Source: Candidatus Poribacteria bacterium
GTDB lineage: Bacteria; Poribacteria; WGA-4E; WGA-3G
Reading direction: 5' to 3'
Assembly: GCA_965198235.1 (NCBI GenBank)
Contig: OZ240248.1
Span: forward strand, 1,536,001 to 1,600,000
DNA: 64,000 bases
In this document: piece by piece, positions 1 through 64,000 of the stretch
Numbering within the stretch: position 1 is the stretch's first letter
How the letters are laid out: each line of letters starts with the position of its first letter
Position numbers and translations under genes: made by a program
Notes under the pieces: model-generated
The model's database searches: none
Told to the model about the DNA's origin: nothing
What the model saw: only the letters and a program-made list of their open reading frames with translations

Positions 1-149
1 GCGAGGCAATTTCAAGAGGAGCGAAAACTCAACACCCCGCTGGCGAGGTTTCCTAACCTCGCCTTACACTGTCTACGTAATTGTATATTTCACCATAGTT
101 GATTTTCAGTTGTCAGAGGGAGGGAATTTGAATAAACAGAAACTCTCTT

Positions 150-1622
150 CTACTGATTGCTGACTGCTATATACGCCTGCAAGTGCTTTAACGCGCTTCC
201 ATCGTTCATCACCAATTGTGCGCGGACGAGCGCATCTTTAGGTTCTGGACAAATCCCTAACAGGTAATCTACCATCGCTGTATTTAGGAGAATCCTGTCG
301 TAGATATGCCCTTTTTCACCGGATAGTGCCGCCACGCCAACTTCCGCAAATGCCGCTGCACTTACAACCTCTGGACGTGGGCTTCTCATATAGTCAAATC
401 CATAAATCTCCGGATCTATATCCAACGCGAAATCTTCACGGGCACCCTTTACACGACGGAAGCCTTGAGAATAGTTGATTGCCATCCTATCGCTCGTAGA
501 AGGCTTCCCGAGTCGGAGCGCGTAATGGCTTGTTCCTTCCTCTCCTTTCACAGCAACCGCGGCATTAAACCCGCGCTCCCATGCCAATTGCAGAAGCGGT
601 TTCTCATAACCGATATGATAATAACCAAGCACCATGTAGTTTGCCTCTCGTGCTGAAAAAAACTGTTGTGCTTTTTCAGTCGCTGCCCAAGGCGGGCGTT
701 TCTTGATATGCACCCGCAGTTCGCGCAGGTCATAGGCAGCCGGACAATACTCGCGCTGGCTGATATACCCGAAACCCACCGATTCGTCTGTAATCAGTGA
801 AGCCGTCTGTGCAAGCGATAGTTGCGTGTTCGCGCCGAGTGCCTTCAGGATAGTTTCCTCTGTTACACCATTTTTCGGGGGCATTGCATCTACACTGTGG
901 AGGAGTGATGTTTCACCGAGAGCAGCACGTACTGCAGCAACGAATAGGGTCGGACGGAAATAGCGTGTTGCGCCGTCGTAGGGTTGCCCAAAATGCGTTA
1001 ACGTTGCAACATTGATCGGTTGGACCTCTTCCGGTCCGAAAAACGCGTCAAGATAACCTCGCACCTCCTGATAAGTTTCACGATTCATTCTTTGTCCAAT
1101 AAGCGCAGCACCTTTGAAAGCAAGTTTCACATCGTCGCTAAGGATGGCTTTACACATCTCACGAGTTTCGGTATAGCCTAAATGTTTTGCCCGTAGAATC
1201 TTTTCTAACGTGTTCACGACAATTGCTTCTGTCGGATTCGCCGGTACGTAGCCACGCTCAGGGTTCATGAGGTATTGAATTTCCGGTGGCAGCTGTTCTG
1301 TCAGTGCTGAATTGTATTTACGGAACGCTGCTTGCTCTGCGGGACTCCACTGTGTCGCTTTTGGGAAATAGGCGCGGAGCGTCATCGCCGCAAAGAACGC
1401 ACCCATCTGCGCGTCTGAAGCTGCCTCCGATTTCGGGAGTTCGCCCCGTAGGGATTTCAGGAGCGTTTGAAGGAGTGGCTCCGGTTGAGGGAAATCTGAA
1501 GGGTTTATGCCTAATGGGCGTGTCTGATGCGGTCCCGTGCAGACTCGCGCTTGTGCCTCAAGCAGATCGTCGTTCGGGCCTGGGTATACCGGTGTATATG
1601 CGTGAGAATCAAAATCCGCCAT
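150..1622 (-). CDS. Anthranilate phosphoribosyltransferase-like (glycosyl transferase family 3, TrpD/YbiB-like) protein
   Basis: 490 aa ORF; QMGAFFAAMTLR N-terminal helix, GQPYDG, PPKNGVT, KRPPWATEK and KGEEG segments resemble TrpD-like family. Confidence 0.7.
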   Translation of the reverse strand: MADFDSHAYTPVYPGPNDDLLEAQARVCTGPHQTRPLGINPSDFPQPEPLLQTLLKSLRGELPKSEAASDAQMGAFFAAMTLRAYFPKATQWSPAEQAAFRKYNSALTEQLPPEIQYLMNPERGYVPANPTEAIVVNTLEKILRAKHLGYTETREMCKAILSDDVKLAFKGAALIGQRMNRETYQEVRGYLDAFFGPEEVQPINVATLTHFGQPYDGATRYFRPTLFVAAVRAALGETSLLHSVDAMPPKNGVTEETILKALGANTQLSLAQTASLITDESVGFGYISQREYCPAAYDLRELRVHIKKRPPWAATEKAQQFFSAREANYMVLGYYHIGYEKPLLQLAWERGFNAAVAVKGEEGTSHYALRLGKPSTSDRMAINYSQGFRRVKGAREDFALDIDPEIYGFDYMRSPRPEVVSAAAFAEVGVAALSGEKGHIYDRILLNTAMVDYLLGICPEPKDALVRAQLVMNDGSALKHLQAYIAVSNQ

Positions 1623-1763
1623 TTTACAATATCTCCGAAGTCCAGTTGTTGACCGAAGTCTCCGTGTCTCGGTCTAATGTCCTATGTTATAAACCAGAGC
1701 AATTCCCTCTTATTATACTGCATTTTGGCGTTTAAAACAAATTTTGCGGATGCGTCAAAAAAC

Positions 1764-1792
1764 TTGACGAGGCTTGGAAGAGAAGATATAAT
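1764..1792 (+). promoter_or_regulatory. sigma70-type promoter for hen1-pnkp
   Basis: TTGACG-17 nt-TATAAT. Confidence 0.65.
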
Positions 1793-1976
1793 GTAATGTA
1801 TGCAGACTTAATGGACTGATTTTGTATCGTCCAATGCTTGCACCGCCGAGGTATACTCGGGGAAACGCAAACTGGAGGGCATTGGGCAATTGAATTTTTC
1901 AATTGATGGAGCCTTCAAGTTATCGTAGGGTAGCGTAATATTTTTTTCGATTTGCTGTATTTCTTGGCACATTACT

Positions 1977-3392
1977 ATGCTATTGACAATATCAACTACA
2001 TATTCTCCTGCGACAGACCTCGGTTATCTGTTGCATAAACATCCAGCGCGAATTCAATCCTTTACGCTTACCTTTGGTCAGGCGCATGTCTTTTATCCGG
2101 AAGCACGTCCCGAAAAATGCACAGTAGCACTGCTTCTCGACGTTGATTCGGTTGGGCTTATCCGCCGTCCTCACGGGCAATTTGCAGAAAATTTCGCACT
2201 GGCACAATACGTCAGTGATCGCCCTTACGTCGCTTCATCGTTTTTGAGTGTAGCAATATCGAGAGTGTTTAGCAGCGCGTTGTCCGGTAAATGCAAAGAG
2301 CGCCCAGAACTCGTGAAGACTGAGATTCCTCTAAGCGCGAGGTTATCCATTCTGCCGTGTCGCGGCGGAGAGAAATTGTTGCGACGGCTTTTCGAGCCGC
2401 TCGGTTATGCAGTCAGAGCAGAACGACACGCGCTAAACACACGATTCCCGGATTGGGGCGAAAGTCGTTATTTCACGGTAACACTCGAAAAGACCTCTTC
2501 CTTGAGTGAACTCCTCACGCACCTTTACGTTTTGATTCCTGTGCTTGACGATGAGAAGCACTACTGGGTTGGCGACGCAGAGATCGAAAAACTGTTAAAG
2601 CATGGTAATAACTGGCTCGCCACTCATCCAGAACAAGAATCTATCGTCCGTCGTTACTTGAAACACCAACAGAAACTCACTCATGAGGCACTCGCCCAAT
2701 TGCGCGAAGAGGATGTTCAAGAGACCGACGAGATAATTCAAGCACAAGAAGAACAGGTTGAAGAACGTATCGGTCTGAACGAAACCCGTTTGGCTACGGT
2801 CACTGAAGTCCTTAAAGAGTGTGGCGCGAAACGCGTTCTTGATTTGGGGTGTGGTGAGGGAAAACTTCTCCGTAAGTTGTTGGCTGAAAAACAGTTTGAA
2901 GAGATCGTCGGAATGGACGTTTCACACCGCATACTAAAAATCGCGCAAGAACGGCTTCATTACGACCGGTTGCCCGAGAAGCAGAAAGAACGGCTTCGCT
3001 TGTTCCAAGGGTCTCTGGGCTACCGAGATGAACGTCTGGCTGGATACGATGCAGCTGCGGTTATAGAGGTGATCGAACACTTAGATTTGCCGCGACTTGC
3101 GGCTTTTGAGCGGGTGATCTTTGAGTTTGCTTGTCCCCGGACTGTTGTGTTAACAACACCGAACATAGAATACAACGTCCAATTTGAGAACCTGCAGGCT
3201 GGAAACTTTCGGCACAAAGACCACCGTTTCGAGTGGACACGGAATGAGTTTCAGTCTTGGGCAGTAGGTATTTCTAAACGCTTCGGTTACGCCGTTGTAT
3301 TTCACCCAATTGGACCAGAAGTTGAAGGCGTTGGTCCACCGACGCAAATGGCGGTCTTTACCCGAGAAGATTGTCAAGAGGTGATGATGTGA
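1977..3392 (+). CDS. hen1: 3'-terminal RNA ribose 2'-O-methyltransferase Hen1
   Basis: MLLTISTT..ATDLGYLLHKHP N-terminus; VLDLGCGEG SAM motif; EVIEH and FRHxDHxFEW motifs. Confidence 0.95.
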   Translation: MLLTISTTYSPATDLGYLLHKHPARIQSFTLTFGQAHVFYPEARPEKCTVALLLDVDSVGLIRRPHGQFAENFALAQYVSDRPYVASSFLSVAISRVFSSALSGKCKERPELVKTEIPLSARLSILPCRGGEKLLRRLFEPLGYAVRAERHALNTRFPDWGESRYFTVTLEKTSSLSELLTHLYVLIPVLDDEKHYWVGDAEIEKLLKHGNNWLATHPEQESIVRRYLKHQQKLTHEALAQLREEDVQETDEIIQAQEEQVEERIGLNETRLATVTEVLKECGAKRVLDLGCGEGKLLRKLLAEKQFEEIVGMDVSHRILKIAQERLHYDRLPEKQKERLRLFQGSLGYRDERLAGYDAAAVIEVIEHLDLPRLAAFERVIFEFACPRTVVLTTPNIEYNVQFENLQAGNFRHKDHRFEWTRNEFQSWAVGISKRFGYAVVFHPIGPEVEGVGPPTQMAVFTREDCQEVMM

Positions 3393-6067
3393 AAACGTGC
3401 GAAGATGGGCAAAAGAAAACCGATCAAATTCCCAAAACCAGTCGCGACTTAACCAGAAACCTGACCGAAACGAAGTGGAGGGAAGAGCAGAAGCCCATAA
3501 TTAAAAAAGTGAAAATTCCTGAACCTTCACTTGTACTCCTCATTGGACCCTCAGGTTCCGGCAAATCTACCTTTGCTCGTAAGCATTTCAAGCCGACTGA
3601 GATTCTTTCGTCGGATTTCTGCCGAGGACTTGTTTCGGACGATGAAACCGACCAGACTGCAACAAACGATGCATTTGAAGTGCTGCGTTTCATCACCTCA
3701 AAACGGCTCGCTGCTGGGAAATTAACAGTCATTGATGCAACAAACGTCCAGCCAGAAGCGCGAAAACCTTTACTGGCACTCGCACGCGAATACCACTACT
3801 TAACAGTTGCCGTTGTGTTTAACATGTCTACAAAAATTTGTCAGGAAAGAAACGAGGCACGTCCCGACCGTAATTTAAAACCGCATGTCATTCGCCAGCA
3901 GAGCCAGCAACTTCGTCGATCACTGCGTAATCTCAAACGCGAGGGTTTTCAGCGCTTCGTCTATGTAATGTCCACGCCCGAAACTGTTGAAGCCATCCGT
4001 GTGGAACGACAGCCATTGTGGACGAACCGCACGGACGAGCAGGGACCGTTTGACATCATTGGTGATGTTCACGGCTGTTTTGATGAACTTGTTGAATTGC
4101 TCAAAGAACTCCGTTATGAAATCTCAACGCAACCAAACGGTGAAACTGTTGTTGAACCACCACAAAACAGGAAAGCAATTTTCGTCGGGGATTTTGTTGA
4201 CCGGGGTCCAAAGGTTGCCGAAGTGTTACGCTTGATTATGCGGATGCAAAAGACTGGCGCGGCTATCTGTGTGCCCGGGAATCATGACGTAAAACTCGTT
4301 CGTGCCCTACGCGGCAAAAATGTAAAGCCGACGCATGGACTGGCGGAATCGCTCTCTCAATTGGAGAAAACATCAACCCAATTTAAGACGCAAGTCGCAG
4401 AATTCCTGGATGGTTTGGTGAGCCACTACGTACTTGACAACGGAAAGCTGGTCGTCGCACATGCTGGAATGAAGGCAGAATTACAAGGCAGAGCATCGGG
4501 GCGCGTCCGAGAATTCGCACTCTATGGCGAAACGACTGGAGAAATCGATGAGTTTGGTTTGCCGATTCGGAGCAATTGGGCTGACGAGTATCGTGGTGAT
4601 GCGATGGTCGTCTATGGACACACGCCAGTTGTTGAACCGCAATGGGTAAACCGAACAATCAACATTGATACCGGATGTGTTTTTGGCGGTAAACTGACTG
4701 CGTTGCGATACCCTGAAAAAGAACTCGTGTCTGTCCGCGCACATCAGACCTATTATGAACCGACTAAGCCTCTTCTTGATGAAGTAGACAAACTACCTTC
4801 TGTCAAAACGCAGCCGTCCGGTGATATCCTAAACGTCAATGATGTGTTAGGAAAGCGCGTTATCAGCACCCGGTTACATCACAACGTAACAATCCGTGAA
4901 GAGAATGCAATAACCGCGCTTGAGGTGATGAGTCGTTTTGCTATAGACCCAAAATGGCTTATATACCTTCCACCGACAATGTCCCCAACCGAGACGACAA
5001 ACAGACTTGGTTTGCTTGAACATCCAACGGAGGCGTTCACTTATTATCGCAGACAGGGCGTATCCAACGTCATCTGGGAAGAAAAACACATGGGATCACG
5101 CGCTGTCGTTGTTGTTTGCCGAGATCCAGAAACCGCAAAAAAGCGGTTCGGTGTTACGGACAACACCCTTGGTGTCTGTTACACACGGACTGGCAGACGT
5201 TTCTTTGGCGATACTGCTATTGAAACCGAGCTGTTGAGACAGGTGAAAACTGCAGTAGACAGAGTCGGTTATTGGGAGACTCTCAATACAGATTGGATAT
5301 GTTTTGACTGTGAGCTAATGCCTTGGTCGGTTAAGGCTCAGCAGTTGTTACAGCAACAATATGCACCCGTGGGGGCATCGGCTCGTGTCGCTTTGCGAGA
5401 AGCGGTTGCATCCTTGGAAACCGCTGCTGAACGAGGTATTGAAGTAAATTCTATATTGAATGACTATCGTCAACGCACAGAAGCAGTGGACGAATACATC
5501 AACGCTTATCAGCAATACTGCTGGCAGGTCCAATCTATCGCGGACCTGAAACTGGCTCCGTTTCACCTACTCGCTACGGAAGGTACCGTGTACTTCAACA
5601 AAGACCATCTGTGGCACATGGAAATGCTTACGAAACTTTGTCAAAGTTCTCAGGACAACCTGTTGCTCGCAACTTCCTACGGGGTAGTTGATTTGACCGA
5701 TGACACAAACCAAGCTGAAGCAATCTGTCGATGGGAAGAACTCACTGAGCAAGGCGGTGAAGGCATAGTCATCAAGCCTCTGGATTTTATCGTTCAAGGC
5801 AAGCGAGGATTGATCCAGCCCGCTATAAAGTGTCGGGGTCGCGAATACCTGCGGATAATCTATGGACCTGAATATACATTGCCTCAAAACTTAGAACGCC
5901 TGCGTTCCCGTGGACTCTCTCACAAACGTTCCCTTGCACTTCGAGAGTTTGCATTGGGTGTTGAGGCACTTGAGCGTTTTGTACGTCGTGAACCGTTGTC
6001 TCGTGTTCACGAATGCACTTTTGGAATTCTGGCACTCGAAAGTGAGGCGGTTGATCCAAGGCTCTGA
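3389..6067 (+). CDS. pnkp: Polynucleotide kinase-phosphatase (kinase + metallophosphoesterase + ligase) Pnkp
   Basis: GPSGSGKS P-loop; GDVHG/GDFVDRG/GNHD phosphoesterase; EEKHMGSR ligase motif; ends DPRL. GTG 3389 follows GAGGTG and overlaps the hen1 stop; alternative GTG at 3509. Confidence 0.95.
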   Translation: MKTCEDGQKKTDQIPKTSRDLTRNLTETKWREEQKPIIKKVKIPEPSLVLLIGPSGSGKSTFARKHFKPTEILSSDFCRGLVSDDETDQTATNDAFEVLRFITSKRLAAGKLTVIDATNVQPEARKPLLALAREYHYLTVAVVFNMSTKICQERNEARPDRNLKPHVIRQQSQQLRRSLRNLKREGFQRFVYVMSTPETVEAIRVERQPLWTNRTDEQGPFDIIGDVHGCFDELVELLKELRYEISTQPNGETVVEPPQNRKAIFVGDFVDRGPKVAEVLRLIMRMQKTGAAICVPGNHDVKLVRALRGKNVKPTHGLAESLSQLEKTSTQFKTQVAEFLDGLVSHYVLDNGKLVVAHAGMKAELQGRASGRVREFALYGETTGEIDEFGLPIRSNWADEYRGDAMVVYGHTPVVEPQWVNRTINIDTGCVFGGKLTALRYPEKELVSVRAHQTYYEPTKPLLDEVDKLPSVKTQPSGDILNVNDVLGKRVISTRLHHNVTIREENAITALEVMSRFAIDPKWLIYLPPTMSPTETTNRLGLLEHPTEAFTYYRRQGVSNVIWEEKHMGSRAVVVVCRDPETAKKRFGVTDNTLGVCYTRTGRRFFGDTAIETELLRQVKTAVDRVGYWETLNTDWICFDCELMPWSVKAQQLLQQQYAPVGASARVALREAVASLETAAERGIEVNSILNDYRQRTEAVDEYINAYQQYCWQVQSIADLKLAPFHLLATEGTVYFNKDHLWHMEMLTKLCQSSQDNLLLATSYGVVDLTDDTNQAEAICRWEELTEQGGEGIVIKPLDFIVQGKRGLIQPAIKCRGREYLRIIYGPEYTLPQNLERLRSRGLSHKRSLALREFALGVEALERFVRREPLSRVHECTFGILALESEAVDPRL

Positions 6068-6146
6068 ACGTTCCCTTCCCGCTGATGAGGTGTTTTTGCT
6101 GGGGTGTTTCCCTTAGAGACCTCGCCCTCTGATGGCTACACATAAT

Positions 6147-6306
6147 CCAATTAACCGAAAACCGGGGTCCCCACCCGTTACTGGGGAGGGGGTTTTTGCT
6201 TGGGGGTTTCTTTGATGGAACGAAGTGGAACGATTTAACCATCAACTCGACTCCGTTATAAATGTTAAAGCACGAGTTGATGGTTAACAGATTTAATAGT
6301 TAAAAA
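6147..6306. repeat. Composite intergenic repeat with 53-bp palindrome (6235-6287)
   Basis: GAACGAAGTGGAACGAT, TTTTTGCTTGGGG module and TTAACCATCAACTCG...CGAGTTGATGGTTAA, all recurring elsewhere in the window. Confidence 0.85.
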
Positions 6307-6430
6307 ACCTTCGCATCCAAATTTTTTGATGAAAATCTCCGTAAACTGCAACAAATCCTACGAAATAGCGTTTTTTATACAACCAAGATCAAGCGATTAG
6401 GATGATAGATTGGAACCGCACATACGAGAA

Positions 6431-7345
6431 ATGAAAATTCAACACTTAAGATATTGCCTCCTGATTTTCTATCTTAGCTTAGCGGTAGGTGTAGGCTGTA
6501 CGACACAAGAAACCCCTAACCCCGTAGCTCCTGAAGATAACACCGAGGTTGTTCTTAAAGACCATCGACTCACTGAGAATGAAACGTGGGATCCCGAAAA
6601 GACGTATATTGTACATGGTACATTGGAGATTCCAAAAGATATAATCCTCAACGTCCCACCCGGCACGACTGTTAAATTTGGACAAGATGCCCTTCTCACA
6701 GTGAGAGGCATTCTAAAGATCGGAACACCTTTACATCAAGACCAAGTGACTCGACTCGTGCATCTCACATCGGACAATGTCGGACCCACACCCGGCGATT
6801 GGAATGGTATCCTCTTCGATCACACGCACGATTTAGAGAGTTTTGTCAGAGGGGCGGTTATAGAGCATGCCACAGTCGCTCTCGACATTAAAACGACATC
6901 GCCAACTGTTGCAGAATCTACCCTTCGTCAAAATAAAACTGCTATCGCTTTAGACGGGAGCGACGCTCGCATTCAACACAACGACATTCTTGACAATCAT
7001 ATCGGGATCAACACTATTGGACGCCAGACACGTCCAAAAATTGAGAGAAACAATATCACCAAAAACGAGACCGGTATCTTCTGTGAAAATGTCCAGTCTA
7101 TTATTCAAAACAACAATCTCAACGCGAATATCTTCGCACTCCGTTTGAATGTAAAATTTGACTTGGTGGTAACCAACAATTGGTGGGGAAATTCAGATAC
7201 TACTGAGATAGCGAATGTAATTGTAGATGCCGCTGATCCCGTCCTGAATACCAAACAGATAGGCACAGTCTATTATGAACCGTTCGCGAATACTCGGATC
7301 GCCGATGCAGGCTTTCCATATCCAGCACTTCTCACCGATCTATAG
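6431..7345 (+). CDS. Lipoprotein with right-handed parallel beta-helix (pectin lyase/NosD-like)
   Basis: Lipobox-like VGVGC; PGDWNGI; repeated N-x-I-x-x-N-x-x-G/A-I units; NNWWG. Confidence 0.7.
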   Translation: MKIQHLRYCLLIFYLSLAVGVGCTTQETPNPVAPEDNTEVVLKDHRLTENETWDPEKTYIVHGTLEIPKDIILNVPPGTTVKFGQDALLTVRGILKIGTPLHQDQVTRLVHLTSDNVGPTPGDWNGILFDHTHDLESFVRGAVIEHATVALDIKTTSPTVAESTLRQNKTAIALDGSDARIQHNDILDNHIGINTIGRQTRPKIERNNITKNETGIFCENVQSIIQNNNLNANIFALRLNVKFDLVVTNNWWGNSDTTEIANVIVDAADPVLNTKQIGTVYYEPFANTRIADAGFPYPALLTDL

Positions 7346-7363
7346 CGGGAGTATTTCTAAAAA

Positions 7364-8701
7364 ATGAAAAACGAGCCGATCCCCAGTCACAGTCGCGACT
7401 TAACCAGAAACCTGCAAGTTAACCATCCACTCGACTCCGATACAAGACAGCAAAGCACGAGTGGATGGTTAAAACGGACGCAGCAGCCCAGAAGCGATCA
7501 ATTAAAAATTCTGAATGTCTCACAAAATCACTATGTCCGCGGCGGTTCTGATCGGTACTTTTTTACCCTCGCCGAGTTGTTGCAAAAACACGGACATGGA
7601 GTCATTCCGTTTACAGCGGCAGACCCTAATAATGAACCGTCTGAATGGGAACACTATTTCCCACGCAGTGCCGACTTCGAGCATCCCGGAGCAGGAGACT
7701 TATTGCGCTTTTTATATTCACACGATGCTGTTAAATCAATCCAACGGTTATTGAAAGACACAGACATCGACCTCGCGCATTTCCATATCTACTACGGTAA
7801 ACTCACTGCTTCAATCTTGGAAGTACTGAAAAAAGATGGAATTCCGCTCATCCAGACATTACACGAGTACAAGTTGACCTGCCCGGTTTATAGCCATCTC
7901 TCAAACGATGAGATTTGTGAGGCGTGTGAAGGTAAACACTTTTGGCGCGCGCTCCCGAAACGGTGCAACAGAGGTTCACTCGCACGTACCGCGTTGAGCG
8001 TTACGGAGTCTTATATATCACGCATGCTCGGGGCTGTTAAGAAATTCGACCATTTCATTTCTGTCTCTCATTTCCTTCGGAAAAAGATGATCTCGCACGG
8101 CATCCCGGAAGATAAAATCTCAACCGTTCATAACTTTGTTGATGTTTCTGACATCACACCGAGTTTCGACATGGGAGATTATGTCCTCTATTTTGGACGA
8201 GTGCATCAGAGCAAAGGGATTTTGACGTTGATGGAGGCAGCAGCACCGCTCAAACAAGTCCCGCTCTATATCGTCGGTGATGGTGAAGCGATGCCCGAAG
8301 TTCAACGGATAATCGAAGAAAACGAATGTGATCATATTCGCCTCCTCGGCTTTAAACAGGGTGATGAACTCCGAGAACTGATTCTGAATAGCATCTGTAC
8401 GGTCTTGCCGTCGGAGTGGTATGAAAACTGTCCGATGTCGATTTTAGAATCCTATGCTTACGGTAAACCGGTCATCGGTGCGGATATAGGTGGGATTCCA
8501 GAACTCATCGTAGACGGCGTTGATGGATTTCTCGTTCCGTCAGGCGGACAAGAGGCACTTCGAGAGCGTCTCCTATGGATTTCTGAACATAGGAACGAGG
8601 CTATAGAGATGGGGCGCATTGGTCGCCAGAAGATGGAAACAGAGTTTAATGCCGACATTCATTATGAAAGGATTATGAATGTCTATCAACAATTTTTGTA
8701 G
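7364..8701 (+). CDS. Glycosyltransferase family 4
   Basis: GGSDRY, PSEWYENCPMSILES, GKPVIGADIGGIPE; first ~45 aa are repeat-derived. Confidence 0.9.
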   Translation: MKNEPIPSHSRDLTRNLQVNHPLDSDTRQQSTSGWLKRTQQPRSDQLKILNVSQNHYVRGGSDRYFFTLAELLQKHGHGVIPFTAADPNNEPSEWEHYFPRSADFEHPGAGDLLRFLYSHDAVKSIQRLLKDTDIDLAHFHIYYGKLTASILEVLKKDGIPLIQTLHEYKLTCPVYSHLSNDEICEACEGKHFWRALPKRCNRGSLARTALSVTESYISRMLGAVKKFDHFISVSHFLRKKMISHGIPEDKISTVHNFVDVSDITPSFDMGDYVLYFGRVHQSKGILTLMEAAAPLKQVPLYIVGDGEAMPEVQRIIEENECDHIRLLGFKQGDELRELILNSICTVLPSEWYENCPMSILESYAYGKPVIGADIGGIPELIVDGVDGFLVPSGGQEALRERLLWISEHRNEAIEMGRIGRQKMETEFNADIHYERIMNVYQQFL

Positions 8702-8752
8702 TATTGAGATCCAAGAATCTCGGTTGTGTGCCGCAATTTTGAAGGAAAAGAA

Positions 8753-11371
8753 ATGCGAATTTTAATACTGCTGTCTATTTTCTGCTTTCTATCCCCTGCG
8801 TCGGGTGACATTCAATTTGAAGATGTGTCACAGCAGGCGGGGATTACACGCATTGGTGAAAGTTGGGGCAATGCCTGGGGCGATTTTGATGCGGATGGTT
8901 ATCTGGATTTATGGGCTACCAATCATAAGCACAAACCGAGTCTCTATCGCAACAATGGCGATGGGACTTTCACGGACATCATCGACGAAGTTTGGGACGC
9001 AAACCCATTTGCAGATACACACGGCGTGGCGTGGGCAGATTTTGATAACGATGGCGACCAAGATTTGATTGTATTATCGGGGAGTGGCGGTGGAACCAAC
9101 CCTACAAACGCTAAACATGATAATCATTTCTATGTCAATGAAAATGGGATGCTCATTGAGCGCGCCACTGAATTCGGAATTGATTTTCCATTGTTGCGTG
9201 GTAGAGCTCCGCTTTGGTTAGATTGGAACCGGGACGGCTTACTCGACCTTATTCTCACTGGAAGAGTCCGACCCAGTAGGACCGGAGAATTGATAACATC
9301 GACTTTATTTCAACAAACTGGACACGGCTTTGAAAATGTAAATAGTATCTCAGGATTCCATGTTGAAAAAGACGCATCGTTAGCGCAACTTACCAATTTG
9401 ACTGGAGATAGGACCCTGGAGGTAGTTGTCAGCGGGGGCCCTTATCCAAATGCGATGTATGATATGTCGTCAACTCCATTTAAGTCATTAGTAGGGACGC
9501 TTGATTTTCCGAAAATTTATAATGTCCAAGATACAGTGTTTGCTGATTTCAACGGTGATCTCTTGCCTGATGTGTTCTGCGCGCGAGGGATATATCGTTC
9601 CTATATTGACACAGAAGCACCAGGACAAATAAAAGTACAGATGCAAACAAATCTCGGAGAAAAAGGGCTAAACTTTAAAACGGAGGGCAGGGTCCGTTTT
9701 GAAATCCATTCAACGTGGGCGACACGGCTCCATCATCTATCTATTGGTGCTGATGGACATACCTTGGAGGTGTTTGGTGGAGAACATATTCCATCCGATC
9801 CTGTCCGAAATGTCGCCTCTTTCAAATTTGAACTTTCCCCAGATGATCCAAGGGTTAAAGGTTTGAAGCCACGACCTGCTGTCGAGAATTACGGGATTTA
9901 TGTAGGGTATGACGAAAGGCAGAAAATGTGGATTTTGTTATACCACACAAGGCCTCGAATTGAGACGAATTGGACTGGATTGGAGGCTCTTATTGAATCG
10001 GCGCATCTGATGGCTGAAGTAAATCCTATTAATTTTACAGGATTTGATCTACGCGCGGATCCACAATCGGTACTTTTAATCAATAAAGGGAACCGGTTTA
10101 TACGGTCAGAGACTTTTTTAGCAGGGCGCTCCGTCGTCGCAGGTGATTTTGATAGCGATATGGACCTTGACCTCTATGTTGTCCGTTCAACCAGTGCTGG
10201 TAATCTTCCTAATCATCTCTATGAAAATTTGGGAGATGGTACTTTTGTTCAATTACCAGGGGCAGGTGGTGCAGAGGGAAGCACACAAGGTAGAGGACAA
10301 AGCGCTACGATGGCTGACTATGATCGGGATGGGTACCTTGATTTTTTTCTTACCAACGGCAGAGGACCTTATCCCTTTAACGAAGGTCCCGATCAGCTTT
10401 TCCGTAACATCGTCAGTGGTAATAACTGGCTTCAGATTGATTTAGAAGGAACCGTTTCTAATCGGGACGGTATTGGCGCAAGACTTTTCGTAACTACGCC
10501 TGACGGAAAAACCCAGTTGCGGGAAAATGGAGGCGGTATTCATTGGTCTCAACAAGACCAGAAACGTATCCACTTTGGACTTGCACAGAACCAAACGGTC
10601 AGTGAACTGGTCATCCAGTGGCCCAGCGGTACTATTCAAAAATTGAAGGATGTACCCGTGAACCAAGTATTACGGGTTATTGAGTCTGATGAACAAGCGA
10701 CTCTCTCGGTTTCCGATGTCAATCAGGATGGGCAGGTGAATATACTTGATTTTGTTTTTATCATCAAGCATTTCGGGGAGAGTCCACCTACAAATCCTCG
10801 GACGGATGTCAACAAAGATGGTGAAGTAAATATCTTAGATCTCGTTCAGACTGTCAAAGCTGCTGAGGGAAACCGGGGAATAGTAGCGGCACCGTATCGT
10901 CAGCACTTAACTGGTGGAAACACCAAGGATATATCAAGTCCAATCCACCTTTCAGATACTGACATTGCGTTACTCCATTCCTTTTACAAAAAGATTGAAG
11001 AAATAGCAGCAAGCTCCGCACATAAAGAATTAGTCAGACGTTTCTTAGAGGCACTGTTGATATCTGTTGAAGAACCCTTGGACACAAAACTCCATGCCAA
11101 CTACCCAAATCCGTTTAATCCAGAAACCTGGATTCCATACCAACTCGCGAAAGATAGCGACATCACGATACGCATTTATGATGCATCAGGACGTGTTGTG
11201 CGGACACTCTTCACTGGACATCAAATTGCTGGACACTACCTGAGCCGCAATGAAGCAGCATATTGGGATGGCAAAAACGAGTTAGGAGAACAGGTGGCGA
11301 GCGGAGTCTATATCTACGAGCTAGCCACTCCGACTTTCAAACAGACAAGACGGCTCGTAATACTAAAATAA
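8753..11371 (+). CDS. Secreted FG-GAP/CRTAC1 (ASPIC-UnbV) protein with dockerin-like and FlgD-Ig C-terminus
   Basis: Signal peptide; DFDxDGxLD repeats; SNRDGIGAR..HFGL ASPIC/UnbV; DVNxDGxVNILD x2; NYPNPFNPETWIPY. Confidence 0.85.
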   Translation: MRILILLSIFCFLSPASGDIQFEDVSQQAGITRIGESWGNAWGDFDADGYLDLWATNHKHKPSLYRNNGDGTFTDIIDEVWDANPFADTHGVAWADFDNDGDQDLIVLSGSGGGTNPTNAKHDNHFYVNENGMLIERATEFGIDFPLLRGRAPLWLDWNRDGLLDLILTGRVRPSRTGELITSTLFQQTGHGFENVNSISGFHVEKDASLAQLTNLTGDRTLEVVVSGGPYPNAMYDMSSTPFKSLVGTLDFPKIYNVQDTVFADFNGDLLPDVFCARGIYRSYIDTEAPGQIKVQMQTNLGEKGLNFKTEGRVRFEIHSTWATRLHHLSIGADGHTLEVFGGEHIPSDPVRNVASFKFELSPDDPRVKGLKPRPAVENYGIYVGYDERQKMWILLYHTRPRIETNWTGLEALIESAHLMAEVNPINFTGFDLRADPQSVLLINKGNRFIRSETFLAGRSVVAGDFDSDMDLDLYVVRSTSAGNLPNHLYENLGDGTFVQLPGAGGAEGSTQGRGQSATMADYDRDGYLDFFLTNGRGPYPFNEGPDQLFRNIVSGNNWLQIDLEGTVSNRDGIGARLFVTTPDGKTQLRENGGGIHWSQQDQKRIHFGLAQNQTVSELVIQWPSGTIQKLKDVPVNQVLRVIESDEQATLSVSDVNQDGQVNILDFVFIIKHFGESPPTNPRTDVNKDGEVNILDLVQTVKAAEGNRGIVAAPYRQHLTGGNTKDISSPIHLSDTDIALLHSFYKKIEEIAASSAHKELVRRFLEALLISVEEPLDTKLHANYPNPFNPETWIPYQLAKDSDITIRIYDASGRVVRTLFTGHQIAGHYLSRNEAAYWDGKNELGEQVASGVYIYELATPTFKQTRRLVILK

Positions 11372-11376
11372 TTAAC

Positions 11377-11511
11377 ATAGGACTTACGCATTTCCTCTTA
11401 AAGTCCCCCTGATAAGGGGGATTTAGGGGGTTAAATACAACGAAGTACTCTCACTGCAAGGCATTTTCAGCAAAATATGCCGATTCTCTGTTCAATTTGC
11501 GTAAGTCCTAT
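11377..11511. repeat. MITE-like element with 14-bp inverted ends
   Basis: ATAGGACTTACGCA (11377) / TGCGTAAGTCCTAT (11498); internal CCCCCTGATAAGGGGG hairpin. Confidence 0.7.
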
Positions 11512-11617
11512 AACAGTTGAAAAAACAATTCTATACCGGTTCCAAACCCCGTTGGAATTCACCAAACACCATCGTGGAACGTAGTGGAACGATGCCCAGG
11601 AGCCAATAGTTTAAAAA

Positions 11618-12613
11618 ATGAAAAGTAAGGCATTAATCACAGGCGGTGCGGGCTTTATGGGCGCGCACGTAGTTGATGAACTTCTTCGTCATGGGAACAC
11701 AGACGTTGTTGTCCTTGATGACTTGAGCGGCGGCTTCCGTGAGAATCTGAACTCTACCGTAACGTTTGTTGAAGGAAGCATCCTTGATGTTTCGCTAATA
11801 AATCAACTCTGTGAGCAGTATCAATTCGACTATATCTATCACCTTGCCGCGTATGCAGCGGAGGGGCTCAGTCACTTCATCAAACGGTTTAACTATCAGA
11901 ACAACCTCATCGGGAGTGTAAACCTCATCAATGCGGCGGTAAACTATAATGTCAAACGGTTTGTATTCACCTCTTCCATCGCTGTTTACGGTGCGAACCA
12001 GCTCCCGATGCATGAAGCACTTATCCCGATGCCCGAAGATTCCTACGGTATCGCCAAATACGCCGTTGAACAGGAACTTGTCGCCGCAAAACGACTCTTC
12101 GATTTGGATTATACCATTTTCCGTCCCCACAACGTCTATGGTGAACTCCAGAATATCGGGGACAAGTATCGAAACGTCATTGGTATTTTCATGAATAATA
12201 TTATGCAGGCGGAACCGTTAGTTATCTTTGGGGATGGCGAGCAGACACGCGCCTTCACACATATTGCCGATGTCGCTCCGCATATCGCCCGCTCTGTGGA
12301 CGTACCCGAGGCATCAGGAGAGATTTTTAACGTCGGTTCGGATAAACATGTATCTGTCAACGAATTGGCAGACTTGGTGATGACGGCGATGGGAAAGGAA
12401 GTCCGTGTTATCAACATGCGTGCGAGGGAAGAGGTTAAACATGCCTATTGCACACACGAAAAATTCCACGGGGTCTTCGGCACGACATCACAGGTCGCGC
12501 TTCCGGAAGGTTTAGAGAGAATGGCGGCGTGGGCGAAGTCCGTTGGACCACGAGCTTCCGCGCTGTTTACTGACATCGAAATTCGCAAAAATCTGCCCGA
12601 AAGCTGGAAATAA
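11618..12613 (+). CDS. NAD-dependent nucleotide-sugar epimerase/dehydratase
   Basis: TGGAGFMG, HLAA, YGIAK (YxxxK), RPHNVYG. Confidence 0.9.
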   Translation: MKSKALITGGAGFMGAHVVDELLRHGNTDVVVLDDLSGGFRENLNSTVTFVEGSILDVSLINQLCEQYQFDYIYHLAAYAAEGLSHFIKRFNYQNNLIGSVNLINAAVNYNVKRFVFTSSIAVYGANQLPMHEALIPMPEDSYGIAKYAVEQELVAAKRLFDLDYTIFRPHNVYGELQNIGDKYRNVIGIFMNNIMQAEPLVIFGDGEQTRAFTHIADVAPHIARSVDVPEASGEIFNVGSDKHVSVNELADLVMTAMGKEVRVINMRAREEVKHAYCTHEKFHGVFGTTSQVALPEGLERMAAWAKSVGPRASALFTDIEIRKNLPESWK

Positions 12614-12614
12614 G

Positions 12615-13013
12615 TTTTAAACTATTGAATCTGGTCACCGTTTTTTAATTTATTGGCTCCTGGGCGTTGTTCCACTACGTTTCACAACGGTTTTTGGTTA
12701 GGATAGGCACAAGACCCACTGCTACGCCCCCTTTCAACATTAAGAGGGCGTTTAACTTTACCGAAAACCGGGGTTCCCACCCGTTACTGGGAAGGGATAC
12801 TGGGGAGCGGGTTTTTGCTTGGGGTGTTTTTGCTTGGGGTTTTTGATAGGGTGTTTCCCTGCGTATTGATAGGGGTTTTTGCTTGGGTGTTTCTGTGGAT
12901 TTCTGTGGATTTCTGTGGATTTCTGCGTATTTCTGCGTATTGATAGGGTATTTCTTCGGATTTTTTCGATGGAACGAAGTGGAACGATGAGCAAAAACTT
13001 AATAGGTAAAAAA
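12615..13013. repeat. Composite TIR repeat with low-complexity TTTTTGCTTGGGG/TTTTTGATAGGG/TTTCTGTGGA tract
   Basis: Left end TTTTAA..CTGGGCGTTGTTCCACTACGTTTCAC; right end GAACGAAGTGGAACGATG; tandem units at about 12808-12968. Confidence 0.85.
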
Positions 13014-14300
13014 ACGTTTTGGGTGATGATGATTACCCTTGTTGGAATGGGGTTGAGTCTTCTCGTCCGGGTCCTATTGATTCCAAAACGCTTCGGATTC
13101 AGCGATACAGCGGACGCACTCACTACCGCATTGACGGTCGTGCTGTTAGTAGATACGATTGTCCGAGAGGGTGCTAAATTCAGTCTTGTTCCAGTCTTCG
13201 TCACACGCCAGAAGGAGATGACTCGCACGGAATACCAACGTTTCATGAATGGGCTCCTAATTTTGTTGCTTAGTGTTGGCTTCGGGATTTTCATTCTGAT
13301 TGAACTTTTCGCACCGTGGATAGCAGGCGGGTTGTTATGGAAATCGACTGTTGATGTACAGAGGGCTACGACACTGTTGCGATTTTGTGCCCCGCTCCTT
13401 ATCTTCGGATGTGGTAGCACGGTCCTGGGTGCTTTCCTAAACAGCCAGCAGCGCTTTAAAACGGTTGCACTCCGAAACGCTCTACCCGCTGGCACCGCGG
13501 CGTTTATATTTCTGCTCTTATGGAATACACAGAGCCTCGAAAACTGGGTGGCGATGGCATACGCGGGGGGCTTTATCGCGTACTTTGGATGGTTGTGCAT
13601 CGGGGTATATCGGACGGGGCACCGGTATGAACTTACAGGCGTTTCTGTGGACACGCTGCGTTCTTTGAAAAACACGGTTACCCTACCAACTCTCGGCTTC
13701 GGAATACGGCAAATCGTAAACCGCTTACTGGTTGAGGTGTACCTTGTCTCACAACTTGGAAGTGGCGCTATTACGCTCTATAAATCTGCCTTCCAAATCT
13801 TTTCAGCACTACAGACACTCATCGGGATCAGTATCGCAACAACCGGCTTGCCCGATATGGCGATCCACGACGCGGCAAACGATAAAATAGAATTAGGGCG
13901 TACACTCAACCGAAACGCACGCACGGCTATAATCATCGGATTCCCGGTAACCCTGGTCCTGTTGATATTTCACGGAAGAATCAGTTGGCTCTTGTATGGG
14001 AAAGGGACAATCGATCAAACGTCAGTTGAGTTGATAGGACAACTCCTCTTTTGGCTCAGCACGGGAATGATATTCTCCTGTCTGATACCTGTGTTGAATG
14101 CTGGACTCTACGCCCAAAAGGCGTACCGCGCTGTTTTCGCAAATATGGTCACGATGGCAGCCCTTAATTTTCTACTGGCGTACGGATTAATCGAAACATG
14201 GTGGCTTCTATCTGTCGCGTTGTCTGTATCAATCACCGCGCTTCTGGCTGTTGGGAACCTGACGTATCTCCTCCGAAGAACACAGGTGTCTTGGTTTTAG
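12987..14300 (+). CDS. MurJ/MviN-like (MOP superfamily) flippase
   Basis: Many hydrophobic segments; FG.S..ADA, EGA..SLVPVF, LIGISIAT.LP; start uncertain (ATG lies in repeat end). Confidence 0.75.
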   Translation: MSKNLIGKKTFWVMMITLVGMGLSLLVRVLLIPKRFGFSDTADALTTALTVVLLVDTIVREGAKFSLVPVFVTRQKEMTRTEYQRFMNGLLILLLSVGFGIFILIELFAPWIAGGLLWKSTVDVQRATTLLRFCAPLLIFGCGSTVLGAFLNSQQRFKTVALRNALPAGTAAFIFLLLWNTQSLENWVAMAYAGGFIAYFGWLCIGVYRTGHRYELTGVSVDTLRSLKNTVTLPTLGFGIRQIVNRLLVEVYLVSQLGSGAITLYKSAFQIFSALQTLIGISIATTGLPDMAIHDAANDKIELGRTLNRNARTAIIIGFPVTLVLLIFHGRISWLLYGKGTIDQTSVELIGQLLFWLSTGMIFSCLIPVLNAGLYAQKAYRAVFANMVTMAALNFLLAYGLIETWWLLSVALSVSITALLAVGNLTYLLRRTQVSWF

Positions 14301-14583
14301 TTTTTTAATTATGGGCCTTTGATCGGCTTTCCATTTCATTCCAAGCCGGTTTTTAGTGAAGTCAGAAACCTTTGAACCCTTGAAGCGGGTTGGAATTAAC
14401 CAAAAACCACTGCGGAATGAAATTAGGTTTCCTTAAATGGCATAATTTTGCTTCGCATTGTCCCGCAAGCCTCTATAGGCTTGCGCAGAATGCTTTACAT
14501 TTGGAGCAGTTTAACCATCAACTCGACTCCGTTATAAATGTTAAAGTACGAGTTGATGGTTAACAGAGTTAATAGTTTAAAAA
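14301..14583. repeat. Composite intergenic repeat
   Basis: CCTTAAATGGCATAATTTT, CGCAAGCCTCTATAGGCTTGCG and 53-bp palindrome (14511-14563); ends TTTAAAAA immediately before ATG. Confidence 0.85.
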
Positions 14584-15543
14584 ATGCACAGATTCAATCG
14601 TTTAAAAAGTGTCGCGGACTATCGCTATCTCATTGTAGGGGGCACGACAAAGGCGGCAACAACGTCCCTGTTCACCTACTTAGCGGATCATCCTGCTATT
14701 TGTGCTGCCACCTACAAAGAGACTCGGTTTTTTCTCAGCAGCAACTATCCGCTCCCATCGAAATACCGATATAAAGGTGATGTCGAAGAATACAACCTTT
14801 TGTTTTCTGATGCTGATGAAACGCAGTTTCGGATGGAATCGACGCCTGACTATCTGTATTGTGAGGAAGCCTGTGAGCGGATTGCCACATTGCTACCCTA
14901 TGCAAAGTTAGTCTTCAGTCTCCGTGAACCGATTTCAAGGTTAATCTCTTGGTATCGATTTGCAAAGCAAATTGGCAAATTACCACAAACTTTGAGTTTC
15001 GACGCGTATGTTGAATCGCTTTTTGCCGCTATGAATCGCCATGAAGAGACAGAAGAACAGCACTTGCAAACACTCCAGCAGGGGTGTTATACTATCTATC
15101 TGGAGCATTATTTTAACCGATTCAGTCCAGAGCGTATCCATACCCTCTTTTATGAGGAACTCGCGACACAACCGGCGGATACTATGGCAAAATTGTGTGA
15201 CTTCGCTGGCATTGATGCCGGTTTTTATGGCGATTACGGGTTTAAAGTAACGAATCGTACCCAACAGATGCGAAATTCTGAGTTACATCGGAAGTATAGA
15301 GACTTTCGATTTCGATTGCGACAATGGACACATAACAAGCCGATTATTCATATCCCATTGCGGGCAATCAAACGAACAATTGAGCCGCTCTATCTCCGAT
15401 TGAACGCGCAGACGGATGAGAAGACTCAGATGTCAGAAGAGACGAGGCACCGTTTAATCGATTATTACACGCCGGATGTTCAGGCTCTCGGCGAATTGAT
15501 TGGGAAACCGATACCATGGAAAACTTGGGGAAAATCCAGTTGA
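14584..15543 (+). CDS. PAPS-dependent sulfotransferase
   Basis: IVGGTTKAATTSL (5'-PSB), ESTPDY, LREPISRLIS (3'-PB). Confidence 0.88.
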   Translation: MHRFNRLKSVADYRYLIVGGTTKAATTSLFTYLADHPAICAATYKETRFFLSSNYPLPSKYRYKGDVEEYNLLFSDADETQFRMESTPDYLYCEEACERIATLLPYAKLVFSLREPISRLISWYRFAKQIGKLPQTLSFDAYVESLFAAMNRHEETEEQHLQTLQQGCYTIYLEHYFNRFSPERIHTLFYEELATQPADTMAKLCDFAGIDAGFYGDYGFKVTNRTQQMRNSELHRKYRDFRFRLRQWTHNKPIIHIPLRAIKRTIEPLYLRLNAQTDEKTQMSEETRHRLIDYYTPDVQALGELIGKPIPWKTWGKSS

Positions 15544-16466
15544 TGATTGTTGGCGCACAGAAGGCGGGAACCTCTTCGCTCCTCCGCTACTTGGCGCAGC
15601 ATCCCGATATCCACACGCATGCACAACCAGAGATGACGTTCTTCCTGCAGGCGCGTGAATACACGCGGGGATATGAATGGGCGTTTGTGAAGTACTTTAC
15701 TGGAGAGAATACCCACAGCGATATTAAGGATAAACACCTTATCGCGAAGAATGCGATGGTGATGCATACACCGGAAGTCATGCAACGGATTTATGAACAC
15801 AATCCTGAGATACACCTCGTTGTTCTTCTGCGTGAGCCTGTGGCACGGGCGTATTCTGCCTATTGGTGGGCTCGGCGGATAGGTTGGGAGAACATCAAAA
15901 CTTATGAAGAGGCACTTGCTGCCGAGGAAGCACGTCTGAGCGAAGACTGGTTTAAATGGCGACAATGTGCCTATCAGTACAACGGCATCTATTATCCACA
16001 TGTCAAAAATTTGATAACCCAATTTGGTGTGAGTCACGTGCATTGCGTCTTAACTGAGGATTTAAAGGATAACGCTGAAGCTGTCTGTCAGCAACTCTTT
16101 GATCGTATAGGTGTCAGCACCGATTTCAGTCCGACAATAGGTGAACGGCATAACCAAGCCACGCTGCCGCGTTCCGAAAAATTCAACTTTCTCTTTACAC
16201 AATTTCTGGCATCTCACAATCCGCTGAGAAAAGTCATTCGGAAATTGCTGCCGGATGCCACCGCTTATAAGTTGAGAAAAGCCGTTCTGGATTGGAACGA
16301 CAAGCCCAAGGAGAATATGGATTTGAAGAAACGCCCAAGCAAAAACACCCCGCCTCCGCTCAATCCGCAGACGCGTGAGCACCAGATGGCGTATTTTAAG
16401 CCATTTAACGAACAATTGGCTGAATTATTAGGCAGAGATCTCTCTTCATGGAATAGCGGTTTTTAA
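15516..16466 (+). CDS. PAPS-dependent sulfotransferase
   Basis: IVGAQKAGTSSL, LREPVARAYS. Confidence 0.9.
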   Translation: MENLGKIQLMIVGAQKAGTSSLLRYLAQHPDIHTHAQPEMTFFLQAREYTRGYEWAFVKYFTGENTHSDIKDKHLIAKNAMVMHTPEVMQRIYEHNPEIHLVVLLREPVARAYSAYWWARRIGWENIKTYEEALAAEEARLSEDWFKWRQCAYQYNGIYYPHVKNLITQFGVSHVHCVLTEDLKDNAEAVCQQLFDRIGVSTDFSPTIGERHNQATLPRSEKFNFLFTQFLASHNPLRKVIRKLLPDATAYKLRKAVLDWNDKPKENMDLKKRPSKNTPPPLNPQTREHQMAYFKPFNEQLAELLGRDLSSWNSGF

Positions 16467-16580
16467 ACGATTGGCGATTGCGTGTCGTTCCACGATGGAT
16501 CTTGACAAAGTTCGGTGAAATTTATCAGAAACCTGCCTGAAACGAAGTGGAAGGCAGCGCGAAGGCCGATCATTAAAAAT

Positions 16581-17960
16581 ATGGTTTACTTTTTGACAGG
16601 ATACGTTGCTTTTGAAGAGTTTATACTGAAGTTTTTACCGGTTAGCGATGCTGTCTACTCCTATTTAAGATTCTTCGGCGAAATAATCATCTATACCGCT
16701 TTTGGAAGACTCGTTATCCATAAACTCCACAGAGGCATTCCCTTTGTCAAAACAGCGATCGACTTGCCAGTTATTGGTTTTTACAGCGTTGTCCTACTTT
16801 CAATGCTTATAAACAGGTCACCCTTGATAGGCAGCCTATACAACATCCGACCATTTGCTCGATATATTGTCCTTTTCTATCTCATCGCGAACTCTGCTCT
16901 ATCGGAGCGGCGAATTACAACCCTTTTACGCATAATTCTTGTTGTTGGGGTATTCCAACTTGTCGCCGGTATCGTTCAGTGGGTAGGCGGACCCGCCGCG
17001 TTCGATTTCTTCCTGCCTCGCGAATCAACACTCACCATCGGTGGGTTTACCAAAGAGTACAGATTGCTCGAACTCGGTAGAGAGATTGGCAGCGTCTATG
17101 GTACTTTGGGAGATACCGTGATTTACGGTGTCTTTATGATTCTTGTCCTTGTTATCTACCTTTCCCGTATTAGGCGACTGGAGTATCTGAATCTGCTCGG
17201 TGCAGCGATACTGTTTTTCTTTATAGCACGTTCATATTCACGCGCCGCAACCTTCTCCGCCCTTCTCGCGGGGGGTGCATGGTTCTTCTTCCACCACGGG
17301 TGGAAAAAAACCCTTCGCTTAGCATTAGCAACTGTCCTCATCTTCGGACTTCTATTGATAGTGGTGAACCCGTTCAACCTTGAATACATAAACCCGCGTA
17401 AAGCAAGGGTTGGGCTCGTCGGCAACGTAACAGGCGTATTTTCCGGGTCCTATGTCCGTGTCGCGCAGAAGCAGCGGCTGGGGGCGTTGATCGGAAATGT
17501 TCCAACAGTCCTTGTTAACAAACCAATCTTAGGTTATGGTGCCGACCAGAACAGCACGATTGAAAGACTTAATATGAGCAAACGCTCATTCCTCCTCAAA
17601 GTCCTCAGTAAGAGCGGCTTCAAGGATGTGTATTGGGTAGCAATCCTCTGTTTCTACGGCATATTGGGACTGGGCTTCTTCGCTCTGATATTTTACCAAC
17701 TCTTTCGCGCTGCGCTGCGGCTTTACAGAAGGTCTATCAGTTCATCATCTGCTATAGAGAGGAGTACCCCTATCTCAGGCGTGACACAACGTATCGCAAT
17801 TATCATGCTCTGCCTCGTCGCCGTTACTGTATTTCTACTTTTCTTTAGTCGAACCCTTGAATTTCGAGGCTATGGATTCTACTTCTGGCTCTGTGCCGGT
17901 CTCATGTTTGCGAGTGATAGATCGCTTCCAACCTATAGACCTCTGAGGATAACATTATGA
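16581..17960 (+). CDS. Wzy/O-antigen ligase-like polytopic membrane protein
   Basis: Many TM segments; SYSRAA, PILGYG, YGILGL; glycan-locus context; upstream GTG 16515 is possible. Confidence 0.7.
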   Translation: MVYFLTGYVAFEEFILKFLPVSDAVYSYLRFFGEIIIYTAFGRLVIHKLHRGIPFVKTAIDLPVIGFYSVVLLSMLINRSPLIGSLYNIRPFARYIVLFYLIANSALSERRITTLLRIILVVGVFQLVAGIVQWVGGPAAFDFFLPRESTLTIGGFTKEYRLLELGREIGSVYGTLGDTVIYGVFMILVLVIYLSRIRRLEYLNLLGAAILFFFIARSYSRAATFSALLAGGAWFFFHHGWKKTLRLALATVLIFGLLLIVVNPFNLEYINPRKARVGLVGNVTGVFSGSYVRVAQKQRLGALIGNVPTVLVNKPILGYGADQNSTIERLNMSKRSFLLKVLSKSGFKDVYWVAILCFYGILGLGFFALIFYQLFRAALRLYRRSISSSSAIERSTPISGVTQRIAIIMLCLVAVTVFLLFFSRTLEFRGYGFYFWLCAGLMFASDRSLPTYRPLRITL

Positions 17961-19738
17961 ATAGCAGTCAGCAGTCAGCAGTCAGCACAGACTCGGCCAC
18001 GCCTACTGATACAAAGCTTTTGAAGCGCGTGGGAGAGTCTGAGCAAGAGGGGGTAGGTTCACCAGAAAACCTCTTTGCTGATGGCTTCCGGCAGCCGATA
18101 GTTTCCGATAGCCAATTTGTGCAAGGCGTAAATACACATTTTCAGTTTGTGAGTGCTTATCGCACTTTTAGAGAGTTTTGTCGAAAGTATTGTCTCGGAT
18201 TGCTGGGGGTGATAATACTGCTTCTGGCAATCGGTTGTCGAACTCAAAAATCGCTTCCTGATACACTGTATTTTGAAATTGACACGCGTAATGGACAACC
18301 GCTCCGTCAGGCACTCTACGGCTTCAATTCAAACATGATGAGCGGCGATTACGGTTATCTTGATGACGATTTTGTCGCCTTGACTAAGGCTCTCGCACCA
18401 AAGACCTTACGATTTCCCGGCGGGACAGTTGGGAACTTCTATCATTGGGAACCTGGCGGCTTTTTTGAGAACGAAATGGCATCAACCCTCAATACGAAAC
18501 TTAATAAACGAAATAAGGGAAATTACGTTAAACTTCAAAGAAGGCGAAAGGGTAAAATCGTTTTCGACGACTTTATGCAACTATGCAACACGCTGAATAT
18601 AACGCCTGTTATTGTGGTAAACTTATGGACAGGCAGTCCAGAGGAGAGCGCGGCGTGGGTCCGCTATGCTAAGGACAAAGGATATCAGGTTACGCATTGG
18701 GAACTCGGTAACGAATACTATCTGCCACATTACCTCAACAAATACCCAACCGCTGCAGCTTACATAGCGGAAGCCAAGAAACATGCTGCAGCGATGAAGG
18801 CCGTCAACCCAGATATAAAGGTATCCGTCTGTGCTACTCCGATCGCCTTCCACAAAGAGGGCTGGTTGGTAAAAATACAGCAACGGAAATGGGATAAGGA
18901 CCTCGCAGCCGATACCAGTTTTTACGATGCTTATACCGTTCATGTCTATGCCTACAAAGCTGTCCGGAAAAAAAAGATGGAGGAGATGCGAGGCTACCTC
19001 ATGGGATGGATTCACTTCGATGTCGCAGAGGCAATTGACTACTATGAAAAATTGTTTCCAAATAAGGAGATGTGGATAACCGAGTGGAACATCGCCAACC
19101 CCGCAAACCGAGTCGCGAATACACAACTCCATGCAATGTACGTAGGTGATTTTTTTCTGAAAATATTAGCGATCCGGAACGTCACGCAAGCGAATTTTCA
19201 CGTCATCGCCGGTCCCGGCAAAGGATTTCCAGTGTTTTCACCTATAACACCTGCGACACCCGGAACGTTCTGGAAATATGGGGGTGAACCAGAATCCGAT
19301 TTCGGTGGTACTATTCAGCGTGCTGTCTATCCTGCTTTTCAACTCATCGGTGAAGCATTCACCGAGACAGACACACAGTTCACCCTTTCAATTCAGAACC
19401 AGCCCCTTCTGGCAGGAGCCATGGAATACGGAGAAAAACAGATGCCTGGTATTCAGGCGCAAGCCATCGGCGGGAAGGCTGCAGAACATCTGACTATCCT
19501 CGTCAGCAATCGCACAGGTGAGCAATACGAACCGCAACTCCTAATTGACGGTAAACGGTACAAGGGCAGTATCAACTACCGTTATGTTGCTGATGAAAGG
19601 CTCAATGCAACGAACGGTGGGAACGCCGAAATGGAGGGATCTGGCAAAATTGAAGTCCGTATCCAAAAATGGCGTGGGAAGTCAACGAAACTCGTCATCC
19701 CTAAAAATAGTTTTGGCATTCTCAAGATAAAGAGATAG
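17957..19738 (+). CDS. Clan GH-A glycoside hydrolase lipoprotein (GH51/GH79-like)
   Basis: LRFPGG, WELGNE (acid/base), ITEWN (nucleophile); LAIGC lipobox; N-terminus partly repeat-derived. Confidence 0.75.
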   Translation: MNSSQQSAVSTDSATPTDTKLLKRVGESEQEGVGSPENLFADGFRQPIVSDSQFVQGVNTHFQFVSAYRTFREFCRKYCLGLLGVIILLLAIGCRTQKSLPDTLYFEIDTRNGQPLRQALYGFNSNMMSGDYGYLDDDFVALTKALAPKTLRFPGGTVGNFYHWEPGGFFENEMASTLNTKLNKRNKGNYVKLQRRRKGKIVFDDFMQLCNTLNITPVIVVNLWTGSPEESAAWVRYAKDKGYQVTHWELGNEYYLPHYLNKYPTAAAYIAEAKKHAAAMKAVNPDIKVSVCATPIAFHKEGWLVKIQQRKWDKDLAADTSFYDAYTVHVYAYKAVRKKKMEEMRGYLMGWIHFDVAEAIDYYEKLFPNKEMWITEWNIANPANRVANTQLHAMYVGDFFLKILAIRNVTQANFHVIAGPGKGFPVFSPITPATPGTFWKYGGEPESDFGGTIQRAVYPAFQLIGEAFTETDTQFTLSIQNQPLLAGAMEYGEKQMPGIQAQAIGGKAAEHLTILVSNRTGEQYEPQLLIDGKRYKGSINYRYVADERLNATNGGNAEMEGSGKIEVRIQKWRGKSTKLVIPKNSFGILKIKR

Positions 19739-19912
19739 TCGCGGATAGTAGGGGTTTGCTTGGGGTTTTTGCTTGGGGTTTTTGATAGGGTGTTTCTGCG
19801 GATTTCTCCGGGTCTTGTGCCTACCCTCTTAAAAACCGTACATCTTCCCAGTCGCGTCGAAATTCACCTCACACCATAGTGGAACGATGCCCAAGTTTTA
19901 ATAGTTAAAAGA

Positions 19913-20929
19913 ATGATATTTGTTGTAGGTAATAGTCGCAGTGGAACAACGATGATGGGTCGGATTTTGGGAAAACACCCAAGTGTTTATACCTTTGGTG
20001 AGCTTCACTTCTTTGGTCAGTTGTGTGCACCCCCGTTTTCATCGGAATCGCGTAAGGAGGAGATAGAAAAACTCGCGTCACAGTTACATTGTATTCAGCG
20101 AGAGGGGTATCGCACGCATGGCAACCCACGCCGTTTCTTAAGCGAGGCACAGGCGTTTCTTGAAAGTCTAACCACTTACCCTGAAACGCAAGCCACACTC
20201 TTTGAAGCTTTTCTCCATCATATTGCTGCTGAAAACGGTGGAACCATCCCTTGTGACCAAACACCGCGTAATGTCTTTTATATTGCGGATATCCTTCAAC
20301 TTTATCCGAAAGCACGGGTTGTTAACATGATCCGCGACCCACGCGATGTGCTATTGTCCCAAAAAAGGAAGTGGAAACGCCGATTTCTCGGTGGGAGCGA
20401 TATGCCGATAAAAGAAACGTTCCGCGATTGGGTGAACTATCACCCGATAACCATCAGTTACATCTGGCGAACCGCTGTCACCGCTGCTGAGCAGTTTCTA
20501 CAACACGAACGAGTTACCTCCATCTATTTTGAGGAACTCCTCGCGCACCCTGAAGCAACTGTCAAACGTCTCTGTGATTTTGTCGGTATCACCTACACGC
20601 ATGCAATGCTCCAAGTTCCACAAGTTGGCTCTTCTGTTGAGGATGACCAGCCGCAGCAACTCGGCATAAATCCACACCGAGCGCACAGTTGGCACAGTGA
20701 AACAACTGAGGGAGAACTCAGTTCCGCTGAGATTTACCTTAACCAAACTATAACTGCAACGCTCATGAAAATACATAACTATAGCCCTGTGTCGGTCCGT
20801 CCGAATATCGCAAATTTGGCATTACACCTATTGACGTTCCCTGTGAAATTAGCCGGGGCATTCCTTTTTAATATTGATCGGATGAAGAGCATCCATCAAA
20901 CACTAAAAAGACGTCTTTTTAATTATTAA
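19913..20929 (+). CDS. Sulfotransferase
   Basis: VVGNSRSGTT, DQTPRN, IRDPRDVLLS. Confidence 0.9.
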   Translation: MIFVVGNSRSGTTMMGRILGKHPSVYTFGELHFFGQLCAPPFSSESRKEEIEKLASQLHCIQREGYRTHGNPRRFLSEAQAFLESLTTYPETQATLFEAFLHHIAAENGGTIPCDQTPRNVFYIADILQLYPKARVVNMIRDPRDVLLSQKRKWKRRFLGGSDMPIKETFRDWVNYHPITISYIWRTAVTAAEQFLQHERVTSIYFEELLAHPEATVKRLCDFVGITYTHAMLQVPQVGSSVEDDQPQQLGINPHRAHSWHSETTEGELSSAEIYLNQTITATLMKIHNYSPVSVRPNIANLALHLLTFPVKLAGAFLFNIDRMKSIHQTLKRRLFNY

Positions 20930-21343
20930 CTCTGGTCACCGTTCCACTACGTTTCACGGTGGGATCTGGTTAATTCCAACGCGATTGCGGAGATGTACGG
21001 TTTTTATAGTAAAGCCCGAAAATATGTTGACATTTCAATGAGCAACAATCCCGCATACTTCCTCGCTGGCGAGGTTTCCTTGGGGAAATCTGCAGAAATA
21101 CCGGATTTAGTCTGGGAATAGACGAAATCCGTTCCTTGTATTACATTGCAAAGACCCCTATCAAAAACACCTCGCCAATGTATAGATAATTGTGGGCTTT
21201 ACTATAAAAGGGTAGGAAAACCCAAGACCTGAGAAACACCCAAGCAAAACCCCTACTACCGCTCATAATTCAGAGGCGGTTAGACTTAACCGAAAACCAT
21301 CGTGGAACGTAGTGGAACGATGCTCATATTCAATAAATAAAAA
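20917..21343. repeat. Nested composite repeat (three levels)
   Basis: Outer TIR pair; inner TTATAGTAAAGCCC/GGGCTTTACTATAA pair; innermost split TGGCGAGG/CCTCGCCA. Confidence 0.8.
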
Positions 21344-22345
21344 ATGATTGCACAAATAGATCCGCTCTACATCAAAACACGCCCGACGAAAGTCCTAACA
21401 CGCCTCATGAGTTATGCCCTCTTCGAGGGGCGTCCTGTAACCACAAAGGGTCGCTGGATAAATCCGCTCGTCTTTTCTCTTTTGAAGAGGTTCGCTGCGA
21501 ACAATAACAGATATGAATCTGTTGAAAAACCGATCTTCATCTTGGGGACCGGACGCAGTGGCACTACGATACTCGGTATTGTGCTGTCTATGCACAGGGA
21601 AATCGGTTACCTTAACGAACCGAAGGCTATGTGGCACCTCATCCATCCGCATGAAGACATTATCGGTAACTACAGCCAAGCCGATGCAAAATATCGTCTC
21701 ACCGCCGAAGATGCGACAAACGAAATGCGTCAACGCGCTTCCCAGATGTTCGGTGCTTATTTGACGGCAACCCGCTCAAAGCGCCTTGTCGATAAGTATC
21801 CGGAACTCATCTTCAGGGTAGATTTCGTTCGTGCACTGTTTCCTGATGCTCGTTTCATCTTTCTCGTCCGCAATGGGTGGGATACGTGCCATTCAATTGC
21901 GACATGGTCGAAGCGACTCGGTGCCCAGATCAATAGCGAGAAGCACGATTGGTGGGGTGTAGATGACCGAAAGTGGAGGCTCTTAGTTGAACAGCTCGTT
22001 AAAACAGATCCTATTTTCTCTCAGACCGTTGATGAGGTTAAACATATCGATCGACATCTCGATAGAGCAGCCGTGGAGTGGATAATCACTATGCGGGAGG
22101 GGCTTCATTTAATGCGAACCTCACCTGACTATGTTCATCTCGTCCGTTTTGAGGATCTGACATCACATCCGGACGAAACGCTCTCGGCTTTATGTGCCTT
22201 CTGTGAACTTCCAAAGGACACAACATTCCAAGAGTATGCTCGACAGACCTTGCATCCAGTCCCTACTAAAGAATCTTTTGATGTGCATCCAAAAATCGCT
22301 CCTCTTTTCCATGATACCATGAGAGAAATGGGGTATAATACTTAG
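21344..22345 (+). CDS. Sulfotransferase
   Basis: PIFILGTGRSGTT, VDKYP, VRNGWDTCHS. Confidence 0.9.
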   Translation: MIAQIDPLYIKTRPTKVLTRLMSYALFEGRPVTTKGRWINPLVFSLLKRFAANNNRYESVEKPIFILGTGRSGTTILGIVLSMHREIGYLNEPKAMWHLIHPHEDIIGNYSQADAKYRLTAEDATNEMRQRASQMFGAYLTATRSKRLVDKYPELIFRVDFVRALFPDARFIFLVRNGWDTCHSIATWSKRLGAQINSEKHDWWGVDDRKWRLLVEQLVKTDPIFSQTVDEVKHIDRHLDRAAVEWIITMREGLHLMRTSPDYVHLVRFEDLTSHPDETLSALCAFCELPKDTTFQEYARQTLHPVPTKESFDVHPKIAPLFHDTMREMGYNT

Positions 22346-22377
22346 ATAGACTTTTAGAGATCGGACTCATTCGCGTA

Positions 22378-24465
22378 ATGCACAAAAACCCAGTTAGACA
22401 AACACAAAGACATTCCTTAGCAACACATCCTTTTACCCGGCGGGACTTTCTCTCAACCAGTTTGAAAGCAGGCGCAACTGCCTTCACGACTGGACTATTA
22501 CCGAAATGGAATGCTGATGCGCAAGGGCAGTACAACGTGTTATTCATCGTTGTGGATGACTTGCGACCTTTGCTTGGATGTTATGGGCATCCAGAGATAC
22601 ACACTCCTAACATTGATAGGCTCGCCGGACGAGGAACAGTTTTCAACCGGGCATATTGTCAGTATCCGCTCTGTAGTCCGTCCCGGGCTTCGATACTAAC
22701 AGGGTTACGGACAGAAACAACAGGTGTGCTGAATAATTCACAGGATTTTCGAAAAAAATTGCCTGATGCGATTACACTTCCTCAGCATTTCAAAGCACAA
22801 GGGTATCATACCCAATCCGTGGGTAGAATCGCACACCTCCCGCGACTTCAGGATGATGGAAATTCATGGAGTGTTGCATCATGGAGACCGATATGGGTGC
22901 CTTTCGATATAGAAGCTACCCCGTCTTGGCAAGCACTTGATGTTGAGGATGATGATCTCAGAGATGGTAAAACTGCAAGACGAGCAGTTCGGGTACTCAA
23001 ACAAATTAAGGACCAACAATTTTTCCTTGCTGTCGGATTTTACAAACCGCATTTGCCCTTTAAGGCACCGCGGAAATATTTTGAGTTATACGATACCCAA
23101 ACTTTTGACTTGCCTGCTTCGTCTATACCACCTAAAGATGCACCTGCTAAAGCACTCACTAATTGGAATGAGATTAGAGCTTATCAAGATCTCCCTTCCG
23201 GAAACTCATCGCTCTCTGATGCTAAGACTTTAGAGTTAATTCGCGCGTACGCCGCAGCCACGAGTTATACGGATGCACAAATTGGTCGTGTATTAACACA
23301 GTTGGATGTTCTCGGTCTCGCTGAGAATACTGTGATCGTTTTTTGTGGTGACCATGGGCATCATCTTGGTGAACACGGAATATGGGGAAAGCAAACCCTT
23401 TTTGAGGTTTCTCTCAGATCTCCTTTGATTGTCAGCATCCCGCAGCAACAACGTTCAGAGACTGAAGCTTTGGCTGAACTCGTTGACGTTTATCCGACGT
23501 TATGTGACGCTTGTCAACTTTCAACACCACCACAGTTAGAAGGCATAAGTCTGATGCCGGTCATTGAGCAACCGACTCGCCCGTGGAAAACTGCCGTTTT
23601 TAGCCAATTCGGTGGGGGTGCGCATGGTGGTATCTCTATCCGGACGGAACGGTATAGATATACTGAATGGGGACAAAACAGTAGTCATGGTGTGGAACTC
23701 TACGATTATGAAGCTGATCCAGATGAGACCTTTAATATCGCGAGTCTACCAGAAAACGCAGAACTCCTTGCCCATCTCAGCGAACGACTTCACGCGGGAT
23801 GGCAAGCGGCTTTGCCGGACACGCATCAGCGGATTCCTGTTCCGCAAACATTACCTTGGGATATAAATAATGATGGGATTGTTGACATCCGAGATCTCGT
23901 CCTAATTTCAAGCAGTTTTGGTGTGGAAACGCCAGGACATCCAAAAGTTGATGTAAACAAGGATGGTAAAGTTAACATTCTTGACTTGATTCTGGTTGCT
24001 GCGCATTTCGGTGAATCCAGCACTCCTGCTGCTCCGTCGACACACGTTAGCATGGAACATTTTGACTTAGTGGAACAATGGCTTACTGAAGCACGTCTCG
24101 CGAATGATGGTTCTCTTGCCTTTCAGCAAGGCATTCTTGCTTTAGAACGTCTAATGAATACGACGATCCCCATGGAAACGGTGCTTCTGGCGAACTATCC
24201 GAATCCTTTTAATCCGGAGACGTGGATACCTTACGATTTGGCTGAAGATGCGGAGGTCAAGATCCACATCTATAACGTGAAAGGTGAATCTATCCGCCAG
24301 TTATCGTTGGGTTTTCAAAGTGCTGGTGCCTATCGGAATCGGTCTCGTGCAGCGTATTGGGATGGTCGAAATGCCATAGGTGAATCTGTAGCAAGTGGGG
24401 TCTACTTTTATACGCTCCGTGCAGGACAAACTAAAGCCACACGCCAGATGGTAGTTTTCAAATAA
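22378..24465 (+). CDS. Tat-exported sulfatase (iduronate-2-sulfatase-like) with dockerin and FlgD-Ig domains
   Basis: TRRDFL; VDDLR; CSPSRASILTG; KPHLPF; GDHG; dockerin repeats; NYPNPFNPETW. Confidence 0.9.
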   Translation: MHKNPVRQTQRHSLATHPFTRRDFLSTSLKAGATAFTTGLLPKWNADAQGQYNVLFIVVDDLRPLLGCYGHPEIHTPNIDRLAGRGTVFNRAYCQYPLCSPSRASILTGLRTETTGVLNNSQDFRKKLPDAITLPQHFKAQGYHTQSVGRIAHLPRLQDDGNSWSVASWRPIWVPFDIEATPSWQALDVEDDDLRDGKTARRAVRVLKQIKDQQFFLAVGFYKPHLPFKAPRKYFELYDTQTFDLPASSIPPKDAPAKALTNWNEIRAYQDLPSGNSSLSDAKTLELIRAYAAATSYTDAQIGRVLTQLDVLGLAENTVIVFCGDHGHHLGEHGIWGKQTLFEVSLRSPLIVSIPQQQRSETEALAELVDVYPTLCDACQLSTPPQLEGISLMPVIEQPTRPWKTAVFSQFGGGAHGGISIRTERYRYTEWGQNSSHGVELYDYEADPDETFNIASLPENAELLAHLSERLHAGWQAALPDTHQRIPVPQTLPWDINNDGIVDIRDLVLISSSFGVETPGHPKVDVNKDGKVNILDLILVAAHFGESSTPAAPSTHVSMEHFDLVEQWLTEARLANDGSLAFQQGILALERLMNTTIPMETVLLANYPNPFNPETWIPYDLAEDAEVKIHIYNVKGESIRQLSLGFQSAGAYRNRSRAAYWDGRNAIGESVASGVYFYTLRAGQTKATRQMVVFK

Positions 24466-24751
24466 GACAGGTTGTCAGTTTTTTAATTGTGGTCTCCTTG
24501 GCTGTGCTTCATTACATTTCGCACAGGTTTTCGGTGGATCGCATGTTCCTTTTTAGAGCGGAACTAGAGTTTCACTCTAAACCATCGTGAAACGAAGTGG
24601 AACGATGCCCAAGAGTCCATAGTTAAAAAAGGATTCTTATTCTGCTTAACAGCCACCAGAGCCGCCACAAATTAACCATAAACCTGCCTGAAACGAAGTG
24701 GAGGGGTTTTTGCTTGGGTGTTTCTTTGCCCAGGAGTCCATAGTTAAAAAA

Positions 24752-26440
24752 ATGATTTTACGTAGACTGCTAATTATCTGTATTTCAGTGTTAGTTTTAG
24801 TTTCCGCAACGGTAGAGGCTGCCTCGCTCATCAATGTTCCGCTCAATCCGGACTTGTCTGACTTTAATCGTGAAACCTATCGCTTTATTCATCGTTTACT
24901 TAACAAGCGGATTTTGCCCGGCATACGGCGCGGTTCGTTACCACTCACCCGTAAACAGGTCGTGTCTTATCTGTTAGAGGTGGATCAGAAACAGAAAGAC
25001 GACGAAATCGCATTGAGTACTATTGACCAAGAGCGACTAAGCACCCTATTGACCTTTTACCGTGAAGTTCGTGAGAATCCGAAACAGGTTATAGAAAACG
25101 ATGTAGGAGGGGTTTCTAACCCCGATACCAGAAAACAAAGCCCTGCCGGCAGACGATTGCACCTGATGACGATGACGGGCAAAGACTATCGTTTCTCCTT
25201 CGACTTGAGAGCTTCACAACGTGTTATCGCTCACCTTGTCGATAATCTGTCGGAGGAACAGCCTACTGAAGGAAACATGCATGTTACCACCTTCTATCCA
25301 CATCTCTATGGACAGGTGGGGGAAACGTTCGCCTTTACGACCGATATAGCACATAGGTTCGTCTACGGTGAATTTTTTAATGATTTCTTTCCTGACGAGA
25401 CGAAAATTAGGCAATTGGGGGGTGGACTCAAAAACCGAACTGCCATTAACGCCTATCTGAAGTTTGACTTGCCGTGGTTTGAGCTGCAGCTTGGACAGGA
25501 TACACTTCAGTGGGGACCTGGCTATCATGACAGCCTTTTAGTCTCCAAAAACCCGATCGCCATGGACATGATTAAGCTCCAAGCCTCCTATGAACCCACT
25601 ACCTTCACAGCGTTCACCGGTATACTGGAGGATATGTCAGCCGAGGTCAATCATAAGTATATTTCAGGACATAGGGTTGAGGGGTATTTCTGGGATAGGT
25701 TCGGCTTTGGTCTTTCTGAAGTCGTCGTCTACGGCAACCGTTTTGAACCCGGGTATCTGAACCCAGTCAATATCTACCTGATTAGCGAGCAACCGATTTC
25801 ACGAGCAGATGGACGCGTCCCTGGCAGTGGGGACAACGTCCTTATGAGTGTTGATATGCGGCTTCGCCTTGTGGACGATTTTGAAATTTATGGCGAACTG
25901 ATGGTTGACGATGGAAACCCCGCAGCGAATTTTAAGCATTGGGATACGAAGTTTGGTATCCTCGGCGGTATATATCTAACAGACCCTTTTGGCATCGCAG
26001 ATACCGACTTCCACGCCGAATACGCCTTTATAAACCAATACGCGTATACGCACGTAAATCCTGTAAATGTCTACAAACACTTTACCACACCTATTGGACA
26101 TCAGATCGGTTCTGATGCTGACAATCTATGGATAGAACTGCGTCGCCGGTGGACAGATAGGCTTGAAACGACTTTCGGTTACGAATTAGAACGCCATGGG
26201 TCCGGTGATATTGACAAGCAACATCCCGCTGATGCTCCAAAAGACGATGTTTGGATGCCGTTATCTGGCATCACAGAAAGTGAGCATCGTCTCTCAGTTG
26301 GGGCTAACTGGGTCGTTATTGGACATTATTCGCTCTATGCAGAGTGGGCACGCCTGTGGAGGAGAAACTTGGGAAATCGTAGAGAGGTCCGCGAAAATGC
26401 GAATGAAATTGAAGCCAAATTCCTCTACCGGTTTCCCTAA
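24752..26440 (+). CDS. Capsule assembly Wzi family outer-membrane protein
   Basis: Signal peptide; LGQDTLQWGPG..SLLVS, GHRVE, SEVVVY, DNVL, YGELMVDD. Confidence 0.8.
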   Translation: MILRRLLIICISVLVLVSATVEAASLINVPLNPDLSDFNRETYRFIHRLLNKRILPGIRRGSLPLTRKQVVSYLLEVDQKQKDDEIALSTIDQERLSTLLTFYREVRENPKQVIENDVGGVSNPDTRKQSPAGRRLHLMTMTGKDYRFSFDLRASQRVIAHLVDNLSEEQPTEGNMHVTTFYPHLYGQVGETFAFTTDIAHRFVYGEFFNDFFPDETKIRQLGGGLKNRTAINAYLKFDLPWFELQLGQDTLQWGPGYHDSLLVSKNPIAMDMIKLQASYEPTTFTAFTGILEDMSAEVNHKYISGHRVEGYFWDRFGFGLSEVVVYGNRFEPGYLNPVNIYLISEQPISRADGRVPGSGDNVLMSVDMRLRLVDDFEIYGELMVDDGNPAANFKHWDTKFGILGGIYLTDPFGIADTDFHAEYAFINQYAYTHVNPVNVYKHFTTPIGHQIGSDADNLWIELRRRWTDRLETTFGYELERHGSGDIDKQHPADAPKDDVWMPLSGITESEHRLSVGANWVVIGHYSLYAEWARLWRRNLGNRREVRENANEIEAKFLYRFP

Positions 26441-26764
26441 TAAAAAAATGAAGATTTGTACCGTTCCAATCATCAAAAGATACAAAGCATTGCCTGTGGA
26501 CTCCCGATCGTAAAAACAAATTGGACTTTCGCGCCTAAAACGGGTATAATATATATGTAAAACCCAATCTAAAACAGAGACGAACTGTGCGGTCGGCCAG
26601 AGCGTTCTCGAAAAGAAATTTTTCTGTCGTGTCCGTCCGGTGCGATGCTTGGACTACAATTGTTAGCCAAAGTGCATAGCTTGAAACGAAGTGAAAAGCG
26701 GATATACGGAATAGAACATGAATTCACAGACTCACCTCTCTGAACCGCAAGGAAAACTAGAAAA

Positions 26765-27883
26765 ATGAGGATTAGGGTGTTGGGAATACGCGGGCTCCCC
26801 GCTACCTACAGTGGACTCGAGACTATCATGAGTGAACTCGCCCCCCGCTGGGTAGAAGCCGGTCATGAAGTTATCGTCTACTGCCGGAAGGCACTTTTCA
26901 AGGAGAGACCTGCGCAATGGAACGGCATCAAGCTCGTTTATTTGCCAAGCATAGAGCATAAGATGTTCAGTACCCTGAGCCACAGTTTTCTCGCAACGCT
27001 ACACGCTTCGGTTGCCGCATCTGATGTCATTTTGACATGGAACGCCGGCAATGGTCCGTTCGGATGGTTCTTCCGTATCGCAGGCAAAACCGCTGTTATC
27101 AACGTTGATGGAATGGAATGGCTCCGCCCAAAATGGAAAGGGCTTGGTGCACTTTACTTCAAGTGGGCGGCAAAGATGGCGACAGCGGCGTTTCCAATTG
27201 TTATTACCGATGCTTCTGAAATGAAGCGTCTCTATCTTAAGGAATTAGGGGCAGAAACTACATATATCGCTTATGGTGCGAATATTGAGCCCTCGGAACA
27301 TCCAGAGGTTCTCGAGACCTATGGGCTTGAACCCCGGAATTATTATCTTATTGCCAGTCGGCTCGTTCCAGATAACAATGCCGACCTCATTTTAGAGGCG
27401 TTCGTTGCTTCAAAGAGCCAAAAGCAACTCGCTATAGCCGGGGGGGCTGATTACAAAGGCAACAAACTCGAAAACGAATTTCTATCAAAATTAAAAAGCA
27501 CTGCTAACGAGAACGTCAAGTTTCTCGGACATATTGACGATTCTGAACATATTAAAGAACTTCACCATCACTGCTTTGCCTATGTCCATGGACACCAGTT
27601 CGGCGGCATTAATCCTTCTATTCTAAAGGCGTTAGGGTTTTCCAACTGCATTCTTGCACTGAATACGCCCTTCAACGATGAAGTGCTGGAAGGTGGGCAT
27701 TATGGGGTGCTCTTTGATAAAAACGTCGCATCGCTCACGGAAAAAATTCAGATGTTGGAACAACATCCCGAACAGGTTGAAGATTTCCGGCAGCGCGCAC
27801 CAGAACAGATCCGGAAGCGATTCAATTGGGAAAACATAGCACAGCAATATCTTGATGTTTTTAAAAAGCTCCAGCAGAACTAA
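26765..27883 (+). CDS. Glycosyltransferase family 4 (DUF1972-type)
   Basis: GIRGLPATYSGLET, NVDGMEWLRPKW, RLVPDNN, HGHQFGGINPS. Confidence 0.88.
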   Translation: MRIRVLGIRGLPATYSGLETIMSELAPRWVEAGHEVIVYCRKALFKERPAQWNGIKLVYLPSIEHKMFSTLSHSFLATLHASVAASDVILTWNAGNGPFGWFFRIAGKTAVINVDGMEWLRPKWKGLGALYFKWAAKMATAAFPIVITDASEMKRLYLKELGAETTYIAYGANIEPSEHPEVLETYGLEPRNYYLIASRLVPDNNADLILEAFVASKSQKQLAIAGGADYKGNKLENEFLSKLKSTANENVKFLGHIDDSEHIKELHHHCFAYVHGHQFGGINPSILKALGFSNCILALNTPFNDEVLEGGHYGVLFDKNVASLTEKIQMLEQHPEQVEDFRQRAPEQIRKRFNWENIAQQYLDVFKKLQQN

Positions 27884-27996
27884 CTTTTATCGGTTGTAAG
27901 TGCCCTGAAAATTTTTTCGTCAGAGTAGTGCTATGCAAGTTAGTATAACCTCGCAAACCTACGCTTAACATTTGGATTGCGATAGAGGAATTAACC

Positions 27997-28677
27997 ATGC
28001 CATTCCTATCAAGAAGCATAGACCAGATAGGAAAAGATGCAGGCAGAACTGGCTTGCAAGCTTCGCCAAAAATATCAAAGACAGGGACTCTTGTGGAACG
28101 ACTCTCCTCTTTCTACGCAACGCGTGGCAAACATTTGTTCGATGCTATCGCCGCATTTCTCCTTATCATTATCTTTGCCCCTCTAATGGTGCTGATTGCC
28201 AGTCTAATTAAGCTCACCTCACGCGGTGCTGTCTTTTTCTCACACAAGCGGGTTGGGTTAAACAACGAACTATTTGTTATCCACAAATTTCGGAGTCTCC
28301 ATGTGGATACACCGTCCTATTCCGAGAAACCTGGTGCAATTGACGACAAACGTATTACACCAGTCGGCAAATGGCTCCGTAAGACGAGTTTAGATGAGTT
28401 GCCCCAACTTTTCAATGTGCTAAAAGGTGAAATGAGTCTGGTGGGTCCGCGTCCAGAAATGCCTTTTCTTGCTAAGCATTATGAGCCGTCGGAAAATCAA
28501 CGCCACCTCGTTCGTCCGGGAATGACAGGTCTCTGGCAGCTGAGTCCGCATCGACAAGGGGCAATCCGGGATGGCATTCCTGTTGATTTGGAGTACATTG
28601 AGAAGCTATCTTTCTGGAACGATTTTAAAATACTCCTTCGAACCTTCAAAGTCTTTTGGGATAACAACACCTATTAA
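27997..28677 (+). CDS. Priming sugar (phosphoglycosyl) transferase
   Basis: [50 protein letters not shown]. Confidence 0.93.
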
Positions 28678-28712
28678 CGCAATCGTAAGCACAGCTCGCT
28701 CCTATGCAATGA

Positions 28713-29026
28713 ATTTTTAACTATGGAACTCTGTTAACCATCAACTCGTGCTTTAACATTTATAACGGAGTCGAGTTGATGGTTAAACTGCTCCAAATGT
28801 AAAGCATTCTGCGCAAGCCTATAGAGGCTTGCGGGACACTGCGAAGCGAAATTATGTCATTTAAGGCATGATTTCGTTTCGCAGCGGTTTTCGGTAAATT
28901 CCAGCAGGGTGCAGTGAAGGGATGTCCCTTTTCCAGAAACCATCGTGAAACGAAGTGGAACGATGCCCAGGTGTTAATAGTTAAAAAAATGAAATGGGAC
29001 GGTGCCCAGAGGCAATAAATTAAAAA
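28713..29026. repeat. Composite repeat, inverted relative to 14301-14583
   Basis: 53-bp palindrome at 28734-28786, GCAAGCCTATAGAGGCTTGC, AAACCATCGTGAAACGAAGTGGAACGATGCCCAG. Confidence 0.85.
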
Positions 29027-29383
29027 ATGAAAATAACGTTCAGAGACCTCGGTAGAATTCTGCGATGTAGTTTTCAACTGAAATGTCCACAGTGTGGTGA
29101 AGGCGCACTGTTTCGAACGTATCTCAGGATGTTTACCCACTGCGTAGTATGTGATTTGAAGTTTGAACGAGAATCCGGTTACTTTATCGGCGCGATGTAC
29201 CTCAATTACGGCGCGACAGTCCTCATCACTTTTCCAAGCTATTTCCTATTTGAGAAGTTTACTTCTATTCCTTTCTACGTTAATTTTAGTGTGTGGGCAC
29301 TGTTTTCCGCTATCTTCCCCGTTTTCTTCTACCGTTATTCAAAGAGTTTGTGGCTGAACTTTGATTACATCTTTTCGTCTTAG
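29027..29383 (+). CDS. DUF983-like Zn-finger membrane protein
   Basis: CPQCGEGALF..CVVC..ERESGYFIGAMY plus two TM helices. Confidence 0.8.
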   Translation: MKITFRDLGRILRCSFQLKCPQCGEGALFRTYLRMFTHCVVCDLKFERESGYFIGAMYLNYGATVLITFPSYFLFEKFTSIPFYVNFSVWALFSAIFPVFFYRYSKSLWLNFDYIFSS

Positions 29384-29526
29384 TACTGCTGGGTGGAAAT
29401 TCTTAAAATCCCCGAACTTCTACTCGGGTCGTTCAAATTCATTGAAGACTCGATTTTGACAGGGGTCCCCATAGCGATCAGCGTATGGGGCTGAAAAACC
29501 GGAGCGAAAACGCAATCGTTAAAAAA

Positions 29527-30276
29527 TCATCTCGTGAAAATCTGACCGCGAGCGTAGGAAGCTGCATCGGACGCGAGGAACGTGAGTACCCGTGCAACCC
29601 CGGCTGGATCACCAAGTGAATTGCGGGCATTAGCAACCGCCGCATCTGGATCTTGTCCATCCCGCTTTGCCGATTCTGCGATCTGTCCCAGTTTGAGTGG
29701 GGTCGCAAGTCCGCCAGGGCAGATAGTATGCATACGGATGTTCATTGACGCAACCTGATTTTCTACCGTCATTACAAGCCCATTGACACCACCCTTGCTG
29801 GAAGCGTAAGCAACCGAGGAACTTCCACCGCGAACCCCCGCACCGGAAGCGATACACAGGATAACACCGCCACCTCTTTTCATTATTGGGACAGCATGTT
29901 TGAGAGCGAAAAAAGTGCCTTTGAGATTCACGTCGATAACTGAATCAAAAGTTGCGGCTTCAAAATCATCGATGCGAACACTCGGTCCACGCAGAACACC
30001 TGCGGAAGTTACCAAGATGTCAATCCCACCGTATTCCGTATCAGCGATTCCCATCAAATCCGCTATTTCAGTTTCGACGGTGACATCGGTACGTTGAAAC
30101 TTGGCAATCCCACCTGCCTCAACAATTGTACTGAGTGTTTTTTGAGCGTCTTCTTCATTGATGTCGCCGAAGACGACTTTCGCCCCTGCTTTAGCATATT
30201 CAATTGCGGTTGCTGCACCAATACCTGTGGATGCGCCAGTGATCACAGCCACCTTATCGTTAAGTCGAATATCCAT
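29527..30276 (-). CDS. SDR family oxidoreductase
   Basis: TGASTGIG, YASSK, ICPG. Confidence 0.9.
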   Translation of the reverse strand: MDIRLNDKVAVITGASTGIGAATAIEYAKAGAKVVFGDINEEDAQKTLSTIVEAGGIAKFQRTDVTVETEIADLMGIADTEYGGIDILVTSAGVLRGPSVRIDDFEAATFDSVIDVNLKGTFFALKHAVPIMKRGGGVILCIASGAGVRGGSSSVAYASSKGGVNGLVMTVENQVASMNIRMHTICPGGLATPLKLGQIAESAKRDGQDPDAAVANARNSLGDPAGVARVLTFLASDAASYARGQIFTR

Positions 30277-30436
30277 ATTTTGTCTCCTTGAAAATGACAG
30301 GAATAATCTCCATATCATTGGATTCAGTAGTAAAGATTATAGGCGGAATGTGTTGATAGGGCAAGTTTTTTGTCTTGACACAAGGGGAGGCGCAAGTAAG
30401 GTTTACGATGTTGGATGGGAATCACTAAGTGGATAG

Positions 30437-31237
30437 CTAACTTTTAAACTGGAAGCGGTAAGGAATACGGAGACGCTGACTGACAACCATTTTGCCCCGT
30501 TTCGCTGGCACGAATCGGGACGCTTTGAGTGCCGTAATTGCTGCTTCTTCACACCCTAACCCACTAACCTCGATCACCTTGATAACTTTGATGTTTCTCG
30601 CTATGCCATCTGTACCGATTGTCGCTTCAAGCACAACGAGTCCCTCCTTGTGGGAAAGGCGAGCAGATTCAGGGTATATCGGATCGATTTTGCGGAAGAA
30701 CCGGGCATCTTGTGTTGGTTCATCCTGCAGTGCCGGAACTGATGGAAGTTCGGAGACTTCAGCACTCGCAATAACAGTTGGTGTCAATGTCCACTCTGGA
30801 CGTGGTATCCGTTTAGGTGTCAGACGTATCCGTTGTGAGCCACGATCCGGTGACCGGAGAGGTAAGCTGCGCTGAAGTATTTTCCCACCGTCTATTCCAA
30901 TGTCTGTCGGAGTTGTCTGATAAACAGTCGAAACCGGAAGCGTATCAACGACGAGTTGCGTCTGGCTTTGTGGTGTGTGGACGACGTTTGAAATCGTCCG
31001 AATACGCTGTGGCTGTGAGCGAATGAAATCTGGCTGTGTTAATGCTGGCACTTTGGGTTTCCGACGTGGCTCGAGCATAGGTTTTGTCTCCGAGAGCGAG
31101 ACAAATTCAGCGACAATCGCATCGCCATGTTTATCTACTGTCCCGACGATAGATAGAGCTGCGACCGCAACGCCTATCAAGTGAACGCAGATAGATAAAG
31201 ATACAGACTTGTTCAGAAATTGGATAGACTTGTTCAT
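30437..31237 (-). CDS. Energy transducer TonB family protein
   Basis: N-terminal TM with SxxxH; Pro-rich linker; PIYPESAR..EGLVVL..F.PA. Confidence 0.85.
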   Translation of the reverse strand: MNKSIQFLNKSVSLSICVHLIGVAVAALSIVGTVDKHGDAIVAEFVSLSETKPMLEPRRKPKVPALTQPDFIRSQPQRIRTISNVVHTPQSQTQLVVDTLPVSTVYQTTPTDIGIDGGKILQRSLPLRSPDRGSQRIRLTPKRIPRPEWTLTPTVIASAEVSELPSVPALQDEPTQDARFFRKIDPIYPESARLSHKEGLVVLEATIGTDGIARNIKVIKVIEVSGLGCEEAAITALKASRFVPAKRGKMVVSQRLRIPYRFQFKS

Positions 31238-31387
31238 AATTTAAACACTTGTTTACTGACTTCGTATCGGTGAGTTACGTTCAGTACAGTGGTGGTGTAT
31301 ACTTTACAACTTCGTTTCTGCAAACGGAGCGAGTGTTTACACTAAATGTAGCAAAATCCGTGCCAATCTTCTGAGTTAATAAATAAC

Positions 31388-31416
31388 TTGACAAACTTCT
31401 AAAAGTAGAGTATAAT
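31388..31416 (+). promoter_or_regulatory. Perfect sigma70 consensus promoter
   Basis: TTGACA-17 nt-TATAAT. Confidence 0.8.
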
Positions 31417-31556
31417 ATGATTGGACTGGTCGCTTCAATATAGTTTATGCTAATCCAATAATGGACAGAATGCGCAATAAATTGCGCTACTACGAACCTC
31501 ACCGTGAAAAAGACAGGTAATGCTGAATTTCATGTAAATCTGTCCGTCTAAATTTC

Positions 31557-31677
31557 TATGCAGTCAGGGCAGTGTCTGCTGCAGGAGACTGTGTAAGACT
31601 TTCCGTATGAAAGCAACAGTTGTTGATCGCAAGAAAGCTTCTTCGGAAGCCTCCTGCTTTAGCAGGGGGTCTGTCAC
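31557..31677 (+). mobile_element. IS200/IS605 right end / TnpB-type omegaRNA-like remnant without ORF
   Basis: GAAGCCTCCTGCTTTAGCAGGGGG hairpin ending TGTCAC, similar to the end at 49349-49380; preceded by GGAGACTGTGTAAGAC..GCAACAGT. Confidence 0.55.
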
Positions 31678-31739
31678 AATAGGCGATTGAATTCATCGTG
31701 ATAGGCAATGTCAGAATTAAACGAGGAGGGATAATATCC

Positions 31740-31973
31740 ATGGAAGTGAAAATTGAATACTGCACCGCTTGAAACTACCAACCACGGGCAGCCAGTTTGG
31801 CAGATGCCTTGAAACAGAAATATGGTACGGCGGTTAAAACAGTCGATCTGATCTCCGGTAGTGGTGGGGCTTTTGAAGTCTCCTTGAACGGAACACTGCT
31901 CTATTCGAAGTTAGAAACCGGACAGTTTCCGACGACAGAGCAGATAACAACCGCAATGGACGCGGCGGCATAA
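31740..31973 (+). CDS. SelW/SelT/SelH (Rdx) selenoprotein, 77 aa, CxxU
   Basis: GAGGAGG SD; MEVKIEYCTA-UGA-NYQPRAASLA...GGAFEV..LYSKLETGQFP; hairpin at 31787-31808; absent from ORF track. Confidence 0.92.
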
Positions 31974-32054
31974 CCAGCGTCTCTGGAAGGGCGGAGGTGG
32001 TTATAGTGCGCAAGCCTATAGAGGCTTGCGGGACAATGCCTCCGTCTTTTTTTC

Positions 32055-32858
32055 TTACTCTACCGCAACAATTGCGATCTTCCATCGGTCTGCTTGCTGA
32101 ATGAGCACATCGGCATCCATCACAAAAGTTCGCCGGGCTTCCACTGCTAACGCACTCGCTTTAACTTGATGCAGCACCTCAAGCGTCTGCATTCCCACCG
32201 TTGGCACATCAATACGAAAATCGTGGTTCTCGGCGGCTGCTTTCGCAACAACGATTCCCTGCCTTCCCAAGTTTCCTCCCCTCTGAATAGTCGCATCTGT
32301 CCCTTCAATGGCTTCCATAGCAAGGACAATCTGATTCTTAACGACAACCGTTTGCCCGATATCCATATTTGCTATCTGCCGGGCGATACTGATACCGAGT
32401 TCAATATCTGTCCATTGGCTCGCTGTGGGTTGTCGAGTTGTTAAAACGCTGGGTTGTGGAAGAAGGTGTTGGAGATACTGATCTTGGGTGAGGATGGTAA
32501 GTCCGGCGGATTCAAGGTGGTTAAGTGCTGCGTTGACGATTACGGAAGGTTTTTCGCGTCGGTTCTGTACGAGGATTTTAATGGTGGTCGTATCAATTTG
32601 AAAGGGTCGAAGGAGGATGTTTTTTTCGACTTTCCCGATGATCACAGTCTCTTTCACGCCTGAATTGAGAAGCGTTCGGGTGATCTTTTGAATCTGACCC
32701 ACCCCATAAGTATGAAGTTCGCATGCGATTCCGGCGAAGCGTTGCGCGTCGGACTTGGTAATTTGGATGATAACGGGTTGTCGCTCATGGGCAACAGCGG
32801 CACGTGCTAATAGCACCGGCAGCTCACCTGCGCCTGCAATAATACCCAATTTTTCCAC
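32055..32858 (-). CDS. lpxI: UDP-2,3-diacylglucosamine pyrophosphatase LpxI
   Basis: LGIIAGAGELP, DIGQTVVV, EAIEGTD, DVPTVG. Confidence 0.92.
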   Translation of the reverse strand: MEKLGIIAGAGELPVLLARAAVAHERQPVIIQITKSDAQRFAGIACELHTYGVGQIQKITRTLLNSGVKETVIIGKVEKNILLRPFQIDTTTIKILVQNRREKPSVIVNAALNHLESAGLTILTQDQYLQHLLPQPSVLTTRQPTASQWTDIELGISIARQIANMDIGQTVVVKNQIVLAMEAIEGTDATIQRGGNLGRQGIVVAKAAAENHDFRIDVPTVGMQTLEVLHQVKASALAVEARRTFVMDADVLIQQADRWKIAIVAVE

Positions 32859-32883
32859 ACTTTCGCTCCCCGTATAGTTTCAA

Positions 32884-33168
32884 TTTTTTAACTATTGGCA
32901 CTTGGGCATCGTTCCATTACATTCCACGATGGTTTCTGGTGAAGTCAGGAACCTTTGAACTCTTGGAGCGGGTTGGAATTGACCAAAAACCACTGCGAAA
33001 CGAAATTATGCCTTAAATGGCATAATTTTGCTTCGCATTGTCCCGCAGGTTTCCTATAGAGGCTTGCGCAGAATGCTTTACATTTGGAGCAGTTTAACCA
33101 TCAACTCGACTCCGTTATAAATGTTAAAGCACGAGTTGATGGTTAACAGAGTCCCGTAGTTAGAAAAT
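32884..33168. repeat. Composite intergenic repeat
   Basis: Left TIR, AAATTATGCCTTAAATGGCATAATTT and 53-bp palindrome (33094-33146). Confidence 0.85.
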
Positions 33169-33245
33169 CTTTACACGGCTTTTGGTTAGAATAGTGTTCT
33201 CAAAGAGGTTATGAATAATGAGCCGTTGCCTAAGAATTTTGCAGG

Positions 33246-34070
33246 CTAACCACTCGGAGCGCGGTTCGGTTGACTAAACCCTATGCCACGTTTGGAGGTT
33301 TCTATAAATTTAAGTAAATATTCAACTTCCGGCGTTGGTTCGAGTGTTTCTCTGACTCTGGCGACGGCATGCTTAAGTGGTAGCCCCGAGCGGAACAAGG
33401 TGCGGAACGCCTTCTTTAACGCCGCGAGTGTTTCAGGTGTGAGCTGTGACAAAGGGTTAATCCGTGATGTTCGGATACCGATACGGTTGAGGTCCCGAAC
33501 ACGCGCCGGTTGTCCGGCGGAGAGGGCAAAGGGTGGGATATCCTGCACGATCTTTGAGAAACCGCCTGCCATTGCCATCTTGCCTACGCGCACATATTGG
33601 TGCAGTGCCGCATGCGCCCCCAGTCGAACGTCATCTTCAATCACGACATGCCCCGCAAGCGAGACAAAGTTTGCCATGATTATCCTATTGCCGACGATGG
33701 TGTCGTGTGCAAGGTTAACCCAATTCATCAGCAAATTATTGTCCCCAACGATAGTTGCTTCCTCTTCAAAAGATGACCTGGAGATGGAGACGTATTCGCG
33801 TAGTATATTGCGATTCCCGATTTTCACGTAACTCCGCCAACCCCCGTACTTTAGGTCTTTGGATTCGTTACCGATGGTAGCACCGAAGAAGATTTTGCAT
33901 TCTTCGCCGATAGTTGTCCATTTTTCAACCTGAACATGGGGGCCGATCACCGTGCCGCGCCCTATATGGACATCTTCACCGACAAGACTGTAGGGGCCAA
34001 TCTTAACCCCTTCTTCCAACGTTGCTTTTGGAGAGATAATAGCCGTAGGGTGAATGTTGGTTTCTAGCAC
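33246..34070 (-). CDS. lpxA: UDP-N-acetylglucosamine acyltransferase
   Basis: IHPTAII hexapeptide repeats; AHD, LAGHV, HQY, QDIPP; between lpxC and lpxI. Confidence 0.92.
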   Translation of the reverse strand: MLETNIHPTAIISPKATLEEGVKIGPYSLVGEDVHIGRGTVIGPHVQVEKWTTIGEECKIFFGATIGNESKDLKYGGWRSYVKIGNRNILREYVSISRSSFEEEATIVGDNNLLMNWVNLAHDTIVGNRIIMANFVSLAGHVVIEDDVRLGAHAALHQYVRVGKMAMAGGFSKIVQDIPPFALSAGQPARVRDLNRIGIRTSRINPLSQLTPETLAALKKAFRTLFRSGLPLKHAVARVRETLEPTPEVEYLLKFIETSKRGIGFSQPNRAPSG

Positions 34071-34266
34071 AGATGTCCCTCCCTAATCTTGTTTTTAAAT
34101 GATCAGCCCTCGCGCACCGTTCCACTACGTTTCACGATGGTTACTGATTTGATTGAAGCCGCCTCTGTTGCAAAAACCCTGTTTGAATACATCGGAAACC
34201 ACCGTGTAATGAAATGGAGCGGTGCCCAGGTGTTAATCATTTAAAGAATGTTAAAAGGACCACGGT

Positions 34267-35553
34267 TCAGACAGAAGCCAATACAATTGACAGTTCCGCC
34301 TCTGTAGCGAGTTCGTCTCCTACATAAACGCGTCCTTCGATGCGTGCAATTCTGCTCCGTAGTTGGGCGACCTCTATTTCCAGTCGAAGCTGGTCCCCCG
34401 GAATGACAGCGCGTCGGAATGTTGCCTTATTGATCGAGCGAAAATAGCCAAGTTCACCTTCCTTACCGATGTCTCGAAGCACAAGCCATGCAGCGAGTTG
34501 TGCGAGTGCTTCAATCTGTAACACCCCAGGCATCACAGGGCGCGTCGGGAAATGCCCCTCAAAAATTGGTTCGTTATAAGTCACGTTCTTGATGCCTACG
34601 GCGCGCTTTTTACTTTCGTATTCAATAACTCTATCGACCATGCACATCGGATGTCGGTGCGGCAACACTTCATAAATATCCATTACCTCAATCGGTTCTT
34701 GAACAGGTGCCTGTTGAAGGTGGCCCGCCTCAGCGAGGGCTTGCACAAATTCCGCATGGAACATATGTCCAGTCCGCATCGCGAGAACATGTGCCTTCGG
34801 CATGTGTCCGGCTAAATAGAGATCGCCAATCAAATCAAGGATTTTATGTCGGACAAACTCGTCTTCAAACCGCAGTGGTGTACTGGATTCACCTGCGGCA
34901 TTGATAACAACGACATTATCGTAGGTTGCCCCTTTCCCAATACCGAGTGCCTGTAGTGCTTCAATTTCATTTTCAAAACAGAAACTCCGTGCTGGCGCGA
35001 TGTCGGAAGCGTATGATTCTGGGGTTATTTTGAATGTCGCTGTTTGTGGTTTCGTCTGTGGATGCGCGTAAACGAATGTCACCTCTAACGCGTCGGCAGG
35101 TAGCAACACGAGCTGCTTATCCGCTACAGAAAGCGCGAACGGCTCCGTGACCTCAATAAACTTCCGTGGGACATCTTGTGAGACAAGTCCTACTGCTTCG
35201 ATATTCTCGACATATGGTGCCGCGCTCCCATCAAGCCCAGGAGGTTCCGATGCGTCAAGCTCCACTGTCGCGTTGTCAACGCCGAGACCGCCGAGTGCTG
35301 AGAGGATGTGTTCGACGCTGCTAACCGTTGTATCACCGTTGCGTAGACTGGTACATCGTGGCAGAATATCTGCCCAGTTCTCCTGACATACCTTCACTTC
35401 TGGGGCACCAGCGATATCCACCCGTCGGAAGAGGATGCCAGAGTCTGCCGGGGCTGGTTTCAAGGTTAATGTCACGGGTTCCCCTAACATTAACCCTTTT
35501 CCTGTCATTGTTATTTCGTTTTGAATTGTTTGCTGTGAATCAGCTTTTGCCAT
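34267..35553 (-). CDS. lpxC: Bifunctional LpxC/FabZ
   Basis: VEHILSAL, DGSA, RHKILDLIGD; then LPHRHP and FEGHFP..PVMPGVLQIEALAQ. Confidence 0.93.
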   Translation of the reverse strand: MAKADSQQTIQNEITMTGKGLMLGEPVTLTLKPAPADSGILFRRVDIAGAPEVKVCQENWADILPRCTSLRNGDTTVSSVEHILSALGGLGVDNATVELDASEPPGLDGSAAPYVENIEAVGLVSQDVPRKFIEVTEPFALSVADKQLVLLPADALEVTFVYAHPQTKPQTATFKITPESYASDIAPARSFCFENEIEALQALGIGKGATYDNVVVINAAGESSTPLRFEDEFVRHKILDLIGDLYLAGHMPKAHVLAMRTGHMFHAEFVQALAEAGHLQQAPVQEPIEVMDIYEVLPHRHPMCMVDRVIEYESKKRAVGIKNVTYNEPIFEGHFPTRPVMPGVLQIEALAQLAAWLVLRDIGKEGELGYFRSINKATFRRAVIPGDQLRLEIEVAQLRSRIARIEGRVYVGDELATEAELSIVLASV

Positions 35554-35757
35554 TCGCTTTTGTCACCTTCTGTTTTTTTTACGATTGACTCTGGTCACTG
35601 CTCCATAAGTAAAACAAAGATAAATTATGCCATTTAAGGCATAATTTCATTCCGCAGTGGTTTTTGGTGAAGTTATGCCCAGTGCGGTTCGGAAATCCAC
35701 CTACCGGGGCTTCGGGACCGAAAACCATCCTGAAACGAAGTGGAACGATGCCCAGAT

Positions 35758-36696
35758 TCAATCATTTAAAATCCGCATTTTTCGTATCGTTCTATTGTGT
35801 TCTGAAAGCGTCTTTGAAAAGTGGTGCTTTCCCTCGCCTATCGCCACGAAGTAGAGATAGTCTGTTTTTTCGGGCCGCAGTGCAGCTATAATTGAATCAA
35901 TACCTGGATTCGCAATGGGACCAGGGGGTAAACCCTTGTGTTTATACGTATTGTAAGGCGAATCAACCTGTAGATCGGCTTTCGTCAAGGGTCTTTCTGG
36001 GTTCCCTAAGGCGTAAAGTACCGTTGGATCTGCCTGAAGCTTCCACTTTCGTGTAAGCCGGTTATGGAAGACACTTGAAATACGGGGGCGTTCCAGTCCA
36101 GATTGTGCTTCTTTTTCGATGACAGAAGCGAGCGTTACGATTTCGTGACGGGTACGCCCTAAATTTTGCGCCTCCTCGTCAAATTTTTCCGTCCATTGCT
36201 GTTTAAATTCATCAAGCATCATCTCAACAACTTTTTCAGTTGTTGTGCCTTTTGCGAATTTGTACGTATTCGGAAAAAGGTAGCCCTCTACAGTTTTGTC
36301 TGCAAGCCCGTACCGCTTCAACAAACGCGAGGATTCGGAGGCTTTCCGAAATGCCTCGGCTGTGCCAAAGCCGCTCATTTCCCAAAGTTCAGCAATAGCA
36401 GATGTCGTTAAACCCTCTGGCACTGTCCAGCTAACCAGCGTAACCTGCCCCTTTTCAAATTCATTGAGTAGATCCCACAACGCCATGTTCCGCCGTAACA
36501 TATAAGTTTCAGCTTGTAGGTGTCTACCAGTCCCTCTATATCGGACAACTATACGAAAGGCGTATTCGCTGCGTATTAGTTTTTGTTCAACCAATCGCTT
36601 TGCTATTGCCCGCGAACTACTCCCTACTGGTACGTCGAAATTAACAACCTCTTCTGACGATGTGGGTGGTAGCGTCAGGGATACCCCAATCAACAA
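35758..36696 (-). CDS. mltG: Endolytic transglycosylase MltG
   Basis: VPEG, EGYLFPNTY, LASVIEKE, LQADPT, SPYNTY..GLPPGPI; true start probably further upstream. Confidence 0.92.
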   Translation of the reverse strand: MLIGVSLTLPPTSSEEVVNFDVPVGSSSRAIAKRLVEQKLIRSEYAFRIVVRYRGTGRHLQAETYMLRRNMALWDLLNEFEKGQVTLVSWTVPEGLTTSAIAELWEMSGFGTAEAFRKASESSRLLKRYGLADKTVEGYLFPNTYKFAKGTTTEKVVEMMLDEFKQQWTEKFDEEAQNLGRTRHEIVTLASVIEKEAQSGLERPRISSVFHNRLTRKWKLQADPTVLYALGNPERPLTKADLQVDSPYNTYKHKGLPPGPIANPGIDSIIAALRPEKTDYLYFVAIGEGKHHFSKTLSEHNRTIRKMRILND

Positions 36697-37048
36697 AACA
36701 ATGAGGCAGAGAGCACCAAGACAGCAGAGCGTCAGTATGCCTATCTTAATTTTCGTGTTTTCGAGAGAGAAGTATCTTGACGACTTGGTGATTGGACAGA
36801 TTTACCTTCTACTCCCTGTTCTGTTTGTGCAGACCCCATGTATTTTCATAATTCTTTAAATGATAGGCCCTCTGACTGTGCTCCATTACATTCCGCACAG
36901 GTTTTCGCTAAGAACGCACGAGTACTTTTTATCCTACATTTCTTAGAAAAGACCATCGTGGAACGAAATAGAACGATGAGCATTTGACCCTAGTTAGAAA
37001 ATTGTTGGAGGGTCACCCGTAACACCTTGGCATATCCTAATGGAAAGA

Positions 37049-37495
37049 TCAGGAATGCTCTGTGGGTGCTGCAGGATTGATCTCCCGATTGCTATTCAAA
37101 TAGTCTTTGAGAATAATTACCGCTGCTACCTCGTCAATAAGTTCTTTCTGTGCTTTTGTGTCTTTGTTAAGATCGCGCAAAATCTCTTCTGCTTCAGCGG
37201 TTGTAAAACGTTCATCCTGAAATTCGATCGGAATGTCAATTACATGCTCCAAGCGTTGGGCAAACTTCTGGATCTTCTTCGCTTGCGTGCCAATAGAGCC
37301 GTCAAGAGAGATAGGCAAACCGATAACGACACGTTCCACCTTGTGGATGGAAATGAGATCCGAGATAGCAATTAAATCAACCTGCCGATTTTTTCGGGTT
37401 AGTGTACACAGTGGATGTGCCGCAATACCGAGAGCGTCGCTGAGCGCAACACCAATGCGTGTATCACCAACATCTAATCCGAGTAAAATTGCCAT
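37049..37495 (-). CDS. ruvX: RuvX/YqgF nuclease
   Basis: LGLDVGDTRIGVALSD, VIGLP, DERFTT, DEVAA. Confidence 0.93.
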   Translation of the reverse strand: MAILLGLDVGDTRIGVALSDALGIAAHPLCTLTRKNRQVDLIAISDLISIHKVERVVIGLPISLDGSIGTQAKKIQKFAQRLEHVIDIPIEFQDERFTTAEAEEILRDLNKDTKAQKELIDEVAAVIILKDYLNSNREINPAAPTEHS

Positions 37496-37635
37496 TTTTA
37501 AACGATTGCTCCTGGGCAAAGAAACACCCAAGCAAAAACCCCTCCATTTCATTGCGGGCAGGTTTCTGATAAAGTCCGTAACCCTTTCAAACCTAAAGCA
37601 GGTTCTCTACGTGCCCAGACCCAATAATTAAAAAA

Positions 37636-39414
37636 TTAGAAGCGGCCCGAACGCAAAATAGAGATTACCAATCCGAATCCAAAAAAAGTTGCAGTTAGAT
37701 AGCCCATAATGCCGAGAAAAAACTTCCATTCCCAGATTTCAGCGACTTGTAGGATGATCGACGAGCCTACAATCAATGAGGCAATGATGAGGCTAAAAGC
37801 GATCCGATTGACGACTCGATCGAATACCTTAATCACTGCTTCAAGGCTCAGATGCTCAAGCTCAAATTTAAGAGAACCTCGTTGTAATTTTTGCAGAATA
37901 CGATGCAGTTGAAGAGGCGTGTCTCGGACCAATTCCGTGAAATCTTCTATAGAATCTGCTACCTGCCGCTCCCACTGTTTACTTCCAAAATTTTGGACGA
38001 GAAATTGTGCAATATACGGTTGGCTGAATTTCAGGATATCGAAATCAGGATGCAGTTTCATCACAACCGATTCAACCGTCGCAACAGTCTTGCCGAGCAT
38101 TAAAAAGGCTGGCGGCACATGAATTTGATGACGCAATGATGCGTTAAAGACTTCGTGAATTACCTCGCCGAGACGGAGTCTACTCGGCGGCATATTGAAA
38201 TGACGCTCTAAAAAATCGTTCATTTCTAACTTTAACGCTGCGATGTCTGTTCCGTCCCCCAAAATACCCATTCGGATGTAGCTTCTAACGACCGCATCTA
38301 CGTCTTTAGTTAACACGGCACTCAGCCAACTACAGATATGACGCAACATATCGTTGCTTATCCTACCCACCATGCCGAAGTCTACCAGTCCGATCCGTCC
38401 ATCCTCTAAAACGAAAATGTTCCCCGGATGCGGATCCGCGTGGAAAAAGCCATCGCTCAGCACCTGTGTGTAGAATATTTCCACGAGCGTTTCAGCGAGT
38501 TCCGTCCGATCAAACCCCATCTCATCTAATTGGGCGATTGCGTTGATTGGTACACCATCGATCCGTTCCAAAGTCAAAACACGACGATTCGTGAATTCCC
38601 AATAGACTCTGGGAATTTTCACCTTCGGTGACGTTGCGAACCTCTGGTGGAACGCATCTGTATTTGCGGCTTCGATTGTAAAATCGATCTCTTTCCGAAT
38701 TGAGCGTGAGAACTCGCGGACGAGCTCAGTCGGTTTGAAGAGATGCATCTCTGGGTCTCGATTCTCAAGCCGTTCTGCTAACTCCATCAATAGGTTGAGA
38801 TCCGTCTGAATAATCGTTGCCACGCGTGGACGTTGGACTTTAACGACTACCGGCTCACCTGTTTCTAACGTTGCTGCGTGCACCTGTGCGATTGAAGCCG
38901 CCGCGAATGGCTGCCGTTCGTAGGTTAAGAAGACCTTCTCAAGCGGCAATTCGAATTCCTGTTCGATGGTGGTGCGGACCTCTGAGAAGTCGAAAGACTG
39001 TGCGTGTCGTTGCAATTTCTGGAACTCGGTGCTCCACGCTAGTGCTTCTTCTTGTCCGACGAGTTCAGAGAGAATGTCCACTCGGGTGCTGAGAACTTGT
39101 CCTAATTTTACGAACGTTGGTCCCAACTCTTCAAACGCAAGTCGCAAACGCTCTGGAACAGATAGGAGTGTCCCTGAAGTATTTTCATCTGAATCCTTTC
39201 TCACATTTCGGAAATCCCACCATCTCGATTTCTGGGAATGGGTATCTTCTCTCGCCTTCCGCGTGAACACACTTTTGAGTCTGAAACGACTTGTCCGTCC
39301 TCGCTCGAAAATTTGAGAGATGATATGTCCGAAGCCGTGTCTCGCAAGAATGCTAAAGATCTCAGGCAGACGTTTTGCACTTTTGAGTTTACGATTCAGG
39401 TTCAGAATGCGCAT
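37636..39414 (-). CDS. AarF/UbiB (ABC1) kinase-like protein
   Basis: LGPTFVKLGQ, AAASIAQVH, VKVQRP, FFHADPHPGN, DFGMVG. Confidence 0.93.
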   Translation of the reverse strand: MRILNLNRKLKSAKRLPEIFSILARHGFGHIISQIFERGRTSRFRLKSVFTRKAREDTHSQKSRWWDFRNVRKDSDENTSGTLLSVPERLRLAFEELGPTFVKLGQVLSTRVDILSELVGQEEALAWSTEFQKLQRHAQSFDFSEVRTTIEQEFELPLEKVFLTYERQPFAAASIAQVHAATLETGEPVVVKVQRPRVATIIQTDLNLLMELAERLENRDPEMHLFKPTELVREFSRSIRKEIDFTIEAANTDAFHQRFATSPKVKIPRVYWEFTNRRVLTLERIDGVPINAIAQLDEMGFDRTELAETLVEIFYTQVLSDGFFHADPHPGNIFVLEDGRIGLVDFGMVGRISNDMLRHICSWLSAVLTKDVDAVVRSYIRMGILGDGTDIAALKLEMNDFLERHFNMPPSRLRLGEVIHEVFNASLRHQIHVPPAFLMLGKTVATVESVVMKLHPDFDILKFSQPYIAQFLVQNFGSKQWERQVADSIEDFTELVRDTPLQLHRILQKLQRGSLKFELEHLSLEAVIKVFDRVVNRIAFSLIIASLIVGSSIILQVAEIWEWKFFLGIMGYLTATFFGFGLVISILRSGRF

Positions 39415-39522
39415 GAAGTTTCATCTCTTTATAAGTTTGACGATACCACTCTTAAAATTTTACACGAAAAATTTTGTGGAGTCAAGAAAAATCTCATAAG
39501 CACAAACATAGTGTACGGAAAC

Positions 39523-39551
39523 TTGATAAATTGCCATAGTGCTGGTATAAT
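39523..39551 (+). promoter_or_regulatory. sigma70-type promoter for DNA methyltransferase
   Basis: TTGATA-17 nt-TATAAT. Confidence 0.6.
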
Positions 39552-39670
39552 TTGCTAAGGAAAAGAGCAGCGAGATCGCAAGCCGTGTTGAGAACTGGAA
39601 TCGATCCTCTTTTTGCATTTAGCGGAAGGAAAATCGCTCACACGCTATTGTATACAGAACAGGAAATTAA

Positions 39671-40552
39671 ATGTCTAAACATCAACTTTATTATGGCGAT
39701 AACCTTGAAATTCTTCGGACGTATGTTCCTGATGAAAGCGTCAACCTGATTTATATTGATCCACCGTTTAACACGGGAAAACTCCAACAGCGTACAGAGA
39801 TCCAGGTCGAACTGGATGCCGATGGTGATCGGATTGGCTTCCAAGGTAAAACATATCGAACCCTCACAGGTAAAACCACGCATTACACCGATAAGTTTGA
39901 GAGTTCGGATGCTTATTTACAGTTTTTGCGACCTCGTTTTGAAGAAGCGTATCGCGTGATGCACCCGCACGGTAGTTTCTTCCTCCATATTGATTACCGT
40001 GAGGTGCATTATTGTAAAGTAATGCTTGATGAGATTTTCGGACGCGAATCTTTTATCAACGAGATTATTTGGGCTTACGATTACGGAGGGAGGCCCAAGT
40101 CGAGGTGGCCCGCCAAACACGATAATATCTTGTGGTATGCCAAAACGACTGAGCACTACACCTTCAATTTCGATGAAATGGATAGGATTCCGTATATGGC
40201 ACCCGGGTTAGTAGGAAAAGCAAAGGCGGCACGTGGCAAAACACCGACCGATGTCTGGTGGCATACCATTGTTGCCACTAATGGGGGTGAAAAGACCGGC
40301 TATCCGACACAAAAGCCGCTCGGAATCCTTAACCGTATCGTCAAGGTGCATTCATCATCAGGTGATACGCTTTTAGATTTTTTTGCTGGCAGTGGCACAT
40401 TCGGTGAAGCTGCAGCACTACACGACTGCTCCTCGATTTTAATCGATAATAATATTCCCGCAATCAAACAGATTATGAATAGATTGGCTCTTTATGGGAT
40501 CGAACTCGTCAATGTTGATTATGAGACATTGCGCGGGCATCAGGTAAAGTAG
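39671..40552 (+). CDS. Solitary N6/N4 DNA methyltransferase (beta class)
   Basis: YIDPPF before YPTQKP and DFFAGSGT; no adjacent restriction endonuclease. Confidence 0.9.
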   Translation: MSKHQLYYGDNLEILRTYVPDESVNLIYIDPPFNTGKLQQRTEIQVELDADGDRIGFQGKTYRTLTGKTTHYTDKFESSDAYLQFLRPRFEEAYRVMHPHGSFFLHIDYREVHYCKVMLDEIFGRESFINEIIWAYDYGGRPKSRWPAKHDNILWYAKTTEHYTFNFDEMDRIPYMAPGLVGKAKAARGKTPTDVWWHTIVATNGGEKTGYPTQKPLGILNRIVKVHSSSGDTLLDFFAGSGTFGEAAALHDCSSILIDNNIPAIKQIMNRLALYGIELVNVDYETLRGHQVK

Positions 40553-40741
40553 GAGTATTTCGTTTTCTCATTCCGTGCCAAAAAAGTCAGAAATTGCTCC
40601 TTTGGCTATCTTTTTCGGTACCGGTGTTTCTAATTAAGAGTGAGTACCACATTGTAGCGATAAACCTGGAGGAGAGCTGAATCTCCTCGAAGATAGAAGC
40701 TTCGACTTGATTTACATTGAGAAACTGGATATAATAGGTGT

Positions 40742-41422
40742 ATGGAGGCGGGGATGATGAAAAGACTTAAGGAGATTTCAGAACAGATTCGAGAAAATAT
40801 AAACCAATTTCTGGAAGCGGTTGACGGTGCCGAATCGCTGCTTGATAAAGCTATCGTTGACATGAAAGCGCGATTTGATGAGGCAAAAGATCTGGTAGCC
40901 ACAGCGATCGCAGAAGAACAGAGACTCAAACGCGCCTATCAGGAGGCTGTTGACACAGCGAACATGTGGGATGAAAAGGCTGACGCTGCTTTGCAAAATC
41001 GGGACACAGCACGTGCAAGCGAAGCACAACAGCGCAAGCGATACCATCTAAATGTCGCAGATGGCTATAAACGCCAAATTGCTGCTCAGACAGCAGTCGT
41101 AACGTCCCTCAAAACAGCACTTCAGGAATTTTATCGGCAATTCCAAAGCGCAGCGGGGCACGCTGAAACCCTATCCCACCGTCAGAAGCAAGCGGAGACG
41201 CGCGCGGAACTCTATAAATTAATCGCGGCAGCGGAAAAAGCGATCTCCACTACTTTGGTACAGTCTAAACAAAAATTAAAAACGGCGGAAGAAAAAGCAG
41301 AAATTTGGGAAAACCGAAATCGCCGCGATGCCGCTGATGTGAAAAAAAACGCAGATAATTCCAACCTCGACCAGACGCTTGCAGAACTTAAAAGTGATGT
41401 CTTAGGCAGTCATCGCAAATAA
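40742..41422 (+). CDS. PspA/IM30 family protein
   Basis: Coiled-coil; LLDKAIVDM, WDEKADAAL, LAELK; TTGATT-17-TATAAT at 40707-40735. Confidence 0.8.
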   Translation: MEAGMMKRLKEISEQIRENINQFLEAVDGAESLLDKAIVDMKARFDEAKDLVATAIAEEQRLKRAYQEAVDTANMWDEKADAALQNRDTARASEAQQRKRYHLNVADGYKRQIAAQTAVVTSLKTALQEFYRQFQSAAGHAETLSHRQKQAETRAELYKLIAAAEKAISTTLVQSKQKLKTAEEKAEIWENRNRRDAADVKKNADNSNLDQTLAELKSDVLGSHRK

Positions 41423-41522
41423 TCTTTTAACTATGGGTATCGCTGTGATTGCTCCTATCGGAGCGGTTATCGGTTTTCGGTTAGGTCTGGGCGTTTTCGC
41501 AGAACAGCACGGTTTCTTAAAA

Positions 41523-42281
41523 ATGATTAAAACCTTAAGTTTGACGAAATATTTCGGTAAATTGTGTGCTGTAGATGCATTGACACTTGAGGTGGAGGCA
41601 GGTGAGATATTTGGATTCCTTGGGCCTAATGGGGCAGGAAAGACGACGACAATCAACATGCTGACAGGCTTACTCCGTCCGACATCTGGCACTGCAACGC
41701 TTGGCGGTTATGACATTCAGAAGCAGAGTTTACAGGCGAAAGCGATTCTCGGACTGATGCCCGATACGCCTCAACTTTATGAAGCATTGAGCGGTAGACA
41801 GTTTGTCCGTATGATAGCGGATTTATATGAAGTACCACCGGGGCAAGCCGAAAATGAGATGGGCGTGCTACTTGAACAACTTGAACTTACCGATGCTGTT
41901 GACGATCAGATTAAAGGGTATTCTTACGGCATGCAGAAGAAGATTCTGCTGATCTCGGTTCTCGTGCATCATCCGCGGATTCTTTTCCTTGATGAACCGA
42001 CTAGTGGTCTGGATCCGAGGAGTGCACGCACTGTCAGGGAAATCCTGCGCGAACGTTGTGAGCAGGGTTCTACTGTATTTATGACAACACACATCCTTGA
42101 AATTGCTGAACGTATTTGCGATCGAGTCGGTATTATCAGTAGGAGTCAACTTATTGCTGTGGGAACTCTTGCGGAATTACAGCAGAAAAAGCAGGAATGC
42201 CACGGACGACCCGTTGATGTCAGTCAGGACCAGACGGAGACACTTGAGGATATTTTTCTCGATCTGACGACAGATTTTTAA
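41523..42281 (+). CDS. ABC transporter ATP-binding protein
   Basis: GPNGAGKTT, YSYGM, LDEPTSGLD. Confidence 0.93.
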   Translation: MIKTLSLTKYFGKLCAVDALTLEVEAGEIFGFLGPNGAGKTTTINMLTGLLRPTSGTATLGGYDIQKQSLQAKAILGLMPDTPQLYEALSGRQFVRMIADLYEVPPGQAENEMGVLLEQLELTDAVDDQIKGYSYGMQKKILLISVLVHHPRILFLDEPTSGLDPRSARTVREILRERCEQGSTVFMTTHILEIAERICDRVGIISRSQLIAVGTLAELQQKKQECHGRPVDVSQDQTETLEDIFLDLTTDF

Positions 42282-42481
42282 ATTTTCCTTGCGGTTCGGT
42301 GAAGTGAGTTGAATGAACCACGATCCGCTCCGTGGATCCGCACTCCACTTCGTTACGTGCTACTGACACCTATCAAGAACCTGCTCGTAATGAAATTAGG
42401 TTTCCTTAAATGGCATAATTTTGCTTCGCAGTGAGAATGCTTTACATTTGGAGAGCAGTCCAGGAGCCCATAGTTTAAAAC

Positions 42482-44146
42482 ATGTTAAAAGATGTGATAA
42501 TTCTGCTAAGAGCGGATTTGCAAGGGTGGTTGAATGGTCTTAGGCGCGGTGGGGAAGCGTGGCGAAAAGCCGCTTTAAAGGGTATAGGTTACCTCGTGTT
42601 CATCGTTGCACTATCAGTGTTAGGTAACTCCCTTTTCACGCATTTACGGCTCACTGAGGCAGAGCCGACGCTTCTGCTGGGTGTAATTAATGGGTTCATG
42701 GTCTTCGGGATTATCGTTGTTGCCAAGGAGTTGATGGAGAGTTCGCTGAAGAGTCTATATGAGGCACCGGACACCGCGTTGTTACACGCTGCACCGATTC
42801 AACCGGTTGCAATTTTCGGATATAAGTTCATTCATCTCACTATCACGCGCTTTCTGAGTATCTTCTGTTTTTTGGGACCCCCATGGGTAGCGTTCGGTCT
42901 GATATTTGGATTGCCGTGGCATTTTTACGCGGTGCTGTTTCCAGTGTGCTTGTGTCTTCTGGTAATGATCGCGAGTTATGTTACCATCAGCGTGATGTTG
43001 ATTGCGCGTTTCTTTTCATCTGGGTGGCTCCTCGCAACACTCAAGGTACTCGGCACTGCAATCGGCGTAACGGTGGGTTTTCTGTTATCGTTGACACTGT
43101 TTTTCGAGTTTGAGCCGATCCACATAAAGCAATTTTTGCTCAATTGGGCTTCCGAGAGAACGACGGATACGACTGCTTCGTGGTATCCACACGAGTGGAT
43201 TGGGGAACTTCTGCTAAGTTGGGTGACTGAATCCACAATTGGTGTCCGGTTGAGATGGGCACTCGGAGGTATCGGAGGAAGTCTCACCGCTGCCGGAGTG
43301 GCAACGCTCGTCGCGCGACTGATTTATCAGCGCGGTTGGGAAAATATCCGACAATTGAAAGCCAAGCGTAAACCCGTGCGGAATACCATTGTCCCGCAAG
43401 CCTCTATAGGCTTGTGCCAGTCTAAGGCATCGCATCTGGAACGCATACGGCGGACCCTCGGGCGTGGCAAAATACGCTCTATGATGCTAAAGGACTTTCT
43501 CATTTTCGTCCGGCACAGTGGACGGCTAATTGCTATTGTGATGCTCACACTTTTTTTGGTAGTTCACATCGCTATCTTACTCGTGCATGAAGGTAGTGCG
43601 GATACGAACGCTGGGTTGGTTCTTACTGTGCAGATAGTTCTTTATAGCATGCTTATTACCTTCGGTATCAGTTGTAACGGTCTTCGAGATGAAGCGAAGA
43701 CATGGTGGATGCTGAAAGCCTCCCCTGTTACGCCGAAGTTAGTGTTCAAGAGTAAATTCCTGACTGCGCTTCTCTGTGCGCTGATGTATGCTGAATTCTG
43801 GTCCCTGTTCGCTGTTTGTCTGCTCCGAATTCCGAGAGATGCTTGGATACCTGTGATGCTAACGCCTGTCTTAACACTCCCGACAGCGTGTGCAATGAAT
43901 ACGGCGATTGGGACATTGCCGTGGATGGCAGAATTGACACATCAACCGAAACCGATCTTGCGAGTTTTAACGTTCACAGTGACGCTTATCGTTGATGTGG
44001 CACTTGTCCTCGCGCCGGTGATAACATGGTATACGGAAAGTCTCATTTCGTTTATTGGATTGGTAATCCTTCTTGCGGGTGTATTTGCTGTGTCCTATAG
44101 ATGGGGAGTAGGGAATCTCCGCAGGTTGTTGGTTGCGCAACAGTAA
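42482..44146 (+). CDS. Putative ABC-2 type permease
   Basis: Polytopic membrane protein next to the ATPase; LLHAAPI, LKASPV..KF. Confidence 0.75.
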   Translation: MLKDVIILLRADLQGWLNGLRRGGEAWRKAALKGIGYLVFIVALSVLGNSLFTHLRLTEAEPTLLLGVINGFMVFGIIVVAKELMESSLKSLYEAPDTALLHAAPIQPVAIFGYKFIHLTITRFLSIFCFLGPPWVAFGLIFGLPWHFYAVLFPVCLCLLVMIASYVTISVMLIARFFSSGWLLATLKVLGTAIGVTVGFLLSLTLFFEFEPIHIKQFLLNWASERTTDTTASWYPHEWIGELLLSWVTESTIGVRLRWALGGIGGSLTAAGVATLVARLIYQRGWENIRQLKAKRKPVRNTIVPQASIGLCQSKASHLERIRRTLGRGKIRSMMLKDFLIFVRHSGRLIAIVMLTLFLVVHIAILLVHEGSADTNAGLVLTVQIVLYSMLITFGISCNGLRDEAKTWWMLKASPVTPKLVFKSKFLTALLCALMYAEFWSLFAVCLLRIPRDAWIPVMLTPVLTLPTACAMNTAIGTLPWMAELTHQPKPILRVLTFTVTLIVDVALVLAPVITWYTESLISFIGLVILLAGVFAVSYRWGVGNLRRLLVAQQ

Positions 44147-44375
44147 GGTTGATAATTAGTACTAAGTTTTGCGGGCGAGGTTTCCAAGCGCGCAGGAAAG
44201 AAGGTTTTTTAACTATCAAATCTGGGCACCGTTCCATGGCATTTCATCGAAGAAATCCCCTCCCCAGTAACGGGCGGGGACCCCGGTTTCTGATGAAGTC
44301 AAACCCCTTCTCGCAACTGTGACGGCACGGTAGGAGCAGTTTCCTAACTGCTCCGAACCCTTGAGAAAAGGAAAA

Positions 44376-44882
44376 ATGTTGATAGAATATGAAGGCATAA
44401 CACCAAACGTGCATCCCTCTGTTTTCGTCGCTCCAGGGGCGATGATTATTGGCGATGTAACGATTGGGGAAGAATCAAGCATCTGGTTTAACAGCGTGCT
44501 CCGCGGGGATTTAGAACCGATCCGAATCGGATGTCGCACCAATGTTCAGGACGGTGCAGTGATACACATGGACAAAGAGATTCCGTGTCTCATCGGTGAT
44601 GACGTTACGATCGGGCACGGTGCAATCCTCCATAGTTGCACTATTGGAGACGGGGCACTAATCGGCATGGGGGCAATTCTCCTAACGGGTTCGGTGATCG
44701 GCGAAAATGCTGTTGTCGCAGCTGGGACGCTTGTCCGCGAAGGACAGGAAATCCCACCGGGTGCCGTTGCAATGGGAGTCCCAGCAAAAGTGCGGCGTGA
44801 GGCTACCGAGGCGGAACTTGAACGTGTCCGACGCGGCAAAGACGATTACGTCTTACGTGGCAAGCTGATGCAAAATTTTTAA
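44376..44882 (+). CDS. Gamma carbonic anhydrase family protein
   Basis: IIGDVTIG, VLRGD, NVQDG.VIH, TIGH..LH. Confidence 0.9.
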   Translation: MLIEYEGITPNVHPSVFVAPGAMIIGDVTIGEESSIWFNSVLRGDLEPIRIGCRTNVQDGAVIHMDKEIPCLIGDDVTIGHGAILHSCTIGDGALIGMGAILLTGSVIGENAVVAAGTLVREGQEIPPGAVAMGVPAKVRREATEAELERVRRGKDDYVLRGKLMQNF

Positions 44883-45025
44883 ACGATTCAATATGAACTG
44901 CTGCGTCCGTTGTCCTTGCAGATTTTGAATCTTTAAGAAACCTTTCATAACCTAAAATAGGTTCTTTACTAATTTTAGATCGTTGCCGACAACGGAGGCA
45001 ACGCCCAGGAGCAATCGTTAGAAAA

Positions 45026-46066
45026 ATGGCAAAACGAACATGTTTAATGATTGGTGGAAGTGGTATGGCTGGTGGCTGGATCAACAATTTCACGAATAAT
45101 TTCGACGATCGAATTGAAATTGTCGGTTTAGCAGACGTGAATACAGGGGTCCTCGCAGCGCAAGGCGAAGCGTTGGGACTCAGCACATCACAACTTTTTA
45201 CAGATTTTAACGAGGCGTGTGCAACGGTCAAGGCAGACTTCTGTGGCATTGCTGTCCCACCGCAATTCCATAGTCCTGCCGCGATTGCCGCTATGGAAAA
45301 TGGGATGCCTGTTATCTGTGAAAAACCGATTGCAGACACCTTAGACGCAGCAAAGGCGATGGTACGTACCGCCCAAAAAACGGGATTGCCGTGTGCTATT
45401 ATCCAAAATTATCGCTATGCCGATAATAAACAGGAATTGATTCGCATCCGCGATGAAGGTAGATTGGGACGGCTTCAACACATTGTCGGAAGATACGCAT
45501 GCGATTACCGTCGTTATCTCTCATGGGGCAAAGCGTGGCGACACGATATGGATTTCGGGCTCCTTTTTGAAGGTTCCGTTCATCACCTTGACATGCTTCG
45601 GTTCCTCTCAGGTGGCGATTGTGAAACCTTGATCGGGTTTGGATGGAATCCCGAATGGTCGAGTTTCCAGCATTACTCCAGTGGTTTCTATGTGATGCGG
45701 ATGGATAACGGGATCCATACCTCTTATGAAGGCAACAGTTCATCGGCGGGTATTGTCAACTGTTGGAACCATGAACATTACCGTGCTGAGTTTGAGGAAG
45801 GTGCTGTGGAAATCGCAGGCGGCAACCAGATGACTATCCACCGCGTCGGTGGGGAAGCCGAAGTCTACGAGGCACCGGCAATTCCCTATCAAGCGCATCA
45901 GCATCTCTTTGATGAATTCCTGAATTGGCTCGATGGTGGCGAACCTTCTGATACGCGAATTGAGGACAATATCAAAAGCTTCGTGCTTGTCATCGCCGCG
46001 ATGGAGACAACCCTTGATGGACAACCCAAACAGATCGCCGATTACCTGAGCGACTTAGAGATTTAA
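45026..46066 (+). CDS. Gfo/Idh/MocA oxidoreductase
   Basis: IGGSGMA, PPQFH, CEKP, SVHHLD. Confidence 0.9.
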   Translation: MAKRTCLMIGGSGMAGGWINNFTNNFDDRIEIVGLADVNTGVLAAQGEALGLSTSQLFTDFNEACATVKADFCGIAVPPQFHSPAAIAAMENGMPVICEKPIADTLDAAKAMVRTAQKTGLPCAIIQNYRYADNKQELIRIRDEGRLGRLQHIVGRYACDYRRYLSWGKAWRHDMDFGLLFEGSVHHLDMLRFLSGGDCETLIGFGWNPEWSSFQHYSSGFYVMRMDNGIHTSYEGNSSSAGIVNCWNHEHYRAEFEEGAVEIAGGNQMTIHRVGGEAEVYEAPAIPYQAHQHLFDEFLNWLDGGEPSDTRIEDNIKSFVLVIAAMETTLDGQPKQIADYLSDLEI

Positions 46067-46100
46067 GGGTTATGTATTCGCAAGGGCTTAGGTACTGACT

Positions 46101-46397
46101 GTGTTCAATCCAAACCCTGAAATACCACGTGTCCTTGAAGATATTCCTGAATCTGAGCAACGCGCCCTGCTTGAAAAGGCAGCAACGTGGATTGGACGGC
46201 GCGGTTTAACCGCGCCCGCAATTCTCTTTTTAGAGATCGGTAAGCCACTTAACTTTTTGGGGAGTCAACTCTTAATCGCGTTTAGTCCCTTTATTCAGGC
46301 GATTTTCAAGGGCGACGAGTACCATAAATTCGCACTTATTCTGGAAAAAGATGCGAATGTTGAACTATTGATTGAATTGATTGAGGCACACTCATGA
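46101..46397 (+). CDS. Conserved hypothetical protein
   Basis: 98 aa; RRGL.APAILFLE..KPLNFLGSQ. Confidence 0.7.
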   Translation: MFNPNPEIPRVLEDIPESEQRALLEKAATWIGRRGLTAPAILFLEIGKPLNFLGSQLLIAFSPFIQAIFKGDEYHKFALILEKDANVELLIELIEAHS

Positions 46398-46440
46398 CTC
46401 CGTCACCAATAAAATGGTGGGTGGTTCTCCATCAGTTAAA

Positions 46441-46640
46441 GCGCGTAAGCCCAAGCATCGCGCCGGGCTGGGTATACGGAGAAGATCGTTCTCGTAAAAC
46501 TAACCTTATCGAACCGCAAGGAAACTTAGAAATAGGAATTGGATAGAGCGCGTAAGCCCAAGCATCGCGCCGGGCTGGATATACGGGGAGGATCGTTCCC
46601 TCAAAACTGGCCTTATCGAACCGCAAGGAAAATTAAAAAT
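46441..46640 (+). repeat. Tandem pair (~94 bp) of CCGCAAGGAA-family repeat
   Basis: Copies at 46441 and 46548; related copies at 26697-26764, 63582-63649 and 42276-42310 (reverse). Confidence 0.85.
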
Positions 46641-48008
46641 ATGGCAGTTGAATTAAGAATGCTTCAGATGGATCAGACAATGACCAAGGGGAAAATCGGA
46701 AAATGGCTGGTTAAGGAGGGCGATACCGTCACACAAGGACAACCTTTGTTAGAGATTGAAACCGATAAGGTCGTCCATGAACAGGAATCCCCCACTGATG
46801 GTGTTATCGCGCAATTGTTTGCTGAGGAGGGTGCCAATGTTCCTGTCAATGCTCTGTTAGCGATTATCGGGGCACCCGGAGAGGAAGTGGCACGCGTTGA
46901 AGTGGACACGGGGACAGTTGAAGTGGACACCACGCCGGAACCACAAGCGTCAGTGCAACCTGCACAACCGAAGGCAACGCCACCGACTGTGACCGTTGCA
47001 CCAAAAGCCTCGCCAGCGGCACGCCAACTTGCCGAAAAACTCGCTATTGACTTGACCGAGGTCAAAGCCTCTGGACCTGGGGGACGTATCCTTGAAAGCG
47101 ATGTCCAGCGATATATTGATTTGAGGGGACCGGCTCCAATTGAAGAAACGACACGACTTAGGGCATCACCGCTTGCCCGGCGATTGGCGAAGGAGCACGG
47201 AGTTGACCTGATTTCAATTGTCGGTTCAGGACCCGATGGCAGAATTGTCCGTGACGATGTGTTACAAGCGAGCGCAGCCGCCGCTGAAGCCCCCGTTATA
47301 GAGACACCTGTTCTCCAACAAGCGACAGAAGTTATTCCTATGGGTGGCATCCGTGAAATTATCGCAGAGCGGATGACCATGAGCCTTCAAACTAACGCCA
47401 GCGTCACACTCCACACAGAGGTTGACGCAACGGCTTTCGTCGAACTACGTCGGATGCTCAACGATAAACTGCAGGCGAGAGAGGTGAGTCTCACCTACAC
47501 CGACCTGCTCGTTAAAGTCGTAGCAAACGCTTTGCGGGAATACCCTCGACTCAACGCAACACTCACGGATGAAGGGATTCATCTATTGCCGGAAATTAAC
47601 ATCGGTGTAGCCGTCGCACTGGACGATGGACTGGTGGTGCCAGTAATACGGAATGCGGACAAGGAGAGGTTATCGGAGATCTCTGATCAGGTAAGAGGTT
47701 TCGCAGAGCGGGCACGTAGTAATCAATTGACACCCGGTGAACTTCAAGGTGGCACCTTTACCATTACAAATCTCGGGAACTTCGGAATTGATGCTTTCAC
47801 GCCTATTATCAATCCACCGGAGAGTGCTATTCTTGGGGTGGGACGGATTCTGAAAAAGCCGGTTGTTCACGACGATGAGATTGTTGTCCGTAGCATGCTG
47901 ACCCTGAGTTTGACGTTTGACCATCGTGTGATAGACGGTGCGCCTGCAGCGCAGTTTCTACAAACGGTCTCCAGCTATATTCAAGATCCATATCTGTTGT
48001 TAGTGTAG
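46641..48008 (+). CDS. 2-oxoacid dehydrogenase E2 (dihydrolipoamide acyltransferase)
   Basis: Lipoyl ETDKV; two E3-binding ASPxARxLA domains; DHRVIDG. Confidence 0.93.
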   Translation: MAVELRMLQMDQTMTKGKIGKWLVKEGDTVTQGQPLLEIETDKVVHEQESPTDGVIAQLFAEEGANVPVNALLAIIGAPGEEVARVEVDTGTVEVDTTPEPQASVQPAQPKATPPTVTVAPKASPAARQLAEKLAIDLTEVKASGPGGRILESDVQRYIDLRGPAPIEETTRLRASPLARRLAKEHGVDLISIVGSGPDGRIVRDDVLQASAAAAEAPVIETPVLQQATEVIPMGGIREIIAERMTMSLQTNASVTLHTEVDATAFVELRRMLNDKLQAREVSLTYTDLLVKVVANALREYPRLNATLTDEGIHLLPEINIGVAVALDDGLVVPVIRNADKERLSEISDQVRGFAERARSNQLTPGELQGGTFTITNLGNFGIDAFTPIINPPESAILGVGRILKKPVVHDDEIVVRSMLTLSLTFDHRVIDGAPAAQFLQTVSSYIQDPYLLLV

Positions 48009-48143
48009 GGCTACCAATATTCTGTCTGTAGAGATTCAATTTCATCAAAGTGTGCGTCTCGTGTGACAAGAATCAAATCGTGTTGCATGGCAAGTGCCGC
48101 AATTCAAATATCATCAAAACCTTTGGGCTGGAAACCCCACACT

Positions 48144-49169
48144 TTAGTGTGGGGAGGAAAGCCCCCTCCTATAATTAAAGTTCAGACGCGTAAGCACCCT
48201 AAAATCAGATTCTTGCGCACTTTGAGTGAGGCGTTGGTTTCCTTCCAAAGAATACAGAGAAATACCGGTTTTCCCAAACCCGCTAATACGGGTCAGCCCA
48301 TGCTTGACATGCTTGACGAGTGTATTCTTTACCAATCTGTTCCAAGTCGTGCCACCATAGCGGGGGCGTTTACCGCCTTTTTGAGGATTTTGCCGGTGCA
48401 GTTCTCGCCTGATAATAGGGATAGGGGAGATACAGAAAACATCTCTATTATCAACCCTATCTTTGCCGCCTATTCTATGATATACCAAGCACCAACTATC
48501 TACACAATGCGCTTCAAACGTCTCCGCAAGTTTTTTAGAAGACTTCTTCAAACCCAACCTATCACGAATCTCTTTCGTCTCCCACCCTTGGAGTGTCAAT
48601 AACTCCCACCGCTTCTGAATTTCAGTGTAGAACCATGCTTTGCCAACTTCGAGCGGACTAAAAGACGTATTCCACTTTTTCGCATGCTTTATCGTCCTCG
48701 CTTTTATGTTCTCAACACAAACATGACGGATAGGGAACAACCCTGATAACCAGTCTAATATCCGAAGTTTCCACTCCCAACGGGCGCGCGTGCCTGCGGG
48801 GATACGTGCTTGATTTGCCAGACGATTCATGCGGTTTTTGCGATTCGGACATTTCCGAGAACGCCTCCCTCTGCGCAACTCACGACGCTTTTCAACTTTC
48901 TTACCCACCTGGGTGTGTGCGTCTGCCTGCACATTCAAATACGTATGTGACTTGCTTTTCACGGTAAAGCCTTCTTTCTTGCTACCGGGGTCTACCCCTA
49001 CAGCGATCTCTTGTGTTTTTCTCTCAGAAGGCTCTTTGTTGAGACGGATACAATAAATACCATTATCCCAGTAGGGGGTTGCCTCGTCTCGCTTTATCAA
49101 CTTGCGCGCACGGGCGGAATGCATGGGCATGAGTATTTGACCGTCTTTTGCTTTTACAGGAACAAACAT
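48144..49169 (-). CDS. isrB: IsrB RNA-guided nickase (IscB-like, no HNH)
   Basis: 341 aa; ILMP (PLMP), GVDPG RuvC-I, RRELRRGRR bridge helix, VCVEN RuvC-II, AHCVD RuvC-III; no HNH/CxxC insert. Confidence 0.88.
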   Translation of the reverse strand: MFVPVKAKDGQILMPMHSARARKLIKRDEATPYWDNGIYCIRLNKEPSERKTQEIAVGVDPGSKKEGFTVKSKSHTYLNVQADAHTQVGKKVEKRRELRRGRRSRKCPNRKNRMNRLANQARIPAGTRARWEWKLRILDWLSGLFPIRHVCVENIKARTIKHAKKWNTSFSPLEVGKAWFYTEIQKRWELLTLQGWETKEIRDRLGLKKSSKKLAETFEAHCVDSWCLVYHRIGGKDRVDNRDVFCISPIPIIRRELHRQNPQKGGKRPRYGGTTWNRLVKNTLVKHVKHGLTRISGFGKTGISLYSLEGNQRLTQSAQESDFRVLTRLNFNYRRGLSSPH

Positions 49170-49380
49170 AAGTTTCTAATTCTCTTACAAAAGTAAGGTG
49201 TGTATTGCCCCTTCCAGATCACATATCCAAGGGGAATCAGACGAGGGGAGTATCCAAAACATTGTACTGGCTGCCACGCCGAGATATGCGATATATTACT
49301 GTAGACAACGGTTTAACTTATGGAGAGGTGCTTGGCAGGCACTTCGCAGAAGCCTCACGCTTTAGCGTGAGGTAGTTGAC
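49170..49380 (-). ncRNA. omegaRNA scaffold of IsrB
   Basis: Non-coding ~210 nt between element end and ATG; begins GTCAACTACCTCACGCTAAAGCGTGAGGCTT. Confidence 0.75.
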
Positions 49381-49578
49381 TGTCTGGAATAAGATTTCCT
49401 TTCTGCCGTAATTGATCTTTGATGATTCCAAACCACTGTGACGTTTCTAAGTCGCAAGAAAAGAGTGGGAATCTCTGCGTCTGCAGCCAAGAACATTTTA
49501 TCGGTATTTTCCACTTTTTCTTGAATTACTTTGTCCGCGGCAAACATCCCGATAATGATATTCGTGTCTAAAAGGTAC

Positions 49579-49809
49579 TTACCATTCTGATTCATCAACC
49601 CGTCCGCAGTCCTCCTCAATTGCTTGTTTTATTTCCTCAAGGTCTTCGGGGGGGAACAGCCCGACAAATTTAAGCAGCTCCTTACCGGAGGTGCCTCTTA
49701 TCGGTTCGCCTAAAAAAGAGAGAACAGAATTTAAAATCTGTTTCTGTTGCACAGGCGTAAGTTTGTCTAACCGCTCCACAATCTCTTGGATAGTCGTTGA
49801 TTTTTCCAT
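49579..49809 (-). CDS. Putative antitoxin partner of vapC
   Basis: MEKSTTIQEI..GKELLKFVG..IEEDC; GGAGGT SD; overlaps the vapC start. Confidence 0.75.
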   Translation of the reverse strand: MEKSTTIQEIVERLDKLTPVQQKQILNSVLSFLGEPIRGTSGKELLKFVGLFPPEDLEEIKQAIEEDCGRVDESEW

Positions 49810-49895
49810 CGTTTTACCTCCTTTTTGCCTAAATCCAAAAGAATAATAGCCATTACTATTATACAATAGGAAAATGGTGATTTTCAACGTTAAAA

Positions 49896-52800
49896 CTACC
49901 GAATTCCAGTTTTCTCAAACATCAAATCCAAATACGATTTTTCATTGTTGAAAAGTTGACTGGTGGAACCGTCTTCTGTTTTTTCATGCCAGTTTAATCG
50001 GAAGATATTATATGCCAACATATTCTCTTCGACCCACTCAACGGATTGTCTGTTTCCTAATTTGGAACTATCGCGTAGCAGCAAAAACGAATTGAGATGG
50101 AATGTCCGACCCTGTTCAGCCTCTAACCGTTTTTCAAGAATAATAAGTGTTTTATCCTCAGATTTTCGAGCGAGTTTAACCTTTGGATGATTTTGGTAGT
50201 CAAGTGTCTCGTCGTCGATAATACCACGCTGCCCTTTCGGATCGATGAAGAGGATGTGGGTTACCGTTTGTTCTGTATCTACTATCCACAACACAAAATC
50301 GGGATAGTAACTGCCCGAATCATTTTCCAAATAGATACCAATCTTCTGCACATTCCGCATCAGATAGAACTCATATCGTTTATTCCTGCCGTAGGATCGC
50401 TTAATATAATTTGTCAAGTCTTCAACGAATTTTCTTTCACCTGCATTTAGTCTATCTGGTGAGACTTTGACTTCGTTTGGTTCGTTCTCTCTGATATCCT
50501 TCGGGTCTAATAGGAGTGGGTTGTAAATATGCCGATGATGTAGTTCTAAAAATAATTGCAATTCTCTCTGGATCTGTACTTCCGGGTTTTTACGTCGCCC
50601 CTTTGATATATCTCTTTCCTTTTCTGCTTCCTCAATTTTTGCAAGAAATTCTTCATATTCATCACGATCTTTAAATTCCTTTGTTACTGTGTATTCATAG
50701 ATGAAGTCATCCTGGTTCAAAGGTTCATAAATATAGTTAGCACGATTGATATGGGCGTTGATGCGATTTCGTAGTTTACCAGTGACATCAATTACAACTT
50801 GGCGATTGAGCCTATCTGTCCACGCGATTTTATTTTTGCCCGCTTTCCGGTAACGAATTCCCCCAACAAGTGCCAGAAAATCTGAAATAGCGGGTTCGCT
50901 GTTGCCCTCATGATAAAGTTGCAGATGATTTTTCTCCGCCTCGCGGCGGATGATAGTAGCAAGTCTTGCCCGGTTCAGATAACAAGAATATTCTTTGTTA
51001 TATTTCTGCAGATATTCGTAGATATTCGGTGCCTCCTTCTCTTTGTCTGTTCGGTAATCCAACATAATTTCTTGCCAATTGTTGATAACTCCATGTTTTT
51101 CAGTGTTATCTTCAAAATAGGTATAATTAATTGATTTGTCACGGCTGAACACCACACACTTGATTGAGTTATCGCTGCTACCGATTTGCTTAAAAATGGG
51201 CAATTTGCTCTTATATTCCTCGAAGTGAATGGTTGTACCATTATCCACTTTAAAAAAAGTTGAATTTACATTAATTTTAAAGGTGTGATAAAGCCGAATG
51301 CCGCCCATGTGGACTTCCTTAAGAAAATGTTCAAGGTAGCTTCGCTGTAAGCTGAAAACGGTCAGCGTTTCCAATCGTCGAATCTCACTTTCTCTATCTC
51401 TTTTACGTGGAAGTGGGTAGGGGTAGTCTGGATCTTGCTCAATATACCGACGTTTTCCATCGCCACCTTTTCCACCTAACCGAACGCCGCGTCCGAAGAT
51501 CTGTATGATCAAGTTGCCTTTAGAACTTCCCAAGTTAATCAAATCAATTACGGAGAGACGATAAGAATTCCATCCTTCCGCAAACTTACGACTTCCAATA
51601 AGTATGTTTATCGGGCTGGTTTCGTTGTCGAGGTTTTCAAAATGGAGGTTTGGATCGGCGATTGATTCAACGCGTGTTTCAATGCAGTCGTTTTCAATGC
51701 TGTTGTAAAAACTCGCAGCGTCCCCAATGTTGATCATTCCCCACTTTTCGCCATCTCCATAAGAGAGAAGCAATTCACTATTGTTGTCTGGATTGCGTGC
51801 AACGACTAAGCGCCCAATAATATCACTACCAAAAATGGATCTGAATTTTTGGCGTTCCGCCTCGCTCAGTGCCGCAAGGTAATTGAGAACTTTCTGGATG
51901 TCAGAGACTTCATCGTTATCGTTTTTGCCTTCGTCCTTCGGATTTTCGACTGTATGTCCCATAAATGCCATCAAGGGACGATGCACAGTTAGATCAATGT
52001 CTTGCGATTCGTCGTCACGAACTCTTTTGAATGTTTGTAACTTTTTCTCCATCACCCAGAAACACTCGTCTAAGTTGTCTTTAATTTCTTGGTCGGATTC
52101 AGTAGCCACTGCATCTGCAGCAATCGGTTTGAAATAATGGTCTTTACCGTACCCATCGCTATAGAAGCGAGCATAATCGTACCGGTAGATGATTGCGCTA
52201 TCATATTCGTCCGCCAGTTCTTTAGCGATGTTGTGGAAGGTGGCTGAATATTCAAATAGGAAGGAATTTCCCACGTTGAGACGGTTCCGAAGTTCTCTGA
52301 ATTTGCCAGATTGCTGGCTTGTTAAGCCGATGTGTGCTTCGTCTACTAAAATGAGTCGGCGAATCTCTCCTGCATCCGGTAAACGGAAATAGTCGTCCTC
52401 CTTCTGCAAAAGCCCCTGCGTAGTGTCAATTGTAAGTTCAATCCGATTGCTATAGGTTTTGTTGAGTTCACGGACGTATGGCTCTAACTCGCGCTCATGC
52501 TGCTTAATCAGGTTTGCCAAGGGGGTCGTTAAGAAGATTTGAAGACGAGCATTGTCTTTTTTACAAAAATGGTGTAGGTATTGGAGGATATTAAGATGCA
52601 TGATGTGGGTTTTCCCACTGCCTGTCGCCATCCAATACGCCAGCATCCGTTTGTCTTCTTGTTCACTGCTTGTGTCAAATCCTTCTGACTGTTGTCGATC
52701 GGCAAAAAAACATTCGGTGAAAAGTAGAGCCAACACCTGATAGTAACGGAGTTTAAAAGCCTGCCTTGTCAGATAATTGTAATCTTCTAAGAAATCCTGA

Positions 52801-52940
52801 ATTCGCTCTAACGATTCAACAGGCAGTTGCAACGCTTGTTCAGGGTCATACAACTGAATTATTTCCTTTATCCCGTCATTTCGGATGTCAATCCCATTTT
52901 CGGTTAGGATTTTTGTTTCGTAGTCTTGATAAAGTGCCAT
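49896..52940 (-). CDS. res: Type III R-M restriction subunit (Res)
   Basis: MATGSGKT, LVDEAH, YSAT, QIFGRGVR; C-terminal YPDF..IDPK nuclease. Confidence 0.9.
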   Translation of the reverse strand: MALYQDYETKILTENGIDIRNDGIKEIIQLYDPEQALQLPVESLERIQDFLEDYNYLTRQAFKLRYYQVLALLFTECFFADRQQSEGFDTSSEQEDKRMLAYWMATGSGKTHIMHLNILQYLHHFCKKDNARLQIFLTTPLANLIKQHERELEPYVRELNKTYSNRIELTIDTTQGLLQKEDDYFRLPDAGEIRRLILVDEAHIGLTSQQSGKFRELRNRLNVGNSFLFEYSATFHNIAKELADEYDSAIIYRYDYARFYSDGYGKDHYFKPIAADAVATESDQEIKDNLDECFWVMEKKLQTFKRVRDDESQDIDLTVHRPLMAFMGHTVENPKDEGKNDNDEVSDIQKVLNYLAALSEAERQKFRSIFGSDIIGRLVVARNPDNNSELLLSYGDGEKWGMINIGDAASFYNSIENDCIETRVESIADPNLHFENLDNETSPINILIGSRKFAEGWNSYRLSVIDLINLGSSKGNLIIQIFGRGVRLGGKGGDGKRRYIEQDPDYPYPLPRKRDRESEIRRLETLTVFSLQRSYLEHFLKEVHMGGIRLYHTFKINVNSTFFKVDNGTTIHFEEYKSKLPIFKQIGSSDNSIKCVVFSRDKSINYTYFEDNTEKHGVINNWQEIMLDYRTDKEKEAPNIYEYLQKYNKEYSCYLNRARLATIIRREAEKNHLQLYHEGNSEPAISDFLALVGGIRYRKAGKNKIAWTDRLNRQVVIDVTGKLRNRINAHINRANYIYEPLNQDDFIYEYTVTKEFKDRDEYEEFLAKIEEAEKERDISKGRRKNPEVQIQRELQLFLELHHRHIYNPLLLDPKDIRENEPNEVKVSPDRLNAGERKFVEDLTNYIKRSYGRNKRYEFYLMRNVQKIGIYLENDSGSYYPDFVLWIVDTEQTVTHILFIDPKGQRGIIDDETLDYQNHPKVKLARKSEDKTLIILEKRLEAEQGRTFHLNSFLLLRDSSKLGNRQSVEWVEENMLAYNIFRLNWHEKTEDGSTSQLFNNEKSYLDLMFEKTGIR

Positions 52941-52997
52941 TAGTTTCTCTAAACATCTGTGGAAGTAATATGCATTTGTGTTCCTATTATTTTTTTG

Positions 52998-55900
52998 CTA
53001 CGCTTCAAGAGTGTCCCACACCGCTCCTGTGTCAAAATCCGATGTTGAGATGAGATGAATCTGTCGCAGCTCCGAATTCTCAAGCAATGCTTGCTGATGC
53101 ACATCACAGTTAACATCTAGCTGTGTGACACCCGCTAACTGTTCATCTGCGAGAATTTCCAATAACTGAGGCGTATCGTCCTCCTCGGTTACATTGCGGA
53201 ATACAACCAGTCGCGTACCACTTTGAACAACTCGGTATACCTGATCATTTAAATCAAACCGCAAACGACGCTGAACCGGGAGCCCTTTGAGATAGCAATA
53301 AGTTTCCAAGACATCTACGTAGTCTTCTCTGCTATCCTTACCATACGTAATCCGATTAGAGAAGGGGTCGCGCATATCCATCATCAGCCGAGTCTGCTGT
53401 TCCTCGGGCCGATAGAGATATTTGACGGGGAGTTCTGTTTTCGTATTATAATTTGGAGGTGATGTCGTGAGGTTGTTGAGGACATCCTCATACTGTTCCA
53501 ACTGTTGATATTTAACAATGCCGACGGTGCCATCAATTTTCTTTTTTGCGTCCGGTTTGCCATCTCTCCAATTTGCGGAGAACATGACGCGCCGGATCCG
53601 CTCCTTCAAGGTGCTATCAAAGTAGTCTCCGATCTCAACAAGGATAAATTTGCGGTTGCCGTTATCGATTTTGTTGAGGTTAAGGATGGCATGCCCCGTT
53701 GTGCCACTACCGGCAAAGAAGTCAAGCGTAATTCCTTTACCATCATTTGTAACTGCCCAAACGAACTTTTCATATAAGTCAATAGGATGAGAGTATGGGA
53801 AATTTAACCCTAATGCGTCCAATTGCATTTTGCCTCTTTCGCCTGAGGGCAAGACTGAGGATAACTCGCCGACCAGATAGTTTTTCAAATAAATTTTGAG
53901 TCGAGGTTGTTTGGTTTCATCGGTACCGAAAATAATGCGGCCTTCATCCAAAAATTTCTGCATGTTTTCTGGAGTTCTACTCCATCCAGTCGCTGGAACT
54001 GGACAAGATTTACGAGTGATTGGATGAATCAATGGTTCGTGGAATTTAGGGTTGGTCAGCAATGCCGGGGCTCCTATACTGACATCTGAAAAAACCTGTC
54101 CCGCATCGTCAATTTTTGAATAAGCCCGTTCTCCACCACTCAACTCAGGTTTGTTCGTAATCCAATTTCTAAATTCTTTGCGGCACTCCTCTGTGACACT
54201 GCTATACTGTTTTATTAATGAGGCAGCCTTTCTAAGAATCGCTTCACGGTTGGTTGGTATAGCTTTGAGTTTTACGGTTCCTTTAGAATAGCACACAACA
54301 TATTCATGTTGTGTGGCTATCGTATTTGTTCCGAAAACAGGGTTTCTTTTGTCCCAAACAATAGTCCCCTGATTTTTCATCTGCATGGTGCTGAATACTT
54401 GAAATAGGTTTTCATATTCGTTCTCGTCAATATGGCAAAGGATGCAGCTATCTGGTGCCATTAACTGTTCGGCGAGGGACAACCGGTTTTCCATCATCGT
54501 TAGCCAACTGGAATGCTGATAATTGTTTTTATAGAGGAAGCCGCTTGTGTTGGTGTTGTAAGGCGGATCAATGTGGACACACCTTATGGAGTTTCGGTAT
54601 TTTTCCATAAGTAGGTCCAACGCCTGAGAGTTTTCACTGTTGAGTAACACGCCATCAATTTGCGATTCTAAATCTTTGAATAGGGCAAGAATCTCATCAA
54701 CAAAACCTTCCTCAAAATGCTGTGTGTCCAATGGTAGTGTTGGATATAATCCTTCAAGCAACGGCAGTTGCTCTGTAATATCGATACCGAAGGTTTCACG
54801 CCAGTCGGCAAGTTGTGCCTCGTTTTCCAGAATCTGTGAGATGAGTGCTTCCCGTTGGACTGTGTCATCTTTTGTTGCCTCTGAAATCTTACCTACAGAG
54901 ATGAGATAGTCGGTAGAAACAACCTTTTTCTTCATCAAGAATAGCTGCTTCTGAAATGTCTCCACAGCAACAAGCAGTGCAATTACTTCGTCTGTAACGC
55001 TGCGGAATGCTGTTGCTATAGCGAATGCCGGGTTTTCAGAACTGAGATTCAAAAGCGTATCCAAATCGCTGAGGATGATGTTCTGGATATAGCGGCGTTG
55101 CTCGGTTTTCAGAAATTTATCCAAATCTTTATGGATAAAGTAGTCTGAATCCATGCCCACGAAGAAGGTGTTCAGGTTTTTGTCAAGGGTGTGGAACCGT
55201 TGCACTATAAGGCGTTTTTCTAATACTGCTTGCCGTTCTGTATTGTTTTTGCCGAGTCCTTTGAAATCGGGATGGCTTACCAATTTCCCCGCGTAACTTG
55301 ACAAGTCCAAGTGCAACGCGTTGATACCTTGCAATCTGCCGTTCTGCACCTTGTCGTAAGTGTTCGCAAGGTCCTTAAAGATGGGTTTGCCCTGTTCCTC
55401 CCCTTTCTTAGGACGTTCGTGGAGATAGATGTCTACATCATCCGTTTCACTGAATATCTGAGTGCACATCTCACGGTATATCTCAACTTTTGGCGTTGAG
55501 GTTTCTGCCAAGTGAAGGATAACGCGCCATGTCTGTTCGGTATCGTCGGGTTTGGGAGGATCAATCCTACCAAAGCGATAATGTTTGAAATCGTCACGGT
55601 TATTGTTTTGTGCAATACTGGAACTTGCTTCTCCCTCTAACCGATACTCAATCCGTTTGTCTTCAACTTCAAAAGCAACACTGTTGAACCCTGTCGCCGT
55701 TTTAACGTAGTAGCTATCGCGACATTTCCAGTGGAAAAGTGTATCTGTCCCGTTGTAGTCTGCCTCATCGGGGTAGTCCACCTTATAGAGTGCAGTACTC
55801 CTGTCATTATAGCCGAAGTCACCATCTCGGTAGTATCCTTCAAAAAAACTATGAACATGATTATAGACGCGGAAAGCGAGTTTGGATTTGAGTTCGTCCG

Positions 55901-56261
55901 GGTCCGTTTCCAATGGAGCGATAAGTTCTTCCTTATCTTCGGTCTGGAGAAAATCTATCAGTTGTTGAGAGTTCTCGGCGATGTTTTCAAGCCAATCTCT
56001 TTGTCTACGCCCGCCTTCCTCAGCGACGAATTCCCTAACCTTGGTGAGTTGGCTATCGTAGAGTGTCTTAGTGACTTCTACGAGTGCTTCATCTACTATA
56101 GTTGTTAACTTTTCGTCAATGAATTGATTAACCTCATCGCGCTTAATTTTGAGGATACGGAAGATACCGAAGTCGAGGTCGTTATGTGCGAAGTGAAACA
56201 TATCGCGAAGTTTCTCGCGGAGGGTGTTGAGTGCTTCGGTTGTTGAGTTTGATTCGGGCAT
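52998..56261 (-). CDS. mod: Type III R-M methyltransferase (Mod), large form
   Basis: DLDFGIFRI N-terminus, DYFIHKDL, IDPPYNT, DFFAGSGTTG. Confidence 0.9.
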   Translation of the reverse strand: MPESNSTTEALNTLREKLRDMFHFAHNDLDFGIFRILKIKRDEVNQFIDEKLTTIVDEALVEVTKTLYDSQLTKVREFVAEEGGRRQRDWLENIAENSQQLIDFLQTEDKEELIAPLETDPDELKSKLAFRVYNHVHSFFEGYYRDGDFGYNDRSTALYKVDYPDEADYNGTDTLFHWKCRDSYYVKTATGFNSVAFEVEDKRIEYRLEGEASSSIAQNNNRDDFKHYRFGRIDPPKPDDTEQTWRVILHLAETSTPKVEIYREMCTQIFSETDDVDIYLHERPKKGEEQGKPIFKDLANTYDKVQNGRLQGINALHLDLSSYAGKLVSHPDFKGLGKNNTERQAVLEKRLIVQRFHTLDKNLNTFFVGMDSDYFIHKDLDKFLKTEQRRYIQNIILSDLDTLLNLSSENPAFAIATAFRSVTDEVIALLVAVETFQKQLFLMKKKVVSTDYLISVGKISEATKDDTVQREALISQILENEAQLADWRETFGIDITEQLPLLEGLYPTLPLDTQHFEEGFVDEILALFKDLESQIDGVLLNSENSQALDLLMEKYRNSIRCVHIDPPYNTNTSGFLYKNNYQHSSWLTMMENRLSLAEQLMAPDSCILCHIDENEYENLFQVFSTMQMKNQGTIVWDKRNPVFGTNTIATQHEYVVCYSKGTVKLKAIPTNREAILRKAASLIKQYSSVTEECRKEFRNWITNKPELSGGERAYSKIDDAGQVFSDVSIGAPALLTNPKFHEPLIHPITRKSCPVPATGWSRTPENMQKFLDEGRIIFGTDETKQPRLKIYLKNYLVGELSSVLPSGERGKMQLDALGLNFPYSHPIDLYEKFVWAVTNDGKGITLDFFAGSGTTGHAILNLNKIDNGNRKFILVEIGDYFDSTLKERIRRVMFSANWRDGKPDAKKKIDGTVGIVKYQQLEQYEDVLNNLTTSPPNYNTKTELPVKYLYRPEEQQTRLMMDMRDPFSNRITYGKDSREDYVDVLETYCYLKGLPVQRRLRFDLNDQVYRVVQSGTRLVVFRNVTEEDDTPQLLEILADEQLAGVTQLDVNCDVHQQALLENSELRQIHLISTSDFDTGAVWDTLEA

Positions 56262-56279
56262 TAGTATATTGTCCTTTTA

Positions 56280-56507
56280 CTATTCGGATTCATCGACCTG
56301 CTCACATCCTTCTTCAATCGTTTGCTTCATTATTTCTAAGTCTTCCTTTGAAATTGTGCCTACAAATTGAAGTAGATTTTTGCCTGGGTATTGCTTTGGC
56401 GGTTTCCCCAACAACTCCCGCGTGAAATCCAAGACCTGCCTCTATTGCTCAAGTGAAAGAATTTTGAGTAGTTTTATAATTTCTTGGATAGTTGCTGAAT
56501 TTTTCAT
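56280..56507 (-). pseudogene. Antitoxin paralogue with internal stop
   Basis: MKNSATIQEII..LEQ*RQVLDF..GKNLLQFVG..IEEGCEQVDESE; TAG at 56442-56444. Confidence 0.8.
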
Positions 56508-56725
56508 AGTGTTGTCTCCTTTTGGTTCAAGCACCATAGTGGTTTACACCGACCAAGACTGCTGTAGACAGTTTACCATCAATTGTATCAAAAATCAATT
56601 TTTTTCTATGTTAACACCGGTTTAGTTTTCAGTTTTATCATTCCAAAGGCGTGAAGGCGTGTATCAATCTTCAGTCCACTATGGCATCACGTCTCTCCTT
56701 CCATTCGTGAAAGGTGAAGATACAT

Positions 56726-56887
56726 CTATATGTATTCAGCAAGTTGCAGCCCTTCCTGCGCTGCCCACCTTTCTAAGAGGTCTTTCTCTTTAGGTGTCGC
56801 CAGCCGATTGCGCTTGCCACGAACCTGACGGATAAGTTTTTGGCGAGGTGATAACTCAATCGTCAAAATCTTGCGTCGTCCGTTTTC
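56726..56887 (-). pseudogene. C-terminal fragment of a PcfJ-like protein
   Basis: ILTIELSPRQKLIRQVRGKRNRL...LERWA; no N-terminal part. Confidence 0.55.
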
Positions 56888-56892
56888 ATAAA

Positions 56893-57738
56893 TCAGTAGA
56901 AAAGTCGGACTGAAAACAGTGAGGTCTGCGAACCGTATCTCTCATTCACGAAGGCGTAGTCTAATCTGATGTTACCGCGCTGATAGCCGAATCCAGCGGT
57001 GAGTCCATCACTGAAACGCCATCCCAGTCGCATCGCAAATTCACCATGCCGATACTCACATCCGATACGCGGGACACCGTTGGCTACCTCAAAGGCCGCT
57101 AACAGAGCATCGGGTTTTCTGTCTGATGTATCTGAACCAAAGTTAATTTTTACAGCAGAACCGATACGCCATTCACGTAGCAGCAACTCGGTGTAGGTGC
57201 TCTTGGAAGCCGTCTCTGCAAGTCGGCGATAGGACAGGTTTGAGAACAGGTTCGGGAATACTATACCAATTCTAACGATCTCCGTCATAAGATCGTACTG
57301 GATGCCGAGATCGGTGCCCCATCCTGCTCCACGACCTAACGGCACTTGTTCCAGATTCACCGAAGTGCTAAAATATTTGGCATTAATACCGATGTACAAT
57401 CTCTTCCATATACGGGTTGCGGAAGACAACATCACAATCCGCTCTTGAGAGATTCCTTCTGTATCACTTGAATTTAAGATTGCTGCGCCGACGGTTTGTC
57501 CGCTCCGAATTGGATGTGCCACTCCGACGAAACTGTAACCTAACACACCGTGCAGATCAAGGTAACTGATGCCGATCTCGGGCGTAGGTAATCGTGCCAG
57601 ACCTGCCGGATTCCATATCAGTGCGCTGGTGTCCTGCGTCGCCGCCGAGTACGCGCTACCCATCCCTGCGGGTCCCGCCATGAGTTCGATATTCTCGAAC
57701 GCCGCGTTGACCGATCCATTCAGCAGCAAAATTAGCAT
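56893..57738 (-). CDS. PorV/PorQ-like outer-membrane beta-barrel
   Basis: GMGSAYSA..D.SALIWNPAGLA; DLG, RLG, LDYAF; aromatic C-terminus. Confidence 0.75.
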   Translation of the reverse strand: MLILLLNGSVNAAFENIELMAGPAGMGSAYSAATQDTSALIWNPAGLARLPTPEIGISYLDLHGVLGYSFVGVAHPIRSGQTVGAAILNSSDTEGISQERIVMLSSATRIWKRLYIGINAKYFSTSVNLEQVPLGRGAGWGTDLGIQYDLMTEIVRIGIVFPNLFSNLSYRRLAETASKSTYTELLLREWRIGSAVKINFGSDTSDRKPDALLAAFEVANGVPRIGCEYRHGEFAMRLGWRFSDGLTAGFGYQRGNIRLDYAFVNERYGSQTSLFSVRLFY

Positions 57739-57950
57739 TAGCAGAAGGTATGCGGAGAGTTTTATAATGGAATAAAAGAAATGATTCGTGTTTTTCGTCC
57801 GTCTACCTCCTTAGGGTCTGAGTTGTGTGGCGAAGCAAAGACTATTTTATCAAAAAGGGTCTCTCTTTGTCAATCAACGGCATTTATGAATTAGGGGCAT
57901 TCAGTTTTTCTGTAGGAGGGGAAAACGTCCAAGCAAAAACACACATCCCT

Positions 57951-57974
57951 GTAGGAGCGACCTCCCGGTCGCGA
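57951..57974 (+). repeat. REP-like GTAG hairpin
   Basis: GTAGGAGCGACCTCCCGGTCGCGA; similar GTAG-led hairpins at 25103-25125 and 44330-44354. Confidence 0.7.
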
Positions 57975-58337
57975 TTTCCTACAAAAATGCGTAGAAAACC
58001 GAGAACTAAATAGCCCAGTTTATGAATCGACAAGGTTTTGAAGATAATTAAAGTGTAGAACAACTAACGTTACAGTTTCTCTATACACGGTCATCTTGAG
58101 GATTGGAAAGTTTTTTGACAAAGGCATGTGATTTTTAATGTTCCGTTCAAACCAGTCTATGTGCTGGTTATGTAAACCTACCGTTTCGGTTTGACATAAC
58201 CCCACTATGAATGGTATACTATAAGGATTAGAGCGGGTGCTTGATGTTTCAGCCATTCGCAATTGCCCCTTTTTGTGCGCTGAAGCGAGAGTTGCCCCTT
58301 TTTGTGCGAAATCTCACGCTTGAGGCAGGAAATGAGA

Positions 58338-58353
58338 TGGCATAGAAATTGCT
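58338..58353 (+). promoter_or_regulatory. sigma54 (-24/-12) promoter
   Basis: TGGCAT-N5-TTGCT, 53 nt before the ATG. Confidence 0.65.
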
Positions 58354-58406
58354 TAAATTGCTTATCTGTTACTGTGGACTGACAGCGATTTTAAGGAGGA
58401 ACCGTA

Positions 58407-59213
58407 ATGTTTTTGTTTAAAAATGTGCGGATAGGTCTCGCGAGTTTTATAGCAGTCTTTTTGCTAATAGCACTACCCAGTTTCGCTGAGATTGACCCCG
58501 AGAATATTATGGGAATGTGGCTCTTTGACGAGGGGAAGGGCAATGTTGCTACTGATTCGTCGAAACAGGGAAATGATGGTGAAATCCACGGCGCGAAATG
58601 GGTAGACGGGAAATTTGGAAAAGCACTTGAATTTGATGGTGCTGGCAATTGGGTTGAGGTCCCACATTCAGACACTGTCGGGTTTAAGGCGGGTGTCTCG
58701 TTCACGATCACCTGTTATTTCAAAGGCAGCAGGGTCGCTGGCGCGCTTGTTGGCAAGAACTACGAGGATACATCGCAGGCGCTCCCCTGGTACCTGCTCT
58801 GGAACGGAGGTGGCGATAACAAGGTGACCCTCTACCTGCGCGACAGTGCGTCGGCAAGTTTCCGAGCAGGCGGCACTACCGAAATTGGAGACGACAAATG
58901 GCACTTTGTCGTCGGCAGAGCCGACGCAAGTACTGGTAAGGCTTCGATATGGATAGATGGCGAGATGGAAGCCGAGGTTGATTTCAATGAAAAAGACGGA
59001 TACGGTACCGGTGAAGGTGTGTTTCACATCGCACGGCACTATGATCGGTATACTGATGGTATTATTGATGATGTCGCTCTCTTCAACGTCGCTTTGGAAG
59101 AAGAGGATATAAAGGCTCTCATGAACGATGGTGTTGAAACTGCCGCGGCGGTTGAACCTGTGAACAAGTTAACAACGACGTGGGGCAGAATCAAACGACA
59201 GATAAACAGATAG
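58407..59213 (+). CDS. Secreted LamG-domain protein with KLTTTWGRIK tail
   Basis: Signal peptide; WLFDEG.G, GKFGKALEFDG, WHFV, GIIDDVALFN. Confidence 0.88.
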   Translation: MFLFKNVRIGLASFIAVFLLIALPSFAEIDPENIMGMWLFDEGKGNVATDSSKQGNDGEIHGAKWVDGKFGKALEFDGAGNWVEVPHSDTVGFKAGVSFTITCYFKGSRVAGALVGKNYEDTSQALPWYLLWNGGGDNKVTLYLRDSASASFRAGGTTEIGDDKWHFVVGRADASTGKASIWIDGEMEAEVDFNEKDGYGTGEGVFHIARHYDRYTDGIIDDVALFNVALEEEDIKALMNDGVETAAAVEPVNKLTTTWGRIKRQINR

Positions 59214-59222
59214 GGAAAAATC

Positions 59223-60368
59223 ATGAAACAGATACAGGCTTTTTCGGTGCAGCTTGTAAACCGAAAACTTACTATACAGACATTTGCTTTAGTGCTATTG
59301 CTGTTTGCAGGATTGAATTGCGGGACAGAGAATCCCGTTAAGGAAACGGTAGACCCCTCCGCAGTTGAGGCACTGACAGGCTCGCTGCGTGGAGAGGTGC
59401 AATCTATTGACGGTGTATTGATTCAGGTGCGTTTACTAAGAGATGGGCAACTCTTAGCGCAAACTGAGGCGCGGGCGACCTACGAACTTGCATCAATCGA
59501 AGTTGGAAACTACACACTCCAAATATCGGCAAAAGGATATGAGACTAAGGAGGTAAATGTCACAGTCACCGCTGGACAAGTTGTCTCGCTGGATAAGGTG
59601 GCACTTGTGGCGTTGGCGACCCCTGTCTCGCATCTGCGCGGTGTTTTAACGGATAAAGCGACAGGTGAACCTCTCGGTGAAGTCAACCTCCAACTTACTG
59701 ATAAAGCCGGGAAAGTTTACGAGGCGTTGACAACAGGGGTGGGTGTTTTCAGCTTTGAAAACCTCCCTGTAGAACAAGCCTTCACCTTAGCAATCGCACA
59801 TGCAGGTTACGAAGAAACCGAGGTCGCTGTGCATCCGATACCCGCGGCAGAGACATTGGAGTTACAGGTTCAAATCACTCGGCTCCCTGAACAGGACAAG
59901 TTGGATCCGGGTCAAGGCTTGAGTCTCGAAAGTCAGGCACCCGCCTTTGAATTACCGGATGGCGATGGCAAGTTGCACGCACTCGCTGATTATGTCGGCA
60001 ACAAGAATGTAGTGCTTATATTTTACCGCGGCGGCTGGTGACCGTTCTGCAGAGCGCAACTCGGAGAGTTGCAAAAAAACTATGCTAAAATTCGGGCGGC
60101 AGGCGCGGCGCTCATCGCTATCAGTTCCGATGATGAAGGCGATACCAAAAAGACGGTTCAAGGCAGTGGACTTGAATTCCCTGTACTCGCTGATAAGGAC
60201 AGAGAGGTAATCAAGGCTTACAATGTCTTGAATCCCGGTAACGACAGAATAGCCCGTCCTGCAACCTACGTTCTTCGCAAAGATGGGACAATCGTTTGGA
60301 AATCCCTTGATGGGGTAGCCGTACGTGTTCCGACGGCACAAATTCTCACGGAATTGGGTAAACTCTGA
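59223..60368 (+). CDS. Selenoprotein: lipoprotein with carboxypeptidase-regulatory-like domains fused to AhpC/TSA peroxiredoxin-like domain (UxxC)
   Basis: In-frame UGA at 60039 gives FYRGGW-U-PFCRAQLGEL; hairpin GCAACTC-GGA-GAGTTGC at 60056-60072; merges two track ORFs into 381 aa. Confidence 0.88.
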
Positions 60369-61492
60369 TGAAACCTCACGATACAGTTATAGCAGACATT
60401 ATCGCCGACAGCCAAGAGGCAGCGCGGCATCAAAATGCGCTTGACCGTCGACAATTCTTAACCCGGCTTGCTGCCGGTGTAGGTGGAATCGGTGGTGCAC
60501 TGAGCACACTCCCGGCGTTCGCGCAGTTGAGTAGTGGGCAGTTACAGCCTGATACCACGACAGGAACACCCCTTACATCTGTCGTTGAGGCTGTCAGTGA
60601 GAACGTCTGGGATGGCGATCGGCTCGATGAAGATGCTGTCAGTGAACTGATTGATCAGGCGATGATGAAGTTCACTGGACGTGCTTCCGCTAAAGAGGCG
60701 TGGCGAGATATTGTCCTACCCGACGACATCGTCGGTATAAAAATCAATCCACTCGGCGGACCCGAACTCAGCACACATCCTATCATTGTTGATAAGATCG
60801 TTGAGGGATTATACGGTGCCGGTGTCCTCAAAAAACAAATTATTATCTGGGACCGGTTTGAAAGCCACCTCTTGAACGCTGGGTATCCCATCAAGCAAGA
60901 TGAAGGCGAAGTGCAAACTTTTGCCTCTGACACAGGGGGTATCGGGTATGATGACGAGGTGTTTTACGAAAGCGGAAAAGACAGTGTTAACCGCCGAGAA
61001 AACGAAAGTACTCGCTCTCGGTATTCCCGAATCGTCACACAGCATGTTGATGTGTTGATTAATGTTCCTGTTTTGAAACACCATGAAATGGCGGGGGTCA
61101 GCGGGTGTTTAAAGAATCTCGCGTTTGGCAGTGTTGATAACACACGCCGGTTTCATGCGAAGCCGCTCTATTGCAACCCGGCTATCGCTGAGATTCTGGA
61201 GCATAAGGTCTTGAAAGATAAACTTGCCCTCAATATCGTTGATGGGTTGGTGGCATCGTTTGACCGAGGACCGACATACCACGCCGAAAGCACATGGAAA
61301 TACGGCAGTCTCTTTGTCAGTACAGATCCGGTTATTCTTGATGTCCTTGTCCTTCAGACTATCAACCAGAAGCGCGAGGAGATGGAGTTGGATTCTGTGT
61401 CTAAGTTAGCGAACCATATCAACACGGCGAGTGTGCTCGGTTTAGGCACAAATACGCTCGATCAAGCCGACCTTCAGAAAGTTGAGGTTTAA
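60368..61492 (+). CDS. DUF362-domain protein with Tat signal
   Basis: RRQFL; VGIKIN; INVPVLKHH..GVSGCLKN; STDPV..D. Confidence 0.85.
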   Translation: MKPHDTVIADIIADSQEAARHQNALDRRQFLTRLAAGVGGIGGALSTLPAFAQLSSGQLQPDTTTGTPLTSVVEAVSENVWDGDRLDEDAVSELIDQAMMKFTGRASAKEAWRDIVLPDDIVGIKINPLGGPELSTHPIIVDKIVEGLYGAGVLKKQIIIWDRFESHLLNAGYPIKQDEGEVQTFASDTGGIGYDDEVFYESGKDSVNRRENESTRSRYSRIVTQHVDVLINVPVLKHHEMAGVSGCLKNLAFGSVDNTRRFHAKPLYCNPAIAEILEHKVLKDKLALNIVDGLVASFDRGPTYHAESTWKYGSLFVSTDPVILDVLVLQTINQKREEMELDSVSKLANHINTASVLGLGTNTLDQADLQKVEV

Positions 61493-61494
61493 CG

Positions 61495-61830
61495 ATGAAA
61501 CACATTTTTATAGCAGTCAGCCATCAGCAGTCAGCGATCAGCAAGAGGGTATCATTTCACCAGAAAATCTCTTTCCTGAAGGTTTCCGAGAACCGACAGC
61601 CGACAGCCATTTTCATTCTCTTCTGCATCGCGATCGCCCTTTTTCAGATGACAGGATGTACCGTAACTTTCACGCAGAGTGATACGCTCCAGTTCAGTTT
61701 ATCCGAACCGGTAGAGGAAACGATGTCGATCGTTGCCGAGTTTGAAGCAGGCGAGGCTGACAGTGTTGCCGGTGATGTGACACAGAAAGCAGGGAGTGTC
61801 TGTGCAGGTGGGGCGTGTATTATCTATTAA
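61495..61830 (+). CDS. Small putative lipoprotein ending CAGGACIIY, with in-frame repeat insertion
   Basis: Coupled to DUF362 gene; hydrophobic stretch + TGC; repeat at 61511-61608. Confidence 0.55.
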   Translation: MKHIFIAVSHQQSAISKRVSFHQKISFLKVSENRQPTAIFILFCIAIALFQMTGCTVTFTQSDTLQFSLSEPVEETMSIVAEFEAGEADSVAGDVTQKAGSVCAGGACIIY

Positions 61831-61919
61831 CAGTCTGTCGTCTGCGTTGAGGAAGTCGCAAAGAGAAAGCGGGCTTATTAGCCCGCTTGTGGTAAGATTC
61901 GGTTTGAATGATAACGCTA

Positions 61920-62507
61920 CTAATCCGATTTGATTTTGCCCCATGTTGTCGTTAGATTCCCAGCCGGGTCAACGGGAAGCACACCTTCTTCGAGGAAGAT
62001 CGTCCACATGAGGACCGGGTCTCCGATAACCTCATCAATACCGAGTAACTCCACTGTTCCTTTCGGATACGGTTCATTGGATTTGTAGATGTGGTACTCG
62101 GTTGGGGCGTGTGGGGCATCTAACATGAGGATTTCGCCGGTATCCGTATACCCCTTTGTAAACCAGCCTTTCGGATCCTGTCCGCGGTCCTCCGGTGATG
62201 TATGTCGGCTATCCCATGCTTGGTAGACATAAGCCGGTCGGTCGATGTCAAACGTAAGTCGGTAGTCCTGTCCGCCGGGACAGTCCGCTGACGTGGAAAC
62301 TTGCGTTAAGCCAAGAAATTCTTTCGGAATATTCGTAATCGTATAGTCTCTATCGTGGAAAAATTTTCCACCTTCTTCCAACTCGGTGGCTTGATAGGCA
62401 CCACCCTTGTTATCCTTTATTTCTGTGACTTCTACATTCTCAGCGGCGAAGGCGGTTAACGCAACTGCAATACACAGTGCGGCGATACAAACATAAGCCA
62501 GTTTCAT
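61920..62507 (-). CDS. Secreted hypothetical protein with NLTTTWGKIK tail
   Basis: Signal peptide; AAGGAG SD; C-terminal motif shared with 58407. Confidence 0.8.
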   Translation of the reverse strand: MKLAYVCIAALCIAVALTAFAAENVEVTEIKDNKGGAYQATELEEGGKFFHDRDYTITNIPKEFLGLTQVSTSADCPGGQDYRLTFDIDRPAYVYQAWDSRHTSPEDRGQDPKGWFTKGYTDTGEILMLDAPHAPTEYHIYKSNEPYPKGTVELLGIDEVIGDPVLMWTIFLEEGVLPVDPAGNLTTTWGKIKSD

Positions 62508-62611
62508 TTTCAGTACTCCTTTTCATTTTGTTTGCAGTCTCGTAGAGACTTGAAAAAAAATAACATTTGTGTAATACTTAAATTGTATAACAATTTTTTT
62601 TAATTTGCAAA

Positions 62612-63198
62612 TCTTCTAACTATCAAAATCTGAGCGTCGTTTTTTTAACTATTAACTCTGGTCATTGTTCCACTTCGTTTCACGAAGGTTTCTGGTGAAT
62701 TGAGAAACCTTTGAGCACCTAAAGCAGGTTGAAGTTCACTGAAAACCACTGCGAAACGAAATTATGCCTTAAATGGCATAATTTGTCTTTGCTTTACATT
62801 TAGAGCAGTTTAACTATCAACTCGACTCCGTTATAGATGTTAAAGCACGAGTGTTTTTGCTTGGGGTTTTTGCTTGGGTGTTTCTGCGGATTTCTTCGAT
62901 GGTTAACAGATTCCCATAGTTAGAAAATCGTTTCACGAGGGTTTCTGGTTAATTCCAACTGCCTTAAAGACGAGAGAGTACCAACCCTACGTGAACTCGA
63001 CCAAAAACTTGTCCGAAACGAAGTGAAGGGGTGTTTTTGATAGGGGTGTTTTTGCTTGGGGTTTTTGATAGGGGTTTTTGATAGGGCATTTCTGCGGATT
63101 TCCCTGCGTATTGATAGGGGTTTTTGATAGGGTATTTCTGTGGATTTCCCTGCGTATTGCTTGGGTGTTTCTTTGCTCAGAGGCCCATGGTTAGAAAA
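62612..63198. repeat. Large composite repeat with low-complexity tracts
   Basis: TIR ends, interrupted 53-bp palindrome, TTTTTGATAGGGG/TTTTTGCTTGGGG arrays. Confidence 0.85.
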
Positions 63199-63216
63199 AT
63201 GGAAGAAGGAAGTCCT

Positions 63217-63537
63217 ATGGTTGAACACATCGTCCTACTGAAGTTAAAATCGGATGTTACCGCGACACAGTTGGAAACTTTGTCTGATGTGCTCTTGGGA
63301 ATGGCTGATGAAATTCCCGGTATTGAATCCATAACTGCTGGTACGAACAACAGTCCTGAAGGCAAAAGTCAGGGGTACACGTATGGTTTTATAGTGCGTT
63401 TTACAGACGAAGCGGCACGCGACGCATATCTGCCACATCCTTTTCACCGCCAAGTCGCGGGCGAACACATCCGTCCGCTTGTTGAGGATGTCCTTGTTTT
63501 CGATTATTCCGCACCTACCAACAACCAAAGCGTGTAG
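63217..63537 (+). CDS. Dabb family stress-responsive A/B barrel protein
   Basis: MVEHIVLLK, IPGI, YLPHPFH, VFDY. Confidence 0.9.
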   Translation: MVEHIVLLKLKSDVTATQLETLSDVLLGMADEIPGIESITAGTNNSPEGKSQGYTYGFIVRFTDEAARDAYLPHPFHRQVAGEHIRPLVEDVLVFDYSAPTNNQSV

Positions 63538-63649
63538 CTTGGAACATTGTCCTGCAAGCCTCTATAGGCTTGCACCAGGAAAGCGGATATACGGAAAAGA
63601 ACTAATTAACCAGAACTCACCGAACCGAACCGCAAGGAAAATTAAAAAA

Positions 63650-64000
63650 ATGAGTTGGAACATAGTCGTCGTTGTTTCAGATACGCTGCGAACCGCATAT
63701 CTCAGTCCTTATGGCAACGATTGGATTCGAACACCGAATTTAGCACGGTTTGCCGAACAGAGTGTCAGGTTTACGAACGCCCACCCGGAATGCTTACCAA
63801 CAATCCCCACGCGCCGGACTTTACATACCGGCAGACGCGCCTATCCATTCAGCACTTATACCCCTGTACCATGGGACAACGTCTATACCCCCGGTTGGCA
63901 ACCGATGTCTTCCGATGAACCCGCAATTGCTGAATCGCTTGTGCGAAATGGGTATCATACCGGTTTCTTCGCCGATGTGCCGCACTATTTTGTGCCGGGC
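63650..64000 (+). CDS. Sulfatase-family protein (partial, runs off window)
   Basis: NIVVVVSDTLR..YGNDWIRTPNLARFA..PTIPTRRTLHTGR; absent from ORF track. Confidence 0.85.
   Translation, partial: MSWNIVVVVSDTLRTAYLSPYGNDWIRTPNLARFAEQSVRFTNAHPECLPTIPTRRTLHTGRRAYPFSTYTPVPWDNVYTPGWQPMSSDEPAIAESLVRNGYHTGFFADVPHYFVPG

Follow-up and report, generated by a model that had tools for sequence, protein, structure and literature searches.

The window, a 64,000-nucleotide stretch of a Candidatus Poribacteria chromosome, carries genes that include a NAD-dependent epimerase gene, lpxI, lpxA, lpxC-fabZ, mltG, ubiB and ruvX and, at the gene borders, copies of a small hairpin-bearing repeat. The host is a sponge-symbiont bacterium. 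The repeat occurs in about 400 copies in this genome, with its A-rich end against gene start codons or, in flipped copies, supplying stop codons. Its unit is an end module of approximately 61 nt consisting of a lead-in, a 6-bp stem, a loop and a tail, and modules are found singly, as an inverted pair of arms spaced at about 155 bp, or joined to other modules. At all 11 start sites listed by the first-pass annotation (11618, 14584, 16581, 19913, 21344, 24752, 29027, 41523, 42482, 45026 and, on the minus strand, 37495) the A-rich terminus directly adjoins an ATG, and the reading frame opened there runs for 118-562 codons. Inspection of sequence context bore out the seven listed stop sites as well; the stop codon lies inside the repeat terminus at 16466, 20929, 44882 and 35758, and the T-rich terminus begins on the next base after the stop at 12613, 14300 and 37636.

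On the plus strand, single end modules lie flush with ATG 11618 (11557-11617, HMM E-value 2.6e-17; the ATG opens a 331-codon ORF, the epimerase), ATG 19913 (19852-19912, 5'-truncated), ATG 21344 (21284-21343) and ATG 24752 (24691-24751, E-value 1.7e-13, model positions 2-64). In five congeners other repeats dock at ATG 19913, and G014 has a 9-nt native spacer at the 21344 site. Most copies lie within the range first assigned to the family, 6147-63198. A further copy outside it (3448-3508, plus strand, E-value 1.3e-12) is flush with GTG 3509, which opens 852 codons and is likely the true start of the Pnkp gene (Pfam PNKP_ligase). A common terminus detected by the repeat search (D6; 63157-63198, plus strand) directly precedes an in-frame ATG at 63199. 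The flipped module at 20915-20975 (minus strand) encodes the last codons and TAA of gene 19913-20929, the G014 ortholog of which has a different end. Also on the minus strand are a partial terminus that begins right behind stop 12613 and, beyond it, a complete flipped module at 12642-12702 (together 12614-12702), and a partial flipped module at 44205-44265 (E-value 3.3e-5). The plus-strand module at 35712-35772 holds in its terminus the TGA of mltG, a minus-strand gene (stop 35758).

Larger arrangements occupy many of the remaining spacers. A 283-bp composite (14301-14583) is the whole spacer from TAG 14298-14300 to ATG 14584; it contains a flipped module (14301-14361), and its sub-modules are found separately in congeners. 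At 16460-16580 a flipped terminus remnant supplies the TAA of gene 15516-16466 and is followed by a module (16520-16580) flush with ATG 16581. The flipped composite at 28714-29026 ends in a module (28928-28988), after which a second, partial terminus is flush with ATG 29027. Another composite (32884-33167) separates lpxA from lpxI; its arm at 32884-32944 stops short of the lpxI GTG, 25 nt upstream of it, and the native Shine-Dalgarno sequence is therefore kept. Two-armed elements lie at 24479-24630 (HMM arms 24479-24539 and 24570-24630), at 36853-37001 upstream of mltG (HMM; empty alleles in L007 and L008), and at 34092-34247, a 156-bp element that follows the lpxC-fabZ stop, precedes the lpxA Shine-Dalgarno sequence and is absent from all five fetched congeners. 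The element at 37496-37635 leaves no other sequence between the ubiB stop (37636) and the ruvX ATG (37495, minus strand). An approximately 100-nt element whose interior is different (41423-41522) is flush with both TAA 41420-41422 and ATG 41523; at the G014 counterpart the two genes overlap (ATGA). The mosaic spacer at 42282-42481 has a flipped CCGCAAGG-family end after the stop and the common terminus flush with ATG 42482, the element at 44876-45025, with another interior hairpin, provides TAA 44880-44882 and abuts ATG 45026, and a composite at 62640-62927 combines a flipped module (62641-62701) with an inserted A/C-rich cassette.

The repeat family is real by three measures. Its core, CTGGGCANCGTTCCACTNCGTTTCAC, has 9 window matches at up to 3 mismatches and none in 100 shuffles; the repeat search of the window returned 10 right-end (D1) and 9 left-end (D2) copies; and nhmmer, run with a profile of 18 copies from the window, matched 23 modules in the window and 395 in the 5.17-Mb genome (E≤1e-3). 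Genome-wide, 78 inverted module pairs lie no more than 700 bp apart, with a mode near 160 bp, and account for 156 of 389 modules. These data support a dispersed, mosaic, inverted-end intergenic repeat. That a single family sits at all sites is true of the terminal 12-25 nt, which are common, and not always of the interior. Matches at 24752 and 37495 are near full model length, yet have a GGGGTTTTTGCTTGGG-type stretch in the 45 nt before the start; the match at 42482 is partial (model 29-64); and the leaders at 14584, 41523 and 45026 have no HMM match. No Rfam family matched the repeat and our literature search found no description of it, in keeping with the initial failure to recognize a named family.

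Within the module, the lead-in is short, conserved and ends in AACC, the loop is invariant and purine-rich (GNA / AY-GWA-RT / GGA), and the A-rich tail ends AT-N-N-TT-W-AAAA. The stem sequence is free to vary while complementarity is kept. Among the 18 window copies a standard pair is found in 93.1% of stem cells, against 75.1% in shuffles (0/500 reach the observed value) and 13-55% when the partner is slid, and 26 cells are changed on both sides. For 306 distinct genome copies the figure is 97.1%, compared with a shuffle mean of 70.9% (maximum 72.6%), and 235 of 273 copies keep all six pairs. In the tail, by contrast, the minority fraction is about 0.3 in columns 39-49. The covariation could partly reflect some 15-20 old genus-wide subfamilies rather than selection on every copy. 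The two arms of one element never had a common stem (0/52). RNA folding energies of six leaders were not better than those of shuffles (z +0.81 to -1.56), and simple scans detected neither a sigma-70-type promoter nor an intrinsic terminator on the modules.

Termini are enriched at gene borders relative to 30,320 local positions 20-300 nt away. Termini lie at most 2 nt from a start codon opening at least 100 codons in 118 of 379 cases (background 2.9%), and abut or supply the stop codon of an ORF of at least 100 codons in 107 of 379 (background 1.3%); over half are thus flush on a start or a stop codon. Model positions 62-64 are an ATG in 100 of the 379 copies, and 83 of these open at least 100 codons. 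Conservation across copies ends with the A-run, before the ATG: the A-run is the repeat's own sequence and the ATG is host sequence. Judging from ORF length and ortholog alignment, the flush ATGs are probably starts in use. A-rich second codons are enriched in flush genes, AAA accounting for 22.6% versus 11.3%.

The proposal that the repeat has replaced native translation-initiation regions is borne out by orthologs in five congeners and by the LpxA loci. The organism uses Shine-Dalgarno sequences: its 16S rRNA ends in CACCTCCTT, and of the 3,515 starts in a crude set, 41% have an SD core, and G peaks at -9 to -11. Start codons preceded by a Shine-Dalgarno sequence in one species bear a repeat terminus in another. 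Thus ruvX has a native Shine-Dalgarno sequence (AAAAGAGGTCGGTT|ATG) in G071 and G018 and a repeat terminus flush on its start in the window, G014, G064 and G006; the lpxI start region reads GGGGAGCGAAAG..GTG in certain species and, in 14 loci, CCGCAAGG..AAAA-ATG. At G000:C1:1605473 and 1785714, native spacers of 22 and 26 nt, each with an SD-like core, were replaced from stop to start. Across six genomes, different repeat families sit on one start codon at 16581, 19913, 21344, 42482 and 45026, and at one site two different families inserted independently into the GAGAGG-to-ATG interval.

The strict motif occurs 174 times here. In the 44 other genomes sampled from the genus its count is 0-52, with 43 of them having it; three of 32 sister-genus genomes have 1-2 occurrences, and none of 44 genomes from other genera has any. 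It is therefore essentially genus-level and at least threefold more abundant here than in the sampled congeners. End modules are nearly absent from 70 orthologous LpxA loci. Comparison between species, using five congeners, revealed insertion polymorphism: the comparison with G071, colinear for about 720 kb, gave 25 filled/empty events, of which 13 are specific to G000 and the other 12 to G071. A MITE reading, as first suggested, predicts a classical target-site duplication; instead, 1-30 nt of native sequence were replaced in 23 of the 25 comparisons, and the other two show 0 nt and a 2-nt overlap, so that apart from the latter no target duplication was seen. Other indels in the same region have overlaps of 1-11 nt. 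An SD-like core is present in 10 of the 25 replaced stretches. The earlier interpretation is thus partly supported: mosaic repeat and initiation-region replacement stand, and a classical MITE does not. Control of mRNA processing or stability, also proposed there, is hypothetical; the RNA runs at hand are in contig form and show neither RNA ends nor strand. Each G000-specific insertion shares no more than 73-96% identity with its best other copy, and for this reason none is demonstrably recent.

As the first-pass annotation stated, the window has no cognate transposase, and neither does the genome among the transposases examined, which comprised those present in more than one copy. None is flanked by the same ends. 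The genome has about 35 TnpB genes and six Y1 genes, namely three IS605 copies, with end hairpins unrelated to the modules, and three RAYT-like genes, flanked by another REP. The DDE_Tnp_1, rve and DDE_3 insertion sequences have different ends. The four inverted module pairs with a spacing of 700-3000 bp have ordinary genes between them.

How, then, did the modules come to lie on codons? The least probable account is target-site bias, in which an ordinary MITE entered pre-existing TTAAAA/TTTTAA tracts at gene borders, the runs being host sequence and the flush position without function. The termini do read as an A/T palindrome (TTTTTTAA...TTAAAAAA), two families at one site have T-run and A-run flanks in common, and 315 genes have a TTAAAA-N0-3-ATG context, 224 of them away from detected modules. 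However, the empty alleles lack the runs, a trend seen in 25/25 events. One-armed insertions bring the A-run without a T-run on the other side, as 20 nt upstream of gene 27997 in G071, G018 and G064 (empty alleles ...TTTGGA|TTGCG), and a further insertion at G064:798 supports the A-run as element sequence. Repeated upstream sequence is found in 110 of the 224 other contexts and the CCGCAAGG family tail in 78. Because empty alleles lack the A-run and many other contexts lie on sister families, TTAAAA frequency at gene borders does not explain the bias. Enzyme-free template switching or gene conversion, with start/stop microhomology and whole stop-to-start spacers copied from a donor, is also very improbable. 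It would account for base-precise replacement of whole short spacers without duplication, for mosaic architecture with tails partly duplicated in tandem, and for the first three codons at G000:C1:1195903, which differ from the empty allele. Yet for 12 of the 13 G000-specific events (the 13th is without another copy) the best other copy ceases to be similar at the element boundary in 8 and 1-9 nt beyond it in 4, and an invariant loop in 395 copies calls for a driver.

Derivation from REPIN/RAYT or IS200/IS605 (PATE), with a resident Y1 HUH transposase recognizing single-stranded DNA hairpins, seems improbable. The frequent inverted pairing of hairpin units, the absent target duplication and the resident Y1 and TnpB genes fit such an origin, but the flanks of the RAYT-like genes and the IS605 ends do not. 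Within 1.5 kb of the Y1 genes there is a single module, some 1.3 kb away, the flank after the terminus is not limited to ATGA, and a variable stem with a fixed loop is the opposite of the REP pattern. A cis-regulatory RNA regulon is unlikely, although it deserves more weight; selection would keep immobile copies at each gene, and hairpin and purine loop would bind one RNA-binding protein controlling downstream translation or stability. Strong stem covariation with invariant loop letters, the fixed distance from the start codon and the AAA second codons are in its favor. Against it, modules are flipped after stops about as often as they precede starts (107 vs 118 of 379), and RNA of flipped copies would present a pyrimidine-rich loop, the complement of the purine one. 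Congeners differ in copy number from 0 to 174, orthologs carry the module in one species and none or another family in the next, and the functions of the downstream genes are unrelated.

Known systems resemble the repeat in part. Integron attC sites are imperfect palindromes bounded by ...AAC and GTT..., often with a stop codon in the first box, and the following gene begins directly behind the last box. The likeness to the modules in these three features is only formal: no integron integrase scored above cut-off in this genome, and the elements lie between conserved housekeeping genes chromosome-wide, not in one array. The Neisseria Correia element makes a TA target duplication. Compared with MITEs, the present elements have no target duplication (25 events) and no parent insertion sequence with the same ends among those examined, one-armed units insert alone, and termini are base-precise on codons. 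MITEs and Correia elements, for which promoters and an IHF site are mentioned, are likewise short, non-coding, inverted-ended, present in hundreds of copies, co-located with genes and insertion-polymorphic (Delihas 2011, PMC3184786). REP/BIME/REPIN sequences with RAYT share hairpin units, inverted doublets, mosaic clusters with other motifs and genus-level specificity (in part PMC3184786); here, however, the RAYT-like genes stand beside another REP, the stem varies and the loop does not, and the arms differ in stem. Neisseria REP2 (CREN) and Borrelia plasmid IR-A/IR-B are also dispersed and intergenic, with two internal stem-loops, directly upstream of unrelated genes and fused to the translation start. 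REP2, as described in that source, is set apart by its 26 copies, against about 400 here, by lacking terminal inverted repeats, and by its own promoter, ribosome-binding site and ATG (Delihas 2011, PMC3184786). Our repeat lacks a Shine-Dalgarno sequence in its terminus at -5 to -15, the ATG belongs to the host, and modules occur flipped at stop codons and in inverted two-armed forms. The TAACTGA heptamer direct repeats of Beggiatoaceae, for which a translation role was proposed, are described as short and tandem, without hairpin or inverted ends (MacGregor 2015, PMC4679880). The present genome has 57 sets of NAACTGA heptamer repeats, a separate family.

We therefore lean towards a genus-specific superfamily of small, non-coding, non-autonomous mobile "intergenic cassettes" whose terminus is a Shine-Dalgarno-independent start region. 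The copying enzyme would be encoded elsewhere and would not be a recognizable transposase with matching ends. The hairpin and its invariant loop may be a handle for a protein, either this enzyme or an RNA- or single-stranded DNA-binding factor, which would be why stems stay paired while tails drift. In the 5' leaders, the A-rich, Shine-Dalgarno-less terminus would itself be the translation initiation region, with initiation through an A-rich unstructured leader in an organism that otherwise uses Shine-Dalgarno sequences. In the flipped orientation the T-run and TAA would end the upstream reading frame. With one orientation able to initiate and the other to terminate, insertion at gene borders would be tolerated or even favored.

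The window (G000:C1:1536001-1600000, in contig 1 of its own genome, G000) belongs to a 5.17-Mb assembly of two contigs with 48% G+C. Its genes are those of an ordinary chromosome: lpxC-fabZ, lpxA, lpxI, mltG (YceG), ruvX and ubiB, a polysaccharide cluster with sulfotransferases and glycosyltransferases, a restriction-modification island and the Hen1/Pnkp pair for RNA repair. LpxA loci orthologous to that of the window, with identity of up to 98%, occur in sponge-associated Candidatus Poribacteria MAGs. The inverted-end repeat family described in the first-pass annotation is real: its quoted core matched the window nine times with at most three mismatches and never in 100 shuffles, and repeat finding in the window returned 10 right-end and 9 left-end copies. 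The profile HMM proposed there, built from 18 window copies, gave 23 matches in the window and 395 in the genome; the densest of 52 100-kb genome bins, with 26 HMM matches, is the one that holds most of the window. All 11 start sites named in that annotation are as described, the last base of the terminus directly preceding an ATG that opens 118-562 codons, and so are all seven stop sites, with the stop codon lying within the terminus itself at four. The common end attributed to these sites holds over the terminal 12-25 nt but not in the interior at 14584, 41523, 45026 and 42482; the leaders at 14584, 41523 and 45026 have no HMM match and that at 42482 has only a partial one.

Copies do populate the reported range of 6147 to 63198, but one further copy lies outside it, at 3448-3508, flush with a GTG (3509) that opens 852 codons. 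This GTG is probably the true start of Pnkp, and the annotated start, set by the ORF finder at TTG 3371 upstream of the end module, is probably wrong. The ATG at 37552 of ruvX falls inside a hairpin loop, and the start of this gene is likely to be 37495 instead. The repeat superfamily is real, strongly non-random and genus-specific.

Read toward its outer end, the end module has first a lead-in finishing in AACC. A 6-bp stem follows, its two strands enclosing a loop, and after the stem come a G, 10 variable nucleotides and the terminus AT-N-N-TT-W-AAAA. The loop is laid out as G-N-A, A-Y, a G-W-A triloop, R-T and G-G-A. Among 311 full-length copies, at most 3% vary at the loop letters G20, A22, A23, G25, A27, T29, G30, G31 and A32 or at the terminus letters A50, T51, T55 and A58-60; the stem columns are variable in 19-59%. 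Conservation stops at the end of the A-run, and an ATG follows in 100/379 copies, 83 of these 100 opening at least 100 codons; the A-run is therefore the repeat's own and the ATG comes from the host. We counted 415 strict loop motifs in the genome, 326 of them with at least five of six stem pairs. Since these 326 hairpins carry differing tails (229 short, 68 longer and ending in CCGCAAGG plus an A-run, and 29 variants), the hairpin is a head shared by two or more families, whose A-rich ends are similar.

The hairpin is backed by covariation. For the 18 window copies, 93.1% of cells pair in the named structure versus 75.1% in shuffles, none of 500 of which reached 93.1%; sliding the stem partner left 13-55% paired, and six of eight pairs have changes on both sides. 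Over 306 distinct genome copies, 97.1% of cells pair (shuffle mean 70.9%, maximum 72.6%). All six stem pairs are kept in 235/273 copies, and the minority fraction of the neighbouring tail columns is about 0.3. Part of this signal may stem from old subfamilies, as the stem exists in no fewer than 16 fully complementary versions, which are found again in other species. Folding six leaders as RNA gave minimum free energies no better than those of shuffles, and the covarying hairpin was the minimum-free-energy structure in only some of them.

Two inverted arms of about 61 nt make up a two-armed element, mostly 123-366 bp between HMM ends with a mode of 160-162. The genome contains 78 inverted module pairs no more than 700 bp apart, and for 233 of 389 modules no partner was detected. 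The arms of one element are about 66% alike; an identical stem in both arms was found in none of 52 elements (random expectation 7.6%), and the hairpin parts are less alike within an element than between re-paired arms (0.645 versus 0.686, 499 of 500 re-pairings being higher), which suggests that each arm folds by itself. Even so, the predicted RNA fold of whole elements pairs the two ends with each other in 47/52. A functional long stem should make the arm tails co-evolve, and we rejected this: they are 0.666 alike within an element versus 0.656 when re-paired, and 100 of 500 re-pairings reach 0.666.

Placement of the repeat is tied to the borders of genes. Termini lie within 2 nt of a start codon opening at least 100 codons in 118/379 cases, versus a rate of 2.9% at 20-300 nt away, and 107/379 abut or contain the stop of an ORF of at least 100 codons, versus 1.3% at that distance. 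When the stop window was narrowed to -12 to +60 nt, 131 copies counted as stop-adjacent, and 54 of them use the TAA inside the T-run/TTAAC end. No more than 100-133 of the 379 copies include an ATG, which in nearly all of them starts a gene. The annotation had raised the alternative that this bias reflects the frequency of TTAAAA at gene borders. The configuration TTAAAA-N0-3-ATG does occur at 315 genes, 91 at detected modules and 224 elsewhere, of which 110 have repeated upstream sequence and 78 the CCGCAAGG tail. Frequency does not explain the bias, because empty alleles lack the tract and many of the other TTAAAA-ATG contexts are themselves on repeats.

The organism otherwise relies on Shine-Dalgarno (SD) sequences. 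Its 16S rRNA 3' end is CACCTCCTT, and crude start calling gave 3,515 starts, 41% of which have an SD core; G peaks at -9 to -11. The terminus of the repeat has no SD core at -5 to -15; an AGGAG lies about 20 nt upstream. The second codon is AAA in 22.6% of flush genes versus 11.3% of controls, and their first 6 nt are identical more often (20 pairs; controls averaged 4.3 and reached 14 at most). These start-side biases fit selection for a start that is open and A-rich, and they also fit a target preference. A scan for the sigma-70 consensus assigned the modules no site (21 in 20 kb versus 27.9 expected), and a simple intrinsic-terminator scan placed nothing on them. The region is present in four metatranscriptome runs; their assembled RNA-library contigs, which carry neither ends nor strand and do not prove transcription, cover all 30 bins in X1 and break at repeats.

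Sub-modules of a 283-bp composite were found in 17/18 genomes of the same genus and in 1/12 genomes of the order outside that genus. G000 has 174 occurrences of the strict hairpin pattern, and 44 other genomes sampled from the genus have 0-52 (present in 43/44); in the sister genus 3/32 genomes have it, with one or two occurrences each, and in other genera 0/44. The reversed pattern, used as a control, occurred once across 121 genomes. The window is syntenic in five congeners, and the sequence upstream of the same start codons varies among the species. Start codon 19913 is preceded by three different repeat families, and start codon 21344 by four, with one genome having a 9-nt native spacer. 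At ruvX, AAAAGAGGTCGGTT directly before the ATG is kept in two genomes and a repeat terminus is flush in four; at lpxI, native loci of the form GGGGAG...GTG stand against 14 loci with a CCGCAAGG-family tail and ATG. Upstream of gene 27997, at a distance of 20 nt, stands a one-armed insertion of about 100 nt, and the empty allele lacks its A-run. Between a GAGAGG and an ATG, the congener G018 has a 155-bp two-armed element (L084:13144-13300, L084 being the fetched locus), G014 has a 96-bp element of another family, and G071 has GAGAGGCGTT directly before the ATG.

Comparison with G071 over about 720 colinear kb yielded 59 indels of 40-650 nt, including 25 with the hairpin or the CCGCAAGG motif. 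Of these 25 events, 23 have an empty allele with 1-30 nt that are absent from the filled one; one of the remaining two has 0 nt and the other a 2-nt overlap. Overlaps of 1-11 nt, such as duplicating transposons would leave, are present in 13 of the other 34 indels. An SD-like core is present in 10/25 of the replaced stretches, and at G000:C1:1605473 and 1785714 the whole native spacers, 22 and 26 nt, were replaced from stop to start. The proposal that native initiation regions have been replaced is supported by these comparisons. Each G000-specific insertion has a best other copy that is 73-96% identical, and among the 12 events having one, 8 show no similarity beyond the element and hence no co-transfer of donor flanks. 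The DNA unit is mobile or at least copied, its A-run is element-borne, its placement is flush with codons, native Shine-Dalgarno sequences are lost and its hairpin is structurally constrained. At one G000-specific insertion, G000:C1:1195903-1196080, the first three codons of the downstream gene differ as well (ATGGATAAT versus ATGAACGAC in the empty G071 allele); in G071 the two genes abut as TAAATG.

We searched genome-wide for a transposase or RAYT flanked by the same ends, which the annotation had reported missing from the window, and none of those examined fits. The genome does encode six Y1 genes, three in IS605 copies and three RAYT-like. Mobilization by IS200/IS605 (as PATEs) is contradicted by the left and right end hairpins of the three IS605 copies, which are unrelated to the modules, and none of the approximately 35 TnpB genes fits as the engine. 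A RAYT/REPIN system would match the hairpin units in inverted doublets, but the REP next to the three RAYT-like genes is a different one. These genes (G000:C1:606918-607262, 1898775-1899119 and 3853757-3854101) each have their own REP hairpins, and the one at 606 kb is accompanied by a four-fold tandem array of about 130-bp units. The DDE_Tnp_1, rve and DDE_3 insertion sequences present in two or more copies have ends that differ from the modules. The genome also has a nine-copy family of 201-aa ORFs that matches nothing in Pfam. Four inverted pairs 700-3000 bp apart were candidates for an autonomous element and enclose ordinary genes, with no transposase. An integron was rejected on a best TIGR02249 match of 46.9 bits versus a cut-off of 265. 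ATG flanks the terminus in 100/379 copies, and the flank varies in the others; left flanks of one-armed insertions are few in number. Two readings of the hairpin itself were dropped by eye: the loop letters misfit a K-turn layout, and the AAC of the would-be -35 box of an ECF promoter sits in variable stem columns.

The comparison of the family to MITEs and BIMEs holds in part. Like MITEs, which leave a target-site duplication, it is short, non-coding and present in many copies with terminal inverted repeats, but it lacks that duplication, and no autonomous element with the same ends turned up among the multi-copy insertion sequences and long inverted pairs examined. No flanking sequence is common to four copies of one 161-bp subfamily. 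Like BIME/REP sequences it has hairpin units in inverted doublets, but no RAYT flanked by the same units. MITEs and BIMEs share its anatomy and lack its codon-flush placement. Consistent with the annotation's failure to recognise a named family, the 64-kb window had 0 Rfam matches at gathering score, a search of 32850-34300 gave only chance-level matches (E 0.54 and 0.82), and we found no literature on intergenic repeats or miniature inverted-repeats of Poribacteria. Neisseria REP2 and Borrelia IR are leader repeats joined to translation starts; passages of Delihas (2011, PMC3184786) describe them as having their own RBS and ATG, tens of copies and no inverted ends. Like REP2, the Poribacteria repeat stands directly upstream of genes at the translation start (118/379 termini flush); unlike REP2, it has no ribosome-binding site or ATG of its own. 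Compared with MITEs, BIMEs and REP2, its base-precise docking at starts and stops, spacer replacement without duplication and invariant-loop hairpin are unusual.

A further palindromic spacer family in this genome has arms of NAACTGA-type heptamer direct repeats and ends just before Shine-Dalgarno sequences or start codons. G000 has 57 such sets, 19 of them within 40 nt of the start of a long ORF, and the congener loci L008, L011 and L013 have them upstream of lpxA. The heptamers resemble the TAACTGA repeats of Beggiatoaceae, which passages of MacGregor (2015, PMC4679880) place just upstream of starts in RBS-poor spacers. The window also has a separate MITE at 11380-11535, whose inverted ends (TAGGACTTACGCA...) correspond to those of a DDE_Tnp_1 insertion sequence with four copies in the genome; relatives have insertions of it with apparent duplications. 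Tandem G/T-rich cassettes of GGGGTTTTTGCTTGGGG and TTTTTGATAGGG units at 12800-12900, 19755-19817 and 62843-63159 sit inside other repeat modules, splitting for example the hairpin at 62820-62900. At 46437-46641 the CCGCAAGG-family leader before the 2-oxoacid dehydrogenase E2 gene is tandemly duplicated (107 nt, 89% identity), and congeners have tandem partial tails at this start codon. In the 817-nt gap between a TonB-like gene and lpxI, an unlisted 77-codon ORF (31740-31970, plus strand) has an in-frame TGA in a C-x-x-U motif; because it matches Pfam Rdx (SelW-like) at E 1.2e-24 when TGA is read as U, it is a selenoprotein candidate. The stretch 48144-56261 is a repeat-free island with G+C down to 41-44%, missing from most of the five congeners, with an RRXRR-domain ORF (IscB/IsrB-type, five genome copies), a 1014-aa helicase and a 1087-aa DNA methylase.

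From the sequence comparisons, the terminus may serve as a Shine-Dalgarno-independent initiation region and, when flipped, as a stop; the hairpin is a putative protein handle, and a copying enzyme may be encoded at an unlinked place. A broader model, in which self-propagating cassettes combine translational coupling with a protein handle, we consider improbable as a whole. Copying would proceed without target duplication or a recognisable transposase, targeting the few bases from a stop to the next start and doing away with the native Shine-Dalgarno sequence. Where a two-armed copy lies in polycistronic RNA, its U-run behind the stop would pair with its A-run before the start, a pairing predicted in 47/52 elements. 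The downstream start site would then be opened only by ribosomes that terminate on the gene before it, so that the element itself would couple translation of the two genes. A putative host protein that also drives copying would use the invariant purine loop as its handle.

Base-precise insertion at start and stop codons without duplication or a visible transposase is a mechanistic puzzle. It has a practical side, in that gene callers mis-set starts and stops at the repeats, as is probable for Pnkp (3509) and ruvX (37495) in the window. If the terminus drives initiation, several per cent of the symbiont's genes would be translated from a mobile, Shine-Dalgarno-less leader, essential genes among them (ruvX, lpxI in congeners, Pnkp). 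This uncultivated, Shine-Dalgarno-using symbiont would then be a natural experiment on Shine-Dalgarno-independent initiation and on mobile DNA rewiring the borders of genes.
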